The notes below the pieces were generated by a model. It saw only the letters and a list, made by a program, of their open reading frames with translations, was not told the origin of the DNA and ran no database searches. A program made the translations under genes and the position numbers. DNA of 64,000 nt, taken from Promethearchaeati archaeon SRVP18_Atabeyarchaeia-1 (GTDB lineage: Archaea; Asgardarchaeota; Atabeyarchaeia; Atabeyarchaeales; Atabeyarchaeaceae). Positions 1 through 64,000 of the stretch are shown in pieces; the first letter of the stretch is position 1; the number at the start of each line of letters is the position of its first letter. The stretch spans positions 2,016,001 through 2,080,000 of the forward strand of contig CP147779.1 of assembly GCA_037308085.1 (NCBI GenBank), given 5' to 3'.

Positions 1-63
1 CAGTACCTGTGCCCGAGCCCCTATTTAAGGGCTTTTCCCCCCACCCTCCACAGCCAAAAACCC

Positions 64-840
64 CTACCTTCGGCGCCCACCCGGCGGCCGGAGGCGCGCC
101 TCCCCAAGCTGCTTCGCCAGGTCACCCTCCTCGAGCCTATGGCCACATGACGGGCACTTCTCGTTGACGTGCAGGAACTCGAGCAGGTGCACCCTGTGCG
201 CAGCAGCCCCACAGAAGGGGCACCAGGCAAGCAGATCACCCTCCCCAAACCCAAGGTGGCAGACCATGCAGATCCGCAGCCCATCACCCTGCGCCACGGG
301 GGGCGCCGCCTCGGCCGCTTTGCCGGGCGAAGGCGGGGCTCCGACGCCCGCCGCAAGGTTTTCCCCGCAGCTCCAGCAGTAGCCGGCATCCTCGTTGGCT
401 GCGCCGGCGCCGCAGCGCGGGCAGGCGCGCCCCTGGACGGCAGCCTCATCCGCCTTGGAGGGCGCTCCCCAGCGCTCAAGCTCAAAGAGCTCCGCGCTGC
501 CCTTATCCGCGAAGAACATCCTCATCTGCTCGTACTGGTTTTTCAAACTCTTCTTGGTGTCCCCCACGACCAGGAACCTGGCGGCGCATCTGTTTCCGCC
601 GGAACCTGCAATGACCACGAAGACCGTGTCAAGCGTATCCCCGCCGCTCTCCGTGTATACCACACCTAACCTGCCAGACTCGTAGAGGCGGGTTCCCGCC
701 CGATACCCTGCGAGGTTGTTAAGCTTCCCATAGAATTGGGTGAAGGCGTCAATGACCCTGCTCACATCGACACCGGGCCTAAGCCTTAGGCTGACCTCCT
801 CCCACAGGGGCGGCTCCCTCGGAAATCGACCAATAGACAA
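64..840 (-). CDS. Unknown N-terminal domain + zinc ribbon + C-terminal RING-like finger protein
   Basis: CPRCG..CWSCG ribbon; CMVC-x12-CPFC-x4-HRVH-x10-CPSC; N-terminus resembles that of 9960..10811. Confidence 0.8.
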   Translation of the reverse strand: MSIGRFPREPPLWEEVSLRLRPGVDVSRVIDAFTQFYGKLNNLAGYRAGTRLYESGRLGVVYTESGGDTLDTVFVVIAGSGGNRCAARFLVVGDTKKSLKNQYEQMRMFFADKGSAELFELERWGAPSKADEAAVQGRACPRCGAGAANEDAGYCWSCGENLAAGVGAPPSPGKAAEAAPPVAQGDGLRICMVCHLGFGEGDLLAWCPFCGAAAHRVHLLEFLHVNEKCPSCGHRLEEGDLAKQLGEARLRPPGGRRR

Positions 841-1273
841 CTCTCACAACCCCTCTGTCAGAGAGTTAGAACAATGCAGAGATAAGGTTTGCCGTCTCCG
901 CCCTGCCGCCTGAACTCACCCTGCGCAGGCGACAAGCGCTTCGCGATTGCGGGCAATAAGCGGCGGACTCTGTATTACATTACCCCCATTGAGTGGCATT
1001 TCCATAAATGAAAGTATAGGGCTATTTGTAGAAGTTCATGGGAGAAGTCGGCGGATCACCCGAAACCTAATTAAATAGCCTGCTAATTATACAAACCGCG
1101 GTCTGCACTTATTGGCGCAGCCTAGGGAAGGGAAGCCTACCTGCGGTGGAAGCGCCAGGCCCACCCACAGGGAGACCTCAGTCCAAGTTGCAGCCTCTTC
1201 GAGGCAGCCGCAAACCATTATATGCACCCTCCAACGTACCTTCGAAGTAGCCAGCAGGTGAGAGGAAAGGGGG

Positions 1274-1948
1274 CTATCCAAGACGGCGAATAGGAAGGGG
1301 AAGGCCATCCCAGCGCTTGCCCTGCTTGCCCTAGTCTTTCTATCCTCCTCCGCGGTAACCACGTCGCGGGCTGCCGACTACACTAAGGTCGGCGTGAAGG
1401 TGGGGGACAGAGCAGACTATGCAACAGACTACTGGCAGGCTGACCGCCTGGCAATTGAGATCACAAGTGTAGTGGGGGCCGTGGTGTACGCAACGATGAC
1501 AGACTACTGGGCCAACGGCACAGTGGTGAACGTCAACACCTACCATGGCAACATCTCAGCCGGCGGCCTGGAGTTCCTCTACTGCGCAAACCTGCAGAAA
1601 GGCGACAAACTCTACGAAGGATCCACCGGCAAGTGGTTCAACGACACCTTCTCAATGGAGCTCGCCGGCGAGACGAGAACCGTGAACCTGCTGCTCCAAT
1701 TTGGCGATCACGCCTACTTTGATCAGGCAACTGGGATCTTAGCCAAGCTCGTCTCCCTGCCAGGCGAGTGGAACTACACCATGATCTCAACGAACATGTG
1801 GGGGCCTGGCATGGTGGATCCGGTGGCGCTAGCGATCGTTGGTGGAATCGCAGCGATAGCGACAGTGGTAATTGTAGCGGCGGTCAAACTCAAGAAGGCA
1901 GGGAAGTTCGGCGTAGCCGAGCCGACGTTCGGACCCAGGCGCCGCTGA
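1274..1948 (+). CDS. Membrane-anchored surface protein, ADYxKxGVKxGD family (paralog 1); start codon non-canonical or lost
   Basis: Frame is open from TGA 1259 and includes an in-frame signal peptide (IPALALLALVFLSSSAVTTSRA-ADY) upstream of the called GTG 1394; C-terminal TM plus basic tail; N-glycosylation sequons. Confidence 0.7.
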   Translation, partial: LSKTANRKGKAIPALALLALVFLSSSAVTTSRAADYTKVGVKVGDRADYATDYWQADRLAIEITSVVGAVVYATMTDYWANGTVVNVNTYHGNISAGGLEFLYCANLQKGDKLYEGSTGKWFNDTFSMELAGETRTVNLLLQFGDHAYFDQATGILAKLVSLPGEWNYTMISTNMWGPGMVDPVALAIVGGIAAIATVVIVAAVKLKKAGKFGVAEPTFGPRRR

Positions 1949-2209
1949 CCTGCTTTTTTGTGGGTTGGATCTGCCATCCATCACCACCTATTTTCCTTTC
2001 ATGAAGAGTAAAGGTCGGGGCTGACTCCTTGCAAGGAGCCCTCTTTCGTCTTTCAAAGACGCTCCAGTGGGCGCGATGAGAAAAAGCGGAAACCAAGCGG
2101 GGGCTAACGGCCCAACTGCGGAACCAAATCGTTTTATATAGGTGCTTCTAGACAATCTAGACAATCCTCATCATAAGATAACACAACTAAGGGGGATGCG
2201 TCGACTATC

Positions 2210-2830
2210 ATGTCTCGGATAAGTAATAAGGTCACTTTCAGTTTTGCATTAATCGCGCTCGTATTGTTCTCTTCGTCAATCATAGCCACGTCGCAGGCTG
2301 CTGACTACGCCAAGATCGGCGTCAGAGTAGGAGACAGAGCAGACTATTCCATCGCGAACCCTAACCACGACCGGCTACGGCTAGAAGTGACAGAGGTTAC
2401 AGGAGTCTTCGTTAATATCACCATCACAGACTACTGGTCCAACGGCACGGTGGTAGATTTTACCACTGCACGCGGCAACGTTTCAAACGGCGGATTGGCG
2501 GAGGTTCTGCTGTGCGGGGGTCTGCAGGCAGGTGACCTACTTTACCCAGGAGCAGGCATGTACTTCAATTACACCGTAAGCATGGAGATCGCTGGAGCAA
2601 TGAGAACCGTGAATGAGATCATTATCTCAGGCGACCAACACGTATACTACGATCAGGAGACCGGAATATTCGCCAAAATGGCTCACCCGGGTCACTCGAA
2701 CGTTACCATGATCTCGACAAACATGTGGAGACCCGTTGATCCAGTGGTGCTGATTCTCATTGGCGGCGGAGGCGCAGCGGTGGCGGCCATCGTGGTGGCG
2801 GCTATCATCCTTCAAAGGCGCAGGAAGTAG
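2210..2830 (+). CDS. Membrane-anchored surface protein (paralog 2)
   Basis: Signal peptide, ADYAKIGVRVGD, YYDQETGIFAK, C-terminal TM + RRRK; TATA-like TTTTATATA near 2132. Confidence 0.85.
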   Translation: MSRISNKVTFSFALIALVLFSSSIIATSQAADYAKIGVRVGDRADYSIANPNHDRLRLEVTEVTGVFVNITITDYWSNGTVVDFTTARGNVSNGGLAEVLLCGGLQAGDLLYPGAGMYFNYTVSMEIAGAMRTVNEIIISGDQHVYYDQETGIFAKMAHPGHSNVTMISTNMWRPVDPVVLILIGGGGAAVAAIVVAAIILQRRRK

Positions 2831-2886
2831 TAGATGAGTGGCGGCAAGCTGTGGAGCGAGCAGCCCCGCAAACTCCTCCCCTAGCC

Positions 2887-3180
2887 TCTTTTTTTCTGCC
2901 AATTCCTTCGCCGACAAAGGGGAGGAGCAACAGGCCAGCCTCGATTTCTACTCTATCTCCCCGTGGTCCTCTTGCAGACGTCGATCAGCTGTCCGCTATT
3001 CAAGGTGCACATTCGCGCTAGACATATGCGATGCGATGGTCTCCCATATAATTAGGCAGTGGGTCGAGGTACGGACACCTGCCGCCATTGATTCAGTTTA
3101 TTCGTCCCTTGCCGCCCGTTCTGAGGGCGAAGAGGTACATGTGGTGAGCCTCGTTGGCAAGAATATGGATCGAGCTGCAA
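2887..3180 (+). repeat. Diverged direct repeat, copy 1 (terminator, intergenic region and first 9 codons of an arrestin gene)
   Basis: Colinear with 4005..4307, e.g. GTTTATTCGTCCCTTG.CGCCCGTTC.GAGGGCGAAGAGGTACATGTGGTGAG..TCGTTGGCAAGAATATGGAT. Confidence 0.9.
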
Positions 3181-3201
3181 CCAGCATCCCCTGCCAGATA
3201 G
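3154..3201 (+). pseudogene. 5' remnant of an arrestin gene (MARIWIELQ..., stops after 15 codons)
   Basis: Matches MARIWIEMQ, the start of 4281..5402; TAG at 3199. Confidence 0.75.
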
Positions 3202-3337
3202 GCGCCCCCCCGAAGGAGGAGGGGGAGGAGAAGGCCGCTAAGCCAGCGAGCTGCAGCCTGAAGAGTATAAATACAGCCTACAACAAACATCGTAGGCAGC
3301 GCGAGCTGGAACACCAGCAGGAGGATGATGCGAGAGC

Positions 3338-3946
3338 GTGAACAGGAAAACAGCTTCAATCTTGGCTCTTCTGGCGACGCTACTTGTCTGTTCCACAATC
3401 GTGGCGCCCTCAACGGCCGCCGACTACTCGAAGATCGGAGTCAAAGTGGGTGATAGGGCAGACTACTCCATCCAATACGCCGAATGTGACCGGCTGCGGG
3501 TAGAGGTCACAGAGGTAACAGGGACCTTCGTAAACCTGACCTTGACCTATCACTGGTCGAATGGCACAGTGGTAGACCTTATCCATTATGCAGGAAACGT
3601 ATCAAGTGGTGACTTGGCAGACGCCGTGGTATGCGGGGGCCTGCAGGCTGGCGACCCACTCTGGCAGGGTGGCTACCTGTTCTTCAGTAGTACAGTCAAC
3701 TTGGAGATCGCGGGAGAAATGAGAACAGTTAATGACCACACCGATGGTGGCAGCCACTATTACTTCGATCAGGAGACTGGAATCCTGGCGAAGGCTGTGG
3801 CCCCAGGTGGCTCTAACTACACCATGATCTCAACGAACATGTGGGGAGCGGCTAACCCAATGGTGCTGATTCTCATTGGCGGCGGAGCGGCAGTGATCGC
3901 CCTAGTCGCAGCGATTGCGGTACTGGTGAGTAGACGCCGAAAGTAG
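3338..3946 (+). CDS. Membrane-anchored surface protein (paralog 3)
   Basis: Signal peptide, ADYSKIGVKVGD, YFDQETGILAK, C-terminal TM + RRRK. Confidence 0.85.
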   Translation: MNRKTASILALLATLLVCSTIVAPSTAADYSKIGVKVGDRADYSIQYAECDRLRVEVTEVTGTFVNLTLTYHWSNGTVVDLIHYAGNVSSGDLADAVVCGGLQAGDPLWQGGYLFFSSTVNLEIAGEMRTVNDHTDGGSHYYFDQETGILAKAVAPGGSNYTMISTNMWGAANPMVLILIGGGAAVIALVAAIAVLVSRRRK

Positions 3947-4004
3947 GACTCAGAGTCATGCCTAAGGAGAGAGACTCGAAACAACAATATCGCGCTCTTC
4001 TCCA

Positions 4005-4307
4005 TCTTTTTTTTCTGCCAGGTCCTTAGGCGGCAAATGGGAGGAACACCGGGCTAGCCTCAATGCTCAATGTGTACCCTATCTCCCTACGACCCTCTTG
4101 CGAACTTCGATCAGCTGTCTACGATTCGAGGCGCATATGCGCGCTAAATATATGTGGTGCGACGTTTTCCTGTATCATTAGGCGGCGGGGCCCAGATATG
4201 GACCTTTGCCTCCTTCGATTCGGTTTATTCGTCCCTTGTCGCCCGTTCAGAGGGCGAAGAGGTACATGTGGTGAGTTTCGTTGGCAAGAATATGGATTGA
4301 GATGCAA
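4005..4307 (+). repeat. Diverged direct repeat, copy 2
   Basis: Colinear with 2887..3180. Confidence 0.9.
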
Positions 4308-5402
4308 AAGCAAGTCTACTTGCTTGGCGAGGAGGTAAGCGGCATTGTGCACGCCTCCTTGGACAAGCCAATCTCCCAGAGAGGCGCCGCAATACATTTG
4401 ATAGGTAAGGAGAGGACCGAAATCAGCTACCAACAGGCGGTCCAGCCAGGTCATACCCAGCAAACGGGGATAGGGGCTGTAATCCAAGGCTACCAAAGAA
4501 CAGGTCAACCCACTAGTACCCAGCAGACGCGCACGGAAACTGCGGTCCAAGAGTCTGAGTTCTTGCATCAGGAATATCCGATACCCTTGCCGGTAGATGA
4601 GAAGGGAAAGTTTAGTCCTGGAGAGCACGCCGCCCCGTTCAAATTCATGCTGCAGCAAGGTTTGCCGGCAAGCTACGCGGGCCGCCATGCAAGAATCCAG
4701 TACTTAGTAGAGGCGAAGATCGACGTTCCTATGGGTATGGATGTGAGGCAGTCATCTCAGTTTACCGTCGCATCGGCAAATCTTCAGCCCCTCCAATCTG
4801 GACCGGTTACCGCCTACTCCGACTCTTGGGGAAACCCGCAGAGCGCTGGCATCAGCTTCACTATCGAAAGAAGCCAATACGGGAAAGGCGAAGTTGTGAG
4901 TGGCAAGTGCTCCTTCAGAAATCCATCCTCGAAAGACTTGAGGAAGATTGACATCCATCTTAGATGGGTCGAGACGGCAAGCGCTCAAAACCAGAGAGCC
5001 ACAACCGAGGTAATTAGACAGGATTCCCAAATCCCGGTAGGGGGCAGAGTGCTTCAAGGTGAGACACCCTTCAGCATAAACGTACCCGGGCAAGCCCCAC
5101 CTACCTACGAGGCAACACTCTCAAATGTAAGATGCATTTTGAGCGCAAGCATGGACATCGCCATGGGGCTTGATGTCGCTGCAAGCCAGACGATTAGTAT
5201 CGTCGAAAACGCGGGACCTGGGGCGCCTCCGCCTCCCCAACCTCCAGTCAGGCAAGGCGAAGTACCTTGGACAGGCCCAGCGCAGACTTATCAGCCAGCC
5301 AACTACCCCCAACCAGCCGGCGCAGGCGCTTATTGCCCACACTGCGGTGCTAGCATCAAATCAGGCGAACAGTACTGCCCCATGTGCGGCTCCAGATTAT
5401 GA
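4281..5402 (+). CDS. Arrestin-fold (N+C; arrestin/Vps26/SpoOM-like) protein with Pro-rich linker and C-terminal zinc ribbon
   Basis: Y..GEEVSG, PGEH..PFKFML..GLPASY.G....IQY.VEAKID arrestin_N signature; second half repeats the fold; CPHCG..CPMCG. Confidence 0.85.
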   Translation: MARIWIEMQKQVYLLGEEVSGIVHASLDKPISQRGAAIHLIGKERTEISYQQAVQPGHTQQTGIGAVIQGYQRTGQPTSTQQTRTETAVQESEFLHQEYPIPLPVDEKGKFSPGEHAAPFKFMLQQGLPASYAGRHARIQYLVEAKIDVPMGMDVRQSSQFTVASANLQPLQSGPVTAYSDSWGNPQSAGISFTIERSQYGKGEVVSGKCSFRNPSSKDLRKIDIHLRWVETASAQNQRATTEVIRQDSQIPVGGRVLQGETPFSINVPGQAPPTYEATLSNVRCILSASMDIAMGLDVAASQTISIVENAGPGAPPPPQPPVRQGEVPWTGPAQTYQPANYPQPAGAGAYCPHCGASIKSGEQYCPMCGSRL

Positions 5403-5700
5403 AGAACGGTGCAACGGCACATGGAGAATGTCGAGAAGGAGCCTCCAAGGGAATGGCGTGAACTCTCTTCGCTGATCCATCGGTTCACGGCGGCTGTGAA
5501 TAAGCAGCCATCTTCAGCTTGACCTGTGTCTCTTACTTTGGGTCCATGATTTCGTTGGCAGTTTGTGTGCTCTTTTATCGCTTTTGTCGGCGAGAAGCGA
5601 AATCTCCCCTGGCTCGGAGAGCAGGTCTAAGCATATGCTTAAATACGGGGGTGAGCCATACTCGGCTGCAATTCGAGATAAAGTGTGGAGCGAGTTTTCT

Positions 5701-6351
5701 GTGAGGAGGAGCCGAGCTTATTCGCTTGTAGCGCTCTCGATACTCATGGTTCTTGTGGCATCCACTACCCCTGCTGCCGCCGCGGACTACGCAAAGGTTG
5801 GCGTCAAAGTAGGGGACATTGCAACGTACAGGACGGCGATGTCGGGCTCAGCTGTTAACAAGACGGTGTTTCTCGTATATGGGATTGTTGGAACCTCCTT
5901 TTACATCAACTATACGTATTTCCTCCCGAACGGCGCAGTGTCTAGCCAGGGTCAACTTGTCGGGGACACTGTGACTGGGGGCATGTTGAATGTCTTGGTG
6001 ACGAAGAATCTGACGACTAATGACCGGATCTATTCTGGCTCACCGATAAAGATTAATGACTCGGGCATATTGATCTTCGGTGGTATGTCTAGAATCATCA
6101 ACCATGCGAGGATTTCCGGTGGATTGTTTGAATTTTGGTGGGACAAGGACACAGGTCTCGTCGTCAAAATGAACCTCTACTCCGTTGCCTGGCTTAACTT
6201 AACTATGATTTCAACGACAGCTTGGTTTCCCGTGGCTCCCCCGGGCTTGTTCGATAACCCCTTAGCGTTGCCGCTTCTGGTAATGAGCGCTCTTGTAGTC
6301 GCGCTTCTTGTAGCGATACTTGTTGTAGCTAGACGCAAGAAGCACAGATGA
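5701..6351 (+). CDS. Membrane-anchored surface protein (paralog 4, more divergent)
   Basis: GTG 5701 precedes the signal peptide; ADYAKVGVKVGD, WWDKDTGLVVK, TM + RRKKHR. Confidence 0.8.
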   Translation: MRRSRAYSLVALSILMVLVASTTPAAAADYAKVGVKVGDIATYRTAMSGSAVNKTVFLVYGIVGTSFYINYTYFLPNGAVSSQGQLVGDTVTGGMLNVLVTKNLTTNDRIYSGSPIKINDSGILIFGGMSRIINHARISGGLFEFWWDKDTGLVVKMNLYSVAWLNLTMISTTAWFPVAPPGLFDNPLALPLLVMSALVVALLVAILVVARRKKHR

Positions 6352-6636
6352 GGCGAGTGCGGAATGCGCGCTCGAGGACTCTTTCTTGGAATGCTGTTAG
6401 TTTAACCTTCTCTGCCTGATCACCGTGCTGAGTTATGATAAGGTCATCATTCCAAAATCCCGAGAGATAGGTCACACTCCTGCTAAGCTTATCTGGCGAT
6501 ATGCTGAGGCAGCAAGAAAGAACGCGTGCGAAAAGGATGAAGCGAATAGATAATAGGAGAGAAGAGATCTATGACAACATGGAACAGTTTAAAGCCCTGC
6601 TAACCATGATAAGAATTCAAGTGTGAGGTTCTTGAA

Positions 6637-7755
6637 ATGTTGAAAAGTGATCCTGAAGATGTTTATCGTAAGCTGCGCAAGCACTTGGATGAGTTTCCGA
6701 TCGGTTTTCCTTCCACCAAGTCGGGTGTGGAAATCCGCCTTCTCAAGTACTTCTTTACGCCCGAGGAAGCGGAGATAGCGATGCGTCTCACTATTCTACC
6801 GCAAACGCTTGAGCAAATACACAAGCAACTTGAGAAGACAGGCCTTTCCATCGGCAAGTTAGAGCGCACCCTAGCTGAGATGGGGAGAAAGGGAAGCATA
6901 TACCTGGTGAAAGGCAGGGAAGGGAGCTACTACCTGAACGCGCAGCTCGCAATAGGAATGTATGAACATCAAGTAAACAGGCTTACCAAGGGATTCGTGG
7001 CGGACATGCACCAGTACTTTGACGAGTCTTTTGGAAAAGAAATAACGCGGCCCGGCAGCTCGCAGATGCGCATCATACCAGTAGACAAGAGTATCACCCC
7101 GGAGTACAAGGTTGAAACCTTCGAGAATCTAAAGAGTATTATTGAAGATTTCAGCGGGCCAATTAGCGTCGCTAACTGCATCTGCCGCCAAGGGAATGAT
7201 CTCATTGGGCAGCCATGCAAGCAAACCTCCCTCCGAGAATCCTGTCTCCAATTCGGATCCGCCGCACGAATGTACGTCGACGAAGGGCGCGGCCGGCTCA
7301 TAACAAAAGCGGAGACGCTGGAAATCTTGAAGAAGGCTCAAGAAGATGGGCTAGTCCTCGAAATGATGAATACGCTGAAACCAGCGGCCATATGCACCTG
7401 CTGCCGAGACTGCTGCGGGTACTTGACAACCGTCAAGAGACTTCCCCGCCCTGCCGAGTTCCTCCCGTCAAACTACTACGTGCAAGTCGACGCTGAGTCC
7501 TGCACAGGCTGCGAGACCTGCGTCAACGTATGCCCCATGGGCGCGCGAACCGTCAAGGATAACGTGTCGGAGGTCGACCTTGGGCGCTGCATCGGCTGCG
7601 GAGTATGCGTCCCCGCATGCACAGCAGGTGCCACCAAGCTGGTCAAGAAAGAGAAGATCATTGCCCCACCCAAGGACACATCTGCCATGTACATGGAGAT
7701 CCTGAAGAACAAGACGCAGATGAAGAGAATGGAAGCTAAGAAGGGAGACAATTAG
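6637..7755 (+). CDS. 4Fe-4S dicluster-binding protein (HTH-like N-terminus, Cys clusters, ferredoxin C-terminus)
   Basis: CICR, ICTCCRDCC, CTGCETCVNVCP, CIGCGVCVPAC. Confidence 0.85.
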   Translation: MLKSDPEDVYRKLRKHLDEFPIGFPSTKSGVEIRLLKYFFTPEEAEIAMRLTILPQTLEQIHKQLEKTGLSIGKLERTLAEMGRKGSIYLVKGREGSYYLNAQLAIGMYEHQVNRLTKGFVADMHQYFDESFGKEITRPGSSQMRIIPVDKSITPEYKVETFENLKSIIEDFSGPISVANCICRQGNDLIGQPCKQTSLRESCLQFGSAARMYVDEGRGRLITKAETLEILKKAQEDGLVLEMMNTLKPAAICTCCRDCCGYLTTVKRLPRPAEFLPSNYYVQVDAESCTGCETCVNVCPMGARTVKDNVSEVDLGRCIGCGVCVPACTAGATKLVKKEKIIAPPKDTSAMYMEILKNKTQMKRMEAKKGDN

Positions 7756-7928
7756 AGGCAAGTAAGAAGGCATCTCGCGGCTTCACCCATGATTTCAATG
7801 CATCTCAGAACAGCGAAGCTAGTCTTCTCGTCCTCAACAAAGCAATCATATTTCATTCCTTTGACGAAATTCAAAGCGCGTTTCATGTTCTCAAGGATGT
7901 CGCGGACGTAAATGGAGAGATCTCGCAT
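7752..7928 (-). pseudogene. hepT: Truncated HepT/DUF86 (HEPN) toxin
   Basis: MRDLSIYVRDILENMKRALNFVKGMKYDCFVEDEKTSFAVLRCIEIMGEAAR is a typical DUF86 N-half; ends at 58 aa with no RxxxxHxY motif; TGATG overlap with MntA. Confidence 0.8.
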
Positions 7929-8224
7929 CATACTGTGACTTCCTCACTTAGGATTCTGCTTCGCAGCTCAGGTCTAATATCTGCCCTGGGAATGAGGTCA
8001 ACCTTAACACCCAGAAGATCTGAGAGATAATTCTCAAGGCTTACTAGCTTGAGAAGGCTGACTGGCTCCTCGAACTCCACCAGAACATCGAGATCGCTTC
8101 CACTCTTCTGCTCTCCTCTCACATAAGAGCCGAAAATCCCGACGGACTTGACTTTGAACTCCTTCCTGAGAACAGGAAGAATTTCTCTGAGCCTCCTCTT
8201 CGCGACTTCAATGTCTACAAGCAT
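7928..8224 (-). CDS. mntA: MntA-type minimal nucleotidyltransferase antitoxin
   Basis: GIFGSYVRGEQKSGSDLDVLVEF motif; likely start ATG 8224 (MLVDIE). Confidence 0.88.
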   Translation of the reverse strand: MLVDIEVAKRRLREILPVLRKEFKVKSVGIFGSYVRGEQKSGSDLDVLVEFEEPVSLLKLVSLENYLSDLLGVKVDLIPRADIRPELRSRILSEEVTV

Positions 8225-8581
8225 AACGTCTACCCACCACGTTACAGTGGCAATGACGACCGGGTGCGCCAGAACACATGCTCTCCTATCGTCAATGCTC
8301 CTTATTTTAATTCCTGTTGAAATCTTCGTCCTTTCCTTGCTCATCCTGACTTAACCAAAGGGAAAAATTCGGAAGGAGCTCCCTCGAAAAATGTACGAAG
8401 GAGATGTTGGCCGATCCGCTTGTCACGGACTTGGAGGAGCAGGAAACCCGCGAAGGAAGCAGCTTCACAGTTGGATTCCTCAAAGATGCATGCTCTACCC
8501 TTCGTTGCATCGGTCGGTAATAGAATTGAGCGCGGCAACTCCTTGAGCCGACTTTCCCTCCTTAGCTACCGGCCGCCCTCT

Positions 8582-9322
8582 TCAGCACCGCCAGTCCATC
8601 CTCTTCTGCATCGCCGGCGTTCCCCTGGAGTCTAGCCTCGTTTTCACAACTCTGTCAATTACCTCGTCAACGTTGTCCTTGATCAGAGAGCCGTGTGACG
8701 GTGCGATCATCTTGATATTCTTCTTCCCGAGGGGGGCCAGGTATTTCTTGATGTTCTCCTTGCTGTATCCGAGGCCTTCATGGAGAACCATGATGTCGTG
8801 GACGAGCCTTTCGGTTGGCGATCCCGCTGCCTGCGCCGCCTTTTTCTGGCCCAGCTGCCCGAAGTAGTCTCCAGAGAAGAGGATCCCATCAGGCTGCAGC
8901 AGGTAGACGACGGTCCCAGTCGTCTCTATGGGGGCGTAGATGACTTCCATCCTCCGGCTGCCAAGCGGGATCGTTTCTCCGCCGTTTACCGGCGTTATTC
9001 CTCTAACCACCCCCATGAAGCCGAGCTGAACCTTGAGGAAGTTGTGTGCAACGACGCTGGCATTGTATGCCTCTGACACGTATTCCGGGAGCCCCCCAAG
9101 GTGATCAAGGTGCTCATGGGTAATCATTATGTGGGATGTTGATTCGAGGGAAACCATGTCGCCAATCAAGCGGAGAAACCCGTTCGCCAAGTAGGGCGTC
9201 CCCGTCTCGATCAGCACAGGGGCCTTGCCGGCTATAAGGAAGGAGGATACGGAGATCGAGTTCTCCGGCAGATACTCGGTTAGCCCAAATACGCCGTCGG
9301 CGATCTCGTAGATGTCAACCAT
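8582..9322 (-). CDS. MBL-fold protein, standalone FprA/ODP-like domain
   Basis: LIETG, THEHLDHLGG, LFSGDYFG, IAPSHG; no flavodoxin domain. Confidence 0.75.
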   Translation of the reverse strand: MVDIYEIADGVFGLTEYLPENSISVSSFLIAGKAPVLIETGTPYLANGFLRLIGDMVSLESTSHIMITHEHLDHLGGLPEYVSEAYNASVVAHNFLKVQLGFMGVVRGITPVNGGETIPLGSRRMEVIYAPIETTGTVVYLLQPDGILFSGDYFGQLGQKKAAQAAGSPTERLVHDIMVLHEGLGYSKENIKKYLAPLGKKNIKMIAPSHGSLIKDNVDEVIDRVVKTRLDSRGTPAMQKRMDWRC

Positions 9323-9335
9323 GCTTGCCGCCGCC

Positions 9336-9752
9336 TCAGATGTAGCTGATCTGAGAGTACTTGCCGTTCACCTCATTTATCTCCCCTTCAAGCGCGTTGA
9401 GTTCTTCCTTTATCATGTCGAAGAGTTCCGGTGTGCTGCCGTTTATCTCCGTTTCACCGATCTTCTCTTCGATGATCTTGACGTACTTCTTGGCGAGCTG
9501 CTTGGCCACAGCCACGTTGACTCTCGAGATCGCGGCGAGCATGAGCCTTCGGCCCACCGCCAAGCTGATCTGGTTTCTGCCAGTGACCACCTGCTCAATC
9601 GACTCGCTTAGAACGCTCAATGTAAATGATCGGATGGCACTTAGGGCGGAGACCGCTAGCTCTGACTTGGCTCCGGGCGGTGCCCCGAAGAACCTGTCGG
9701 CAATCAGAAGACCCTCCTTTGTCCCCAGAATATAGCCGAAAATCATCGACAT
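9336..9752 (-). CDS. Small longin/roadblock-like domain protein
   Basis: Likely start MSMIFG (9752); pattern G.LI..R...L.VSALSAI.SF...VL...IE.V..G; homologous to 16819..17232. Confidence 0.6.
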   Translation of the reverse strand: MSMIFGYILGTKEGLLIADRFFGAPPGAKSELAVSALSAIRSFTLSVLSESIEQVVTGRNQISLAVGRRLMLAAISRVNVAVAKQLAKKYVKIIEEKIGETEINGSTPELFDMIKEELNALEGEINEVNGKYSQISYI

Positions 9753-9959
9753 CTCGAGAACACCACTTGAGGCGAACTCCCTCTCTCTTACCGAGTGAAG
9801 AGCTTCACTTGCCCCTAAAGCTTTTCTCCTCACGTCCTCCTTGGCGCCGCATTGAGAGAGTGATGCCATGATGAAGCGTATATGCAACAAGCTCTCACGA
9901 ACCCCGAGGTTTCTCTTGGGCATAAGAGAGATATATGCGGGAGGCGCGTAGTCAATTAC

Positions 9960-10811
9960 ATGTCGGTGAGACTGTCATTCGTCTTGAGGGGTAATTCAAG
10001 TATCCGCCAGCTAATGGATGTTTTTCGTGCCCAGTTCCACAAGGAAATACGGTTCAGGAAGGTCACCAAGTACGTCTTTGAGTCGGAGAAGACGTACCTG
10101 CTCATAGCGGAAAGAGAGAACTTCGCCGCCGCTGTCCTTCTTCAGCAAGACGGAGGCTCTTGGAGAGCACTGATTTCCCCGCAGCGCGTTTGGAACGAGG
10201 AAGTGTCTTTCTATCGGGGTGAAGAGTCTATCTTGGCCGAGCTCAAGACCTTCTTCACCCAGAAGTGTGCAGACATGATAACCGTAGTGAGCGCATGGAC
10301 GAGCAGCGATGAGAAGGAAGAACCACGTCAATCTGAGGATGACGATGTTACCCCCCTCTACTCGGAAATCAGCGAAGAGGGCACCATGACACGCTGCCCA
10401 AAGTGTGGAGCCGCGGAGATCATATTTCCCAACCAACGTAAGTGCTCGAAGTGCGGCACCGAGATAGTGAGAAAAGGCAGCTACCCAGAACCAGATGAGG
10501 CGGAGGAAGAAGCTGGCCCGCCTCCCACGGTTGTCCAATCTAAAGGCGCGGAGGTTGGCAAGTGCATGGTCTGTGGCATGGGCATCCATCAAGGCGAACC
10601 CCTCGCGTGTTGCCCGAGCTGCGGAGGCAGGGCGCACCGCGTACACCTGCTGGAGTTCGTTCACGTGAAGGGGGAATGCCCTTCCTGCCACAATCACATA
10701 GTAGAGGAAGACATAGCAGAACGAGTTTCGCATCAAGAAGTCGCAGGGAGCGCGTCTAACCGGAGAACACGCGTGAAAGCTGGATTCCCCAAGAAAAGCG
10801 GCGCCGAATAG
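9960..10811 (+). CDS. Unknown N-terminal domain + zinc ribbon + RING-like finger protein (paralog of 64..840)
   Basis: CPKCG..CSKCG; CMVC-x12-CPSC-x4-HRVH-x10-CPSC; ATG 9960 follows a TATA-like ATATAT. Confidence 0.8.
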   Translation: MSVRLSFVLRGNSSIRQLMDVFRAQFHKEIRFRKVTKYVFESEKTYLLIAERENFAAAVLLQQDGGSWRALISPQRVWNEEVSFYRGEESILAELKTFFTQKCADMITVVSAWTSSDEKEEPRQSEDDDVTPLYSEISEEGTMTRCPKCGAAEIIFPNQRKCSKCGTEIVRKGSYPEPDEAEEEAGPPPTVVQSKGAEVGKCMVCGMGIHQGEPLACCPSCGGRAHRVHLLEFVHVKGECPSCHNHIVEEDIAERVSHQEVAGSASNRRTRVKAGFPKKSGAE

Positions 10812-10879
10812 GGGGGATCCGTCAACAATAGGGGGCCCGCTCTACTTCAAGTAGGGCAGCTTGCCGGAATAGGGGATGT

Positions 10880-12190
10880 CTACTCATAGTCTTGCTCATT
10901 AAGGGCCCTTCCACATGCTGGACAGGTCTTGTTGCTGCGAATCCAATCTATGAGGTGCTGTCTATGCGCTAGTTTTCCGCAGTGGGGGCACCACACCACG
11001 TCGTCCCGCTGCCCGAGCTCGCCGCCACAGACCGTGCAGGCCTCTGTCACCTCTGCCTTGAGAGACGTGCTCCTCTTGATCTTTACCTGAAGGCTTTTCG
11101 CGGGAGCGGCCACCACCCTCGGCTCTGAGGGAATCTTCGCGCCGCAGTACGGGCAGAACTCGGGGCTTGGTGTCTTGAGGGTGGCGCCGCAACTGGGACA
11201 TCGGGCTGCTGGTCTCTGCCCAGTCTCTGTGGGTTTTTCCCTTGACCCCACGCGTTGACTCTGAAGTGGCTTCTGCGGAATACTCACCAGAAAACCGCTG
11301 CGCTTCTCCAGCTGCTGGGGAGGGAGAACCTTGTCGCCTACTGGGCTATCAACAACCCTTATGGTTGCAGTTGCTGCAACGTCTTCCCCCATAGATATAT
11401 CCAAGTTCGCCGTGAGGATGCACCTGAGGTTGAAGAGAGTTCTCTCGAAAGTCAATGGGGCGTCTTTGGGTATTGGAATACTGAAGGAGTTCTCGCCCTT
11501 GAGCACCCTGCTCCCCAAGGGTATTACGACGTCCTGTTCCACCAGATCAGTTTTGCCTTCATGGCCTTCGGCAACCGCGTTCTCAACCCATTTCAGCGAT
11601 ATGTCGATCTTTCTCAGGCTCTTCGTGCCCGGGTTCCTGAAGGCGCAACTGCCGCCGAGAACACTCCCTCTCTCGCATTCGAGCCCGCCCAGGCGGAGGC
11701 GGAGACCGGCGCTCGACTCTTCGCTCCAGAGGTCCGAGCTTACTTCAACTGGCCCAGAGGCCAGTGCTGGCTCCTGAAGGCTTGAGACTACGGTAATCTC
11801 GAATAGGTCCCTGATGTCGAATGCATTGGGGATATCGATCTTCGCGGCTATCCCATAGGTGATCTTAGCTTTAGTCCCTTCGTAGGTCCCCGGAAGCGTT
11901 TCGGGGAGTACGAACCTAAAGGGAATGGTGTAGTCCCCGGGCTCCAGCTTTCCTTTCCCGTTCACCGGCAGAGGCAACATGGACTCTTGGTGCAGAAACT
12001 CGGACTCCTCTCTCGCCTTAGCCCTGTTCTTTCCTGCCTGGTATTCCACCTCTGTTCTCTCCTTGCCTATCAGTGCCAGCATAGAACTTCTTTGAGAGGT
12101 AGACTTGTTCAGCGATACGTGCAGGAAGCCGCTTACCTCGTCACCAGGAACGTAGATTACCTTCTGAAGATCTATCCCCATTTCACTCAT
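10880..12190 (-). CDS. Arrestin(N+C)-zinc ribbon-RING-like fusion protein
   Basis: PGDYTIPFRFVLPETLPGTY..KITY.I.AKID; CPSCG..CPYCG; CTVC-x12-CPHC-x4-HRQH-LIDW..CPAC. Confidence 0.85.
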   Translation of the reverse strand: MSEMGIDLQKVIYVPGDEVSGFLHVSLNKSTSQRSSMLALIGKERTEVEYQAGKNRAKAREESEFLHQESMLPLPVNGKGKLEPGDYTIPFRFVLPETLPGTYEGTKAKITYGIAAKIDIPNAFDIRDLFEITVVSSLQEPALASGPVEVSSDLWSEESSAGLRLRLGGLECERGSVLGGSCAFRNPGTKSLRKIDISLKWVENAVAEGHEGKTDLVEQDVVIPLGSRVLKGENSFSIPIPKDAPLTFERTLFNLRCILTANLDISMGEDVAATATIRVVDSPVGDKVLPPQQLEKRSGFLVSIPQKPLQSQRVGSREKPTETGQRPAARCPSCGATLKTPSPEFCPYCGAKIPSEPRVVAAPAKSLQVKIKRSTSLKAEVTEACTVCGGELGQRDDVVWCPHCGKLAHRQHLIDWIRSNKTCPACGRALNEQDYE

Positions 12191-12384
12191 GGAGTTATCC
12201 CCCTGCCTCTTCAATATGTGTGGATTCGTCCCGCTTGGTTGAAAGCGCGCCAGAGCTTATGCGTCTCAAATCTAGTAGCCATCACACATATATATCCCGG
12301 TTCGGTTCAACCCCCACGGCGTCGGGGCTCGCCAAGGATCAGGTGCGCACATGGTGGAAAGCTCGGTTCTCGCCGATTAGCCTC

Positions 12385-13779
12385 CTACCTGTAGTCCGCC
12401 TCCTCCAAGCTCTTCCCGCAGGCGGGGCAGCTCTTACTGCCAGCGATCCACTCAAGGAGATGCCCTCTATGCGCGAGTCTGCCGCAGTGGGGGCACCAAA
12501 CAACATCATCGCCCTGGCCGAGCTGACCGCCGCAGACTGTGCAGGCTTCTAACCCCTGCGCCTTGGGGGGAGCGGTTCTCCTAACTCTCACCTCTGTGGC
12601 CTCCGCCACAGCAGGCGCTTCCCTCGGTCCTGCCAGGAGCCTCGCACCACAGTACGGGCAGTAGCTGGCGTTGGGTGTCCTCAGGTTGGCGCCACAGTCG
12701 GGGCACTGCACCACTGGTCCTGGCACAGTCCCAGGTAGACTCACCGGGCGACCTGCATATGTATTTTGATATGCCTTCTCGGAGGGCTTCTCCGAGGCAC
12801 CGTAACTCTCAGCCGGGGAGTAAGGCATGGCTTTCCCACGCTCCACGTACCCGAAGATCCTGATGGGCTGATCCGCCGCCACGTCCGACGCCCAGGCCAC
12901 GTCGAGGTCTGTTCTCAGAACACACGTTACGCTTGCGAGGGGCGACTCGAAGGTTAGCGGAGCATCCTGGGGTATCGGGATACTGAAGGGGCTCTCACCT
13001 TTCGGCAGCTTGCCTCCAAGGGGCACCTCAGCAGCCTGCTTCATTACGTCGGTTGTCACAGTATGGCCTTGGGCATTCGCTGTCTCAACCCACCTCATTT
13101 CCACCCCGATCTTCCTCAGGCTCTTGGAGTCAGGATTCCTGAAGGCGCACCTCCCACTCAAGACTTCCCCCTGCCCATATTCACAGCGATCCAGCCTGAA
13201 GCTGATGCCGGGGCTCTCCGGGCTTCCCCAGTTGGCTGAGCAGGCATCGACCGGCCTAGGCGCGGAGACCTGGGCCCCTGTGAGAACATCAAACTCACAC
13301 GACTCGTTAACGTCAGACCCCATGGGCACATCGATCTTCGCGGTGATCACATACGTGATTCTCGCGTGGTTGCCCCTATACGTTGCCGGCAGACCTTGCG
13401 AAAGCGTGAATCTGAAGGGGAACTTGTAGGTCCCAGATAGGGCGCGCCCCTTCTCGTCAGGAGGCAGAGGCAAAGGGCTATCTTGGCGCAGGAACTCGGA
13501 CTCTTCAACCGCAGTTCGATGCTCCATCGTCGAGCCTCCTCCAAAGGTTGAGCGCCCCCCAAAGGTTGAACGCGCACCGAATCCCCGATGCCCCGTGACG
13601 TGTACCGTGGTGGTGTAACTGACCTCGGTCCTCACCTTCCCCAGCAATTGCAGCAAGGCGCTTTTAAATGAGACTGGTTTATCCAACGAAACGAGTACGT
13701 TGCCGCTTACCTCTTCACCAGGGAGGTAAGCCTTCTTCGGAAGATCTATCCTCATATCCCCCATACGCTGACCATCCAT
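12385..13779 (-). CDS. Arrestin(N+C)-zinc ribbon-RING-like fusion protein
   Basis: Same architecture; GTYKFPFRFTLSQGLPATY; HRGHLLEW..CPAC. Confidence 0.85.
   Translation of the reverse strand: MDGQRMGDMRIDLPKKAYLPGEEVSGNVLVSLDKPVSFKSALLQLLGKVRTEVSYTTTVHVTGHRGFGARSTFGGRSTFGGGSTMEHRTAVEESEFLRQDSPLPLPPDEKGRALSGTYKFPFRFTLSQGLPATYRGNHARITYVITAKIDVPMGSDVNESCEFDVLTGAQVSAPRPVDACSANWGSPESPGISFRLDRCEYGQGEVLSGRCAFRNPDSKSLRKIGVEMRWVETANAQGHTVTTDVMKQAAEVPLGGKLPKGESPFSIPIPQDAPLTFESPLASVTCVLRTDLDVAWASDVAADQPIRIFGYVERGKAMPYSPAESYGASEKPSEKAYQNTYAGRPVSLPGTVPGPVVQCPDCGANLRTPNASYCPYCGARLLAGPREAPAVAEATEVRVRRTAPPKAQGLEACTVCGGQLGQGDDVVWCPHCGRLAHRGHLLEWIAGSKSCPACGKSLEEADYR
13541..13582 (-). repeat. In-frame 18-bp tandem repeat (FGARST-FGGRST-FGGGST)
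   Basis: CCAAAGGTTGA recurs at an 18-nt period on the + strand. Confidence 0.8.
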
Positions 13780-14212
13780 GGCTCCTCACATTGAAGAGGT
13801 ATCCGATCTAACAAGTGGTACGGAAGCCCCTCGGTGAGCTACCAACGCCTTGAAGGGTGTTGGCTTCCTGGTTCATGGACCGAGCTCGCCTTAGCGCGTG
13901 GGGCACCGCTGAGGTTCCCCGGGTGCGCCAGGGTAGGGGCTTCGATCTCCGCAGGCGTAGATTCGGCACGCACCGTGCCTACCGCCCAGACAGATGCATC
14001 TTCCTCTATTTAAATCCGCCATCCATCCCGCACCCTTTAGGGCATGGGCTTTCTGACCCGCGTCGGCAATAAATCCTTTTGCGCCCTAACTACTATCCCG
14101 GCTCCCAGGGGGAACAGTGGCTGGGCCGGGAAGAACATAGGCGTACTACGGGACGGCGCGGCGCGCGAAGTGCGTGTGCGCCGAGAAGCACGGGTTGTGG
14201 CACCGCAGAGCC

Positions 14213-15514
14213 CTATCTGTAATCCTCCTCGTTGAGGCTCTTTCCGCAGGCAGGGCAGCTCCTGTTCCTGGCAATCCACTGCAGAAGGTGCTCCCTATGT
14301 GCCAGTTTACCGCAGTGGCGGCACCAGACTACGTCGTCGCGCTGGCCGAGTCCATAGCCGCAGACGGTGCAGATCTCCATCCCCACCACCTCTGAATCTT
14401 CGCTTTTCTCGGTGTTGACCTGCACGCCTCTTGCCATAGGAGTGACCTCTCTCGACTCTCCCCGGATTCTCGTGCCACAGTGTGTGCAGTAGTTGGCGTC
14501 CCTAGCTCTGAGAGAATTGCCACAGCTAGGGCACCTTGTGGCGGACATCCGCCCAGCCTCTGCGAGGTACTCGCCGCGATCTGATAAGTCAGACTCATCT
14601 GGTTTCTCCAGAATACCCTTTGCCGTAGCCTTCTCCCCGAATCTTGGATATGAGACTGCGCCTTCCCCGTATCCCTGGCTCGCGATGATTATTGTCTTTT
14701 GTGCTTCAACGTCGCTTCCCAGAGCGACGTCCAGTTTCGCGGCGAGGACGCATCTCACGCTTGATAGGGGCGATTTATAGGTCAGCGGGGCATCCTGGGG
14801 TATCGGGATGCTGAAGGGGCTCTCACCTTTCAAGAGCCTGCCTCGGAGCGGTACGTGAATGATCTCCTCCGCCACCTCAGCCCTTGCCTTGTGGTCCCCG
14901 GCCTTTGCTGCTTCGATCCATTTCAAGGTAAAGTCAAACTTCCTCAGGTTCTTGGAGCCTGGGTTCCTGAAGGCGCACCTCCCGCTCAGGACTTCCCCCC
15001 GCCCATATTCACAGCGATCCAGCCTGAAGTTGATCCCAGGGCTCTTGGGATCGTCCCAGGAGTCTGAGCAGGCGTTGGTCGGTTCGGACCGGAAAACCGG
15101 GAACCCCGAGGTAACCCCGAACTCACGCGAGTCTCCAATGTCGAACCCTAGAGGAACATCGATCTTGGCTGTTATCGTATACAGGATCTCGACATTCCTC
15201 CCCTTGTACGTTCCTGGGAGCCCTTCCGGGATCATGAATCTGAAGGGGATGTCATAGTCTCCTGCTCTGAACCTCCCTCCCTCGTCAGTTGGCAGAGCTA
15301 CCGGAAGTTCTCGGTAGAGGAACTCCCGCTCTTCGACCGCTGTGGCGGTGCTTTCCCCTGCTGAGTAAGTGACACTCGTTCTTTCCTTCCCCATCATGCA
15401 TATCGTGGCACTCCTGCTGGAAACTGGTTTATCTAGGAAAAGGTGCACGAAGCCGCCCACATCTTCCCCTGGATAGTGAAGTGACTTCTGAATATCTATC
15501 TGTGCTCTGCGCAC
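14213..15514 (-). CDS. Arrestin(N+C)-zinc ribbon-RING-like fusion protein
   Basis: GDYDIPFRFMIPEGLPGTY; CPSCG..CTHCG; HREHLLQW..CPAC. Confidence 0.85.
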   Translation of the reverse strand: MRRAQIDIQKSLHYPGEDVGGFVHLFLDKPVSSRSATICMMGKERTSVTYSAGESTATAVEEREFLYRELPVALPTDEGGRFRAGDYDIPFRFMIPEGLPGTYKGRNVEILYTITAKIDVPLGFDIGDSREFGVTSGFPVFRSEPTNACSDSWDDPKSPGINFRLDRCEYGRGEVLSGRCAFRNPGSKNLRKFDFTLKWIEAAKAGDHKARAEVAEEIIHVPLRGRLLKGESPFSIPIPQDAPLTYKSPLSSVRCVLAAKLDVALGSDVEAQKTIIIASQGYGEGAVSYPRFGEKATAKGILEKPDESDLSDRGEYLAEAGRMSATRCPSCGNSLRARDANYCTHCGTRIRGESREVTPMARGVQVNTEKSEDSEVVGMEICTVCGYGLGQRDDVVWCRHCGKLAHREHLLQWIARNRSCPACGKSLNEEDYR

Positions 15515-15892
15515 GGTTCTGCGCCTCCTGCCCGTCGCCTCATGTCATGTATCTAGCGATCTTGAGCATTTATCTGCTCCCCCTTAGGGTCAGCTCGGTT
15601 CTTTCATGGGCCGGACCTCATCAGCCGCAATAGGGAGCCAAGGCTAGCGCATAGTGCGCAATGATTACGAGGGCATGGCCTTCACCCGCAAGCCAAGGCT
15701 GGTTGTCAACTTGGATACGATCAGGCGAAGTGATAAGCCATTACTATCTCCACGGAAAAGTGAGGGCGCAAGCAGGCGGCTCTCGTGAGAGAGCGGGCGG
15801 GAGTCCGATGGTGTCGGATGACGACACGACTTAAATATGACCGTACGTAAAGGTTAAGATGGAGAGCCGCGGGCAACCTGGCTGGTTGCGCC

Positions 15893-16681
15893 GTGAGGAG
15901 GGGATCCGCGTTGGAAAGGAGTGCTCTGCCTTCAATCCTTGAACGATTAATGTTTGTTGTAGCGCTTGTTTTGCTTGCCATCGCGATTGCCTTGCCCTTC
16001 TATCAGGTATACATTCCTCCTTGGGGTGGACTCGGAGGGGGGGTGCGCAGAGATGTCTTTGGCTACGAGGAGCCGATACTTCTATTCTCATATTCTGCCT
16101 TCGGGCTATTTGCACTCCTATATATCGAGAAGATTCTTCTTGCAAAGAGGAAAACCGCATATGACTTCAATGCTCCACTTGCGTACGCCACGCTGCTCTT
16201 GGGGTTGCCCGCCCTTATCATGCTCGCGCTGACCCACCCAGAATACGTCGGCGGCGGAATGCGTATCCCAGAGTCAAGCGGCGTTCTCTTTATGATCCTT
16301 ATGCCAGGGGGCTACGTGTACCTTGCGGGCTGCGCCTTGCTCATCGCAAGCCGGATCGTTCCCCTCATGGTGCCAAAGAAGAGCGCCCCTGCTTCAGAGA
16401 GAATCGCTGGTTGGCTCAAGAGAAACCGGGTAGGCGCCTCCACCACGGCGCTCCTTTTGACCGCCATATCATCTATTCTGCTAACGTATATTGGCTCGGG
16501 GACGGTAGATTCAGTTACTGACTATGGTTTTGGTATTACCACCCTCTTCCTATTCGACGTATCGAGGCGTTTTATATACTTGGCGCAGTATGGAGATCTG
16601 TTTCTCCTCTTGGTCATCCTAGCAGCAATTGCGGTGAATATAGTGCTCTACTCTCGCTACAGGGTTCGGCTCCGAAAGTAG
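15893..16681 (+). CDS. Hypothetical polytopic membrane protein (about 6 TM)
   Basis: Multiple hydrophobic segments; divergent from the arrestin array. Confidence 0.65.
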   Translation: MRRGSALERSALPSILERLMFVVALVLLAIAIALPFYQVYIPPWGGLGGGVRRDVFGYEEPILLFSYSAFGLFALLYIEKILLAKRKTAYDFNAPLAYATLLLGLPALIMLALTHPEYVGGGMRIPESSGVLFMILMPGGYVYLAGCALLIASRIVPLMVPKKSAPASERIAGWLKRNRVGASTTALLLTAISSILLTYIGSGTVDSVTDYGFGITTLFLFDVSRRFIYLAQYGDLFLLLVILAAIAVNIVLYSRYRVRLRK

Positions 16682-16818
16682 GTCGGGGGCTTCCCTCGGC
16701 AAGCCGCAATGCCGTCCACTTAGCTCTGCGCGGTGAGCGGAGAGGTGGTGAGATGGGCAACCCCAGCCCATAGGCTATTCAGGATTCATACTTCCTGAGG
16801 GTCAAAAGGCAAGCGCCC

Positions 16819-17232
16819 CTACCAGACCGCTTCCCGCATCTTCTGGTCCGAGTCCTTGAAGAAGCGGTCGTAGGCTGCATCCAGAGTCTGGGTGGCGTCC
16901 TTTAGAGTCTCCCAATTCTCGGAGTACTCTTGGGGTGGGAAGTTGCTGAAAAAGATGTTCTGCAGCTCCTCTAGTTCTTTCTTGACTACGCTCCCCTTTG
17001 CGTTGAGTTCTGTGCGGGTGATGAAGAGCAGCTTGTGGGCCGAAGCAACGAAGTACATTGAATTCCCTATGGAGACGGATTCCAGTTCACCTGACAGCGT
17101 CTTCTTCGCGAAGGAGTCCATAGCAGTCATAAACCCTGGGAGGAGGTGCTGCTCTGCCTGCTTCTCAGTGGACTTGGAGTATATGCTCGTGCCAGCATCC
17201 GTAACTACGTAGAAGTGGGTTATCATTGGCAT
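16819..17232 (-). CDS. Small longin/roadblock-like domain protein
   Basis: FYVV..AG.SIY.....LL.GFM.AM.SFA.....GELE.V.IG pattern, typical of Asgard longin-like proteins. Confidence 0.7.
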   Translation of the reverse strand: MPMITHFYVVTDAGTSIYSKSTEKQAEQHLLPGFMTAMDSFAKKTLSGELESVSIGNSMYFVASAHKLLFITRTELNAKGSVVKKELEELQNIFFSNFPPQEYSENWETLKDATQTLDAAYDRFFKDSDQKMREAVW

Positions 17233-17255
17233 AGCTCATTCTACCGCTATACAGA

Positions 17256-17987
17256 TTACTGCCTGAGGCGTCTCGGCAGAACGAATCCAATGTAGAGCAG
17301 AATCCCAGAGATTCCCGCCGCGATCCAGCCCGCGATGACCCAGTAAGTGTAGCCTTCCGGCTCGAAGAACGCTGTCCAGACGCTGTCCATGACGAACAGC
17401 AGGTAGGCTACGATTATGCTTAGGGCTGCCAAGCGGATGTAGGAGAATCCTCGCCTCGCAATCTGGTCGGTTGTTCCGTGAATTGCGCGCGTTGTCGCCA
17501 TGATAAGCGTGAGGTATAGCGCCAGGGCGAAGGTGAGGTGGACCAGAAGGAGAACTGTGAACGTGTCGAGGAGTGTTGAACCAGTAGCCATTGTTGGGCC
17601 GAGGATGGGCAACAGCACCGCGACCGCTCCTTCCACCACGCCGAAGATCTTCAGTCTTGCTCCTCCGGATTCTCTGCCCTTATAGAAGATCTCCAACATG
17701 AAGAGGTACAGGAAAATGTTGGCTATAGCCGACATTGAGAAGGCTAGGCTCAGGCCGACCCTCCGAATGCCGACTAGAGGATCCATGACTAGCATGTCCA
17801 GAAGCTGCATGCATGTGGTCAGACTCAGGAATAGCGAGGTGAGGGTGATGTAGCGTGTAGCAGGCTGCCTGCGCTCCCTGTACCGCCCGAAAAGCTTCAG
17901 TGTCAGAAACACGAGTATTGCCGTTATTATCACTTGGCTCAGGAAGACCATGAGCACTCGCTCGTTGAAGAAGACTACGCCCAGCAT
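17256..17987 (-). CDS. Seven-transmembrane protein
   Basis: Seven hydrophobic helices, basic loop after TM1, ends LLYIGFVLP; 23 nt upstream of the longin-like gene. Confidence 0.75.
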   Translation of the reverse strand: MLGVVFFNERVLMVFLSQVIITAILVFLTLKLFGRYRERRQPATRYITLTSLFLSLTTCMQLLDMLVMDPLVGIRRVGLSLAFSMSAIANIFLYLFMLEIFYKGRESGGARLKIFGVVEGAVAVLLPILGPTMATGSTLLDTFTVLLLVHLTFALALYLTLIMATTRAIHGTTDQIARRGFSYIRLAALSIIVAYLLFVMDSVWTAFFEPEGYTYWVIAGWIAAGISGILLYIGFVLPRRLRQ

Positions 17988-18346
17988 TGCCCAACACCTA
18001 TTCAACTAATCGGCTCCGAAACTAACAAGATTATCTCGTGAGGGATTTCTAATATACGTTTCGGGGAAGGTGCGAGGATCGCAAGAAGCGCCGAGCCTGC
18101 GCTCTCACCGACTGGGAACCGTGAAGCCGAAAAGCGTGACGGGCAAGACATTGAGAACTTACCTTTGAAAGCAGAGGCAATGGGCCCCGCCCCAGCTATC
18201 TATTTAAGCCTTCGACAAGCTATGTTCTGGAGGCAACTTCATCCACGAGCAGACTGCCAACCCCAAGCATCCCCTAGCCCTCAAGGGGCACAGAAGCAGT
18301 TCCCTCAGAAATATATATTTAACCTTAGATGGATGGAGGAGGTAGC

Positions 18347-19000
18347 ATGGTAGACGCACAGGCGATCATGTCCCTGGAGATCTTAGCTGTGAAGGAGCAA
18401 GCCAAAGTGTATGGCCCGGTCATCCCGAGACTCGTCGGAATCTCCGCGTCGAAGTTTGTCGCCGAAAAACTGGGGGAAGCCACACCCGCCGTCAACAACC
18501 TTGACCAAGCCGTCGACTACCTTACAAAGAGCCAAAGCCGGTACCCGAAAGCCTTCACGGCCTTGGCCTACGGAGTCTACAAGGCGGGAAGCACGCTTGA
18601 AGGAAACTCCGGCGCCAGCACCAGGATCTTCAAGTCAATCATGAGAAAGATCATGGAGAGCATGGGGCTCGGGAAGATGCTGGGCCGCGAGCAGAGCACA
18701 TGTGCCGCGATAACGAAGAACACGAAGTTCAACGAGGACATGAACGTAGTTGAGAAGGGAATCACGAAGGTCACCGGAGACAGCAATACTGCCGTGAACG
18801 CTATCACGGGGTGCGACTACATCGACGTATGCAACAAACTAGCACAGGAAGGAATTTTCAGGGCAGCCTCATGCGGGCTAGAGTGCATCTACGCGCTGTC
18901 GGACGCCGCCACAGCAGCAATGCTGACGGGCAGCGAACACGAATACCGGGTATTGAGGTTCGACCCACCGATATGCGAGTACAAGGTTTTCAAGCTTTGA
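18347..19000 (+). CDS. Hypothetical protein, V4R-like Cys pattern (paralog of 33615..34319)
   Basis: GGAGG before ATG 18347; KVYGPV; GCDYIDVC...ECIY...ICEY. Confidence 0.6.
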   Translation: MVDAQAIMSLEILAVKEQAKVYGPVIPRLVGISASKFVAEKLGEATPAVNNLDQAVDYLTKSQSRYPKAFTALAYGVYKAGSTLEGNSGASTRIFKSIMRKIMESMGLGKMLGREQSTCAAITKNTKFNEDMNVVEKGITKVTGDSNTAVNAITGCDYIDVCNKLAQEGIFRAASCGLECIYALSDAATAAMLTGSEHEYRVLRFDPPICEYKVFKL

Positions 19001-19059
19001 GAACAGCGACCTTTCACGGATCGCCCACTGGAACTATTCAGATCTGCGGGGGGATTTGG

Positions 19060-19533
19060 ATGTCTTTATCCAGCAAGTTGAGCCATTTTCGCGTTACCGA
19101 CGCAAAATTCGTGACAGGGGGAAAGAAGGGCGGCGGCAGAATGATAGAAGTCCGCCTTGAGGGCGCAAAGATCCTGCCCGCGCAAACCATACAGATCGTT
19201 GAGCACGAGCCTTGGATTGGATCCTGGTGGAAGACACGAAACTCAAAAAAGATACTTCTTGATGATGATGCCGCTACAAAAGACAAGTACATTCTCAGCC
19301 TCGCGATCCACGAGGTAGTCGAGAAGTGGGTGTACGAGACCTTCTTCAAAGGCACTCCAATCAGCAAGGTGTACTCAACTTGCCATAGGACGGCGCAAAA
19401 CCTGGAACGAACTTACCATCAACAGAAGTGGGGAAAGGAATCCTGGAAGGAATACTCGAAGATAGTCAACAAGGCGTACCGGAAAGAGAGGAGGTACGAG
19501 GAGAGCGACAAGGCAAAGGCAACAAGCAGGTGA
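19060..19533 (+). CDS. Hypothetical basic protein with HExxE...H motif
   Basis: LAIHEVVEKW...CHRTAQNLE; likely start ATG 19060. Confidence 0.55.
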   Translation: MSLSSKLSHFRVTDAKFVTGGKKGGGRMIEVRLEGAKILPAQTIQIVEHEPWIGSWWKTRNSKKILLDDDAATKDKYILSLAIHEVVEKWVYETFFKGTPISKVYSTCHRTAQNLERTYHQQKWGKESWKEYSKIVNKAYRKERRYEESDKAKATSR

Positions 19534-19538
19534 GGCTC

Positions 19539-20150
19539 TCACACCCGTCCTGCAAAGTAGCTGCTCACGGCGCCTGCTATCCTTACGGCGACTGGACCTA
19601 CTATGAGAAGTGTAATCAACGAGACGCTTAGGAATGGCAGGAAATTGTAGAGAAGCGTGGGCAGAAGGTTCTGTCCAGCGATCACCAAGAGTCCACCCAA
19701 GTAGAGGATCACCATTGCGATGAGGCCTGCCATGGTGAATACCAGTAGCTTGCCTAGCCTCCTCCCTCTTGAGAAGCCTTCGCCTTCGGTGTAGTGCGGG
19801 ATACCTGTTATGAGGCCGAGCAAACCGTAGGAGAGGTTGATGACTCCGAGAGCTATGATCTGCTGCGTGAAAAGGGCATCGGCACCTAGGGTTCCAAGGA
19901 ACCCGACGAGTAGACCTGACAGCGGACCGAAGAACGCTGCTGCTACCGGGATAGCAAGCAAGGCGAAGTCTATCTGCACCGTGAGCATGCCCATGAGTTT
20001 GTAGCTGGGCGACCTCACGAAGTACAGGACTATGTAGCTCACTATCCCTGCGAGGGAGCCCAGCAGTGTCTTGAGGATGTCCTCGCGGGTTTGGAGTCGC
20101 ATGAAGTACAGGGCTCTTTCCAGTCGGGTTTTCTCCTTCTTCTTGGTCAT
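19539..20150 (-). CDS. ECF transporter S component
   Basis: IPVAAAFFGPLSGLLVGFLGTLGADAL motif; about 5-6 TM. Confidence 0.8.
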   Translation of the reverse strand: MTKKKEKTRLERALYFMRLQTREDILKTLLGSLAGIVSYIVLYFVRSPSYKLMGMLTVQIDFALLAIPVAAAFFGPLSGLLVGFLGTLGADALFTQQIIALGVINLSYGLLGLITGIPHYTEGEGFSRGRRLGKLLVFTMAGLIAMVILYLGGLLVIAGQNLLPTLLYNFLPFLSVSLITLLIVGPVAVRIAGAVSSYFAGRV

Positions 20151-20165
20151 TGTTCATCGTCCCTC

Positions 20166-21776
20166 TCACGCGATGACGAATGAGTAGCTGCCTGGAGTGA
20201 GTGTAAGTAGCATCTGGCTGCCATTCTGGGTCCAGTTTGCGTATGTGCCCTGCGCCGTGTAGACGTTCTGGACGCTTGGGAAGTTGCTGAACGTCAAGAC
20301 CACATTACTGGCCGTCTCCAAGGTTAGAATGAACGCTGCTCTGGCGGTATCGTAGTAGGCCTGGTAGATGAATAACCCGTCCGTCGTGGACTGGTTAGAG
20401 ATGTAGGGCTTCGCGAAGAAGGTGTCGTTTCGAGGATTCATGAGATCAGTCAGAGTCGAGCTGGCGTGGCACCAAGCCCACGCGACGTTGATGACTGGGA
20501 AGGCGAACGAACTCAGGCTACCCATGACGCTTGTGTCAAAGGAGTACTTGTAGCCGCTCCAACTGGCTTCAAAGGGGCTATAGAACCAGTTCTCAAGCTT
20601 CCTGAAGAGCGCTTGGTCGCCCATCTCTCGTGCACAGAATAGGGCAAACACGTTGCCTACGTATTCGGAGAGGCTGAAGTCATGTGGGTAGTAGTACGAG
20701 TCCACCACGTAGGCGGTGTCCTCCGTGCTATAGTGGACAAAGGCTCCTTTCCAGTTGCCATACAGCTCGTTGGCGAGCGCTGTCATCCCCATGGCGTTGT
20801 AGAACATTGTTGTCCACGCAGAGCCGTAGGCTGAGACCTTGGGGTATGTTGTTCCCCTGGTTAATGCTGGTCCGGGATAGGATTGCGGGGCATCACTTCC
20901 TCTATGCTCCATGAGAGGTGCACGTATGTAGTAGCCGTCCACAGGTATCCCCCGGGGGTCAATCATGTTCGCCTCCCACCAGGAGATGCCCGGCAAGGTG
21001 GCTTGCTGGTAGTTTGTGCCGTGGAGCTTGTCGTATAGCCTCATCGCGTAGAAGGGGATGCAATTGCACTGCACAAACACGATGAAGGGCTCGCAGGGTA
21101 TCAATCCCACTCCCCACCTGCCGAGGCCATTCGAGGGGTTTCCGTCCCACGTCACGTTTGCGGTAAGCGTCGCGTTCCACTGGTCCATGTAGCTCTCTAT
21201 CTCGCTGTTGTAGATGCTGTCATGGAACAGGCTGTAGTATAGCAGTTCCATCAACGCGTAGTGCCCGGTCCACATGATGTTTGTGGGACCCCTGAAACTA
21301 TTGCCAAGAAGCGAATAGTTGGCGTTAGTGAAATCAGGGCTGATCCATTCAAGCTGCTCCATCGCGGAGCTGTTCATCATGGCGATGAGTTTGTGGAATA
21401 CCTCTGTGTAGTAGCTGGTTCGGTAGCCTGGCGTGGAGTCAGCGATCTTCGCCATTCCATAGGTCGTGAACGCCAGGAAGTACTGAGTCATGAAGGGCGG
21501 TAGCATGCTCAGATCGTTCACACTCGAATTCGACAGATCAGTTACACCGTAGTAGTCCCGGAAAAGGTTGAGCAGCCCGATAACTCGCCGGTCGAGCACC
21601 GGATACGCGTTCAAGTCAAAGGACCCTTTTCCCTGGACGCTTATCACGCCAAGCTGGGGATTCGCATACTGGGCGGGTGCCAGCAGGAAGGTTGAAGTTC
21701 CAGCTGCTATTGTCATTATGAGAAGGAGTGAGAAGAACTTGTTTTTCGAAGCTAGACTGATGGTTTTCTTGGCCAA
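20166..21776 (-). CDS. Secreted/anchored linalool dehydratase/isomerase (LinD/Ldi) family protein
   Basis: YFLAFTTYG, NIMWTGH, IPCEPFIVFVQCN, SAYGSAW match LinD motifs (NIMYKGH, CEPDNYFVQCN, YTTAW); N-terminal signal peptide. Confidence 0.8.
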   Translation of the reverse strand: MAKKTISLASKNKFFSLLLIMTIAAGTSTFLLAPAQYANPQLGVISVQGKGSFDLNAYPVLDRRVIGLLNLFRDYYGVTDLSNSSVNDLSMLPPFMTQYFLAFTTYGMAKIADSTPGYRTSYYTEVFHKLIAMMNSSAMEQLEWISPDFTNANYSLLGNSFRGPTNIMWTGHYALMELLYYSLFHDSIYNSEIESYMDQWNATLTANVTWDGNPSNGLGRWGVGLIPCEPFIVFVQCNCIPFYAMRLYDKLHGTNYQQATLPGISWWEANMIDPRGIPVDGYYIRAPLMEHRGSDAPQSYPGPALTRGTTYPKVSAYGSAWTTMFYNAMGMTALANELYGNWKGAFVHYSTEDTAYVVDSYYYPHDFSLSEYVGNVFALFCAREMGDQALFRKLENWFYSPFEASWSGYKYSFDTSVMGSLSSFAFPVINVAWAWCHASSTLTDLMNPRNDTFFAKPYISNQSTTDGLFIYQAYYDTARAAFILTLETASNVVLTFSNFPSVQNVYTAQGTYANWTQNGSQMLLTLTPGSYSFVIA

Positions 21777-22038
21777 TAAGCCTCACCAAATCAGCGTTAT
21801 TTCGCAAGGTTCTTCCCTATTAAGCCACTGGTAGAGCACCTATCGAAGTCGGCAATCTCATACGTCAATCATGGATCTACGCTTTATAGCTGGTGGAGAG
21901 ATATGTGCCGTGTGGAGAGAGGCTCGCCTGTCCATGGGCTACAGGCTGGAATCTCGAAAAGGGCGATCCGGTATCAATTCGAAGAATATATATCGCTTTC
22001 AAGGAATTGTGTTAGCGGAGTTCCTGGAGGCGCTTAAG

Positions 22039-22818
22039 ATGAGCAAGGATAATGTGAGTATCATCACTAAGAAGCTGAACAAGAGATTCGACAAAGTTCA
22101 GGCGGTCAAGAACTTGGACCTGCAAGTAGATGTGGGCACCAGATTTGGATTCTTGGGACCGAACGGTTCAGGAAAAACAACTACCGTTCGCATGCTGTCG
22201 GCCCTGATGAAACCGACCAGTGGCCAGGCCACTGTCTGCGGTTTTGATATCGTCAGAGAAGCCAGCAAAGTCAAGAGTGTGACAGGCCTGCTTCCCGAAA
22301 CCCCCGGAGTCTACTCTAAGCTTTCCGCTGTCGAGTTCCTAGAGTTCATAGGCGCACTCCGCGACATGAGCGGAGAGGCGCTCCACAAGCGAGTCGACCG
22401 CATTCTAGAAATGCTTGGGCTTGAAAGCCGCGAGAATGACCTTCTCGAATCCTATTCATCTGGAATGAAGCAGAAGGTGCTTGTAGCGTCGACGCTGCTA
22501 CATGATCCGAAGCTCGTCTTCCTGGATGAGCCGACTTCTCGTCTAGACCCTGCCGCAAGCGCACTAATAAAGGACCTCATAATCGTCCTCGCAAAGGAAA
22601 CTCACACAACCTTCTTTATATGCACACACCAGACTGCCTTCGCGGAGGGCGTCTGCGACGAGATCGGGATACTCAGCGAAGGAGAGCTTGTCACCGTGGG
22701 TTCACCCGACGACATAATGCGATCCGTAAAAGCAAGGACCCTTGAAGACGCATACCTAAGCATTGTTGGAGGAAAAGTCGACCGCGAAAAGCTCCTCGAG
22801 TGGAGGAAAGGTAAATGA
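22039..22818 (+). CDS. ABC transporter ATP-binding protein
   Basis: GPNGSGKT, YSSGMKQK, FLDEPT; GGAGG before ATG 22039. Confidence 0.92.
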   Translation: MSKDNVSIITKKLNKRFDKVQAVKNLDLQVDVGTRFGFLGPNGSGKTTTVRMLSALMKPTSGQATVCGFDIVREASKVKSVTGLLPETPGVYSKLSAVEFLEFIGALRDMSGEALHKRVDRILEMLGLESRENDLLESYSSGMKQKVLVASTLLHDPKLVFLDEPTSRLDPAASALIKDLIIVLAKETHTTFFICTHQTAFAEGVCDEIGILSEGELVTVGSPDDIMRSVKARTLEDAYLSIVGGKVDREKLLEWRKGK

Positions 22819-24500
22819 CCCGCAAGTGGTTTCAGGTTGCAAGGGCTGAGTTCCTCGCTTCGACATCGAGGTACCGTGGCAAGCGGCGCATCGTGTGGGT
22901 TGGCGCTTCTGCTCTAGGCGTTTTCTGGGCTCTATACATAGTTCCAACAATCGTGTCACAGTTGCTCGCCGAAATCGGCCCACTGGTGGCCCCGATATTG
23001 CAGAGCGCCTATTTCTTTCCGGGGTTCATGCGTTCGACCATCATGCTAGTGTGGTCTATGCTTCTCATCTATCCGATGTCAGCCGCGCTCCAAGAGATCA
23101 AAGTTGGGCAATGGGAGATTATGCTTAGTCACGACGTCGGGACGAGAAGCATCATGATAGGCACCTTCCTAGCTAAGATCCCCGTATACGGTTTGGTAAC
23201 GCTTTTCCTCGCGCCGATCCTCGTCTCACCCTTCGCCATATTCTATAGCGTCTCAGTTATTGGCCAGGTATTCATGTATCTGACCATATTCTTCATTGCC
23301 GTGAGCACGATCTGGCTTGCCAACTTCCTCATAACAGCGATACAGGGGAAGCTTGGCGATTCCCCCAGGGGAAACGACTTGGCCAAGGCTCTCGGCATAG
23401 TGCTTGGCATCATTGTTATTGTCCCCATGTACGGGCTCATCTACCTTGCTCCCACTGTTTCACAGATACTGGGAACTAACGTCTTCCTCTTTCTTCCCTT
23501 CACATGGGGCGCGGACTTGCTCACTTGGATCATTATCTCGTTTAACGGTGTAGGGCTCCCCCAGTCAACCATGACAGCCTTTGCGTCGGCACTCACCCTA
23601 GACTGGTTCTCCGATCTCCTACTCCTCTCCGTGTTCTCTCTAGCCATCATCGGACTAGCCTTCGGCTCTGCGGGCAGGCTGTTCCGCATTGGAGCAGGTG
23701 CCAGAACTGAGAAGATCGTTACTGTCGGAAAAGACGGCCCCTTCCTGAGGCTCATCCGGCGAGTCTTCCCTGGATCCTTTGGAGTTCTTCTCACCACGTC
23801 ACTCAAGGATTTCTTGCGGAAGGCACAAAACGTTTCGATGCTAGCTTATGCCATAGTCTTGTCAGTTATCCTCCCCTTCTTTCTGAACCTCGAAGGCATA
23901 AACGCCGGGCATGGCACGGTGAGTGAAGCGTTCCTGACCTACTTCATTACGCCGGTGATTTTCGGGTGGATGCTCGGTATCTTCAGCGGCATGAGCTTCG
24001 GAGGAATTGGATTCCTTGATTCCCAAGACCAGCTGTGGATCATTAAAACACCCCCGAAGGGCGCAACAAGATTCGTCAAAGCAAGAGTAGTAGAGGCATT
24101 TCTAATGGCTCTGATTATCGCAACTATCCCTGCGGCTATTTTCCTTATCTTGATGAACTACAGCCTCATCCAGACGATTGTGATCTGGATCTATGGATAT
24201 CTGTCGGTATGCGGTTCAGCAATGGTGGGCATAGGAGTTTCTGCGATTAACCCGACGTATGATGACACGCAAAGCGGTGCATTCAAGTCAGGCAGGTTGA
24301 TAACAGTGTTCATTGTGATGGGAACTTCGATGATCTGGTTCTTTGTCGCGATCTTCTCAATATTCCCCGCCCTGGGAACACCAGACCTTTCTAATCCCTT
24401 TATGCTACCACTGGCGCTCGGCATCATGATCGCGCCTTTGCTGCTGGCGGGTTTGTTGACCGCGTATATTGGCGCGAGGAGACTCAGGAGACCCTACTAG
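22815..24500 (+). CDS. ABC-2 type exporter permease
   Basis: Many TM helices; ATGA-like overlap with the ATPase gene. Confidence 0.8.
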   Translation: MTRKWFQVARAEFLASTSRYRGKRRIVWVGASALGVFWALYIVPTIVSQLLAEIGPLVAPILQSAYFFPGFMRSTIMLVWSMLLIYPMSAALQEIKVGQWEIMLSHDVGTRSIMIGTFLAKIPVYGLVTLFLAPILVSPFAIFYSVSVIGQVFMYLTIFFIAVSTIWLANFLITAIQGKLGDSPRGNDLAKALGIVLGIIVIVPMYGLIYLAPTVSQILGTNVFLFLPFTWGADLLTWIIISFNGVGLPQSTMTAFASALTLDWFSDLLLLSVFSLAIIGLAFGSAGRLFRIGAGARTEKIVTVGKDGPFLRLIRRVFPGSFGVLLTTSLKDFLRKAQNVSMLAYAIVLSVILPFFLNLEGINAGHGTVSEAFLTYFITPVIFGWMLGIFSGMSFGGIGFLDSQDQLWIIKTPPKGATRFVKARVVEAFLMALIIATIPAAIFLILMNYSLIQTIVIWIYGYLSVCGSAMVGIGVSAINPTYDDTQSGAFKSGRLITVFIVMGTSMIWFFVAIFSIFPALGTPDLSNPFMLPLALGIMIAPLLLAGLLTAYIGARRLRRPY

Positions 24501-24605
24501 CCGCAAGACGGCTGCCGACAGGCAGACAGCTGCAGCCGCAAGCCGCCATCGGTTCTCTCCACCTAAAACTATATTACACTAGACCATGAGAAGTGACGCC
24601 GATCG

Positions 24606-25214
24606 GTGGTGTTGCAGTTGATGAGGGACGAGATCATTAGTTTCGTCAAGCAAATGAAAGCCGGCGACCATGTAATCTTCTTCCACTCAAGCCGTGAAGA
24701 CAAGCGCTACGTCCTCTTCACATATATTCAAGCTGGGCTCGAAAAGGGACAAGCAGCAGCTTACGTGACTAGCCAGGAGACCCCGGACCAAGTTAGAAAA
24801 GCCATGCAGGAATACGGAGTCGATGTGAAGCGCCACGAGGCTAGCGGCGCACTAAGGGTGATAGACTACAGAGGATGGTACATCATTGGCGGAGGATTTG
24901 ACCCTGAGAAAACTATGGATCTGTGGAGAGGATTAGTAAGGGAAACTAGGAAGAAAGGATTCAAGGGCATGCGGGTAACTGGGGACATGACGTGCTTCTT
25001 TGACCACGAAATCGTTCAAGACCTAATGGAGTATGAGGCAAACTTCAGCAAATCGGTTGGCGCTGAGATTATGGCCATCTGCGCCTATGATCAGCGGCTC
25101 TTCGCCGAGCAGTCAGTGAAAGCCGACTCCCCTGAAGTAATGCTGAGCCTTCTGACATCACACTCTACCGCGATCATCACGGGACACCCAGAAGGGCTGG
25201 TCAAGACTATCTAG
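24606..25214 (+). CDS. Standalone MEDS domain protein
   Basis: GDHVIFF, YI.AGL..G, GMRVTGDM, LMEYE, AICAYD. Confidence 0.85.
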   Translation: MVLQLMRDEIISFVKQMKAGDHVIFFHSSREDKRYVLFTYIQAGLEKGQAAAYVTSQETPDQVRKAMQEYGVDVKRHEASGALRVIDYRGWYIIGGGFDPEKTMDLWRGLVRETRKKGFKGMRVTGDMTCFFDHEIVQDLMEYEANFSKSVGAEIMAICAYDQRLFAEQSVKADSPEVMLSLLTSHSTAIITGHPEGLVKTI

Positions 25215-25240
25215 ATGCCGAGAGACATGCGAATTGCGCA

Positions 25241-26278
25241 TTAAATCGGTTCTCGTTTTTCCTTGACGGCTCTTAGACCGTAAGCAAGCAGGGCAACGAC
25301 AACCAGCAACGCAACGTAGGTTGCAGAGAATGCCTGAATGTATTGTTGAGCAAGGAACGGGTAGATTACGTACTCGATGAGAGCTAAGTGCAGAACATAG
25401 ATGAAGAGAGAAGACTCGCCCACGACGCTCAGGGGTTTGCATATAGCCGAGGACGAAGTCCAACCCACCAAGGTGAAAAGCACAACTATCAGCCCGATCG
25501 CGGTCAAAGCGTAGCCGATCGAAGGGGGATAGAACAGTTCGCTGTATCCCGCGCGAACTAAGAGGCTGCCAGGAAAGATCAGCCAGACGAGAATACCAAC
25601 GACAAGAAGCCCAAGCCCGGCCACCAGAAACCCAGTTCCTCCGAAACTATCCTTAGAGTTGGAGCTCCAACGAATGTTAGCGAGGGTGGCGCCTAAGAAG
25701 GAGAATCCTAGCCAAGGAAAAACGGGGAACCAGCCGTCCACCAACCAGTGATTCAGAACGCCCATCTGGTTCGAGACGATGAAGGTTTGTTGCCCCAGCA
25801 GGTTGAATTCGGTCGGATAGTCAGCATAGCCAAGAGCTATCTGGAGAAGGGGAGTGGCGGCGAGGATGGCGATTATGATGACCCACTGAATAGCAGGTCT
25901 GAGCCTTAGAAACAGGTATGCGAGTGGAATTGAGACGCCAATCAGGTAGAGTACATCAACGGTCGTGAAAGGATAGATCCTCCATATTGTAAGGTCGACC
26001 AGCACTCCCACCAGTATGACCTTTGCCCCCCGGACTGAGAAGTGCCTCAAGTTGTGCCCTTCTGTTCTGGCTGTGTAAGCAACCATCATACCGGAAATCA
26101 GTATGAACAACGGCGCAGCGAAGGATCCGTAGAGGCGGAGCCAAAGTGGATGCGGCTGAAGTAGCAGAAAGGCGGCGCTGTTGGCGGCGATCATCATGAT
26201 AACTGCAATCCCACGGAGCGTATCCACGGACGCATCTCGTACCTGAGCTAAGGGACTCTTACCCCGTTCCTGCGGCAT
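25241..26278 (-). CDS. DUF1624 / heparan-alpha-glucosaminide N-acetyltransferase-like membrane protein
   Basis: RD.SVD.LRGIAVI.MI, AAPLF..ISG, FPVFPW, SL.IY.LH. Confidence 0.8.
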   Translation of the reverse strand: MPQERGKSPLAQVRDASVDTLRGIAVIMMIAANSAAFLLLQPHPLWLRLYGSFAAPLFILISGMMVAYTARTEGHNLRHFSVRGAKVILVGVLVDLTIWRIYPFTTVDVLYLIGVSIPLAYLFLRLRPAIQWVIIIAILAATPLLQIALGYADYPTEFNLLGQQTFIVSNQMGVLNHWLVDGWFPVFPWLGFSFLGATLANIRWSSNSKDSFGGTGFLVAGLGLLVVGILVWLIFPGSLLVRAGYSELFYPPSIGYALTAIGLIVVLFTLVGWTSSSAICKPLSVVGESSLFIYVLHLALIEYVIYPFLAQQYIQAFSATYVALLVVVALLAYGLRAVKEKREPI

Positions 26279-26957
26279 GCGAGAATCTACCCTCTGCAGA
26301 CCATTCCTCCTTCACGAGTGCAGTAGAGGCAAACAGAGATAATAATCCCCCCCACGAATTACTCGGCTCCTTGGAGAGTCTCGCGCGCCCCGTTCTTGCT
26401 GCTTCTTTGCGGTGTCACATTTGTAACAAGTTTAGACTGATATAGCGCCTATAACCGACTATTATTCATGAGCCTCTGTGTGAGGACAGGACGCACGAAG
26501 CCTGTGTCGGCTTCGGCATACGGCATCAGCCTATTCCGGTGAAGAACCGGGTGGAAATCAAAGACCCACATGGAGACTCTAACTGCAACCCGCTCCTCCA
26601 ATAATGTCTGTTGGAGCCTAACTCAGCTAACGCACAGATTGCCGCTTGAGAGCAACCTACGCCACTAGGGCGGCAGTAACTGCTTTCCGTGTTCCCGCTG
26701 TTCCTCGTTAATTCTCTCCTGCCTGCCGTCTCAGTGGCGACCCATTGTTGATGTGGCTGCGAGTTCCGCTCCGAGGGGCGGGTCCTGAACTATGACAAAC
26801 TCGGATTGCCAGAAATGTGTGATCTAAGAAAGATGCCTACTTCTTGGCCACAGATTGCGATTGGAGGAAGCTGGCCAAGCGCAATACGAGCCTGAACAAA
26901 AAAGAAGGGTTGAGGTTAGAGTTCTTGCGGCAGAGGAATTTATGGCTTTAGAACCCT

Positions 26958-27572
26958 CTACTTCTTCGTTATGTCTTGGAGTCTCTTGTTAATTTCAGCC
27001 CAATTGACGATGTTCCAGAAAGCTTCAAGGTACTTAGCTCTGTCATTCTTGTAATCGATGTAGTATGCGTGCTCAAAGACATCGACAACCATCAGGATTC
27101 TGAATGTCGGAATAACATTCGTGTTGTGCTTCTCAACCTGCATTATTATCGGTTTGCCGAGTTCCCTGCAGTAGGCTAATGCTGCCCATCCAGATCCTTC
27201 TACGCTCTGTGCGGCCTGCGTGAATTCCTTCTTGAATCTGTCAAAGCTCCCGAACTCCTTGGTAAGCGCATCTAGTATAGGTCCTGTCGGTTTTCCGCTC
27301 TTAGCTGCAGGCGCTAGGTTCTCCCAGAACAGTGAGTGCATTCTGTGTCCGCCGATATTCCATGAAAGGTCCTTGAGAATTGCTTTCATGTCGAGATCCG
27401 CGTTTTCCTTTCGCGCCTTCTCGAGCTTATCAAAGTCCGCGTTTGCCCCATTGACGTACGCCTGGTGGTGTTTCTGGTGGTGTATTGTGAGCTGGGTTTC
27501 AGACATGTGAGGCTCCAAGTCCTTGTATCCGTACGGCAGCTTGGGTAATGCATAGGTTTTGGCTTTCTCCAA
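26958..27572 (-). CDS. sod: Fe/Mn superoxide dismutase
   Basis: [30 protein letters not shown]; TTG 27572 after GAAGGAGG. Confidence 0.95.
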
Positions 27573-27855
27573 AGTCGTGTATCCTCCTTCTACTCTCCAA
27601 TTAGTCCTAATCATTTCTTCCTGGCTGTTTCCTATCTAAGGTTTCCCTCATCCACTTGCTTTGAATGAGAGATAACCATATGCTTTTATCTGTTTTTCTA
27701 TCCGCTGGCCAGCTGGCCTTTGATGCTGACCTTGCGCCACATCACCGTCTTCCAAACTCATATAAAAAAGTCTGTCCCACCGCTTCGCGCGTGGGACTTA
27801 ATAAGTGTGGAGGCAAGGTCTAAGAACCTTCACCAGAACAGGTCGGCTAGCTCAG

Positions 27856-28311
27856 CTACATTTCTTCGAGGAGGGTCGTGAAAGTGTCGTGGTGATCCTC
27901 TTCCTGCTGCATTATTTCACGGAAGAGTCTGTTTGTTGTTTCGTCGCCTTCTTTTCTGGCCTTCTCAATGATTCCCTTGTAGAGCTTGATTGCGCCTTCC
28001 TCGTCTTTCACGTTCTGTGCAATCATGTCCTTGAGGTCTTCTCTAACGAAGATTGGCTCAGGCTTTGTCGTTGGTGTTCCTCCTAGGTAGAAGAGCCTCT
28101 CGGCTATCATCTCTGCGTGCTTCATCTCTTGCTTCGCAATACTCGCTAGTTCATCTTTTACGGTGAACCCTTTCACTCCACTCCACTGAACGTGCTGCCA
28201 CATGTACTGGATTGAAACCTGCATCTCAGCTGCTATCCCCTTGTTTAGAAGATCCAGCAGCTCCTTGGATACCTTAACTACACTTGCGGTCTTTATCTCG
28301 CTCAAATACAA
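27856..28311 (-). CDS. Ferritin-like / bacterioferritin domain protein
   Basis: E...QY, EMKHAE..AERL..LGG.P, EE.AI..Y, EEDH di-iron ligands. Confidence 0.88.
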   Translation of the reverse strand: MYLSEIKTASVVKVSKELLDLLNKGIAAEMQVSIQYMWQHVQWSGVKGFTVKDELASIAKQEMKHAEMIAERLFYLGGTPTTKPEPIFVREDLKDMIAQNVKDEEGAIKLYKGIIEKARKEGDETTNRLFREIMQQEEDHHDTFTTLLEEM

Positions 28312-28605
28312 TTGCCCTCCTAATATTCATCGTGTGGGCTTGGTTCTGCAATAGCTATGCTCTCTGCGTATTTATATTTTGGCTATGCCCCTGAAATCGC
28401 GCTATCGTACTCGCAGTGCAGATACACGGTAAGCGGCTATCAGGCTGTCCGTTCGGGCATCCTTTTAGGTTTGAATGGACAGTAGGATGCTTCGTGTCAG
28501 GCGCTATTCAACTCCTAGCGGAGCGCCCAAGGCAATAGCTGGTTCGCAGCGGCGAAGCATTAAGATCTACCCCGTTATGTTGCTGGAAGAAGGTGTCTCG
28601 AGTAC

Positions 28606-29961
28606 ATGGACTACCTGCCAGTAGCTTCTCTAGTGGTCTTCCTCGCGACAATCTTTCTTATGATCAAGAGGCCTAGAGGAATAAACCTTGGCGTAGCTGC
28701 TGGGATCGGCGCGATCGCTTCATTGCTACTGGGCACCGTTAGCATCGGAGACGCTATTGTGGCGCTTGGCAATATATGGGATGCTGCCTTAGCCTTCGTC
28801 GGAATTGTGACGCTGTCGGTGACTCTGGACACAATGGGATTCTTCAGGTGGGCAGCCCTAAGAATTGCGGGGTTCGCGCACGGCAGTGGCGTCAGACTGT
28901 ACTTCTACACGGCGCTTTTAACGGCCGCTGTGAGCATACTTTTCGCCAATGACAGCGCAGTGCTGATATTAACCCCGATTGTTATGGAGATGGTTCGCAA
29001 TCTGAAAATGACTAAGAGCAGTAGAGTTGCATATCTCTTCGGCGCTGGTCTGATCGCTGACACCGCCGCGATGCCACTCATAACTAGCAATCCCGTAAAC
29101 ATTGTCAGCGCTGACTATTTCGGGTACACGTTTATTGAACACATGGTTTTCATGGTTCCAATTGCGGTCGCAACAGTGCTACTAAGCATGCTCGTGGTCT
29201 ATCTCTTCTTCAGGAGGGACATACCGAAGGCGTACTCCACGGAGCTGGTGCAGATTCTTGTAAAGAACGAGCACAGTCCAATGTGGCTGAAAACGAGTAT
29301 GGCGACTCTCGTCGCCATAGATGCAGGGTACGTGGTAGCATCATTCAACAGGATACCTGTCTCATTCGTAATCTGCGCAGGCGCTCTGTTCCTCCTTCTT
29401 CTATATGCTGGAACCTACAGGAGGGAGGCAGTGTACAGAGAGGAGCGAGTCGGCGCCATGCATGTCTTGAGGAAAGTAAACTGGGACATCCTCTTCTTCA
29501 TGATAAGTATCTTCCTTGTTGTCCAGGGTCTGAGTCATGCAGGTGCTGTCAGCTTCTTCTCCACTCTCTTCGTGAATTCACTTTCCCTGCCTTCAGTGCT
29601 CTCAACGTTGGTGCCCAGCCTCATTGTGACTGTCAGCGCTAGCGCGATGAATAACTGGCCGATGACTTTCATGGGACTACTGTCAATAAAGCAGTCGATG
29701 ATGACCTATGGGCTGAGCCCACAGTCGAGCACCACCCTCATCTTCTCCAACATAATCGGGAACAACCTTGGACCACACTTCTTTCCACTTGGCTCGCTCG
29801 CTATTCTAATGTGGCTTGGAACCATGAAGAGAAAGGGCTTAACGATAAGCTTCAAGGACTACCTGAAAGTAGGGTCAATACTCTCGGTCTTAGAGGTCAC
29901 CGTAGCAGCCGTCATACTGTGGATTGAGCAGACGTTTCTCGGCTTCACCCTAAGCGTATAG
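28606..29961 (+). CDS. arsB: Arsenical pump membrane protein
   Basis: LFANDSA.LILTP, DTA.MPL..SN.VN, MNN.P, GSLA.L.W. Confidence 0.85.
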   Translation: MDYLPVASLVVFLATIFLMIKRPRGINLGVAAGIGAIASLLLGTVSIGDAIVALGNIWDAALAFVGIVTLSVTLDTMGFFRWAALRIAGFAHGSGVRLYFYTALLTAAVSILFANDSAVLILTPIVMEMVRNLKMTKSSRVAYLFGAGLIADTAAMPLITSNPVNIVSADYFGYTFIEHMVFMVPIAVATVLLSMLVVYLFFRRDIPKAYSTELVQILVKNEHSPMWLKTSMATLVAIDAGYVVASFNRIPVSFVICAGALFLLLLYAGTYRREAVYREERVGAMHVLRKVNWDILFFMISIFLVVQGLSHAGAVSFFSTLFVNSLSLPSVLSTLVPSLIVTVSASAMNNWPMTFMGLLSIKQSMMTYGLSPQSSTTLIFSNIIGNNLGPHFFPLGSLAILMWLGTMKRKGLTISFKDYLKVGSILSVLEVTVAAVILWIEQTFLGFTLSV

Positions 29962-29998
29962 CCTGTTCCCTTGGTTGGCGGCTAATATCCCAGGTTAC

Positions 29999-31111
29999 TC
30001 AAGTTTTTCTTGAAGGTTGCATGAAATCAGCCAGTGTTCTCTGCTGTCCCTCCTGTTTCTCGAAGCCGGATACTTTGACACCTACTCTTCTCGCCTCATG
30101 CGTCGATTCTGCAAGGAATCTCTCGAAGAGTTCTCTAGCTGTTTTCTTTATGACTTCGAGTTGGTTCATTGGGTTTTCAAAGGTCTTGGATCGGCTATGG
30201 GCGGTGAGATCGGTCATAACCACGACTATCCCGATGGACTTGAAAGTGAGACCCCGTTCCAGAAGCCTCGAATAGACCTCCGCGCTCAGCTGATTGGCCT
30301 TCTCCATGATTACACTCAAGTCTCGAGTGTTCTCCTTGAGTGTGGCTATCCTGCTTATCGATAGGGCTTCCCCTCTTTCCTCCACGGGCTGATCGTCAAG
30401 CCCGACAGACGCGTTATGGAAATAGGTTCCAAGAGCCTTTCCAAAGGTTTCGATGAGCTTCTGCGCGTCGAACCTAGCCAAATCGCTTATTGTGCTTATT
30501 CCCAGCTCCCCCATTTTTCCCTCCGTTTTCGCCCCAATCCCAGGAATACGGCCGACGGGCATTGGTGAAAGGAAGCTTTCAACTTCGTCTGCCTCAACAA
30601 CCGTCAAACCGTCTGGTTTCTGCACATCTGAAGCGATCTTGGCGACAAGCTTGTTTGGGGCAACCCCAATGGAACATGTTATTCCTTCCTGAGCTTTTGT
30701 CTTGTCCTTTATCTCGAACGCAGCCCAACGTGCGTCCTTGAAGTTGCCCCTAACTCTCTCGCCCACGTCCAGATAGGCCTCATCTATCCCAACCTGTTCG
30801 AAGGCATCAGCATAGCCTCTGAGGATAGCCATTACCCGTTCTGAGACTTCTTCGTAGTATCGGCGGTCCATGGGGAGGAAGACTGCCTCGATGCCTTTCA
30901 GCCTCTTTTTCGCAAGAGCGATGGGTATCCCGGACCTCACGCCATGCTCCCTCGCGATGTAGTTCGCCGTGGCGACCGCCCCGCTGTCCTCCGTCCGCCC
31001 AGAATACACGCACACTACGACAGGCTTGTCCCTAATGGACGGGTTCCTTATCTCCTCAACCTGTGCGTAGAAGTAGTCCAGATCCACAAGCATGACGACT
31101 CTCTGCTGCAA
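29999..31111 (-). CDS. dinB: Y-family DNA polymerase IV
   Basis: VDLDYFYAQVE, ATANY.AR..GV.SG, GIDEAYLD, AKIASD..KPDG. Confidence 0.95.
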   Translation of the reverse strand: MQQRVVMLVDLDYFYAQVEEIRNPSIRDKPVVVCVYSGRTEDSGAVATANYIAREHGVRSGIPIALAKKRLKGIEAVFLPMDRRYYEEVSERVMAILRGYADAFEQVGIDEAYLDVGERVRGNFKDARWAAFEIKDKTKAQEGITCSIGVAPNKLVAKIASDVQKPDGLTVVEADEVESFLSPMPVGRIPGIGAKTEGKMGELGISTISDLARFDAQKLIETFGKALGTYFHNASVGLDDQPVEERGEALSISRIATLKENTRDLSVIMEKANQLSAEVYSRLLERGLTFKSIGIVVVMTDLTAHSRSKTFENPMNQLEVIKKTARELFERFLAESTHEARRVGVKVSGFEKQEGQQRTLADFMQPSRKT

Positions 31112-31186
31112 GCGGGGCTCCCTCACAAAGATAATATCGATCAACTGATTCATAAAGAGAGATCATATGGCCAAAGGTGGACTACC

Positions 31187-32251
31187 TTGACGGAAACTGC
31201 AAGAAATCCCGGGAAGAGGACAGGAGCTACTTCGAAGCCTGATCCTATTGGAGGAAGGAAAGACGGCAACGTGAGGATAACCGTAATACGATACGACCCG
31301 AACCACTATGAGGAGAAGCGGGTAGGCAGAATCGAGGAGTGTTTCCCAATAAAGGGGGAACCAGGCGTAACATGGGTCAACATAGACGGTCTGGAGAGAA
31401 AGGACATCATAGAGAAAGTCGGTGCTCACCTCGAGGTGTTCCCGCTGATAGTGGAAGATGTCCTGAGAAAAGGTGGACGCCCAAAACTCGAAGAGTTCGA
31501 CGACTATATATTTGCCATCTTGAAGATGCTCTACTACGGCGAGTCGAAAAAAGAGATAGTCACCGAGCAGGTCTCATGTATCTTTGGAGAGAACTACGTT
31601 GTGACCTTTCAGGAGAGGATTGGAGACGTCTTTGAACCCGTAAGGCAAAGGCTGAAGAGTGGAAAGGGCCGCGGACGAAGAATGGGTTCAGACTATCTTG
31701 CCTTCATGTTAATCGATGCCATCATAGACAACTACTTCCTCATCCTGGAGGGCATTGGGGATCGCATGGCTTCACTTGAAGAGGAGGTTGTGGAGTTCCC
31801 TACCAAGGAGACCCTGAGGGCCACCTACAAACTGAGGAGAAAACTCCTCTTCTTGGACAAAGCAATCTGGCCGTCAAGGACCGTGGTGGATCGCCTGGAG
31901 CGGAGCGACTCGAGACTCATAAAGAGGATCACCAGGCAGTACCTAAGGGATGTCTACGACCACGCGATTCAAGTCATAGAGAGCATAGAAACATACCGCG
32001 AGGTGTTCTCGAACATGCTCGACATCTACGTATCAAGCATCAGCAACAAGCTGAACGAGATAATGAAGGTGCTAACCATCATCGCCACCATCTTCATGCC
32101 CCTAAGCTTCATCGTCGGCGTATACGGGATGAACTTCACCACGCCTTTTCCACCATACGTCGCCGAATGGGGCTTCCTGGTAATCATGCTCCTCAACTTC
32201 GGGGTTGTCCTTACAATGTTGATCTACTTCAGGAGAAGAAGGTGGCTCTGA
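31187..32251 (+). CDS. corA: Magnesium/cobalt transporter CorA
   Basis: WVNIDG, RPKLEE, YLRDVYDH, MKVLT..GVYGMNF; start inferred at TTG 31187. Confidence 0.92.
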   Translation: MTETARNPGKRTGATSKPDPIGGRKDGNVRITVIRYDPNHYEEKRVGRIEECFPIKGEPGVTWVNIDGLERKDIIEKVGAHLEVFPLIVEDVLRKGGRPKLEEFDDYIFAILKMLYYGESKKEIVTEQVSCIFGENYVVTFQERIGDVFEPVRQRLKSGKGRGRRMGSDYLAFMLIDAIIDNYFLILEGIGDRMASLEEEVVEFPTKETLRATYKLRRKLLFLDKAIWPSRTVVDRLERSDSRLIKRITRQYLRDVYDHAIQVIESIETYREVFSNMLDIYVSSISNKLNEIMKVLTIIATIFMPLSFIVGVYGMNFTTPFPPYVAEWGFLVIMLLNFGVVLTMLIYFRRRRWL

Positions 32252-32367
32252 GGAAGACAGAAGTGACATCAATCGCTGGCTGAAGAACGGTTGATGCCCG
32301 CTATGAACAGAGCCCTTGGTACGGGCATTGCTTGATTCACCAAAGGAAGAAATACTCATCTTCGTCG

Positions 32368-33237
32368 CTAGAGCAGCTTCTTCTTCAGCTCTCCAACATA
32401 GTCTTCTACTGTCCTCTTCTGGTATCGGAGTACCGCCTGAGACTCCGTTGTATCGTACCAGTCTGCGTAGTTTGGCTTCTTAGTGAATTTGCTCCAGTCT
32501 GGGTCAGGTAGCCCAAGTGCTCCGAATGTCTTTCTGATCAGGTCTTTGAAAGTCATCTGGTTTTCCTTTCCACCTGCAATGATGAAAGTCTTGTTATCAG
32601 AGCTCTTATTCTTCAGGGAGTTGATTATGGCTGTGCATGCATCTTGCACGTGTAGGAATTCCACCCTCCCCGCCAAAGGCAAGGAGAAGAGGTATCCCAT
32701 ACTAGCCGAACCTATCTCAGGCGATAGCGTTACTGCAAGCCTCAGAATCGCGTATCTTACTCCTGATTTCCTGATCATCTCCTCGCACAGTATCTTGCCA
32801 CGCGTGTAGTTATCGGTTCCCTTCACCGGGTGATCAGGTCTAATCGGCGGATTCTCCTTATCAGTAATGCCAAAAACCGAAATCGTTGAGGAGAAGACAA
32901 GTTTTGGCTTCCTTATGCTTGCTTTCATAGCTGCCAAGACGTTCCGCGCGCCAGCCACATTCACTTTCTTTGCCAGCGCGGGTTTCTCCTCGCTCACTGG
33001 AGGGAGCACGAACGCCAAGTGGACGACGGCGTCGACATCGCTGTTGACCGCCTTTCTCACAGTATTCGCGTCCGACACGTCACCCCAAACGAACTCCGCG
33101 CGCCCTTGGTTTCCTGCAACATTCCTATTCGCCTCAGTCGGCAGATCAAGACCTCGCACTTCGAAACCCTCTTCTAAGAGACGAGGTACCAATGCCGAAC
33201 CAATGTTCCCACATGCACCTGTGACAAGGATCTTCAT
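32368..33237 (-). CDS. NAD-dependent epimerase/dehydratase (extended SDR)
   Basis: TGACGNIG, HLA, YTRGK. Confidence 0.88.
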   Translation of the reverse strand: MKILVTGACGNIGSALVPRLLEEGFEVRGLDLPTEANRNVAGNQGRAEFVWGDVSDANTVRKAVNSDVDAVVHLAFVLPPVSEEKPALAKKVNVAGARNVLAAMKASIRKPKLVFSSTISVFGITDKENPPIRPDHPVKGTDNYTRGKILCEEMIRKSGVRYAILRLAVTLSPEIGSASMGYLFSLPLAGRVEFLHVQDACTAIINSLKNKSSDNKTFIIAGGKENQMTFKDLIRKTFGALGLPDPDWSKFTKKPNYADWYDTTESQAVLRYQKRTVEDYVGELKKKLL

Positions 33238-33614
33238 GGAACTAGCGTTCTCCTAACACTCATCAAGCATAGCCTGATGGGTCATCTTGCTGAATAGTCA
33301 GATATATATCTAGCTAATCGACGATCCCCGCTTTCCCATCGGTGTCACGGGTTGGGACATTCGCACCCACAGCCTTTATGCGGAAAGAATGAGCTCGTGG
33401 ATACGGCGCAGGCGGCTCTGATGCCTCTGGGAAACTCGCAATTCCAGCGCGACAATCGACAAGGATCCTAATCATGATTAATAAGACGAGGCGGCTCTCC
33501 GTCTATGTGGAGAAAGCACGGGGGAGGTACAGCTCGGCTAAGAGGAGGGGAAGTGCTAGTGATGAGGGGACGCTGAGACATTATAGTCTACCTACCCTCT
33601 GGGGGGGATGAAAA

Positions 33615-34319
33615 TTGTCAGGCAGAGAGATAAATGGATTCAAAATGTTTGGAGCACCACCACCGGGATCATTTGACCCGAAGGCCTTCATAGCCCAATG
33701 GAAGATTGGCAATAGAGAGGAAGAGAAGGTCTACGGCCCAGTATACGCTGCCAGGATGATCCAGTATGCGCTGCAGTACCTCGCCAAAAGAACCGGAGAG
33801 AAGCCACCAGAAGACATTAGAACCTTCGCCCAACTGGCGGACCACGCACTATCGAAGATTGGCGAATGCCAAACGGCGTACTGCGCCTTGACATATGCAC
33901 AGTGCAAAACAGAGAAAGAGCTCCAAGGGCAGATCGGAGCCGCAAAACGAATCAATAATATTAGCTGGCAAAGACAAACCCTAAAGCCGAAAAACGGAGA
34001 AGAGAGGAACATAGATCTCAGCGGCATCGTGTCAAACTTTCGCCAAGCAGCGATCGCCATGAAGCTGTGCCCAGCAGAACTCGGATATAGGGCAAATGAA
34101 GACGGAAGCCTTGACGTGTTGCTGCCGAATTGCTTCTACAAGGACGCGTGCCGGGAACTCTTCAAAGAAGACCTCCTAACCGGGCCAGGCGGGAAAATGA
34201 TCTGCAACCTAGGTATCCCAATTTCCGTATACCTAAGAGCCACGACCGGCTATGAATGGGACTATCAATGCCTAGAATATGACAAGCCGAACTGCACAAT
34301 AAGACAGCGCATGGTCTGA
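33615..34319 (+). CDS. Hypothetical protein, V4R-like Cys pattern (paralog of 18347..19000)
   Basis: KVYGPV; NCFYKDAC...MICNLG...NC. Confidence 0.6.
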   Translation: MSGREINGFKMFGAPPPGSFDPKAFIAQWKIGNREEEKVYGPVYAARMIQYALQYLAKRTGEKPPEDIRTFAQLADHALSKIGECQTAYCALTYAQCKTEKELQGQIGAAKRINNISWQRQTLKPKNGEERNIDLSGIVSNFRQAAIAMKLCPAELGYRANEDGSLDVLLPNCFYKDACRELFKEDLLTGPGGKMICNLGIPISVYLRATTGYEWDYQCLEYDKPNCTIRQRMV

Positions 34320-34577
34320 GCAATAGATCACCTGGAACCACGCCGATCACGGCGCAGACAGGAGCCACCCCCCCAACCCCTGCCCCGGATTGCCCCACGG
34401 CATTCTCAGTCTAAAACTCGTACTCCTCTTTCCCATTTCTATTCGTGAAGCCGAGCACGCAGTCAGAAACTTCACGAAGAGGTGAGAAGGGTTCGCAAGC
34501 AGGATCCAATGAAGCAACCCCCAAAGGATCCAAGGAGAAGGAAGAGACAAGATGAAGTGAGCCACAGATGGCGCTGG

Positions 34578-35228
34578 TTAAGCCTTGTGCCACTCTTTCT
34601 TGCTCCCAGCCACTTTCCCCATCGATACCCCGAAGAGTACGAGAGCCAACGCGAAGAAGAAACTAGTTGTGAGCATTCCGATCAATGCAAAAGCGAGCGC
34701 ACTACTCAGGTCCGGCTCACCGGTGTTCCGCTTCAGCCTCCGAATTCCGACTGCAAAGAAAATGAAGGCCACCCAACTAAACAGCAAGGGGCCCAGTACG
34801 CTGGTATATCCTACTACGAGCAAGAATACCAAGAGAAGTGACGGAAGGGGCGTAAAAGGTGGGAAGTAGTAAGCAGGCACGGAGGTTCCAAGCAATACCC
34901 AGACGATAAATGCAAGGTAGGCAGCTGCGTACAGAACGCCTGCCTGACCCAGCCACACAATCAACAGTCTTCTGCCTAGTAGGATCAGGGAGATGCCGGA
35001 AATAGCTCCGAGCGCAAAAATGACGACCAAGATGACTTCAGTAATAAGAGGAGCGGCTAACAGAGGCGCTAATGGGATCAAGGCGAGCATAGCAGCAAGG
35101 AGACCTGGAGTTAGAACAATGAGGAAAAGCGTTAGTAGGCTCATGGCCCCCAGTAAGGATCCAAAAAGCAGATTCACTCTGGAAACCATCCTCATAATAG
35201 ATTCGTCGGCAATCTTCTTTCTAGCCAA
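34578..35228 (-). CDS. Hypothetical membrane protein
   Basis: Highly hydrophobic, about 5-6 TM. Confidence 0.6.
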   Translation of the reverse strand: MARKKIADESIMRMVSRVNLLFGSLLGAMSLLTLFLIVLTPGLLAAMLALIPLAPLLAAPLITEVILVVIFALGAISGISLILLGRRLLIVWLGQAGVLYAAAYLAFIVWVLLGTSVPAYYFPPFTPLPSLLLVFLLVVGYTSVLGPLLFSWVAFIFFAVGIRRLKRNTGEPDLSSALAFALIGMLTTSFFFALALVLFGVSMGKVAGSKKEWHKA

Positions 35229-35710
35229 CGCTTGTCATCCCCAGCTAAGTCACGTGACACGCCTGGTTTGCGAAAGGACTGGTTGCGTCGCTCCAACCCT
35301 AGCGATGACAGCCGCCTTAGTCCTGGGCCCTCCTGTACGACGAGAGTCTATTAAGCTCCATATATAGGTTGCTCTTGAATTAGGGCGCTTCGAGATTCGC
35401 TTGGGTTCGCCACCATCTTCATACGATGGGTTGCGTGCTTTGGTTGGGAGCGTTACGTGTCTCGCTCAGAGTAAGGATCTCATTCTTCCACCAGCTTCTT
35501 GCCGGCAATCAGACCGTTCCAGCTTCCTGGCAGTGCAGTGGGGGTTACTTATAGGATGATGACCCAGCGGAGTTGTGAACCCTGACAATGCAGTTGCTTT
35601 CTGAGTCCCGCGCTACATAGAATTCATATTCTAGAATAGCAAAGATCTTACTATGGAGTTCAGCCGGTTCCACAGATGCACTTTACTTTTGCATTGAAGG
35701 GGGCTTGTGA

Positions 35711-37141
35711 ATGGATGCAGCTACAGTTTCAACTGGGGCGGAAGCCCTTGACGAGATGATCGAAGGAGGCTTCCCACAGGGCAGCCTTGTCATCGTAGCA
35801 GGCAACCCTGGTTCAGGGAAAACGGCTTTTGCCATCAATTTTGCATGCAAGGGCATTAGCTCGGGTGATGCCGTTGTGTTCGCTTCGCTGGGCGAACCAA
35901 GGGAAGCTTTCATTAATGAAATATCCAGGCATTTTCATTTCGACGCGGAGCAGTTCATGCGCACCGACAAGATGAGTTTCCTCGACTTGTCTATTGTGAG
36001 GGAAGGAGGTGCGCCCAGCATGATTCAGTCCATATTGGATCGGGTCGAAAGAACCGGTGCTAAGCGTCTCGTCATCGATAGCTTCTCGGCGATGGCCTTA
36101 GCCTTCGAGAGGAAACTTGATACCCGCAGCATCCTCCAGGCAATTCTCAGTAAGGTCGTCCGGCAGCTCGGGTGCACCACAATCCTTGCCGTTGAGATCC
36201 CCTTCGGGGATGAGCGCGTCGGTACGGGTGTAGAGGAATTCGTTGCTGACGGGGTCATAAAGCTCGGGTCAGAGATGATTGACGACCGGCTGATCAGAGT
36301 ACTGGAACTCGTCAAGCTCAGAGGAACCAGGTTAGCCGAGAGAAAATTGATATTTACCCTCGAAGAGGGCTTCAAGGTTTTCGCGCCTTTTCAGCTCAAA
36401 CCAATAGCTAGCCCTAAACCGTTCAAGGCGATACCTGACAAGCCAGGCAGGTTCTCCTCTGGATCAGAGGACCTGGACAGACTCCTTAACGGGGGATACC
36501 CCGTAGGGTCAACGATCCTCTTCGAGATCGGCAGAGGCGTGCCGGTATTCCACAACGCGCTGCTCCAGGGTCAGGTCGTCCGCAACTTCATGGCCAATGG
36601 CAGGGCCGGAATAATGCTCCCATCGACCGGAATAGACCCAAAAATGATGAAGATGGCTGCCACCAGAATTGGATTCAAGGAGAAAGACATCGACCGATTA
36701 TTGAGGCTCTGCCTCCTCCGATTCTCCGAGTCCAGCAGGGAGCCATATGTGATCCCCTTGGAGGGAGAAAACATCGACTCGGATAACAAGCTCATCAGAA
36801 ATGTGGAGGAGGAGTTGAGGAAGGAGACGGGGAAGCCCATAGTCTATGTCATGGGATACGATTCAGTGATCGCGAATTATGGCTTGAAGGCCGCAATGAA
36901 GACTGCAGTCCTTGACGCAGCTAGGGCAATGGAGCACGGGAACCTCGGCATAATCTCACTGAGACTAGGCTATGGCAAAGCCTCAGTGGTGCTGAATGAA
37001 CTGGCCTACGTGCACTTCAGGTTGGCAGAGAAGTATGGGGCCCTAATCCTCTACGGGATCAAACCCAGAACAAACCTATTCGTTGTAGAGGTAGACGTCT
37101 CACGGGGATATGATTCGCCAAAGCTCACGCCAATACTCTAG
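35711..37141 (+). CDS. KaiC/GvpD/RAD55-like double-domain ATPase
   Basis: STG...LD.MI.GG, GNPGSGKT, RLVIDS, KLRG; degenerate second domain (SSG..DLD.LL.GG) lacks Walker A. Confidence 0.88.
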   Translation: MDAATVSTGAEALDEMIEGGFPQGSLVIVAGNPGSGKTAFAINFACKGISSGDAVVFASLGEPREAFINEISRHFHFDAEQFMRTDKMSFLDLSIVREGGAPSMIQSILDRVERTGAKRLVIDSFSAMALAFERKLDTRSILQAILSKVVRQLGCTTILAVEIPFGDERVGTGVEEFVADGVIKLGSEMIDDRLIRVLELVKLRGTRLAERKLIFTLEEGFKVFAPFQLKPIASPKPFKAIPDKPGRFSSGSEDLDRLLNGGYPVGSTILFEIGRGVPVFHNALLQGQVVRNFMANGRAGIMLPSTGIDPKMMKMAATRIGFKEKDIDRLLRLCLLRFSESSREPYVIPLEGENIDSDNKLIRNVEEELRKETGKPIVYVMGYDSVIANYGLKAAMKTAVLDAARAMEHGNLGIISLRLGYGKASVVLNELAYVHFRLAEKYGALILYGIKPRTNLFVVEVDVSRGYDSPKLTPIL

Positions 37142-37307
37142 AGCCCTATCGATTCACCTGGAAGTGGCGCTCCTCACACGTGGCGAGAGGCGTCAGGAGG
37201 GATCTACGAGCCTCGCTTCTTTTATCCTGGAACGCGGCGCGACATAAGAAAAACCTTAAGTCTATCTAGGCACGAGACGTAGTGTCTTGACCAGGAGGTT
37301 TTTCGAA

Positions 37308-38387
37308 GTGCCAATTAGAGTTGGAATTATAGGATGTGGCTTTGCCGGCTGCATGCACGCAATAGCCTATCAGCCACACATAGAAGCGGGAAATGTGAAG
37401 CTCGTTGCATCCTGTGATGCCGATGAGGATGTTGCAGCCAAGATGGCGAAGGAGTACGAGATGGATGCCTATTACAGGGATTGGCGGGATCTTGTCAAGA
37501 GAAGGGATATCGATGCTGTCTCAATTTGCCTGCCTCACTACTTGCATGAGGAAGTATCGGTCGCTGCATCAAAGAGTGGAAAGCATGTCCTCTGTGAGAA
37601 GCCGATGGCCACCACGCTCGAAGGCTGTGACAACATGATCAAGGCAGCGAAGGATGCGAAGGTCAAGCTAATGATAGCTGAGACCTACAGGTTCATGCCT
37701 ACCATGGTCAAAATCAAGGAGATCGTCGATAGCGGCAAGGTTGGTGAATTGTTCTTCGCACGTGGCTCAGAGTGCCTCAACGAGGTTCCGAAGATATGCG
37801 ACCCCGACTCTTGGCACTGCACCCCCGACAAGGCGGGCGGTGGAGTCTGGTTCGATGCTGGCGTCCACATCTGCTCCGCGTTCAGGTACGTGTTTGGGGA
37901 TGTCGACTCAGTTAGAGCGGGTCTGCTTGAGCACGTCGTAGCTAAGGAGAAGGAAGATGACAACGCAATAGTGCTACTGAAATTCAAGAAAGGGACGGTC
38001 GCAGAGGCTTTTCTGAGCGAGACTATTGGCAGCCCAGCCTTCATCAGGTTTGAGTTTTACGGGACTGAGGGGACGATTCTCATGGACACGGCCTGGGATG
38101 AGCCGATAAAATTCTTCTCCAGTAAGGGAGAGAATCCTTCAGAGGAATGGGAGAAGCCCGAAGTGGAACACCTCCCGATGCCTCAGTTCTACACCCTATC
38201 CTTCAGAGGGGAGGTAAAGGAGTTCGTGGATTCTCTGCTCACGAAGAGGGATCCAAAATACCGCGGTGAAGAAGGAAAGGTTGCGGTCGAGATGGCCCTA
38301 ATGGGTGTTCTCTCAGCAAAAACGGGGAAGGCGGTTGACCGAAATGAGCTGTATTCGCCACTCGCTAAGAAATACGGAATAAAGTAG
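37308..38387 (+). CDS. Gfo/Idh/MocA family oxidoreductase
   Basis: GIIGCG, GKHVLCEKP, GGG...D.GVH. Confidence 0.92.
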   Translation: MPIRVGIIGCGFAGCMHAIAYQPHIEAGNVKLVASCDADEDVAAKMAKEYEMDAYYRDWRDLVKRRDIDAVSICLPHYLHEEVSVAASKSGKHVLCEKPMATTLEGCDNMIKAAKDAKVKLMIAETYRFMPTMVKIKEIVDSGKVGELFFARGSECLNEVPKICDPDSWHCTPDKAGGGVWFDAGVHICSAFRYVFGDVDSVRAGLLEHVVAKEKEDDNAIVLLKFKKGTVAEAFLSETIGSPAFIRFEFYGTEGTILMDTAWDEPIKFFSSKGENPSEEWEKPEVEHLPMPQFYTLSFRGEVKEFVDSLLTKRDPKYRGEEGKVAVEMALMGVLSAKTGKAVDRNELYSPLAKKYGIK

Positions 38388-38428
38388 CGTGGGCGGCATC
38401 TACAAGTCCCATCAAGTAGAAGTTGCGC

Positions 38429-39265
38429 TCACTCGCGTTTGACCAAGCTTGCTCCACACGATGCGCAGAAAGAGGCGCCGGCGACGAGCCCAGCGCCACA
38501 GTTCGGGCAAAGTGATGCTACCGCGGCGGCTGCTGGCCCGGGTGTCCCTGCCGAGTTGGCTACACCCGTTGTTGCCGCGCCTTCTGGCATTGCACTCACT
38601 GTCTCCTGTTCTTCCCTTCGATGGCGCGCCCTCAAGGCCACAAAAGCCACCAACGCGATTGCTGCCACGCCAACGCCTACACCCCCGATCAGGAGCAGAG
38701 GTATCGGGTCAGCAGAGAACTCTGATGTGGATGTCGCTTCAATCGTGATCGAGCCCTGCGGCGAATATATGGTAACTACTTCCTTCAGCATCAATCCGGT
38801 GTCCTTGTCAAAGTACAGGTCAACTGACCCGTTGCTGACACTCGTGCCAAAGTGATTTACCGTCCTGTGTGTGCCTGCAACATAGATTGATGGAGCGTCG
38901 GTGATCACTACAGTCGAACCCATGTAAAATGGATCGCCTGGGTTCAATCCAGCCGCGATGACAAAAGAGCAGATGCTGTTCGAACCCGTTGAAATGTCTC
39001 CCGAGTAGTAGTGTGTTTGTGATTGGCCTCCGTAGCTTACTGTGTAGGTGACTGAAACGGTGGTTCCGCTCACCTGTGTGATGTCGACTCGCGCCGACCC
39101 AGACATTGTTCCGGCTGACGCCACATACAATGAGAAAGAGTAGTTTGCCCAGTCCCCTGTTTTTACGCCAACTTTCGTGTAGTCCGCACCTTGCGTCGGA
39201 GTAGTAGCAGAAGAGACAAACAGAAGCAGCGAAAGTATGATTAATACTGCATAAGGCCTCTTCAA
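38429..39265 (-). CDS. Surface protein (ADYxKxGVKxGD family, paralog 5) with TM and cytoplasmic zinc ribbon
   Basis: Signal peptide, ADYTKVGVKTGD, YFDKDTGLMLK, TM, CPNCG..CASCG. Confidence 0.82.
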   Translation of the reverse strand: MKRPYAVLIILSLLLFVSSATTPTQGADYTKVGVKTGDWANYSFSLYVASAGTMSGSARVDITQVSGTTVSVTYTVSYGGQSQTHYYSGDISTGSNSICSFVIAAGLNPGDPFYMGSTVVITDAPSIYVAGTHRTVNHFGTSVSNGSVDLYFDKDTGLMLKEVVTIYSPQGSITIEATSTSEFSADPIPLLLIGGVGVGVAAIALVAFVALRARHRREEQETVSAMPEGAATTGVANSAGTPGPAAAAVASLCPNCGAGLVAGASFCASCGASLVKRE

Positions 39266-39477
39266 GTGATTCCCCCTCGTGACTGCGTTTCCATTCCTTG
39301 AAATGTGCTAAGTGAGTGTACAGTCATCGGAAGTATTTAACTTTATTCTTCTGAGATCCGCCAGCCCTCGCTTGCAGAGATAGGAGCCCCTCGGATTGAA
39401 CTTGTTAGAAACAAGATGAAGAACCCGGTATATGAGCCGCGCATTTGTACTCCTGCCTAGTTCAGTCGGAGAGGGCT

Positions 39478-40020
39478 TCATGGCTTGCCGATCTCTACTC
39501 TCCTTGCTTCGAGCTTCTTTCTCAGCCGGTCCGCGTCCTTGGGAAATGACAGGTACACGAATGTATAGAGAATCAGGCAGAGGGTCCAAGGAATGAACGC
39601 AATTAGAAACATCGCCTTCGAGAGCGCCAACATGTTCGTCACCCTCATGCCTGCTGGCAGGCTCGGGATAGGGACGCTCGTCGGTGGAACTATGTAGCCG
39701 AAGGCGGATTCAGCAATTGCGCCCACAAGGAAGGTACCTAGCGCTCCAACTGACCCTTCTACCAGCGTGTCGACGGCGTATACGGAGCCCCTAATCTCTG
39801 GCTCAAAGATCTCGCTGAAGATCGGGCTATTGCATCCCGCAGAGCACCATGATATCAGGAAGCCCGTAAGTGCACCCGACAGCATGTAGAGGAGCATGGA
39901 GCTGGTCTGCATTGGGATCAGCATGAACATGACGTACGTCATAGGTATCCCGGAGAAGACTGAGATCTGTGCTATGACGATTCTGCCGCTACGAGGCCGC
40001 CACCTTGAGGTCCTGTCGGA
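39478..40020 (-). pseudogene. 3' half of an MFS transporter (5'-truncated)
   Basis: Frame opens at SDRTSRWRPRSGRIVIAQISV (MFS motif-A-like) after in-frame TGA; EIFEPEIRG; no N-terminal half upstream. Confidence 0.7.
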
Positions 40021-40074
40021 TCAGTGATGAGACGAGGGTCACAGCTTTTAGGGGTGTAGCGCCAAGAATAGGTT

Positions 40075-40914
40075 GTGAATAGGAGCCACTTCGAGATTGA
40101 GAGGTTGATGGTATCGATGGTTAGAAATGGTACTAGCGAAGGGTTGTCAAAATTCGGAAGGCTCAGGTCGACAACGCTATTCGAAGAGCAAGTCGGCAGC
40201 ATACTGACAATTCAGGCGCATCAAGATGACACGGACATTGCCTGCGGAGGAACGATAGCGAAGTTGACCCGCATGGGCAAGAAAGTGACTTACCTTCTAC
40301 TAACCGATGGGCGGCATGGGGTTGCAGATCCTGAGATCCCGAGCGCAGAAGCAATAAAGATGCGGAATGAAGAGCAGAAGCGGGCAGCCAAGATACTGGG
40401 AGTAGAGAAGGTCATTTTCCTCGATTACCCGGATCAGCACATGGATTCTTCGCTCGAGCTGAGGCGAAGGCTGATAGGAATCATACGTGACCTTAAGCCG
40501 GATATAGTATTCACTTTCGACCCGTGGAGGCCGTACGAGGGGAATAGGGATCACAGGCACACCGGGATCATGGCGCTCGAGGCCGCCGGCTTCGCCTACG
40601 ACATGTTTGAGTACCCTGAGAAGGATGCGGATCTCCACATGGTTCTCGAAATGTACCTCTTCCAGCCTTTCCTGCCCGACACGTGGGTCGACATAACCGA
40701 CACAATTGATCTAAAGTTGGACGCGATTCGGCAGCACGAGACTCAACTTGGAGACCAGATCGCTAAGGTCATCAAGGAGAAGAATGCTAGGGACGGGAAG
40801 GTTATCGGAAGGCCATACGCAGAGGCCTTCAAAGTTCTGAAGAGAGGCTTCCCATGGGTTTGGGACGGGCTAGAGGTCGAAGGCTGGAGCCCAGAAAACT
40901 TCTGGACCCCCTAG
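40075..40914 (+). CDS. PIG-L/LmbE family deacetylase
   Basis: AHQDD, GGTIA, TDG..G, R..E...AA..LG, DHR, H.TQ; start uncertain. Confidence 0.88.
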   Translation: MNRSHFEIERLMVSMVRNGTSEGLSKFGRLRSTTLFEEQVGSILTIQAHQDDTDIACGGTIAKLTRMGKKVTYLLLTDGRHGVADPEIPSAEAIKMRNEEQKRAAKILGVEKVIFLDYPDQHMDSSLELRRRLIGIIRDLKPDIVFTFDPWRPYEGNRDHRHTGIMALEAAGFAYDMFEYPEKDADLHMVLEMYLFQPFLPDTWVDITDTIDLKLDAIRQHETQLGDQIAKVIKEKNARDGKVIGRPYAEAFKVLKRGFPWVWDGLEVEGWSPENFWTP

Positions 40915-41013
40915 GAACCCACTTCACCAGCTGCCGGCTGCCAGACGCAAAACGCTAATAAGAACGATCAAGGTAAAACCAACGAAAGGGCACTGCCCCT
41001 TTTTCGAAATCAT

Positions 41014-42102
41014 TTGGCGAGGATGATTGACTTGGAGAAACGTCTTAAAATCGGAATAATAGGAGTCGGAAGCATAGCGCAATGCCACGCGCGAGGCTTT
41101 CTGAAGGACGGACGCGCTCAAATTGTAAACGTCTGCGACCTCCTTGAGGAGGAGGCGGCCAACAAGGCCGCCCGGTGGGGCGCAGAGAGATCATGCGTCG
41201 ACTACAATGAAGTCCTGAAGGATCCCGATGTGGAAGCCGTCGACATCCTACTTCCGCCCAGCCTTCACGCCAAGGTCGCAGTTCAGGCAGCGGAAGCCGG
41301 GAAACACATCTTGACGGAGAAACCACTCGCGACGACGCTGAAGGACTGCGATGAGGTCATAGCAGCTGCAAAGAGGAACAAGGTGAAGCTGATGGTTTGC
41401 CATAATCAGCTGTTCTACCCCCCTCACCAAGAGGCTAAGCGGCTCGTTGACAATGAAATCGGGAATCCCGTTATGTCTACGTCCCTGCTTCACGGTGGAT
41501 TCGGCGCGAGCGGATGGAGAGAAGATCCAGTTATAGGTGGAGGCTTCTTGCTGGAGGCATGCATTCACAGGTTCTACGTCTCGCGTTACCTCATGGGCGA
41601 GGTGAAGCGGGTATCGTGTATGACAGCTAAAACGACCCCCGAACTCAAGACCGAGGATATCGTTTTGGTGAACCTGCAGTTCGAGAAGAACAGGTACGGC
41701 ACCATCAGCGCGAACCGAGGAGCCCCTCCCGCCCTATGGGATGACAGGACAGAAGTTGTTGGAGACGACGGCATGATCATCATAAACGGCGTCGAAGACC
41801 ACATACTGGGCGGCCTACCCCTGATGCTCTACAAGGATGGCGCGTGGAAGTCATACATGACGCCAAGAGTGTTTGGGGAAACCGCCGAGGGCATGGATGG
41901 TATCCCGGAGGAAGTGAAGTTCACCAGCAACGAGCTAGACAACAAGTTCGTAAACACCTTCTACTACGTGATCAAGCACTTCATCGACTGCATTATCGAG
42001 GACAAGGCGCCTTTCGTCCCAGGCGAGGAAGGAAGAAGACTCGTCGAAATAATGCTTGCCGCATACAAGTCCGCTGAAACCGGAAAGGTCGTAAACGTCT
42101 AA
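41014..42102 (+). CDS. Gfo/Idh/MocA family oxidoreductase
   Basis: GIIGVG, GKHILTEKP; close paralog of 52919..54007. Confidence 0.92.
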   Translation: MARMIDLEKRLKIGIIGVGSIAQCHARGFLKDGRAQIVNVCDLLEEEAANKAARWGAERSCVDYNEVLKDPDVEAVDILLPPSLHAKVAVQAAEAGKHILTEKPLATTLKDCDEVIAAAKRNKVKLMVCHNQLFYPPHQEAKRLVDNEIGNPVMSTSLLHGGFGASGWREDPVIGGGFLLEACIHRFYVSRYLMGEVKRVSCMTAKTTPELKTEDIVLVNLQFEKNRYGTISANRGAPPALWDDRTEVVGDDGMIIINGVEDHILGGLPLMLYKDGAWKSYMTPRVFGETAEGMDGIPEEVKFTSNELDNKFVNTFYYVIKHFIDCIIEDKAPFVPGEEGRRLVEIMLAAYKSAETGKVVNV

Positions 42103-42131
42103 AGCAAGACTAGCGCGCACTAGCAAAGCTA

Positions 42132-43085
42132 ATGCTTTCTAGGAACTCTAATATACATGTGGCCATAATACCGAGAGAAAATGATAATTGGGTGGAAATC
42201 GGCATGCCGAGATTCTGTCTGGGCGAAAATGGCTTTATTTTTGGTAAACCTTGGCACGATATGATCGATAAGCAACAGATCCTCGAATTCGCAAAGAAGG
42301 AGGGCTTTGGGGGGATGGAGCTTCACCCCTACTACGAGTCGTTCTCTAAAGGCTCGGAAGACAGCATACGCGACGAGTACAGAAGTTACGGCCTCGAAAT
42401 CCCCTGTATCCAGACCGGGTTTGTTACTGGCATGTACTCGCCACTAAGCTCCAGCGAAGAAACAAGGAAGAAATTCGTTGAGACAATGAAGGAGTGGATC
42501 GAGTTTGCACACCTATTGGGCGCTCCCACAGCGACAGTCTCCCCTCCGCAGTTCTCAGCCGACGTCGTGATGAATGGGTACTCCCATGACGATATGGTGA
42601 ACATGTTCATCGACGCCTTGAGGCAGATAGTTGACACAGCCGAGGAGAACAAGGTTGTCCTCGCCTTCGAGCCAGAGCCTCAGATGATACTCAACGGCGG
42701 CTTCGTCAGGAAGCCGATAGAGGATACGCTGAAGGTTCTTGACGAGATCAAGTCTGACTACGTGAAGGTCCTCTACGATGTCACCCACGCCAACACCCTT
42801 GGGAAAGGCGATCCAGTGGGCTTCCTAAGAGCCCTGAAGGGCAGGGTAGGGTGGACGCACCTGGCCGACAACGACGGGTGGATAACTCCCTACTTCTTCT
42901 CGAGCAATCACCTGGAATTCGGGAAAGGCAACATAAACATTGAAGCGGTAATGAAGACACTCAAGGAAACCTGTCCACACCTGGAGTGGTTACAGGTCGA
43001 TGTCTGGGAAGCCACGGATCCATTCGGCATGGCGAGTAAGAACAAGGGAGTCCTTGAGCGCATCCTGAAGCGAATCAGATGGTGA
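42132..43085 (+). CDS. Sugar phosphate isomerase/epimerase (xylose isomerase-like TIM barrel)
   Basis: GF.GMEL, LAFEPEP, YDVTH, HLADN; start may be GTG 42192. Confidence 0.85.
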   Translation: MLSRNSNIHVAIIPRENDNWVEIGMPRFCLGENGFIFGKPWHDMIDKQQILEFAKKEGFGGMELHPYYESFSKGSEDSIRDEYRSYGLEIPCIQTGFVTGMYSPLSSSEETRKKFVETMKEWIEFAHLLGAPTATVSPPQFSADVVMNGYSHDDMVNMFIDALRQIVDTAEENKVVLAFEPEPQMILNGGFVRKPIEDTLKVLDEIKSDYVKVLYDVTHANTLGKGDPVGFLRALKGRVGWTHLADNDGWITPYFFSSNHLEFGKGNINIEAVMKTLKETCPHLEWLQVDVWEATDPFGMASKNKGVLERILKRIRW

Positions 43086-43660
43086 CCCTCCTCCCTTTTC
43101 TTCAGTGGAGACTCATCGTAGAGTGGTCGCTTCCACGGCGAGTGCCTTGCCCTGCGCAACTCCAGTATGGCAATCTATATAGCTTGGCAGATCTGAGCGT
43201 AAGCCTGGGGAGTTTTGCAGCATTGGGTAGGCTTCGAATACTAAGGGTTGATTCGATACCAGGTACGCCGCGCTGCGGAATAGTCCTTATGGTATTGGAA
43301 GGAGTCCTTGAGGCTGGCACGGCAATCGAGTGTGGATCGCACTTCCTGCGGGTACTGGCCATGGCTAGGCCAGGCTACAAGAGGCGGCAAAACGACACGA
43401 TCTCACCTGGAGACCTGCTGGATTCCGCAAGAGAGGGCGAAACAGTCGAAGCACTAGTGGATATGGCTCTCTTTGATTCGCCACTCGCAGACTTGTTATA
43501 CCACGACCTTGAGTTTCAGTAGGCAGCCAAGTCAGCGTGACACCAGTCCCTTTCCGGACAAATCGGGTCTCTTATCCGGACTCAAGATACCCAGAAGAAA
43601 GTGGAATCGATGCGCTTCCGCAAAAGCTTCATATACGGCCATGCAAGAGGTCGCCATGCT

Positions 43661-44500
43661 TCACCTGTACTTTCTGAGGACTCCATCCATGTATTCCTTA
43701 GAATCTCGTATCATTGCGTCGGCGTCTATCGGGGCGCCAGACCAAGTTTGGACGCAGACGTAGCCATCATACCCTATGCTCTTGAGTGTCGCGACTAGTC
43801 CATCCCAGTTGACCGTGCCCTTTCCGAGTGTCACATGTGTCCAGTGTATTCCGTCATTGTCTGCGGCGTGAATGTAGCACAGGTGTTGTCCTGCTTTTCT
43901 TATGTCATCGGCGAAGTTTGGATAGGTGATGTTCTGTTGGGCGGTGTCGAAGATGATCTTCACCATTTTCGAGTTGAGCTCCTTGATCATTTCCAGCGCG
44001 TCGTCGATGGTGAGCATTAGTGGGCTGTCTCCAATGTACTGTGGGTGTAAGCCTAGGATCACGTTCTTCTCCTCTGCCAGTGCGGCCAGCTCCTGGAACG
44101 CCTCCATAGTCCACTTTCTTCCCTGCTCCCTTGGAGTGCCGTACAGGCAGTGACCTGTGAGGACATTTATGAGTGGACATCCGATGTCGGCTGCGAGGTT
44201 CACGTTGTCCCTGTAGTATTGAAGGGTCTCGTCTCTGACTTTCTTGTTTGAGTGGGAGAAGTTAAGCCCCAAGTTTAGAATGCCACCCGCAACGGCGAAG
44301 CCCGTCAGCTCGAGTCTCTGGTCGTCAATCAACTCCCTTACTGCTCTTCTTTCCTCCTCGGAGTAGTGTCCCGGATAGAGATGCGGGGGACCCGTGTAGA
44401 GGTCTATACCCTTGTACCCTGCTTCAGCTATTCGTCTTATGGCCTCGTCAAGAGGCGTACTTACGATGTAGGCTAGAGTGCAGCAACTCAACTTCAGCAT
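43661..44500 (-). CDS. Sugar phosphate isomerase/epimerase (TIM barrel)
   Basis: AGYKGID, FDTAQ, YIHAADN, GKG.VNW, GYDG. Confidence 0.85.
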   Translation of the reverse strand: MLKLSCCTLAYIVSTPLDEAIRRIAEAGYKGIDLYTGPPHLYPGHYSEEERRAVRELIDDQRLELTGFAVAGGILNLGLNFSHSNKKVRDETLQYYRDNVNLAADIGCPLINVLTGHCLYGTPREQGRKWTMEAFQELAALAEEKNVILGLHPQYIGDSPLMLTIDDALEMIKELNSKMVKIIFDTAQQNITYPNFADDIRKAGQHLCYIHAADNDGIHWTHVTLGKGTVNWDGLVATLKSIGYDGYVCVQTWSGAPIDADAMIRDSKEYMDGVLRKYR

Positions 44501-44720
44501 GATTAATCACAGACTTGTCTTGAAGCCTCGTGATATATAAGAGTTCTCGGGGAGAGACTATGAGCTTCAAGGCTCACTTCTGGGTCAGTTTCGCCTGAGG
44601 TAGATGCCTTCAAGGGGGTTCTGGTCTCCGCCAATTGGAGCGGGCATTGAAACCGATGGTTTTTATATCTCCACTGCACTTCTATGACACTGACAATCGA
44701 TTGGTAGGGAGTTTTCGTTT

Positions 44721-45548
44721 ATGCCGGAAAAAAGGAAGGATGTCAGCGAAACGCCGGGACTCGGGTGGAGAGTATCGCTCAGTATTGTTGCTGGCATAGG
44801 ATGGTTGATATTCCTCATCGTATGGTTCTTCTTCTATGCCCTGGGCTTCACACTCTACCAGAACATTGCAGTCCTCATTGTGTCAATGGTAGCCGTCGCC
44901 GTCATCGAGGGCCTCACTTGGGTACCAATGTGGTGGCAGCCCGATACGCCAGGATTCAAGCGCCTAGTTTCCCTCAACATAGTTCTCGGTGCACTCATAG
45001 CGGTGTTCGTCTTCATCTGGCTCTTCTTCTACGCCGAGGGCTTCACACTCTACATGAACATAGCCTTCATCGTCATCCCGCTTACGTTCTGGGGCGTACT
45101 CCAATCTGTCACGAGGCGCCGCTGGATGAAGGAGAAACCTTGGCTATCAACAGCAAGATACGCGGTCAGCCAATTGGTCAGCATAGCATGGGGCGCCTTT
45201 CTCTTCGTGTGGTTCTACTACTATGCCCAGACCTACACGTTCACTGAGAATGTTCTAGTGTTCTTTGTCTCCGCAATTATCATGGGTACGATGCAGGGAC
45301 TTATTCGAGCGCCATGGAAGTCCGGAACTGCAGAGCCTGGACTCGGATGGAGGGTAGCATTAAGCGCGATAATGGGTGTCGGGTGGATACTCTTTGTCAT
45401 TTTCTGGCTACTGCTCTACGCACCAGGTTTCAGTTTCCTACAGAACTTGGCGATCATAATAGTGTCGCTGCTCATCATGGCGGCAGTACTCGGCGCTGCT
45501 TGGGCGCCTTGGGCAATAAAGCACGGCGCCAGAAGCTCTAAGAAATAG
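44721..45548 (+). CDS. Membrane protein with four tandem 2-TM repeats
   Basis: Repeats of PGLGWRV.LS....GW..F...W...YA.GF...QN.A. Confidence 0.8.
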   Translation: MPEKRKDVSETPGLGWRVSLSIVAGIGWLIFLIVWFFFYALGFTLYQNIAVLIVSMVAVAVIEGLTWVPMWWQPDTPGFKRLVSLNIVLGALIAVFVFIWLFFYAEGFTLYMNIAFIVIPLTFWGVLQSVTRRRWMKEKPWLSTARYAVSQLVSIAWGAFLFVWFYYYAQTYTFTENVLVFFVSAIIMGTMQGLIRAPWKSGTAEPGLGWRVALSAIMGVGWILFVIFWLLLYAPGFSFLQNLAIIIVSLLIMAAVLGAAWAPWAIKHGARSSKK

Positions 45549-45717
45549 CATTTCCCTCACGCTCCGCAGTCCAGATGGATGACTCTGAAGAGAACAAAAA
45601 CACTGGCTGCCTGCGCGAGGCTCCCCATCTTTTTTAATTCTTGTTGTTAGCTCTCATACGAGCTTTAATATAGGAGGTGGGTCAGAGCTAAGATGCAACA
45701 CCACAGGAGTGGAGTAT

Positions 45718-45966
45718 ATGCCTCAAGACAACGAAGACGCCGCCAGCGCACCCGGACTGGGATGGAGAGTATCAGTTACCGTAGCAGTGAGCCTCGGCTG
45801 GCTTGTGTTTCTGATTCTCTGGTTAGCCTTCCTTTCTGTCGGCTGGCCCCTCTACCAGAGCATAGCCATCGTGCTCATCTCTATCCTCCTACTTGTCGTG
45901 ATACTGTCGTTGATGTGGGTGCCTTGGGGACTGAAGTATGGACGAAAGTACATGAAAGAAGAATAG
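45718..45966 (+). CDS. Small membrane protein, single copy of the same 2-TM repeat
   Basis: PGLGWRVSVTVAVSLGWLVFLILWLAF...LYQSIA. Confidence 0.75.
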   Translation: MPQDNEDAASAPGLGWRVSVTVAVSLGWLVFLILWLAFLSVGWPLYQSIAIVLISILLLVVILSLMWVPWGLKYGRKYMKEE

Positions 45967-46037
45967 CCAATTCTTCTTTCTCTGTTCTGCCGACTCTGAC
46001 AAGCCTCTCACCAAAGAGCCTCGATGTGGAGAATTGG

Positions 46038-47171
46038 TCAGGCTTCCTCACAGCAGGGCAGATTCTTGTACGGATAGGGTCGGTAGCTCAGGGAGTAGGG
46101 GATGACCCTCTGGAGTTCCGTCATTGATGGAAGGTTGCCCACCTTGCCTGCCCCGTACTTGAAGGTGTCAAGCTGGCTAGCAAGATCTACTTTTCCAGAA
46201 ACGAGCGCAACCACTGTGCTGTCCAGCTTCAGCAGATCTTGTCCCGCAACTATGTACGGGAAGTCAACCGTTCTGCCGAAGATTGGCCCTTCAGAGTCCT
46301 GCCCGAGCGGGCCAGAGACTATTCCGAATATGCGGTCTTTTAAGCCTACCTTCCAGAAGGCGTAGTGGTAGACCATCGCCTTTGCAAGGTCCTTGTGCAT
46401 GAATGCCTTGTACTGCGGGTAGAGCCCCAGTGCGATGTTCTTCATGGAGCCCGTCATCCAAGCCTGCGGCTCATCATGGGTTTTTGGGAGTGTAAGCGAT
46501 ATAACTCCTACGCCGCCTTCCTTCAGGACTCGAGGTAGCTTCTCAAGCAGCTTCCTCCTAATACTCTCTTTTGGCATAAGCCCTGGTCCAAGGAGGCTTT
46601 CGACTTTGCGAGTAATTTCCCTTCTTTCATCAGGGGTCATCACCGGTTCCTTGCTCAGGTTAAGGATCTGCACCCGTTGTCCCTTTGACTGGTAACCCCT
46701 GACCAAGTTCCCGATTCCACTCAACTCAAGCAATAGGTCAAAGCCGAAGTCATGCATGTCTTGGTCTGGCCCTTTATGCCTCATCTTTTCTTCAATGGCT
46801 TTGCGTTCGTTCTCTGGCAGCTTAGCCAGGATCTCGGGCATTCCTGCTCCTTTGTGGTATGTTATTGTCTCGACTATCTTGATCGGCTGACTAACTTTGA
46901 GGTAATCCAGGAGGTAGTCGACGAGCGCCCTGACTACCACCGGGTGAGTTATGCACCCTGTTTCGGGGGGCCTCGGATTGGTCAGGTTGGGTTTGATCCA
47001 TATTTCGCTGCAGTCAGCTATCTGCCTCATTTGCCTGGTGACAGCGTCCTCGCGCAGGAAATCATGAATAGCCCGCTCGATTTGAGGTAGCATATCGCTC
47101 CTGAAGCGCCCCTGGTATATCCTCGCCAAGTGGACATCTTCTATCTCAAGAGTTTCCTTCAAGCGAATCAC
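46038..47171 (-). CDS. DUF362 domain protein
   Basis: IKPNL, THP.VV.AL, PKTH, T.SMKN. Confidence 0.75.
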   Translation of the reverse strand: MIRLKETLEIEDVHLARIYQGRFRSDMLPQIERAIHDFLREDAVTRQMRQIADCSEIWIKPNLTNPRPPETGCITHPVVVRALVDYLLDYLKVSQPIKIVETITYHKGAGMPEILAKLPENERKAIEEKMRHKGPDQDMHDFGFDLLLELSGIGNLVRGYQSKGQRVQILNLSKEPVMTPDERREITRKVESLLGPGLMPKESIRRKLLEKLPRVLKEGGVGVISLTLPKTHDEPQAWMTGSMKNIALGLYPQYKAFMHKDLAKAMVYHYAFWKVGLKDRIFGIVSGPLGQDSEGPIFGRTVDFPYIVAGQDLLKLDSTVVALVSGKVDLASQLDTFKYGAGKVGNLPSMTELQRVIPYSLSYRPYPYKNLPCCEEA

Positions 47172-47327
47172 GACAGAGTTCTAGCTGGTTGGGGGCTCAT
47201 ATAAGCTTTTAAATTCCAGAAGCGCATGGGAAGGCAACGCAGCTGATGGTGGATGCTAGAGCAGTAACCCTAAAATACAGTCATCCGTAACTATATGTTC
47301 AAAACTCCCTTCAGAGGAGGAGCCGGA

Positions 47328-49766
47328 ATGCTTAATGAACTTCCACCTGAGAAACTGAGAAATGACGTCAAACCTCAAACTTTTAGTTGCGAGTCAACCG
47401 AGGAATTGACCCCCAGTGAGGAGATCGTCGGTCAAGAAAGGGCCGTAAGAGCCCTGAAATTCGGGCTCAACATCAAGGAACGGGGCTTCAACATCTATGT
47501 AGCGGGTGTGCCAGGGTCGGGCAGAAAAACCGCGGTCAAGGCCTTTCTCGAGGAGATGGCTAAGCGGAAACCTGTCCCCTCTGATTGGTGCTACGTAAAC
47601 AACTTCTCAAATCCCTTCACTTCAAGAGCCATAAAACTACCACCTGGACGCGGCAAAGAGTTCAAGAAGGACATGAAGAGCTTCGTCGAAAGCGTCCGAA
47701 CAATACTACCAAAGGCCTTCGAGAGTGAGGACTACGCCACGAGGCGGGATGCCGTAATCAAGAGCGTTGAGGAGAAAAGGGAGCAGCTCCTTGAGCAGCT
47801 CAACGCCAAAGCCCAGCAGGCGGGCTTCGCTCTCCGCACGACTCAGATTGGAATCGTCACCGTCCCCGTCGTCAAAGGCAAGCCGCTCAGCGACGAGGAA
47901 TTCATGGCTCTCCCCCCTCAGGCCAAAGAGGAGATTCGTAAGAGAAGCGACGACCTGACCTCGCAGCTTAGGCTTGCGTTTATACAAGTCCGAAGCTTGG
48001 AGAAAGAGGCAGGCGAGAAAGTGGAGGAGCTGAACAAGGAAGTCACGATTTTCGCGATCGGGCACCTCGTAGACTCTCTCGTCGAGAAATACGGGGAAGT
48101 ACCAGATGTCAAGACATACCTGGACGAGGTGCGCAACGATATTCTTGAGAACATAGTTCAGTTCCTGAAGGAACCTGAGACTCCGCAGACTCCGGTCCCC
48201 GTGCCGTGGATGAAGGAGCTTCCCTTCAGGAAGTATGAAGTCAACGTGATAGTTGACAACTCAGCGCTGAAGGGAGCCCCAGTCATTCTTGAACTCAATC
48301 CGACCTACCAGAATCTCTTTGGCTTGGTTGAGAAGGAAGCGCAATTCGGCGTTCTAACGACTGACTTCACCTTGATTCGTGGAGGCTCGTTCCATAAGGC
48401 GAATGGTGGGTACCTGGTGCTGCCGGCTGAGGACTTGCTGATCAACCCTCTGTCTTATGATGCAATAAAGAAGGCCCTCATGAATGAGCGGCTATCGATA
48501 GAGGAAATTGCGGAGAAGCTTGGCTACGTCACGACCAAGGGCTTGAGACCAGCTCCCATTCCCTTGGACGCTAAGGTCATTCTCATCGGCGGCTCAGAGA
48601 TCTATCAGCAACTCTACATGCTCGACGCGGAATTCAAGGAGCTCTTCAAAGTGAAGGCTGAATTCGATACGACGATGGATCGCTCAGACAAGAATATGGA
48701 GAAGTACGCCGCGTCCATATGCGGCGTCTGCGAAAGGGAGAAGCTTAGACACCTTGACGTCTCCGGTTTGTCGCAGCTCATTGCCTACAGTTCCCGGCTA
48801 GCGGAGGACCAGAAGAAGTTGTCTACTAGGTTCGGCGACATCGCTGACATCATTAGGGAAGCTAGTTACTATGCTACGCAGGACAAGTCAGAATACATTA
48901 GTGAGAAGCACGTGAAGAAGGCGATGGATGAGAGGTTCTACCGCTCCAGCCTCGTCCAAGAGAAGATCCGGGAAATGATCGAGAGAAACGTAATCTTGAT
49001 CAACACGGACGGAGAATCAGTCGGGCAAGTCAATGGACTATCAGTGATGAGCATGGGAGACTTCATGTTCGGGGCTCCCTCTCGGGTCACCGCCAGCGTG
49101 GGACTTGGAAAAGAGGGGATCGTCGACATACAGCGGGAAGCCAAAATGGGCGGACCAATTCACACCAAGGGAGTGCTGATCCTGAGCGGCTACCTAATGG
49201 ACAAGTTCACCCAAGATAAGCCACTAAGCCTCTCAAGCCACCTGGTATTCGAGCAAAGCTACGGAATGGTTGAGGGAGACAGCGCATCCAGCACCGAACT
49301 CTACGCCATACTCTCGGCTCTATCAGGAGCCCCAATCAAACAACATTTCGCCGTCACCGGCTCGGTTAACCAGAAAGGCGAGGTCCAAGCCATCGGCGGA
49401 GTGAACGAGAAGATCGAAGGCTATTTTGAAGTATGCAAAGCTAAGGGCTTAAACGGAAAGCAGAGCGTACTCATACCCGAGAGCAACGCGGATAACCTCA
49501 TGCTCAAGGAAGAAGTCGTTCAAGCTGTGAAACAAGGCAAGTTCCACATATACCCCGTGAAGACAATAGACCAAGGCATAGAGATGCTCACAGGAGTTAA
49601 AGCAGGCACGAGAGGCAAGGATGGAACCTTCGAAGCTGGGACAATATGCTACAGAGTCGACAAGCGCCTCGCAGCAATGGCGGAGAAGCTAAAAGAAGCA
49701 CCTCGGGGGCTCTCCAAAGAGAAACGGAAACGGGAAACCAACGACGAAGAGGAAACAGAGGAGTAG
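47328..49766 (+). CDS. Lon-like protease (LonC/AAA_32 type, soluble)
   Basis: GQERA, G.PGSGRKT, HKANGGYL, GQVNGL, EGDSASS, GGVNEKIEG. Confidence 0.92.
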   Translation: MLNELPPEKLRNDVKPQTFSCESTEELTPSEEIVGQERAVRALKFGLNIKERGFNIYVAGVPGSGRKTAVKAFLEEMAKRKPVPSDWCYVNNFSNPFTSRAIKLPPGRGKEFKKDMKSFVESVRTILPKAFESEDYATRRDAVIKSVEEKREQLLEQLNAKAQQAGFALRTTQIGIVTVPVVKGKPLSDEEFMALPPQAKEEIRKRSDDLTSQLRLAFIQVRSLEKEAGEKVEELNKEVTIFAIGHLVDSLVEKYGEVPDVKTYLDEVRNDILENIVQFLKEPETPQTPVPVPWMKELPFRKYEVNVIVDNSALKGAPVILELNPTYQNLFGLVEKEAQFGVLTTDFTLIRGGSFHKANGGYLVLPAEDLLINPLSYDAIKKALMNERLSIEEIAEKLGYVTTKGLRPAPIPLDAKVILIGGSEIYQQLYMLDAEFKELFKVKAEFDTTMDRSDKNMEKYAASICGVCEREKLRHLDVSGLSQLIAYSSRLAEDQKKLSTRFGDIADIIREASYYATQDKSEYISEKHVKKAMDERFYRSSLVQEKIREMIERNVILINTDGESVGQVNGLSVMSMGDFMFGAPSRVTASVGLGKEGIVDIQREAKMGGPIHTKGVLILSGYLMDKFTQDKPLSLSSHLVFEQSYGMVEGDSASSTELYAILSALSGAPIKQHFAVTGSVNQKGEVQAIGGVNEKIEGYFEVCKAKGLNGKQSVLIPESNADNLMLKEEVVQAVKQGKFHIYPVKTIDQGIEMLTGVKAGTRGKDGTFEAGTICYRVDKRLAAMAEKLKEAPRGLSKEKRKRETNDEEETEE

Positions 49767-49848
49767 GTACTCTAGATACTGGGGAACGAGTTCAACCTAT
49801 TTATACTCGTACAACCTTCTCTTTCTATTTTGTGGAGGAGAAGTCGAA

Positions 49849-50133
49849 ATGATGTTTTCTGCTATTCACACTCATCCTGCACTGGAATGCCCGCGCATGT
49901 CATCTCAGGGGAAAGCGACGATTAGAAGGGTCTTCTCCAACGAGAACATGAAGAGATTCGGGATCAAGTTGGTAGGCGCCTACCTAAGTTGCCCGAAGAA
50001 CACGGGAGAAGATCATAGAGGCTTCTTCATTGTGGATGCCGACAGCGCGGCGACAGTTACAAGGTTTTTTAGCCCTCTGCCCGTCGACATAAGGCAAGTC
50101 ACACCTCTAAGCGAGATAATGAAAAACCTTTGA
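49849..50133 (+). CDS. Small hypothetical protein (HTH...CP motif)
   Basis: 94-aa ORF followed by a T-tract terminator; H.GFFIVDA. Confidence 0.6.
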   Translation: MMFSAIHTHPALECPRMSSQGKATIRRVFSNENMKRFGIKLVGAYLSCPKNTGEDHRGFFIVDADSAATVTRFFSPLPVDIRQVTPLSEIMKNL

Positions 50134-50231
50134 CGGAAACAGGGGCAACTCTCCTTTTTTTGTCGCGTGCATCTTCTCCGCGTAGAGATGGAACGATGGT
50201 CTGATAAAGCAACGCATAAATAGAGAGTCAT

Positions 50232-51149
50232 GTGCTTAAACTGACTATGCCCGTCGATCCGTTCCTCTATTTTCTTGGCATAGTCCTGGCGCTTGTCGAT
50301 GGTTTTCTAAACAATATCGGAATCCTCTTCCAGAAGCTCGCCATCAACAGGTTGCCAGAGGGCAAGAAGGTAACCAAGGGTCTGGTTAAGAACAAGGTGT
50401 GGCTCTTCGGCTTCATCGTGAATGGCTACTTGCCCCTGATATTCTCCATACCCGCCGTCCTTCTCATAGGTCCAGCCTTGCTCCCTGGGTTGGAGGCCAC
50501 CGGGCTGATTTGGCTGGCTCTGGCCTCGGTGAAATACCTGAAGGAGAGGCTCAGAGCTTCGGAGGTAGTTGGGATTTTCCTCATGGTTGCCTCAATCTTC
50601 GCTCTTGCATACAGCGGATTAGAGATCGACATTAGCGACTACCAGTACCTGATAGGTACGGAATTCTTCGTAAGGCTCGTCGTCTTCACGGTAATCATTG
50701 CTGCGCTTTCCTTTGTGTGTTTTGCCCTGCGCAGAACTGGCGCACGAAGGAAAGATGTCCTATACGCAACTGATTCAGGTTTGTTAACGGTGCTGAACAA
50801 CTTCTATTTTTCCCTGATAATGGCGATGGTTGCTCGCATCCTCTCTGGAGCCTTTGCGCCGACCGAACTAGCCATGTTCATCACCGCAATAGTGATTACT
50901 CCGCCATGCGAGATTATGGGAATCCACAGACTGCAGAAGGCATTTGAGTTTGGGCAGGCCAGCAACATGAGGCCCGTCCAGCAGGCGCCAATCCAGATCG
51001 GACCTATTTTCTACTTCTTCTGGATCTACATGCTTATACCGCCTTTCGGCTTGATTTCGGTGCTCCTCGCTGGGATTGCCATCACTTTCATCATTATAGC
51101 CACGGTTCTGCTGTCGGTTAGACAGGCGAGCCTAAGAGAGAAGAAGTAG
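50232..51149 (+). CDS. DMT-superfamily (NIPA-like) membrane protein
   Basis: G..FQK, W.FG, YLKERL..SE..G; about 9 TM. Confidence 0.7.
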   Translation: MLKLTMPVDPFLYFLGIVLALVDGFLNNIGILFQKLAINRLPEGKKVTKGLVKNKVWLFGFIVNGYLPLIFSIPAVLLIGPALLPGLEATGLIWLALASVKYLKERLRASEVVGIFLMVASIFALAYSGLEIDISDYQYLIGTEFFVRLVVFTVIIAALSFVCFALRRTGARRKDVLYATDSGLLTVLNNFYFSLIMAMVARILSGAFAPTELAMFITAIVITPPCEIMGIHRLQKAFEFGQASNMRPVQQAPIQIGPIFYFFWIYMLIPPFGLISVLLAGIAITFIIIATVLLSVRQASLREKK

Positions 51150-51171
51150 CTGATCAGGGGAGTGACCCTAC

Positions 51172-52710
51172 ATGGCAGACAGGTTCAAGCTCGCATACAT
51201 TGGAGCTGGTTCCTTCCGTTTCAGCCTCGGCTTCTTCAGGAATATCGTAAACGCGACCGAGCTACTCCCAATGGAAGTCGCCCTGTGTGACATAGACGCC
51301 TACTCCCTCTCCCTGATGACTAGAATCCTCAGGCGAATGGTGCAAAAGGCAGCGAGAAGAAAGCGCTACCGGGAATCAAACGTTCTTGTCTCGTCGTCTA
51401 CTGATCGCACAACGGCGCTGGAGAACGCGGATTTCGTCTACAAGAGTATTTCAGTTGGGTTGCAGGCAGCAGAGTGGTATGACCTTTACTTGCCGCTCAA
51501 GTTTGGCATACCGCAGAATACGGGTGATACGGTGGGTCCCGGCGGGCTTTTCCGCGGGCTGCGGAGTGCACCCGTATGTGCAGCAATTGCCAAGGACATG
51601 AAAAGGCTGTGCCCAAAAGCTCCCTTGCTGAACTACACGAACCCCGTTTCAAGCTGCACCCTGGCTGCTCGAACCGTTGCACCCGACGTTCAATTCATCG
51701 GCCTCTGCCATGAGCTATTCAATGGAATGAAGGTGCTGAGACGGTTCTACAACAAGAGAGCCCGGAAGCACATCAAGCACTGGAGAGACATACGTGTCGA
51801 ATATGCTGGACTGAACCATTTCGGGTGGCTCACAGGAATCGAATATGAGGAGGAAGATCTATACCCAGTTCTCCGCGAAAACGCTCATCAACTTGTTCTC
51901 GACCGTTTCCGCGGCAGGGATGCCGCCAATGGCTTCAACTTCTACTTGCTTGAGAAGACAGGTTGCTTCCCGTACCCAGGCGCGCGTCACGTGGTCGAGT
52001 TCCTGCCAGACTACTATAACGCGTTCAACCACGAGAAACAGAACCAATGCCCTTATTGGAGCTTCCCCGAAGAGAGGAGCGTCTGGAGGGTTCACGCTGA
52101 GCGACGACTCGTATACTCTGCCTTTCACCTGTGGGCAAAGGGGTTGATCCCTGTGCCAGGCCCAAGAAAGGAGGGCGAGTGGGCCATGGAGATGACGATG
52201 GACTGGCGAAGAGACCAGCCGACTGAGTACGTCGTCAACATCCCAAACAACGGCACCGTGCCGGAGCTGCCTGACAACTGCATTGTCGAGGTGCCAGGCA
52301 GCTTCGAGGATGGCAGGATGAGAGCTGTGAGAAAGATCCATGTTCCGAAGAAGGTCGCCGGCTACCTTGTCCCGCACTGCGAGCAGCAGCCTCTCACCGT
52401 CAAGGCTGCCCTTGGCAACGATCCCGACCTCGTGGTCAAGGCAATGCTCCACGACCCTATGAGCGGTTGGATTGAAGACGAAGAGAAGATCAAGTATCTG
52501 ACAAACCTAATGCTCTTCTATGAGCAGAAGTGGCTGCCCGAGGAGTGGAGGGAATGGATTCCAAAGAAAGAGGAACTCAAAGCATCAAAGTACTGGGTCG
52601 CCCCCGCCGAATTGTCGACTAAAGGCAATGCGTTCCTAGTGAAGAAGTTTCTGCCAAGAGAGGATCTCGTGTCGAAGGCATTCTTCTGGCGTAACCGATT
52701 GATACACTGA
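51172..52710 (+). CDS. Glycoside hydrolase family 4 (alpha-galactosidase-like)
   Basis: IGAGS, GDTVGPGG..RGLR, LNYTNP, GLCH, GLNH, NIPN.G, VEVP. Confidence 0.9.
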   Translation: MADRFKLAYIGAGSFRFSLGFFRNIVNATELLPMEVALCDIDAYSLSLMTRILRRMVQKAARRKRYRESNVLVSSSTDRTTALENADFVYKSISVGLQAAEWYDLYLPLKFGIPQNTGDTVGPGGLFRGLRSAPVCAAIAKDMKRLCPKAPLLNYTNPVSSCTLAARTVAPDVQFIGLCHELFNGMKVLRRFYNKRARKHIKHWRDIRVEYAGLNHFGWLTGIEYEEEDLYPVLRENAHQLVLDRFRGRDAANGFNFYLLEKTGCFPYPGARHVVEFLPDYYNAFNHEKQNQCPYWSFPEERSVWRVHAERRLVYSAFHLWAKGLIPVPGPRKEGEWAMEMTMDWRRDQPTEYVVNIPNNGTVPELPDNCIVEVPGSFEDGRMRAVRKIHVPKKVAGYLVPHCEQQPLTVKAALGNDPDLVVKAMLHDPMSGWIEDEEKIKYLTNLMLFYEQKWLPEEWREWIPKKEELKASKYWVAPAELSTKGNAFLVKKFLPREDLVSKAFFWRNRLIH

Positions 52711-52918
52711 ATGTCGATTCGGCACTCGGTTTTTCCCGCGAATTCTTGGCACGCGCTCCCCCCGCGCGCCTTTTTCCTCATACCTCACATCTTCTCCTCG
52801 TACAAGAAACATCCATAGATAACTCTGACCAAGAGACCTGCACTCCACTGGAATCGACGCACCCGGCAATATCTTAATAAGAACCAAGGGAGGAGACAGA
52901 AAACACATCATTTCAACG

Positions 52919-54007
52919 TTGCCTGAGGTGAGCATCATGGGAAAGACCCTAAACGTTGGAGTAATAGGGGCTGGGACTATCTCAAGCTCCCACGTGCGAG
53001 GCTTCCTCAAGGATGGGCGAGCCAGGATTGATGCAGTATGCGACATCTTCGAGAAACACGCAAAGATGAAGGCCGACAGATGGGGGGCGAAGAAAGTCTA
53101 CACAGACTACAGAATGCTTCTGAAGGACACCGAGATAGATATCGTCAACATGTGCCTCACACCCAATCTTCACCACGAGATCGGGGTAGCTGCCCTTGAG
53201 GCTGGGAAACATCTTCTCACAGAGAAACCCATGGCGCTCACTCTGAAGGAGTGCGACGACATGATCGCCGCGGCAAGGAGAAACAACGTGAAGCTGATGG
53301 TTTGCCACAATCAGCTCTTCTGGCCCCCACACCAAGTTGCGAGGGAGCTCGTTGAAAAGGAGATCGGGAAACCAATATCCCTGATGTCGATACTTCATGG
53401 CGGCTGGCCCGCCCACGGATGGAGGGGAGACCCGAGCATCGCGGGGGGAGTTATGATGGAAGCGTTCATCCACAGATTCTACGTCTCAAGGTACCTGATG
53501 GGGGAGGTGAAACGCGTTTCGTGCTTCCTTGGGAAGTCGGTGCCAAGCCTCAAGTCCGAGGATGTCGGTGCGATCTCGCTTCAGTTTCAGAACGGAAGCT
53601 ACGGCACAATCAACGCGAATGTTGGCGGCCCACCCGCAGTCTGGGACGATCGAACCGAAGTTGTGGGAGACAAAGGCATGATTATTGTGAACGGCGTGCA
53701 GGACCAGATTCTGCAGGGTCCACCCCTAATGCACTACAAGGACGGAATGTGGAGAAACTACTGCAACGAGAGAATCCTCGACGAGACAATCGAGGACCTG
53801 AAGATCGGGGCGGAGCAACTGAAGTTCACTACATACGAGCTTGACACCAATTTCCTAAACACATTCTACTATCTGACCAAGCACTTCGTCGACTGCATAC
53901 TCCAAGACAAGACTCCCTCCGTCTCAGGTGAAGAAGGAAGAAGAATAGTGGAGATAATACTGGCGTGCTACGAGTCTGCAGCAACCGAAAAAGCCATCAA
54001 CGTGTAG
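52919..54007 (+). CDS. Gfo/Idh/MocA family oxidoreductase
   Basis: GVIGAG, GKHLLTEKP; paralog of 41014..42102. Confidence 0.92.
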   Translation: MPEVSIMGKTLNVGVIGAGTISSSHVRGFLKDGRARIDAVCDIFEKHAKMKADRWGAKKVYTDYRMLLKDTEIDIVNMCLTPNLHHEIGVAALEAGKHLLTEKPMALTLKECDDMIAAARRNNVKLMVCHNQLFWPPHQVARELVEKEIGKPISLMSILHGGWPAHGWRGDPSIAGGVMMEAFIHRFYVSRYLMGEVKRVSCFLGKSVPSLKSEDVGAISLQFQNGSYGTINANVGGPPAVWDDRTEVVGDKGMIIVNGVQDQILQGPPLMHYKDGMWRNYCNERILDETIEDLKIGAEQLKFTTYELDTNFLNTFYYLTKHFVDCILQDKTPSVSGEEGRRIVEIILACYESAATEKAINV

Positions 54008-54518
54008 GCAAGTCCTGCCCTCTTTGCCTCACCTTTGATGGTTTCGCTAGCCGGCCGACCGCTAGTCCATATCCAACTGCAAGTCCCATCCACGCTGCCC
54101 CAAGAAGGAGAGACAGAAGGAGGATGACGGGATCCAAGAGACCTGCCTGACTATACAGAATATAGGCATAGATGGAGAGCGGGATGTACAGGAACAATGC
54201 TGAGCCCAGCCCGGCTGCGTACCCCTTAGCTCTGGCTGCTCCACCAATGTGGATCAAGGAATTGATGAATATCAGGGCCGCGACGGACAGGCTGTATACC
54301 GGGACGGCGGCATTGATAATAGCGGCCAGAAGGCAGAGAACTATGAAAACCGCGTTGACAAGGAGAAACACACCTTTCGTGATGCCCCGTAGGGGACCGT
54401 ATCTCCTCATCATTTCCACGAAACCCCCAAAGTACTCCTCGAGCACATGTAGTACGGAGGCGCCCAAGGTCAGCCAGAATATGGTTACGACGTTCAAGAA
54501 GTCAAGCAGAGCCATCAT
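53997..54518 (-). CDS. HXXEE domain membrane protein
   Basis: HVLEE, N...H, Y..GL.SA. Confidence 0.85.
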   Translation of the reverse strand: MMALLDFLNVVTIFWLTLGASVLHVLEEYFGGFVEMMRRYGPLRGITKGVFLLVNAVFIVLCLLAAIINAAVPVYSLSVAALIFINSLIHIGGAARAKGYAAGLGSALFLYIPLSIYAYILYSQAGLLDPVILLLSLLLGAAWMGLAVGYGLAVGRLAKPSKVRQRGQDLPTR

Positions 54519-54583
54519 ATCTCCCCGATGGTGCTACCAGAACACAGTTCACTCAATAGTTCGACCCAAGGCCCTACTGGAGA

Positions 54584-54766
54584 TCAGTCACCTCTCGCTT
54601 CCTCCTTCTCAACTGGTTTCAGTTCACTTTCCATTTGCTCAATGACATCCTCCCAGTTGTCAAACCATGCAGCTCTATAACCGTTGGAGTCCTTGACCTC
54701 AACCTTCCACCTGAAGTAGATGTCATCAAGGTACTCGGTGACACCTATTACTCTAAGCTCGTCCAC
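54584..54766 (-). CDS. Small acidic hypothetical protein
   Basis: 60-aa ORF with protein-like composition, upstream of the HXXEE gene. Confidence 0.45.
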   Translation of the reverse strand: MDELRVIGVTEYLDDIYFRWKVEVKDSNGYRAAWFDNWEDVIEQMESELKPVEKEEARGD

Positions 54767-55278
54767 TCCTAAACACCTTCTGAAGCTTCCAAAATAGCAT
54801 TCTAGTTAACACTAGCATTGAAGGCAAATTACCTTTTCCCATTTGCGCATGAACCCGACCAGCTGAACTTGCGAATACTGGGCGGCAAAAAGTTTCCCAG
54901 TTGCGTTCAAACAAAATAAGAACTTAGAAGTCACTCTATGAGCGCGCTTTAATTTCAACTTCCAGTATCCAGTCTGGGAGGTCCTCTCTCGTAGAGCGAC
55001 CTTGATTGAGATTGCACCCAAGACACTGCTGGTCTCAGGATCTGGATGACGATGTCAATATCACGTAGTTGTGGACCAGATTCACCACAGTTGATGGGCT
55101 AATTTCCTCTTGACTCGACGAAATCGATGCGGAAACGCACCCGAATCCTGGATTTGATGGCGAGGGCTTCCGGACCGCGATGAGAACACCTATTTCTCCT
55201 TTTTAGTCTGACTTTTCACTTCAGAAGCGGCTTTCTGAGCCATCTTCCTCAGCATAAAGTAGCTTTCTGGTATCTTCA

Positions 55279-55449
55279 TCATCTAACCCATTCATCTCCT
55301 ATGTCGTTGACGCGTGGATAGTGCGCGCTAGGAGTGAAGGTGAATTTCAGCATGCGTATCTCTGCGTCCGACTTGCTTCGAGTGGAGCCAACAAGTGGCT
55401 TGCCGAGCGGCTCCTGCAGTCTCCTATACACATCATCACTAATCGACAA
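55279..55449 (-). pseudogene. 5' remnant of a paralog of the 4Fe-4S protein at 6637
   Basis: DVYRRLQEPLGKPLVGSTRSKSDAEIRMLKFTFTP aligns to DVYRKLRKHLDEFPIGFPSTKSGVEIRLLKYFFTP; SD-like GGGAGGGG and TATA upstream. Confidence 0.7.
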
Positions 55450-55751
55450 TTCTCACGAATCCCCTCCCTTCTGACGTTCCCTCTCCCAGTCCGGCGACAC
55501 AGCATCGCCGGCTGGCTGTAAAAGACATCTTATACCTCAGTATATAAAGCCATCTCGGGGGGGAGGGGGAGTGAATCTCGAGGGTCAACATAAATTCTGG
55601 GACTGGGGCGCCTCGAACCTAGCTAAGGTCCACCATCGCGCGCGAGAGCCAAAAACAGCTAGCCTTGCGCACTGGATCCTTCGAGGAAGAGAGAAGACTG
55701 GTGGCTTCTTGGACTTTCACATTTAATGTCTCTAATAATGCTTCGCAGGCA

Positions 55752-56894
55752 TTAATCCCGCGGATTCCGGGGGGAGCCTCGAACCTTCAAGGCAACGACC
55801 TCCTGTCCCAGATACTCTGCAGCGGAGGTGACGCGTTTTCCATTCTCTTTTGCGACCTTGTAGACGTCAGCCACTCGCTCTCTGAACAACGGGTCTCTCA
55901 TCAAATGATGGTCATAGATCATTAGCTTTGTTCGGTCGGCTTCTCGGATGATACGGCAAGCGTTATCTATTGCCCTGGCAAACGCGGTCCGACCCACAAC
56001 CACGCCATATAGGTAGGTGGGAGGCCCATCGATGAACAACACATCTGGGTTTTCCCTAATTATCCAGTCAGCGTAATCCTCAATGACAGGACCCTCAAAA
56101 TCAGACGAGTGGAGGAGCTTCACACCGTTATGCTCAACAACAGTTGAAGAAACCCAGCCTAACCTATCATACTCGACTCCATGGAATAGTGGGGGAGAGA
56201 ACCGCAATACCGTGTTCCCAATCTCTACTTTCTTGTCATCAGTGAACATGAACTTCGTGTTTCCGAAGTTCAACTCGGGAATCCACTTGTTGGAGGACCA
56301 CATCCTGCAGAGACTCTTAAACCAATTTCTACCTCTTTCGAGGATCTCGTTTCTACGTTGCTGGTATCCCTTGAAATCCTTGCTCATGGCTAGCTGCATC
56401 GTCTCTTCAGGATCTCCGAAGTCGGCGCTCTGAGGGGAGGTGAGAAACTCGTCCAGCTTGGCTCCGTTCCTATACTTGCCGAGGATCTGGCTGAAGAATG
56501 TTCTAGCCCTCGCCCATTGCGAAAAGTTGATGAATTGGTTCGGGTTCTTCGCGAGGACCAACTTGCCCCGATAAAGGCTTGGGCAGTCAGCCGATCTAAG
56601 GTTAACGCGGCAGTAGTGGTCGTAATGATAGTGCGAAATGACAATGACTTGCGCCTTTCGAGCTGCCTCGCTTATTCTTCTTAGAGCTCTGAGCCTGTAG
56701 AGAGCCTTCTTCAGCCTGGACATCGGAAACCCCTTCTGCATGCCCGATGCGCCGGGATCAATGAGTATGGAGACATCGGGCGTCCAGACTAGAACTGAGC
56801 TGGATTTCGCTCCAAGCGAATCATACCACAAGACTTGAAAATCCAGCCCCTTCAAGCCGGAAACGGTGGCTGTATGGTCACGATCCACAAGCAT
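55752..56894 (-). CDS. MBL-fold metallo-hydrolase (UPF0282-like)
   Basis: DSLGAKS, IDPG, ISHYHYDH, HG...LG.V, SSD..GP, DHH..RD. Confidence 0.85.
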   Translation of the reverse strand: MLVDRDHTATVSGLKGLDFQVLWYDSLGAKSSSVLVWTPDVSILIDPGASGMQKGFPMSRLKKALYRLRALRRISEAARKAQVIVISHYHYDHYCRVNLRSADCPSLYRGKLVLAKNPNQFINFSQWARARTFFSQILGKYRNGAKLDEFLTSPQSADFGDPEETMQLAMSKDFKGYQQRRNEILERGRNWFKSLCRMWSSNKWIPELNFGNTKFMFTDDKKVEIGNTVLRFSPPLFHGVEYDRLGWVSSTVVEHNGVKLLHSSDFEGPVIEDYADWIIRENPDVLFIDGPPTYLYGVVVGRTAFARAIDNACRIIREADRTKLMIYDHHLMRDPLFRERVADVYKVAKENGKRVTSAAEYLGQEVVALKVRGSPRNPRD

Positions 56895-57134
56895 CAAAGG
56901 CTCCCCTAACAACATGATTGAATAGGGCCAAAGCATAAATCACTTCCTAGCATTATCGCGTTCTTCTAGCTCGCATGGCATTCCAGTTGTGGAGCGGGCC
57001 ACAGAGCGTTGGTCCTGGAGTTCCGCCAACGGCTACGCGTGCCTTGCACATTACTGCTCGCCTCCATACATTTATAGGGTGGTCATTCACAAAAAAAGAT
57101 CAGTGTGATAGGTGGAGAGGCGAGAAGGGGGAAG

Positions 57135-59180
57135 ATGAGAAGGCTCTCTTATCGAAGCGCAGGCTCGCTAACCTGCAAAGCAGTTGTCATAATGATCCTC
57201 GCGTTGTCAGTAGTAGCATCACTGCAGCCGCTGCTTGTGACTGCAGGCAAGCATAGCCAGTGGGCAAATCCTGCAGCAATGGCAGTAGTTGGGGGCCAGG
57301 AACCGACGGAAGCGAGCCCCCCAGCAAATGTGACAACGCACTGGACCTACGGCGCGGGCCAATGGGCTGTTTCTTCTCCAGTCATCGCCGACGTGAACCG
57401 AGATGGTAAACTGGAGATAATCGTAGGCTCTATGGACAACAAGGTCTACTGCTTGAATAGTGGAGGCGGATTAGCCTGGACATACACGACTGGGAATTAT
57501 GCCTATAATGTCGGCGCTGTCGCGGACATTGATAACGATAGCAAGGTGGAGGTAGTCTTCGCCTCATGGGATCGCAAGATCTACTGCCTGGATGGAGCAG
57601 GCGGGCAAAAGTGGAACTACACAACGTACCCCAACGTTCCAGGATACTGCCTGTTGGTAGGTTCTCCTACCCTCGCAGACATCGACGGCGACGGCAAGAT
57701 GGAGGTAATCATAGCTTCCGACAAAGTCTGGTGTCTGAATAGTACGGGTGGATTAAAGTGGGCATACAACCTGGGCGAACCTGCCGGGGACTCATGCAAA
57801 GTCGCTGACGTTGACGGGGATGGCAAGATGGAGATAGTGTTCGGGGCATACGACAACAAGGTCTACTGCCTCAACGCAACGGGCAAACTGGAGTGGACAT
57901 ACACAACGGGAGGTGCTGTCAGAACCTCATCTGCAATCGCTGATGTGGACGGAGACGGCAAGACGGAGATAGTCATAGGCTCAACTGACAACAAAACCTA
58001 CTGCCTAGGCGGAACAGGCGGGCTTAAGTGGAGTTTTGAATCTGGAGGCGTGATCTTCTCTTCTCCTGCGACCGCCGATGTTGATCAAGACGGCAAGGTA
58101 GAGATAGTGTTCGGCTCAGATGACAGCAGGGTTTACTGCCTAAGTGGAGTATCCGGCGCAATGAAGTGGAACTACACAACAGGAGGCTATGTCCAGTCTT
58201 CCCCTACAATCGCTGACATTGACGGAGATTCGAGGCTAGAGATAATTATCGGGTCGGACGACCGGCAAGTCTACTGCTTCGACGCGTTCGGCAACGTAGA
58301 GTGGACATACGCAACGGTGGGAAACACCACTACAAAGCCTGCTGTTGCAGATGTGGACGGCGATGGTGCATTGGATCTTGTCGTTGATTCGGATAAGGTA
58401 TACTGCTTCAGCGTTCCTCCAAGTCGTACGAGCTTGATTTGGGGCTCTATGGATGGCTGGACGATCGGGGGTGGCATCGCCCAGTCGTTTGACGGCACAG
58501 CTGGTGGCTGGGTGGAGATCGACATGCAAGTCTCATCTGGGATGTTCAACTTCCTAGTCTTGGACAACAGCGACTGGAGCGCCCACTATAACACTTTTCC
58601 CTACATATTTGATCATCCTTATGCCAATGCCACGGGAGTCACGGGAAACACCACGGTGTTCGTCCAGATTCCTCTGAGCGGGCAGTACTGGATCTACATC
58701 AACACCTATGGTGCACCCATGAACAATAACAGTGCCTCATATCAGGTCTGGCTCTGGAATCAGACTCCACCTAGTCAGACGGGATCTTTGCCTCCAGGCC
58801 AGACGGGATCGACGCCTTCGGGAAGCATTTCGCCACTTGTTGTCTGGCTAGGCGTCGGATCCGTGGGCTTCGCCGTGGTGGCGGTTCTAGCGGTGAGGGG
58901 AAGAAGTAAGGCGGGGAGGTACATCCCCGGTGAAAGCGCGGCGGGCCCAGAAGCGACAGTGGGGACGGCTGGCAGTGATGGGCGGGCAATGCGCGAGTCT
59001 GGTACACCAAGCTTTGGGCGATGCATCGTCTGCGGCATGGAAATTCGCCGAGGAGAGATGCTTGTCACATGCGCTTCGTGCGGAAGCATGGCCCACAGAC
59101 TGCACATGCTGGAATGGTTACACGTCCATGATTACTGCCCGGCCTGCGGAAAGCACCTAGATGAGCGATCTCTCACGTGA
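57135..59180 (+). CDS. Single-pass receptor-like protein: signal peptide, 8 FG-GAP/Ca-blade repeats, beta-sandwich, TM, cytoplasmic RING-like finger
   Basis: 8x ADxDxDGxxE..GS.D..VYC; TM LVVWLGVGSVGFAVVAVLAV then RGRSK; CIVC-x12-CASC-x4-HRLH-MLEW..CPAC. Confidence 0.85.
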   Translation: MRRLSYRSAGSLTCKAVVIMILALSVVASLQPLLVTAGKHSQWANPAAMAVVGGQEPTEASPPANVTTHWTYGAGQWAVSSPVIADVNRDGKLEIIVGSMDNKVYCLNSGGGLAWTYTTGNYAYNVGAVADIDNDSKVEVVFASWDRKIYCLDGAGGQKWNYTTYPNVPGYCLLVGSPTLADIDGDGKMEVIIASDKVWCLNSTGGLKWAYNLGEPAGDSCKVADVDGDGKMEIVFGAYDNKVYCLNATGKLEWTYTTGGAVRTSSAIADVDGDGKTEIVIGSTDNKTYCLGGTGGLKWSFESGGVIFSSPATADVDQDGKVEIVFGSDDSRVYCLSGVSGAMKWNYTTGGYVQSSPTIADIDGDSRLEIIIGSDDRQVYCFDAFGNVEWTYATVGNTTTKPAVADVDGDGALDLVVDSDKVYCFSVPPSRTSLIWGSMDGWTIGGGIAQSFDGTAGGWVEIDMQVSSGMFNFLVLDNSDWSAHYNTFPYIFDHPYANATGVTGNTTVFVQIPLSGQYWIYINTYGAPMNNNSASYQVWLWNQTPPSQTGSLPPGQTGSTPSGSISPLVVWLGVGSVGFAVVAVLAVRGRSKAGRYIPGESAAGPEATVGTAGSDGRAMRESGTPSFGRCIVCGMEIRRGEMLVTCASCGSMAHRLHMLEWLHVHDYCPACGKHLDERSLT

Positions 59181-59410
59181 CACTCATGGCTGCCTTGATG
59201 CCTTTCAGGAGTTCAGCGAGAAATTCATGGAGTCCGCAACAGCGCGCGCCATGAGAATAGCCGCCTGGCTGAGGCGGCAGCGGCTTTTGCATGTTCAGAA
59301 AGATGACAGCCAAAGCATTATTAGGAGGGTGCTCGAAAAGTCCCACCAATCTGAGTACGAAAGTGGTGGAAGAGACAGGAATACTGTTCAAAATGGAGGT
59401 CCATTGAACG

Positions 59411-60640
59411 ATGGGCAGAGGTAAACTCACGGTACTTATAGTCTTTTCAATCGTGTGGGGAATTCTCACTTACGGGCTGGACTGGTTCTTCTTGGATAAC
59501 ACAATGGTTACGACCACATTTGCCACGACCTACACTCAAATCGGCATCCTCTTAGCAGTTACAGCGTTCATCAACGCAGTCGTCATGCTGCCGTCTGGCA
59601 GACTAGCTGACCGGTTCGGCAGAAAACCGGTCGTCATAGTGTCTTTCATCGGGCTAGCCATCTGCTACTTTGCCTATACTTTTGCACTCACATTCGAGCC
59701 GCTCCTCGTTCTGTACATCGTTGGCTCTGTTAGAATGATTTTCGCAGCAACAGCTTGGGTCGCCCTGCTAGCTTGGGTCGCGGACCAAAGCTCGATGAAG
59801 AACCGGGGTACAGTAATGTCTGGCTTGCAGGCGGCTTTGACCGTGGCTAACATCGGTGCGCTAGGTGTCATCGGAGTTCTATACGAAAGCGTTGGCTCGT
59901 ACATGACATTCGTCATTGTTGCCGCAATTCAATTCGTCGCGGTACTCCCGCTATTGCTCGTCTCCCAGAGAGAGTCTGCGAGCCTAGATAGTAAGAGTAC
60001 GAAACCTGAGAAAGGTGGCAAACTAAGAACATGGAGAGAAGTGATTCGCGACACCCCCCTGATTCTACTGAGCATATCGGCGATGATCGCCACCGCTCCT
60101 GGCATACTTATACAAACAATTCTCATCCCATATCTTGAGACACACTACGCATTCACACTCGCCGGCACAACCATACCGCTCATGTTCATGCTCCTTTTCA
60201 CCGGGGTTGGATTTGGCATATCCGCGTTTGTCATCGACAAGTTGAGGGTAAAGAGAGCACTACTGATCGCGAGCCTTGCCATTAGCGTAGTACCTCTAGT
60301 ACTGCTACTGCTCACAGCCTACTTGGAGTTCATGCAGAACATAATTGCGCTAACAATATCCTTGGGAATCTTTGGTCTCGGCATCGGCGCATCTACGCCA
60401 ACTTACCTAGCCATAATGGCCGACTTGGCGCCAACCGGCGAAATGGGCACTGAAATGGGCGTCTTCCAAGGCATCTTGAACTTCAACTACGTCATTGGGA
60501 GAGCCATGGGTGGATACCTGCTAGATCTTGGAGGCTTAGCGACATCGATGCTTGGCTCCATTGCACTGGTACTGATCTCACTGATCCTCGTCGCAGGTGT
60601 AGTGCGAAAATCAGTGTTCGAATCGAGGAAAGGAAAATAA
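59411..60640 (+). CDS. MFS transporter
   Basis: GRLADRFGRK motif A; about 12 TM. Confidence 0.9.
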   Translation: MGRGKLTVLIVFSIVWGILTYGLDWFFLDNTMVTTTFATTYTQIGILLAVTAFINAVVMLPSGRLADRFGRKPVVIVSFIGLAICYFAYTFALTFEPLLVLYIVGSVRMIFAATAWVALLAWVADQSSMKNRGTVMSGLQAALTVANIGALGVIGVLYESVGSYMTFVIVAAIQFVAVLPLLLVSQRESASLDSKSTKPEKGGKLRTWREVIRDTPLILLSISAMIATAPGILIQTILIPYLETHYAFTLAGTTIPLMFMLLFTGVGFGISAFVIDKLRVKRALLIASLAISVVPLVLLLLTAYLEFMQNIIALTISLGIFGLGIGASTPTYLAIMADLAPTGEMGTEMGVFQGILNFNYVIGRAMGGYLLDLGGLATSMLGSIALVLISLILVAGVVRKSVFESRKGK

Positions 60641-60813
60641 GACGCACCTAAGGGATGAAAGGACAAGATATATCCATTCATCCCCACTCATTCTTTCTTT
60701 TTGACCGAAGGGAATGCGGGCAGTTGCCTGAAGCCATTAGCGATCCACCGCAGCTCCAGTGGAGGTACAGTCATAGGCCTTTTACTCCAGGCGAAATCCC
60801 CCGTTCGAGCGAC

Positions 60814-62016
60814 CTAGAAGAACGTCGGCTGTCGCTCATATGCCCTTTTTGGAGGCTCCATCTTCAACGTCTCCTCCGGGGATAAAACCTCAACGAGCTC
60901 ATATCTTCTCGAGCCCATGCCAAGTTTCTCTGCAAACTCTGTGGCGAGGTACGGGTTCTTCATTGCACCATGAATGCGCTGGAATGGATGCAGGTCTGCG
61001 CCTGGATCCAGATTGGCGTGCATGAAGTGCGGCGGTATGGCCTTCTCGAGCAAGCCCGCCTTTGAGATCAAGTCTAACGTGGCGGTCTCTATTGCCACGA
61101 TGTCCCTGCTGCCGACAACACCTACGTCTGGAACAACGCATGGCATACCCATGCCCATGCAATCGCAGTATGGTGTTACCTGAATTATGAAGTTCAGGAA
61201 GAATCTCTTGCTCTTGTCGAACCTATCCACCACTTGTTTCGCCGCGATGGCAAGCATCTCTTGGAACGCCGAAAAGCCCTCCTGCTTCAGCTCCAAGCAG
61301 CCAACACCCTTGTCTGTCTCGAGGCATTCGTTGCACTGGACGCACTCGTGGATTTCGATTTGCAGGTGGTGTTTCTTCTTGTCATACTTGATTGCATCGT
61401 ACTTGCAGGATTTGGCGATTTCCTCTGCGTGTTCTGGGGTGCACTTCTTCGGGTCCCAGAACTGCACCTGGTAGGGAGCTTGATGGATCTTCGTCCACCT
61501 CGTTGGACCTGAGTATCCGCCAAGGGCCAAGTTCTTGATGGCGCCGCCGTATCCGCTTGCGCCATGCCCCTTTGCGTGGCTCAAGTCGATCAGGGCGTCA
61601 GCATCGTGCAGGACTCCAGCCATGTCCAGCTTCTCGATTCCCCTGTAGTTCACCATCGCCTCGTACGTGTACTTGTCTTTGATTCCTGCGACTGGGATGA
61701 TGGGGCAGCCGCAGGTTTCCTGGGTGTAGCCTCGGTCGACCGCATTGTATACGGAGGTTGGATTATCCGTGATGAAGGGATAGCCGCCAGTCTTTTGTAC
61801 TGCCTTCACAATGCGTCTTACAAAGAAGACGGGGATTGTTTGGTAACCCGTGTTGAAGCCAAGGTGCATCTTTATGGCTACCTTGTCTCCCGTTTTTATG
61901 GTTGAGAGATCCAGCAACTCAAGGATCTTGTCGACCTTCGCGCTTAGGGATGCGAATTCGGCGATCCTGCCTTGCTGAACTGACCCAAAATACACTTTCG
62001 ATCCTTTCTCACTCAT
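60814..62016 (-). CDS. DUF362 domain Fe-S protein
   Basis: VAIKMHLG, SHAKGH..GGAIKNL, CVQCNEC, PYCDC, D.VAI..A. Confidence 0.85.
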   Translation of the reverse strand: MSEKGSKVYFGSVQQGRIAEFASLSAKVDKILELLDLSTIKTGDKVAIKMHLGFNTGYQTIPVFFVRRIVKAVQKTGGYPFITDNPTSVYNAVDRGYTQETCGCPIIPVAGIKDKYTYEAMVNYRGIEKLDMAGVLHDADALIDLSHAKGHGASGYGGAIKNLALGGYSGPTRWTKIHQAPYQVQFWDPKKCTPEHAEEIAKSCKYDAIKYDKKKHHLQIEIHECVQCNECLETDKGVGCLELKQEGFSAFQEMLAIAAKQVVDRFDKSKRFFLNFIIQVTPYCDCMGMGMPCVVPDVGVVGSRDIVAIETATLDLISKAGLLEKAIPPHFMHANLDPGADLHPFQRIHGAMKNPYLATEFAEKLGMGSRRYELVEVLSPEETLKMEPPKRAYERQPTFF

Positions 62017-62212
62017 CTTACGCGCCCTCCGAGTGCCAGTCAGAAATACCTAGAAGCAATTCAGTGACTCCATCAAAACAATCATAAGAATAGCGATATA
62101 AAGACTTGTCGACTCAAGCAAAACAGGTCCAACCGAACCACACCTAGCTAAGGCGGGAATGAGTGCATCTAATCTATGAGTGCCCCTGAGGCGGAGCGCA
62201 CTCCCCCTGTAC

Positions 62213-63139
62213 TCATGTTGGAGAGTATCTTTCTCCCCTTTTTGCTGCTCTCCCTTGGCTGACTAGTTCATTCAGATGCTTTGTGATCATGTTTCCTTCC
62301 CAGTAGCGCAGCAGGGGTTCTGCGTAGGGGAACCTTCCGTAGATCGGAGCCTCGTTCACGAGCTCGGCTACGCTTCTGCCACTCGTAGTGAGCATGTCAA
62401 GTATCTTCTCGCTTCTCTCCTGAAATTTGGAGTTGAAGTCGCTGAGCTTTCTCTTTATGTCGTTTTTTATGATTTCCCTATGACCTGAAACCATGATCTC
62501 GATGTCCAGTCTCTCTAGCTTCTCTATGGATGCCTTGAATGCAGGGATGCTCGACTCCCTGTGACCGTACCAAGGACCAAAAGAGGTTAAGTCATAGTCG
62601 AATGAGAGCAGTATCTTCTTATTAGGCTCGTAGAAGCAGTAGTGATCAATTGTGTGTCCTGGAGTGTAGATGGGAAGAAGAGTGGCTTCGCCAAATCTGA
62701 AGGACGTCCGGCTACTGAAACTTCTGGTGGGTTTGCATTCCTTGAAGCCCATGACCTTGGAGACGAAGTCTCTCCAGTATTCCGCCAGCCACCCGGGTTC
62801 TGCGAGTCTGTCTCCGAGTGCAGCCATGTTTCCACTTGTCTCAAATCCCTCTTCTGGAACGTAGATCGCCTTGACGCCGTCTCTGAATAGCCAGTTTCCT
62901 GCGGAGTGGTCTGGGTGAGTATGGGAGTTAATGACGCAAGTGACATTGAATCTTCGCTTGATCACGCTGAGCGTGCTTATCCCGCAGCCAGTGTCTATTA
63001 CTGTTGCTTCGCCATTGTCTCTCTTAACTAAAACGGAATTTGAGTGGGGGAATCTACCTCCATCCTCGCCCCTGACGAGAAACATACTATCTTCAATGTG
63101 CTCAAGCTCTAGTTCTTTCAATTGTGAGCGACCTTCCAC
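62213..63139 (-). CDS. MBL-fold metallo-hydrolase with C-terminal wHTH-like region
   Basis: IDTG, SHTHPDH, PGHT..H, SGH. Confidence 0.88.
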   Translation of the reverse strand: MEGRSQLKELELEHIEDSMFLVRGEDGGRFPHSNSVLVKRDNGEATVIDTGCGISTLSVIKRRFNVTCVINSHTHPDHSAGNWLFRDGVKAIYVPEEGFETSGNMAALGDRLAEPGWLAEYWRDFVSKVMGFKECKPTRSFSSRTSFRFGEATLLPIYTPGHTIDHYCFYEPNKKILLSFDYDLTSFGPWYGHRESSIPAFKASIEKLERLDIEIMVSGHREIIKNDIKRKLSDFNSKFQERSEKILDMLTTSGRSVAELVNEAPIYGRFPYAEPLLRYWEGNMITKHLNELVSQGRAAKRGERYSPT

Positions 63140-63375
63140 TCAATACAATCACAATCTACCTAGACCACTTGCATCAACTTATCGGCTTTGGTTTAGATGA
63201 CGAGTATTCTCTTGCCTATACCCTCTTGAATTTGGTCAGGTGAGCTGAAGATGTGAGCGAACTATCCAAGGATGTTGGCCCAAGTCGCCATTTTTGTGCT
63301 CCTGTTAGTGGGAGGACTCATGATCTAGTATGTTGCTCGTCTCTCCTTCCCAGTATGCGGCGAAGCAAATCGAGG

Positions 63376-64000
63376 CTATATGCTCAGCAGCAGCTCGGTC
63401 AGATACATCACTATCATGCCGATTGTCACGCCCACAAGGATTAGGTGCTTGTGCTCCCTCGTGTATGCTATCGGTATGAGTTCGATAACAACGTAGAGTA
63501 TCGCCCCAGCCGCGAGAGCGAAAAACAGAGTTGCTAGCATGTCAGAGTAGAAGAGGGCGCCAAGAACTGCGCCCAGCACCGTGGGGCCGCCAGCTATGAG
63601 CCCAATTAGGATAGGATCTCTGGTTCTGACTTCAGCTTTGGCGATAGGCGCGACTATGCCGAACCCCTCTGTCCCGTTGTGCAGCGCGAACCCGATGATG
63701 AGGAGATAACTCAGCGTCACAGCTCCAGCAGCGTAAGATGACCCTATGGCTAATCCCTCCCCGAGGTTGTGCAGGCCTATGCCAAGAGCAATGAGATACG
63801 CAAAGGAAACGCTTGCCTGAGGCGTTTTTGAATCCTTGTCTGGCTGGGATACGTCAGGGTGATACCCCCTCGGATGCTTGTGAGACCTGCCGCGTATGGA
63901 CTCGTATACCGCCAAGCCCAGGAGACCGACCACGAATCCAGAAACCACTAGCGCTCCCCCGAGCATGGCACCAGACGATTCAGCCAGAACTTCAGACTCA
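63376..64000 (-). CDS. ZIP family metal transporter (5'-partial, runs off the window)
   Basis: GIGLHNLGEGLAIG, ALHN.TEG, AAGA.LYV..EL.P; frame open to the window end. Confidence 0.9.
   Translation of the reverse strand, partial: ESEVLAESSGAMLGGALVVSGFVVGLLGLAVYESIRGRSHKHPRGYHPDVSQPDKDSKTPQASVSFAYLIALGIGLHNLGEGLAIGSSYAAGAVTLSYLLIIGFALHNGTEGFGIVAPIAKAEVRTRDPILIGLIAGGPTVLGAVLGALFYSDMLATLFFALAAGAILYVVIELIPIAYTREHKHLILVGVTIGMIVMYLTELLLSI

Follow-up and report, generated by a model that had tools for sequence, protein, structure and literature searches.

A six-frame pattern search of the window, the 64,000-nt stretch of an Atabeyarchaeia (Asgard) genome analysed here, returned six exact matches to C-x2-C-x12-C-x2-C-x4-H-x2-H-x10-C-x2-C (C4-H-H-C2), against a chance expectation of 2e-8 calculated from residue frequencies. 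Each lies near the C-terminus of its own gene, directly behind a C4 zinc ribbon in five of the six genes (Table 1). As the initial annotation had it, the copies sit on three architectures: paired arrestin lobes (n = 3), an alpha/beta domain (n = 2) and an FG-GAP propeller with one transmembrane (TM) helix (n = 1); because the arrestin genes arose by tandem duplication, the number of fusion types among the six is about three, rather than six separate events. The alpha/beta domains of the 64 and 9960 genes are remote homologues of one another (hhalign 83%, E 9e-6); they gave no named family in the ESM Atlas and no match in five related genomes with single-protein queries. The open reading frame of the 9960 gene opens at 9882, and the ATG at 9960 agrees with the start in its homologues. 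In the 57135 gene a single TM helix, placed by hydropathy at about 58824-58898, is followed by a predicted cytoplasmic RING, here without a zinc ribbon.

Table 1. RING genes of the window, RING-less relatives and the operon copy of the same genome.
Coordinates	Strand	Length	Architecture	Zinc ribbon	RING match (strand)	Matches and relatives
64..840	-	258 aa	alpha/beta domain (unnamed), C4 zinc ribbon, C4-H-H-C2 RING	367-423	145-270 (-)	homologues of identical architecture: P0093, P0114, P0116, P0113
4281..5402	+		arrestin N and C lobes, zinc ribbon, RING-less			same RING-less form in G002, G003
9960..10811	+		alpha/beta domain, zinc ribbon, RING	10395-10454	10563-10688 (+)	syntenic orthologue in L070
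10880..12214	-		arrestin N and C lobes, zinc ribbon, RING	11144-11200	10913-11038 (-)	Pfam Arrestin_N 4e-17; orthologue P0155
12385..13779	-		arrestin N and C lobes, zinc ribbon, RING	12649-12705	12418-12543 (-)	Pfam Arrestin_N 1.5e-24, Arrestin_C 1e-8
14213..15514	-		arrestin N and C lobes, zinc ribbon, RING	14477-14533	14246-14371 (-)	Pfam Arrestin_N 5.5e-16; closest relative P0153
57135..59180	+		signal/anchor segment, FG-GAP beta-propeller, beta-rich domain, TM helix, RING		59022-59147 (+)	Pfam FG-GAP_3 3.6e-39; propeller and RING within one frame also in G002 and P0096, P0044, P0040, P0031, P0150
C1:330920-331167			stand-alone RING, conserved N-terminal loop			directly upstream of ubiquitin, E2, E1
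C1:1869536			RING-less propeller paralogue

Sequence and structure comparisons both point to a RING. The best three PDB matches of the profile are RING-H2 ligases (RNF24 2e-9, EL5 3e-8, Arkadia 5e-8), the AlphaFold model of the RING has a pLDDT of 89.9, and RING E3s head both the Foldseek list (probability 1.0, TM 0.70-0.83, best E-value only 2e-3) and that of a VIA fold search (Z 7.3, rmsd 2.1, 52 aligned), with middling E-values in the former and a middling Z in the latter. Eight spaced zinc ligands and a predicted treble clef with a central helix place the domain in the RING superfamily, and the full-length sequence and fold matches, which are to RING/U-box E3s, favour this assignment over a PHD, C1, LIM or two-ribbon fold, although a RING fold alone is no proof of ligase activity. 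Eukaryotic RING-H2 fingers (RNF24, EL5, Arkadia/RNF165, RNF38) match best in sequence and fold, with H5 and the W-x6-CP spacing aligned, but ligand 6 is here His rather than Cys, the linchpin is usually not Arg, and the canonical H4 is no ligand, its place being taken by a further Cys that lies three residues before the canonical C3. The canonical RING-H2 (C3H2C3) pattern has no match in the genome, the order here being C-C-C-C-H-H-C-C and not C-C-C-H-H-C-C-C, nor has the C4HC3 (RINGv/PHD) pattern with its Cys at ligand 6. All 23 exact copies match Prok-RING_1 (PF14446) at E<=0.01 and four of the six window proteins exceed its gathering score of 29.1 bits, but the alignment spans only about positions 4-33 of 54, and in its second half the finger follows zf-RING_2 instead.

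The residues expected to face an E2 are retained. H6-x3-W/F-x6-C-P occurs in all six window copies, with F in two (the 64 and 9960 genes) and W in four, which bears out the E2-contact spacing first noted for W (or F) and CP; genome-wide, V/I at position 2, W/Y/F and P are each present in 29/29 domains, F or Y replacing W in four. A complex prediction that paired the E2 of this genome with the RING of the 12385 gene (score 0.00, mark 0.32) was counted neither for nor against.

Such a finger is found in 28 genes of the genome, as 29 domains. Ligand 6 is H in 23, D in five and E in one of them, so that the pattern, described at first as invariant, is so among the six window copies and is not at the level of the family (D or E in 6/29). 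The further proposal, that the variant is specific to the lineage and set apart from the archaeal RINGs already known, is not supported: the finger is present in 317 of 400 Asgard genomes, with multiple copies in many families, and the exact spacing recurs in 34/34 short relatives, among them records labelled Odin-, Hel-, Hod-, Freyr-, Jord- and Lokiarchaeota, which identifies it instead as the finger that the E3 of Asgard ubiquitin operons ordinarily has. A Planctomycete match (L083) fell outside any motif-bearing frame and was discarded. The idea of a portable E3 module is upheld as to the RING fold, the residues for E2 contact, the portability and a likely function as E3, but the mobile unit is mostly ribbon plus RING (20/28 genes). 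RING dN/dS values against a related genome of 0.08, 0.26 and 0.12, the first for the 10880 gene and the last for the 9960 gene, show that the domain is under purifying selection.

Sequence comparison makes the small RING finger E3 encoded in the Asgard ubiquitin-ESCRT operon a paralogue of all six window domains. The operon copy of this genome also adjoins JAB, UEV-Vps23, Vps28 and EAP30 genes and has 15-22 of 42 core residues in common with the window copies, which lie 1.7 Mb away; it alone combines a stand-alone form, the N-terminal loop and a place beside ubiquitin and E2. The RING on NODE_4 of Helarchaeia Hel_GB_B, whose adjoining ubiquitin ends GG-SPKN, has the exact C4-H-H-C2 spacing and the same V/I, W and CP residues, with K at the linchpin where the window copies mostly have G; the latter further differ in lying outside the operon, fused to large front ends and lacking the conserved N-terminal loop. 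The E1, E2, RING and ubiquitin set of that contig mono-ubiquitinated UEV-Vps23 in vitro, in an assay for which the text consulted states no minus-E3 control (bioRxiv 10.1101/2023.07.25.550441). In a sampled set, a strong RING match was found in 46/46 E2-positive and 0/14 E2-negative genomes, counts that are not independent because the E2-negative genomes span only five families. The single catalytic E2 of the present genome retains its catalytic Cys, loop-4 PF and loop-7 PA.

We weighed several readings of the fused copies, and consider it probable, as the best of them, that they are E3 modules preceded by front ends for substrates or for sensing. The finger would form a cross-brace RING with putative zinc sites C1,C2,H5,H6 and C3,C4,C7,C8, as aligned to RNF24 and EL5, and its V/I, W and P residues would recruit the one catalytic E2 in its ubiquitin-loaded form, with ubiquitin then passing to a target picked by the N-terminal domain. 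That front end would replace the short N-terminal loop by which the operon copy binds UEV-Vps23. The arrestin-fold copies may tag the cytoplasmic faces of membrane proteins, the propeller copy may act as a receptor-type membrane ligase, and the ubiquitinated products might be passed to ESCRT or the proteasome.

The linchpin is where this reading is most exposed. A cationic residue after the last Cys is usual in RING E3 ligases, though not universal. The window copies have G in five cases and H in one, as first described, and because R/K occupies the position in only 4/29 domains of the genome (G in 13), compared with 19/34 operon-type proteins, the copies may be weak or non-catalytic; among the best 150 representatives, G (63) is followed by R (20), H (19) and K (12). 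In RNF38, G or H at this site weakens E2~Ub binding 36-fold or 22-fold, respectively (PMC12326332). Together with D/E at ligand 6 in 6/29 domains and F for W in two window copies, this shift from basic residues to G/S/H would fit attenuated or pseudo-ligases that keep the E2 surface and, rather than acting as ligases by themselves, soak up E2 as sponges, provide scaffolds or pair with the operon E3 as hetero-RINGs. We judge this unlikely: in 15/34 operon-type copies the site is itself G, N, A, S, Q or H, including N in the genome's own, which argues that Arg is not required in the lineage, and eukaryotic RINGs with a His or Tyr linchpin are active (Doa10, XIAP; PMC12326332).

That the RING is a portable tag acting in cis, which ubiquitinates its own carrier for turnover or sorting and leaves the front ends as cargo with functions of their own and not as substrate receptors, would explain why RING-less versions of both the arrestin and the propeller front ends exist, why the RING is nearly always C-terminal behind a long low-complexity linker, and why a TM helix precedes it in about half of the genes (14/28, by hydropathy). 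We hold it to be rather improbable, as no cargo function suggests itself for the small members made up of ribbon and RING only (124-199 aa frames) and the N-terminal segment of the operon copy helps to bind a separate substrate (bioRxiv 10.1101/2023.07.25.550441). A ubiquitin-independent zinc module for peptide, lipid or nucleic-acid binding is very improbable, the PHD-like ligands 3-5 (C-x2-C-x4-H), the KMT2D/KMT2C PHD matches to the first half only (E about 6e-3) and PHF7 at rank 50 of the VIA list being set against the full-length matches, the operon position, the Helarchaeia assay and the absence from the sampled E2-negative genomes.

Earlier accounts identified only single-domain small RING proteins in archaea and treated multidomain E3 expansion as eukaryotic (PMC5654768, supplementary note 6 of the 2017 Caldiarchaeum paper), and a 2024 review likewise has archaeal systems using single-domain proteins (PMC11354881). 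The Caldiarchaeum subterraneum srfp (CSUB_C1477), compared by description only, is likewise an archaeal RING E3, with I30, W58, a W-x6-C-P-x-C spacing implied by W58/R69, shifted ligands 3-4 and an extra Cys, but it is described as C3H2C3 and single-domain with an Arg linchpin (PMC5654768). The literature searched, of incomplete coverage, yielded no description of an Asgard arrestin-RING or multidomain RING expansion. To judge from sequence, 27 other proteins of the present genome carry at their ends a copy of the finger of the ubiquitin-operon E3; six of these are encoded in the window, three of them arrestin-like and one resembling a surface receptor. This suggests that, in the manner of eukaryotes, many putative ubiquitin ligases share a single conjugating enzyme. 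It is conceivable, if somewhat doubtful as yet, that Asgard archaea built a modular network of many E3s and one E2 from their own C4-H-H-C2 RING radiation, in which self-contained arrestin ligases and membrane ligases of receptor type would deliver to ESCRT; an E3 architecture of the combinatorial kind, so far credited to eukaryotes as their innovation, would then have arisen in prokaryotes too. With 28 RING genes and a single catalytic E2 in one complete Asgard genome, the existence of substrate-specific E3 repertoires becomes directly testable in the closest prokaryotic relatives of eukaryotes.

Shuffling itself is supported for the arrestins, where one such event is shown, because some arrestin relatives lack the RING and because the RINGs of the arrestin genes group within the soluble paralogues made of ribbon and RING; the architecture at 4281..5402 is likely the pre-fusion form. 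Pfam and the AlphaFold model agree on the two-lobed arrestin fold of alpha-arrestins, the 12385 model matching ARRD-6 (2e-16), VPS26C (2e-15), VPS26 and TXNIP. Alpha-arrestins recruit separate HECT ligases (Nedd4/Rsp5) via PPxY tails; here the RING is built in and none of the three fusions has a PPxY motif, so that two parts kept in separate proteins by eukaryotes are united in one. As the fusion looks recent and confined to some Atabeyarchaeia, it would be a parallel solution and not evidence on the eukaryotic ancestor. The 57135 gene shares the ectodomain-TM-RING topology of PA-TM-RING receptor ligases (RNF13, ZNRF3), with an FG-GAP propeller instead of the PA domain, and we read this likeness, as that to alpha-arrestins and Vps26, as an analogy of layout rather than orthology.

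The C4-H-H-C2 RING module is a real feature of the window: a six-frame search for C-x2-C-x12-C-x2-C-x4-H-x2-H-x10-C-x2-C found six exact matches against 2e-8 expected by chance, one near the C-terminus of each of the six genes named in the initial annotation. Its claims of a W or F, a CP and a G or H at the linchpin (the position after the last Cys) were confirmed in all six, and Pfam and hydropathy upheld the three architectures.

Features of the RING arrays and related loci (RING genes of the window are named by their start; L070 is a related metagenome contig, L005 a locus with a ubiquitin-ESCRT cluster, G000:C1 the whole genome)
Feature	Position	Description
RING gene 64	64	unnamed alpha/beta domain, zinc ribbon, RING
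RING gene 9960	9960	unnamed alpha/beta domain, zinc ribbon, RING
RING gene 10880	10880	arrestin N and C lobes, zinc ribbon, RING
RING gene 12385	12385	arrestin N and C lobes, zinc ribbon, RING
RING gene 14213	14213-15514	arrestin N and C lobes, zinc ribbon, RING
RING gene 57135	57135	FG-GAP propeller, one TM helix, RING
Fourth arrestin	4281-5402 (+)	zinc ribbon, no RING
Four secreted beta-rich paralogues	1394-1948, 2210-2830, 3338-3946, 5563-6351 (+)	C-terminal TM helix and basic tail; flank the fourth arrestin
Small longin/roadblock-looking protein (by inspection)	9336-9923 (-)	no Pfam or NCBIfam match; conserved beside the array at L070:6885-7295
Longin-like protein	16819-17232 (-)	Fuz_longin_1, E 3e-5, below cut-off
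Multi-TM protein	17256-18005 (-)	no Pfam match
Syntenic counterpart of 14213	L070:924-2288	
Alpha/beta-front-end RING genes (four)	L070:3910-10268	adjoin two arrestin-RING genes
TnpB-like gene (by inspection)	L005:4172-5434 (-)	between Vps28 and EAP30 genes
RING gene cluster	G000:C1:1675254-2357682	24 of 28 RING genes in 0.68 Mb, a quarter of the chromosome
Second ThiF/E1-family gene	G000:C1:2724108-2724809 (-)	outside the ubiquitin operon; probably a sulfur-transfer or SAMP-type activator

The proposed RING-type fold is supported, as the profile's best PDB matches were RING-H2 ligases, and an AlphaFold model (pLDDT 89.9) retrieved RING E3s both in Foldseek (probability 1.0; top rows with TM 0.70-0.83 and E about 2e-3) and in VIA (Z 7.3, rmsd 2.1, middling by VIA's own note). 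PHD fingers matched only the first half of the profile in the PDB search. Aligned to RNF24 and EL5, H5 falls on the canonical H5, H6 on C6 and C4 on C3, whereas no ligand occupies the canonical H4 position and an extra Cys three residues upstream makes up for it; from these positions we infer one C2H2 and one C4 zinc site. Across the family, H, D, E or C can stand at ligand 6 (D or E in 6 of 29 HMM-detected genome domains), a variation that fits a metal-ligand role.

The genome, a single contig of 2,808,651 bases, holds 23 exact copies of the pattern and, by HMM, 29 RING domains in 28 genes, with no canonical RING-HC, RING-H2 or C4HC3 pattern anywhere in it. A zinc ribbon lies directly upstream of the RING in 20 of the 28 genes and a TM helix precedes it in about 14. 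Whilst this count bears out multi-copy use here, the expansion is not lineage-specific: the profile matched in 317 of 400 Asgard genomes, many multi-copy (no more than 16 candidates were scored in any genome, making the per-genome numbers lower bounds), and complete genomes at E 1e-8 included a Freyarchaeia-sized one with 13 copies and two others with 1 and 2. A stand-alone copy of ca. 82 aa immediately precedes the ubiquitin, E2 and E1 genes and adjoins those for JAB, UEV-Vps23, Vps28 and EAP30, and other Asgard genomes place theirs in the same ubiquitin-operon setting. The exact spacing recurs in 34/34 short relatives (Odin-, Hel-, Hod-, Freyr-, Jord- and Lokiarchaeota records); given the operon copy, these relatives and the survey, C4-H-H-C2 is the normal Asgard E3 finger. 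Four relatives (P0003, P0004, P0005, P0008) carry two to four RINGs per chain, P0008 combining four with leucine-rich repeats and, by inspection, a TIR-looking domain.

As a protein type the domain is already known: public records annotate it as a RING finger, and it was assayed once, in the Helarchaeia Hel_GB_B operon set. A RING adjoining a ubiquitin that ends GG-SPKN is 100% identical to the Hel_GB_B NODE_4 copy, which with its E1, E2 and ubiquitin mono-ubiquitinated UEV-Vps23 in vitro, aided in substrate binding by the RING's N-terminal loop; the text of that preprint states no minus-E3 control (bioRxiv 10.1101/2023.07.25.550441). Archaeal systems are said to be single-domain (PMC5654768 supplementary note 6; PMC11354881), and domain shuffling among Asgard signature proteins in general is already reported. 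Our literature search, incomplete in coverage, found no description of the C4-H-H-C2 pattern or its multidomain expansion.

We think it fairly probable that the RING of each copy would recruit E2~Ub whilst the front end would select the target, standing in for the N-terminal loop of the operon copy. E2-contact positions (V/I, W/Y/F, P) are kept in all 29 domains, and the genome's one catalytic E2 retains its Cys, loop-4 PF and loop-7 PA, the second UQ_con match being UEV-Vps23. The main doubt is linchpin loss: 4 of this genome's 29 domains have a basic residue there, versus 19 of 34 operon-type proteins, and RNF38 binds E2~Ub 36-fold more weakly with G at this position and 22-fold more weakly with H (PMC12326332). 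The copies could thus be attenuated or pseudo-ligases, but we hold this unlikely, as the operon copy of this very genome carries N and other operon-type copies G, so that the lineage can do without Arg. Self-tagging of the carrier in cis seems slightly less likely still. A ubiquitin-independent zinc module is highly improbable. In a 60-genome sample, strong RING matches occurred in 46/46 E2-positive genomes and in 0/14 E2-negative ones (the latter with all candidates scored), a co-occurrence that is suggestive of a ubiquitin link but, the negatives spanning five families, is not a statistical test. Against the syntenic L070 locus, dN/dS was 0.08, 0.26 and 0.12 in the RINGs (48 codons) and 0.25-0.28 in the front ends. 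Between gene 14213 and L070:924-2288, synonymous distance was 0.48 for the RING and 1.25 for the arrestin part, a gap that may stem from gene conversion between the tandem copies or from noise in a small sample.

The front ends of genes 64 and 9960 are remote homologues (hhalign 83%), and the four such genes in L070 mark the alpha/beta domain as an expanding family in its own right. The propeller-TM-RING layout recurs in the related genome G002 and five representative proteins, and the Atabeyarchaeia-1 genome also holds a RING-less propeller paralogue. Arrestin-RING fusions were found only in this genome and three metagenome proteins, the two closest genomes carrying the arrestin in the RING-less form of the fourth arrestin. 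In a tree of 52 columns, the RINGs of the arrestin genes group inside the soluble ribbon-RING paralogues (support 96/85 and 97/84). On the simplest reading, a linker-RING or ribbon-linker-RING segment would have been acquired once, with tandem duplication thereafter. The arrestin-lobe tree neither supported nor rejected a single clade of fusions, so the direction of change is one that we infer. The fusions lack a PPxY motif, and the arrestin model matches ARRD-6, VPS26C, VPS26 and TXNIP. The Longin-like and multi-TM genes, 1.3 kb from the arrestin-RING array, are a candidate partner for the arrestins by adjacency only.

Follow-up and report, generated by a model that had tools for sequence, protein, structure and literature searches.

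An array of three arrestin-zinc ribbon-RING genes in an Asgard archaeon encodes candidate single-chain ubiquitin ligases

Whether a protein that selects a substrate and a ligase that ubiquitylates it can act as one polypeptide is the question raised by an array of three genes in Promethearchaeati archaeon SRVP18_Atabeyarchaeia-1. Eukaryotes use separate proteins as arrestin-family adaptors and as ubiquitin ligases, and the pairing of the two selects membrane proteins for ESCRT-dependent sorting. The array, which is located in a 64,000-nt window (the whole stretch of DNA that was analysed) of the closed 2.81 Mb chromosome, joins a putative adaptor and a putative ligase in one chain. To our knowledge, it is essentially unknown how the substrates of the ubiquitin system are chosen in Asgard archaea, and we know of no characterised archaeal E3 other than a bare 80-aa finger. 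In this study, we analyzed the fold, the zinc-binding modules, the genomic context and the distribution of the array proteins and weighed alternative explanations of their function.

The array consists of three co-oriented paralogs, A, B and C, on the minus strand, and their ORFs were found at exactly the coordinates given in a first-pass annotation made from the sequence (Table 1). These gene bounds stood except for the start of paralog A, which is likely the ATG at 12190 (436 aa) in place of the TTG; GGGGGAT is located a few nucleotides ahead of this ATG. For paralog C, AGGAGG is found 9 nt upstream of the GTG at 15514, which is the real start, and the public gene call contains a shortened version of 394 aa. 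Each of the three genes is preceded by a Shine-Dalgarno-like site, all reading frames are intact, and 12 of 12 zinc ligands are kept in every copy. The full-length proteins share 47% pairwise identity, which is distributed unevenly, being highest for the RING (72-76%), lower for the arrestin lobes (46-61%) and lowest for the linkers (14-29%); repeats between the genes on the DNA level are 61-84% identical. In the alignment, paralog B contains a Gly-rich insertion of ~27 aa in the N-lobe. A related contig, L028, contains orthologs of A and C, indicating that the copies are old and maintained; P0003, an ortholog of paralog A, is 77% identical to it, and orthologs of the array proteins are also present in independent metagenomes. 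A search of positions 9000-19000 with Rfam, including the 433-nt spacer between B and C, gave no match, and NCBIfam contained no meaningful family for the array proteins.

Table 1. Coordinates of the array genes, their domains and related genes, counted from the first nucleotide of the window.
Feature	Position	Strand	Remarks
Paralog D, arrestin and zinc ribbon, no RING	4281..5402	+	Arrestin_N E 2.9e-23, Arrestin_C 35.3 bits
Arrestin-less X-ZnR-RING protein	9882..10811	+	RING motif; weak Pfam ribbon and Prok-RING_1 matches
Paralog A, arrestin-ZnR-RING	10880..12214	-	444 aa from TTG; 436 aa from ATG at 12190 (= P0005); Arrestin_N, AF2
A, RING-H2-like finger, aa 385-436	10883..11038	-	Pfam, phmmer, fold matches
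A, C4 zinc ribbon, Cys 331, 334, 346, 349	11135..11206	-	Zn_ribbon_3 and DUF7575 above cut-off
A, arrestin N-lobe and C-lobe, aa 1-281	11348..12190	-	Arrestin_N E 4e-17, AF2 pLDDT >90, Foldseek
Paralog B, arrestin-ZnR-RING	12385..13779	-	464 aa; Arrestin_N E 1.5e-24, Prok-RING_1 33 bits
B, RING finger, aa 413-454	12418..12543	-	Pfam, RING motif
B, zinc ribbon, Cys 359, 362, 374, 377	12637..12711	-	Pfam zinc-ribbon families
Paralog C, arrestin-ZnR-RING	14213..15514	-	433 aa from GTG; Arrestin_N E 5.5e-16, Prok-RING_1 36 bits
C, RING finger, aa 382-423	14246..14371	-	Pfam, RING motif
C, zinc ribbon, Cys 328, 331, 343, 346	14465..14539	-	Pfam zinc-ribbon families

For the N-terminal part, the Pfam family Arrestin_N matched paralogs A, B and C with 63, 87 and 59 bits (cut-off 24.9; E-values in Table 1). 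The C-lobe was recognized in all three by Spo0M (39, 34 and 23.6 bits; cut-off 23) and not by Arrestin_C. An AF2 model of paralog A with a mean pLDDT of 87.6 contains two beta-sandwich lobes (residues 1-135 and 147-281) with pLDDT >90, followed by a small ribbon and a RING of beta-beta-alpha fold, with disordered linkers at 291-323 and 361-379. With this model, the top Foldseek match in the PDB was ARRD-6, an alpha-arrestin of C. elegans (E 1.9e-17). Vps26 (target TM 0.63-0.67), TXNIP and beta-arrestins came next, the beta-arrestins with a target TM of ~0.5, which is below those of Vps26 and ARRD-6. The alignments of 300-360 columns span both lobes of ARRD-6, Vps26 and the beta-arrestins. No transmembrane segment was found in A, B or C, and each protein contains 19-28 lysines. 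Pfam, the AF2 model and Foldseek thereby agree on the two-lobed arrestin fold that had been assigned to this part.

In each paralog the arrestin part is followed by a disordered linker, a C4 ribbon, a second linker and a C-terminal RING-H2-like finger. A CxxC..CxxC ribbon and an eight-ligand finger had both been recognized in the first-pass annotation, and both hold: zinc-ribbon families of Pfam match the former, and Prok-RING_1 matches the latter in all three proteins with 31-36 bits (cut-off 29.1). In 54 related modules, the four ribbon Cys, the CPxC Pro and the finger ligands are invariant, with the second His kept in at least 90%. The eight Cys/His ligands are spaced C-x2-C-x12-C-x2-C-x4-H-x2-H-x10-C-x2-C, which in paralog A reads C-x2-C-x12-C-P-x-C-x4-H-x2-H-x3-W-x6-C-P-x-C-G-R; the finger differs from canonical RING-H2 domains in having C-x2-C as pair 2 and His as ligand 6. 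With zf-RING_2 (cut-off 27.3), 23-27 bits were obtained by hmmscan of the proteins and 29-32 bits in a six-frame search of the genome. The top phmmer matches of the finger in the PDB were RING E3s only, namely RNF4 (1.3e-6), RNF24 (3.2e-6), Arkadia (4.5e-5) and EL5 (6.5e-5). A model of the isolated module reached pLDDT 86-91 across the finger, and its residues 54-114 were used for fold searches. The best matches by Foldseek and VIA were all RING or U-box domains, with Z <8, which is middling for a small domain. In superpositions, the predicted fold reached an rmsd of 1.2 Å with RNF165 in its complex with UbcH5b~Ub (48 residues, Z 6.6) and of 2.3 Å with TRIM37 (58 residues, Z 7.4). EL5 could also be superposed, and the RINGs of GATOR2/SEA and IFT-A are among the matches, too (Z 5.7-6.0). 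Regarding contacts to an E2, A, B and C contain the Val of C-T-V-C, the Trp after H-x2-H, the CPxC Pro and an Arg/Lys. This basic residue (linchpin) is located at +2 after the last Cys instead of the eukaryotic +1 and varies across the wider module family. The same RING forms the end of 28 proteins of the genome, 28/28 of which have retained the hydrophobic residues for E2 contact.

A complete ubiquitin system is encoded in the genome, in agreement with the earlier assignment of the sequence to an Asgard host with such a system. One operon contains the genes for Ub, E1, E2, a small RING (srfp) and JAB and adjoins those for ESCRT-I (Vps28, UEV-Vps23). The Ub ends in GG-ND, the E2 has HPN...C as well as an N-terminal helix whose coding sequence precedes the first ATG, and JAB is a protease. 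The operon (0.329-0.333 Mb) and the array (2.027-2.031 Mb) are ~1.7 Mb apart and unlinked. There is one canonical E2 in the genome, and a genome-wide search gave no HECT match, as was also the case in the control genomes. The arrestin-linked RING shares 38% identity over 50 aa with the srfp of the operon (E 4e-16). For the srfp of Caldiarchaeum subterraneum, the RING of which has an extra Cys in pair 2, E3 activity was demonstrated, and this activity was impaired by mutating I30, W58 and R69 (Hennell James et al. 2017, PMC5654768). Judged by motif and not by direct alignment, the Val, Trp and Arg/Lys of the array proteins appear to match these three residues. When the RING was co-folded with the E2 of the genome, a score of 0.41 was obtained (best control 0.01), three runs shared at least 90% of the contacts, and the partner pLDDT was at least 84. 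Of 80 solved complexes, 58 attained the mark, as did 2 of 110 mismatched pairs, counts that are rough due to the use of own alignments; scores at the mark but not above 0.60 were found for 7 of the 80 solved complexes and for both passing mismatches. Since RING-E2 complexes have already been solved, such a pass may reflect likeness and not binding.

Taken together, A, B and C are probably single-chain RING E3 ligases in which the arrestin module chooses the substrate. Each gene would encode, in a single chain, a soluble E3 ubiquitin ligase of the RING type, in which the N-terminal alpha-arrestin/Vps26-like double beta-sandwich would bind and thereby pick the substrate; the divergence of this sandwich between the paralogs suggests different clients for each of them. 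Two disordered tethers with the C4 ribbon between them would join the sandwich to the near-constant RING-H2-like finger. This finger, presumably catalytically competent, would dock the single canonical E2 of the genome charged with ubiquitin and stimulate direct ubiquitin transfer to lysine residues, either in the bound client or in the ligase. The self-contained E3 proposed in the first-pass annotation is therefore retained as the best-supported reading on account of the srfp homology and the E2-contact residues, both read from sequence, and the E2 docking supports it weakly.

Some RINGs are purely structural, and the array proteins might instead be non-catalytic adaptors or scaffolds, with the ribbon-RING tail serving as a zinc-stabilised protein-protein or oligomerisation module similar to those of GATOR2/SEA and IFT-A. 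The fold matches to these structural RINGs, the offset and variable linchpin and the weak outcome of the E2 docking would be compatible with this role. Also, many family members stop after the ribbon (P0006-P0011, P0014, P0015 and paralog D), so that the arrestin-ribbon core works without a RING. We nevertheless consider a scaffold rather unlikely, because the nearest solved relatives of the finger by sequence are active RING-H2 E3s, it is homologous to the operon srfp class with its proven E3, and the hydrophobic E2-contact residues are kept throughout the RINGs of the genome. Otherwise, a system of Ub, E1 and E2 with one tiny dedicated RING could not choose substrates.

The arrestin-like domain of an active E3 need not be a cargo adaptor: it might be a Spo0M-like regulator or sensor, or itself the main target, its auto-ubiquitylation then setting its turnover, with soluble substrates and no link to membranes or ESCRT. 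Spo0M matches at or above the cut-off in all three paralogs would fit this, as would the arrestin-only relatives, which occur widely in archaea other than Asgard and among bacteria without ubiquitin, the lack of a transmembrane segment and of a conserved membrane-protein neighbor, and, for auto-ubiquitylation, the number of lysines. Such a role is unlikely, since the top structure match is an alpha-arrestin, which is docked on a membrane channel complex in that structure, and the Vps26 cargo adaptors come next. Moreover, the divergence between the paralogs is concentrated in the lobes, which would be expected if these recognize clients, and the gene of a divergent homolog, P0013, immediately precedes one for an MFS transporter. 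The great rarity of the fusion and a TnpB-like gene flanking the array in contig L028 could finally point to an annotation or assembly artefact, to decaying duplicates, or to mobile or defence cargo without a cellular role. This is scarcely credible for a closed chromosome with three intact frames, 12 zinc ligands and a Shine-Dalgarno-like site per copy and with orthologs in independent metagenomes; a function as defence system was rejected, as PADLOC gave no defence match for the array or its neighbors.

The preferred reading of A, B and C as single-chain ligases can be compared with several known systems. The alpha-arrestins or ARTs (ARRDC1-5, TXNIP, yeast Art1-10, ARRD-6) and the array proteins both have the two-lobed arrestin beta-sandwich, and they presumably share the logic of the ART/Nedd4-Rsp5 pathway, namely that ubiquitin ligase activity reaches a chosen client through a soluble arrestin module. 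The genome also has a UEV-bearing ESCRT-I, the UEV domain being the eukaryotic reader of such ubiquitin marks. In contrast to ARTs, no [PL]PxY and thus no PPxY motif is present in A, B or C, the predicted ligase is a covalently fused RING instead of a recruited HECT, and the fusion is limited to a narrow archaeal lineage. It is doubtful that the array is the archaeal counterpart of ART-Rsp5, in which case each paralog would bind the cytosolic parts of particular membrane proteins and ubiquitylate them with the single E2, UEV would read the mark, and these clients would be routed to ESCRT. Transporters, 7TM proteins and nearby surface glycoprotein paralogs (1283-6351) may then be candidate clients, as may the membrane protein encoded at 15893-16681, and, if true, a prokaryote would sort or turn over its membrane proteins in a ubiquitin-dependent manner. 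One specific candidate, the 7TM and longin neighbor of the array, was rejected because the linkage is not conserved. The 7TM gene (17256-18005) is a lineage-specific duplicate with a 58% paralog at another site of the chromosome, its ortholog in the sister genome is far from the arrestin gene there, and no 7TM copy was found in a MAG of the same genus. The membrane-protein genes near the array in general are not conserved neighbors.

The srfp proteins of Caldiarchaeum and Asgard archaea have the same RING variant including the extra pair-2 Cys. An srfp is a ~80-aa stand-alone finger encoded inside the Ub operon and without a recognition domain, whereas the array finger is the tail of a multidomain protein of 430-460 aa, encoded 1.7 Mb from that operon. 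The Spo0M family and arrestin-only proteins (Thor-, Bathy-, Thermoplasmatota, Chloroflexota) have homologous cores without ribbon or RING; the arrestin-only proteins of ~280-300 aa matched the family profile with E 1e-49 to 1e-20, and their Atlas neighbors are alike. Vps26 and Vps26C of retromer and retriever match by fold, and the Pfam family Vps26 stays below cut-off in A, B and C and is passed by paralog D (28.3 bits; cut-off 27). A retromer-like function was rejected, as no Vps35 partner turned up and a Pfam search of the genome matched neither Vps35 nor Vps26, a weak argument given that the controls were silent, too.

Full-length fusions were detected in the three copies described here and in five other proteins among ~15 billion, i.e., in one narrow lineage and a few metagenomic singletons. 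Arrestin-RING fusions were not found described in the literature on arrestin, RING and Asgard (subscription-only papers and InterPro architectures apart), so that the design is apparently rare and undescribed. The ribbon-bearing subfamily including paralog D forms a clade of its own (100/99 support), within which the branching is not resolved and the RING-bearing members are not separable as one clade. Also, a six-frame search for the RING motif in 274 kb surrounding 20 arrestin-only loci of other Asgard genomes (+/-8 kb at most) was negative for all of them (0/20), which argues against a widespread arrestin/RING gene neighborhood behind the fusion. The narrow spread and this result make an independent, analogous invention likelier than an ancestral state, and the fusion looks like a lineage-specific invention. 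On these grounds, the suggestion that it might be a precursor of arrestin-directed ubiquitination is not supported; convergence instead of ancestry limits the bearing of the fusion on eukaryogenesis. Independent of its origin, the array provides a compact, soluble and expressible system, consisting of one chain and one E1, E2 and Ub from a closed genome. Such a system could show whether defined clients are ubiquitylated by an archaeal RING that carries a dedicated recognition domain, and whether client selection by arrestin folds already existed outside eukaryotes.

The ribbon-RING cassette extends beyond the array. In 21 of the 28 proteins with this RING a ribbon is found no more than 75 aa upstream, typically beginning ~54 aa before the RING, and their N-terminal parts are diverse, including receptor-like single-pass proteins. 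These 28 ribbon-RING proteins beside a single canonical E2, perhaps an equally important finding, resemble on a small scale the situation in eukaryotes, where E3s are many and E2s few. The other X-ZnR-RING proteins of Asgard archaea, those of this genome included, have an identical C-terminal cassette of ribbon, linker of conserved length and RING, preceded by N-terminal transmembrane segments, receptor ectodomains or unknown domains, with arrestin in the array lineage only; forms of ~180-190 aa are common across the phylum. One arrestin-less protein of this type is encoded next to the array, its gene and paralog A being convergent (Table 1). In contig L028, a 28%-identical counterpart of this protein likewise adjoins the array, showing that the adjacency has been kept.

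The array comprises three intact ORFs on the same strand (paralogs A, B and C) with an identical order of Pfam parts in each, which agrees with the co-oriented arrestin-ribbon-finger paralogs of the first-pass annotation. Full-length identity of A, B and C to one another is 47%, and the genes are still repeats at the DNA level (61-84% identity). Arrestin_N was matched with E-values of 4e-17 (A), 1.5e-24 (B) and 5.5e-16 (C), the second lobe is covered by Spo0M, an arrestin-clan family, and the C4 zinc ribbon matches Zn_ribbon_3, DUF7575 and DZR. For the terminal finger, Prok-RING_1 exceeded its cut-off of 29.1 bits in all three (31-36 bits), and zf-RING_2, a model derived from eukaryotes, reached 23-27 bits by hmmscan and 29-32 bits, over the cut-off, in a six-frame genome search. 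Every Pfam-detectable arrestin gene of the genome lies in the window. Between paralogs, identity is 72-76% in the RING, 46-61% in the lobes and 14-29% in the linkers, as would be expected if the tail is catalytic and held constant, the tethers are flexible and the client-binding surfaces have diversified.

Coordinates of the arrestin genes, their neighbors and the ubiquitin system (window positions unless a contig is named; G000, host chromosome; L027, its Ub/ESCRT-I locus; L028, related metagenomic contig; L029, contig of the divergent homolog P0013)
Feature	Location	Strand	Remarks
Paralog A	10880-12214	minus	intact ORF, 444 aa
Paralog B	12385-13779	minus	intact ORF, 464 aa
Paralog C	14213-15514	minus	intact ORF, 433 aa
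Paralog D	4281-5402	plus	fourth family member; arrestin lobes and ribbon, stop directly after ribbon
C-B spacer	13780-14212		433 nt
RING-ended protein	64-840	minus
RING-ended protein	9882-10811	plus	X-ribbon-RING neighbor, adjoins array
RING-ended protein	57105-59180	plus
7TM protein	17256-18005	minus	near array
7TM paralog	G000:2694179-2694892		58% identity
X-ribbon-RING counterpart	L028:3910-4833		28% identity, E 6e-19
P0013 gene and MFS gene	L029:3080-5859		same strand, 279 nt apart
TnpB-like gene	L027:172-1434
TnpB-like gene	L028:8-865
E2	L027:5789-6256 (G000:331788-332255)		HPN...C; in 0.326-0.336 Mb cluster
E1	G000, 0.326-0.336 Mb
Ubiquitin	G000, 0.326-0.336 Mb		end GG-ND
Small RING finger protein (srfp)	G000, 0.326-0.336 Mb		83 aa
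JAB protease	G000, 0.326-0.336 Mb
UEV-Vps23 fusion	G000, 0.326-0.336 Mb		ESCRT-I
Vps28	G000, 0.326-0.336 Mb		ESCRT-I

The public gene call for C (P0004, 394 aa) cuts into the arrestin N-lobe, whose first strands are missing; the predicted 433-aa protein, from GTG at 15514, is supported by AGGAGG 9 nt before this codon and by the alignment with homologs. The spacer between C and B is unusually long, carries a perfect TTTAAATA box ~230 nt ahead of the B start and gave no Rfam match; it could serve as a long leader or encode a small transcript that is not annotated.

Paralog A was modelled with AlphaFold2 using a 147-row alignment built from an exhaustive profile search (mean pLDDT 87.6). Residues 1-281 form two beta-sandwich lobes (pLDDT mostly >95), followed by a small ribbon and a beta-beta-alpha finger, with disorder at 291-323 and 361-379. 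Foldseek against the PDB returned C. elegans alpha-arrestin ARRD-6 as top match (E 1.9e-17), followed by Vps26A/B/C (target TM 0.63-0.67), TXNIP, and beta and visual arrestins. Together with the Arrestin_N scores, this bears out the two-lobed arrestin sandwich claimed earlier. The ribbon-RING tail modelled alone reached pLDDT 86-91 across the finger, and its top fold matches were all RING or U-box domains (TRIM37, RNF165 with UbcH5b~Ub, EL5, HRD1, TRAF6 and the Prp19 U-box), with Z of 5.5-7.4, which is middling for so small a domain, and rmsd of 1.2-2.3 Å across ~50-58 residues for the best crystal and cryo-EM matches. Sequence independently agreed with this assignment by fold, since phmmer against all PDB chains matched the finger to RNF4 (1.3e-6), RNF24 (3.2e-6), Arkadia (4.5e-5) and EL5 (6.5e-5). 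Thus, the finger is a RING as proposed, with its zinc geometry taken from superposition only. Further alignments of the paralog A tail model (Z 5.7-6.0) were to zinc-finger/RING domains at the C termini of GATOR2/SEA subunits and of IFT-A WDR19; these RINGs are structural and lie at the ends of protocoatomer-type proteins. In Atlas feature space, the cluster nearest to P0005, the paralog A protein, is a family of 507-aa FYVE-domain proteins from eukaryotes, mostly Chlorophyta (score 0.83), a lead only, which recalls eukaryotic arrestin-FYVE proteins, another combination of an arrestin with a treble-clef zinc finger.

The finger follows the pattern C-x2-C-x12-C-P-x-C-x4-H-x2-H-x3-W-x6-C-P-x-C. 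In an alignment of 54 ribbon-RING modules, all four ribbon cysteines, seven of the eight finger ligands and the proline of C-P-x-C are invariant, and the second histidine occurs in at least 90% of the rows. The arrestin RING is 38% identical to srfp of the ubiquitin operon of this genome (E 4e-16). In vitro, ubiquitylation of a substrate by the Caldiarchaeum E1 and E2 required the Caldiarchaeum srfp, mutation of its I30, W58 or R69 impaired the reaction, and an extra cysteine in ligand pair 2 was remarked (PMC5654768). This cysteine is present in the arrestin RINGs too, and Val, Trp and Arg/Lys of A, B and C appear to be the counterparts of I30, W58 and R69, as judged by motif and not by direct alignment.

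The ubiquitin system expected by the first-pass annotation was found: the genome, one closed contig of 2,808,651 bp, contains a classic Asgard Ub/ESCRT-I cluster with ubiquitin, E1, E2, srfp and JAB. The E2 shares 79% identity with a protein labelled Candidatus Atabeyarchaeum deiterrae; a complete Atabeyarchaeia genome of 2.81 Mb has been described (PMC11291895). For the E2 gene, the apparent start is an ATT codon that lies 17 codons before the first ATG and has GGGGTGA ahead of it. E2 homologs start at this position with an N-terminal helix, which ATG-based calling would remove; such helices are used by E2s to contact E3s. When the tail was co-folded with the E2 including this helix, the score was 0.41 (best control 0.01), with at least 90% of contacts in agreement between runs and partner pLDDT of at least 84. 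In the calibration, whose counts hold only roughly because our own alignments were used, 58 of 80 solved complexes passed the mark, as did 2 of 110 mismatched pairs; with scores up to 0.60, only 7 of the same 80 complexes passed, yet both of the passing mismatches lay in this range. As RING-E2 complexes have already been solved, the pass may reflect likeness only, and the co-fold lends weak support to predicted binding.

A whole-chromosome scan for C-x2-C-x12-C-P-x-C-x4-H-x2-[HD]...C-P-x-C revealed 28 proteins ending in the same finger, versus one canonical E2 and one UEV. In 21 of the 28, a C4 ribbon lies at most 75 aa upstream of the RING, typically starting ~54 aa before it, and a crude hydropathy count gave TM segments in about half, including receptor-like single-pass proteins of 690-830 aa. 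The arrestin proteins thus represent one use of a general "recognition module plus ribbon-RING cassette" design.

The best-supported mechanism, which we consider probable, is that A, B and C are single-chain RING E3s, in which the arrestin lobes would bind a client and the flexible tethers would allow RING-bound E2~Ub to reach lysines of the client or of the ligase itself. The main rival, which we regard as unlikely, is that the tail is instead a non-catalytic zinc scaffold; in its favor, the arrestin-ribbon core works by itself in family members that lack a RING, and the tail fold matches include structural RINGs (GATOR2, SEA, IFT-A). Slightly less credence still is given to an active ligase whose arrestin domain is not a cargo adaptor, although Spo0M-type relatives in ubiquitin-free prokaryotes show other uses of the fold. 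For single-chain E3s, clients might be membrane proteins whose mark is read by the ESCRT-I UEV, as in the ART-Rsp5 pathway, an extension by analogy that we hold to be doubtful. Weak hints are the MFS transporter gene after the P0013 gene and membrane-protein genes around the array, of which the adjacent 7TM gene is not a conserved neighbor.

By sequence and fold, the paralogs belong to the arrestin clan, but functionally they stand outside the alpha-arrestin/ART family, since A, B and C contain no PPxY motif and the genome search found no HECT domain. The finger is a RING-H2 of the archaeal srfp/Prok-RING_1 type, but a multidomain architecture and a gene location outside the Ub operon set the proteins apart from srfp. 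No arrestin-RING fusion was mentioned in the freely accessible literature searched, and arrestins are mentioned neither in the Atabeyarchaeia genome paper (PMC11291895) nor in a 2024 ESCRT survey. Within this literature, the arrestin of these putative RING E3s is a candidate recognition domain not previously seen fused to a ligase. The fusion is of interest chiefly because it makes the choice of substrates in Asgard ubiquitylation tractable to study; what it says on eukaryotic ancestry matters less.

Relatives are rare: a word-indexed search over 5.8 billion clusters found no more than 12, and an exhaustive HMM search of 1.84 billion representatives yielded, besides fragments, only P0005, P0013 and P0016 as full-length clusters. 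The five full-length proteins from outside the window (P0001-P0003, P0013 and P0016) are all singletons from metagenomes and bear names that mislead, for example RpoP, DUF1610 or spo0M. In a set of 400 Asgard species genomes, only this one has the full-length architecture; genes for an arrestin alone are spread over several families, and small ribbon-RING proteins are found nearly everywhere. Arrestin-ribbon genes without RING are present in the closed sister genome and in a same-genus MAG, which is fragmented, so that a RING-bearing copy is possible there. The ribbon-bearing subfamily forms a clade (support 100/99) within which the tree leaves the order unresolved. L028 is syntenic with the window and carries two tandem arrestin-RING genes, an ortholog of A and a probable ortholog of C, followed by the X-ribbon-RING neighbor, a metallo-beta-lactamase gene and a RING-less arrestin; the duplication is therefore older than the split between the two. 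In other Asgard genomes, 20 arrestin-only loci all lacked a RING ORF within 8 kb, so these loci show no wider genomic arrestin-E3 association. In one large Asgard family, arrestin-only genes often form tandem pairs (L030, L032, L034, L036 and L041; genomes G326, G327, G329, G328 and G317), so this genome is not exceptional in having arrestins duplicated in tandem.

The arrestin-less X-ribbon-RING neighbor has an unknown N-terminal domain of ~150 aa; it adjoins the array in the window, as its counterpart does in L028, though oppositely oriented. The 7TM paralog elsewhere on the chromosome and the single copy of the sister genome show the same identity level (58%), and the latter is not near the sister's arrestin gene; thus, the array-side copy looks like a lineage-specific duplicate. 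A phage-type integrase is found a few kb from the P0013 gene, and TnpB-like (Cas12f1-like TNB) genes flank the Ub/ESCRT-I cluster and the L028 array.
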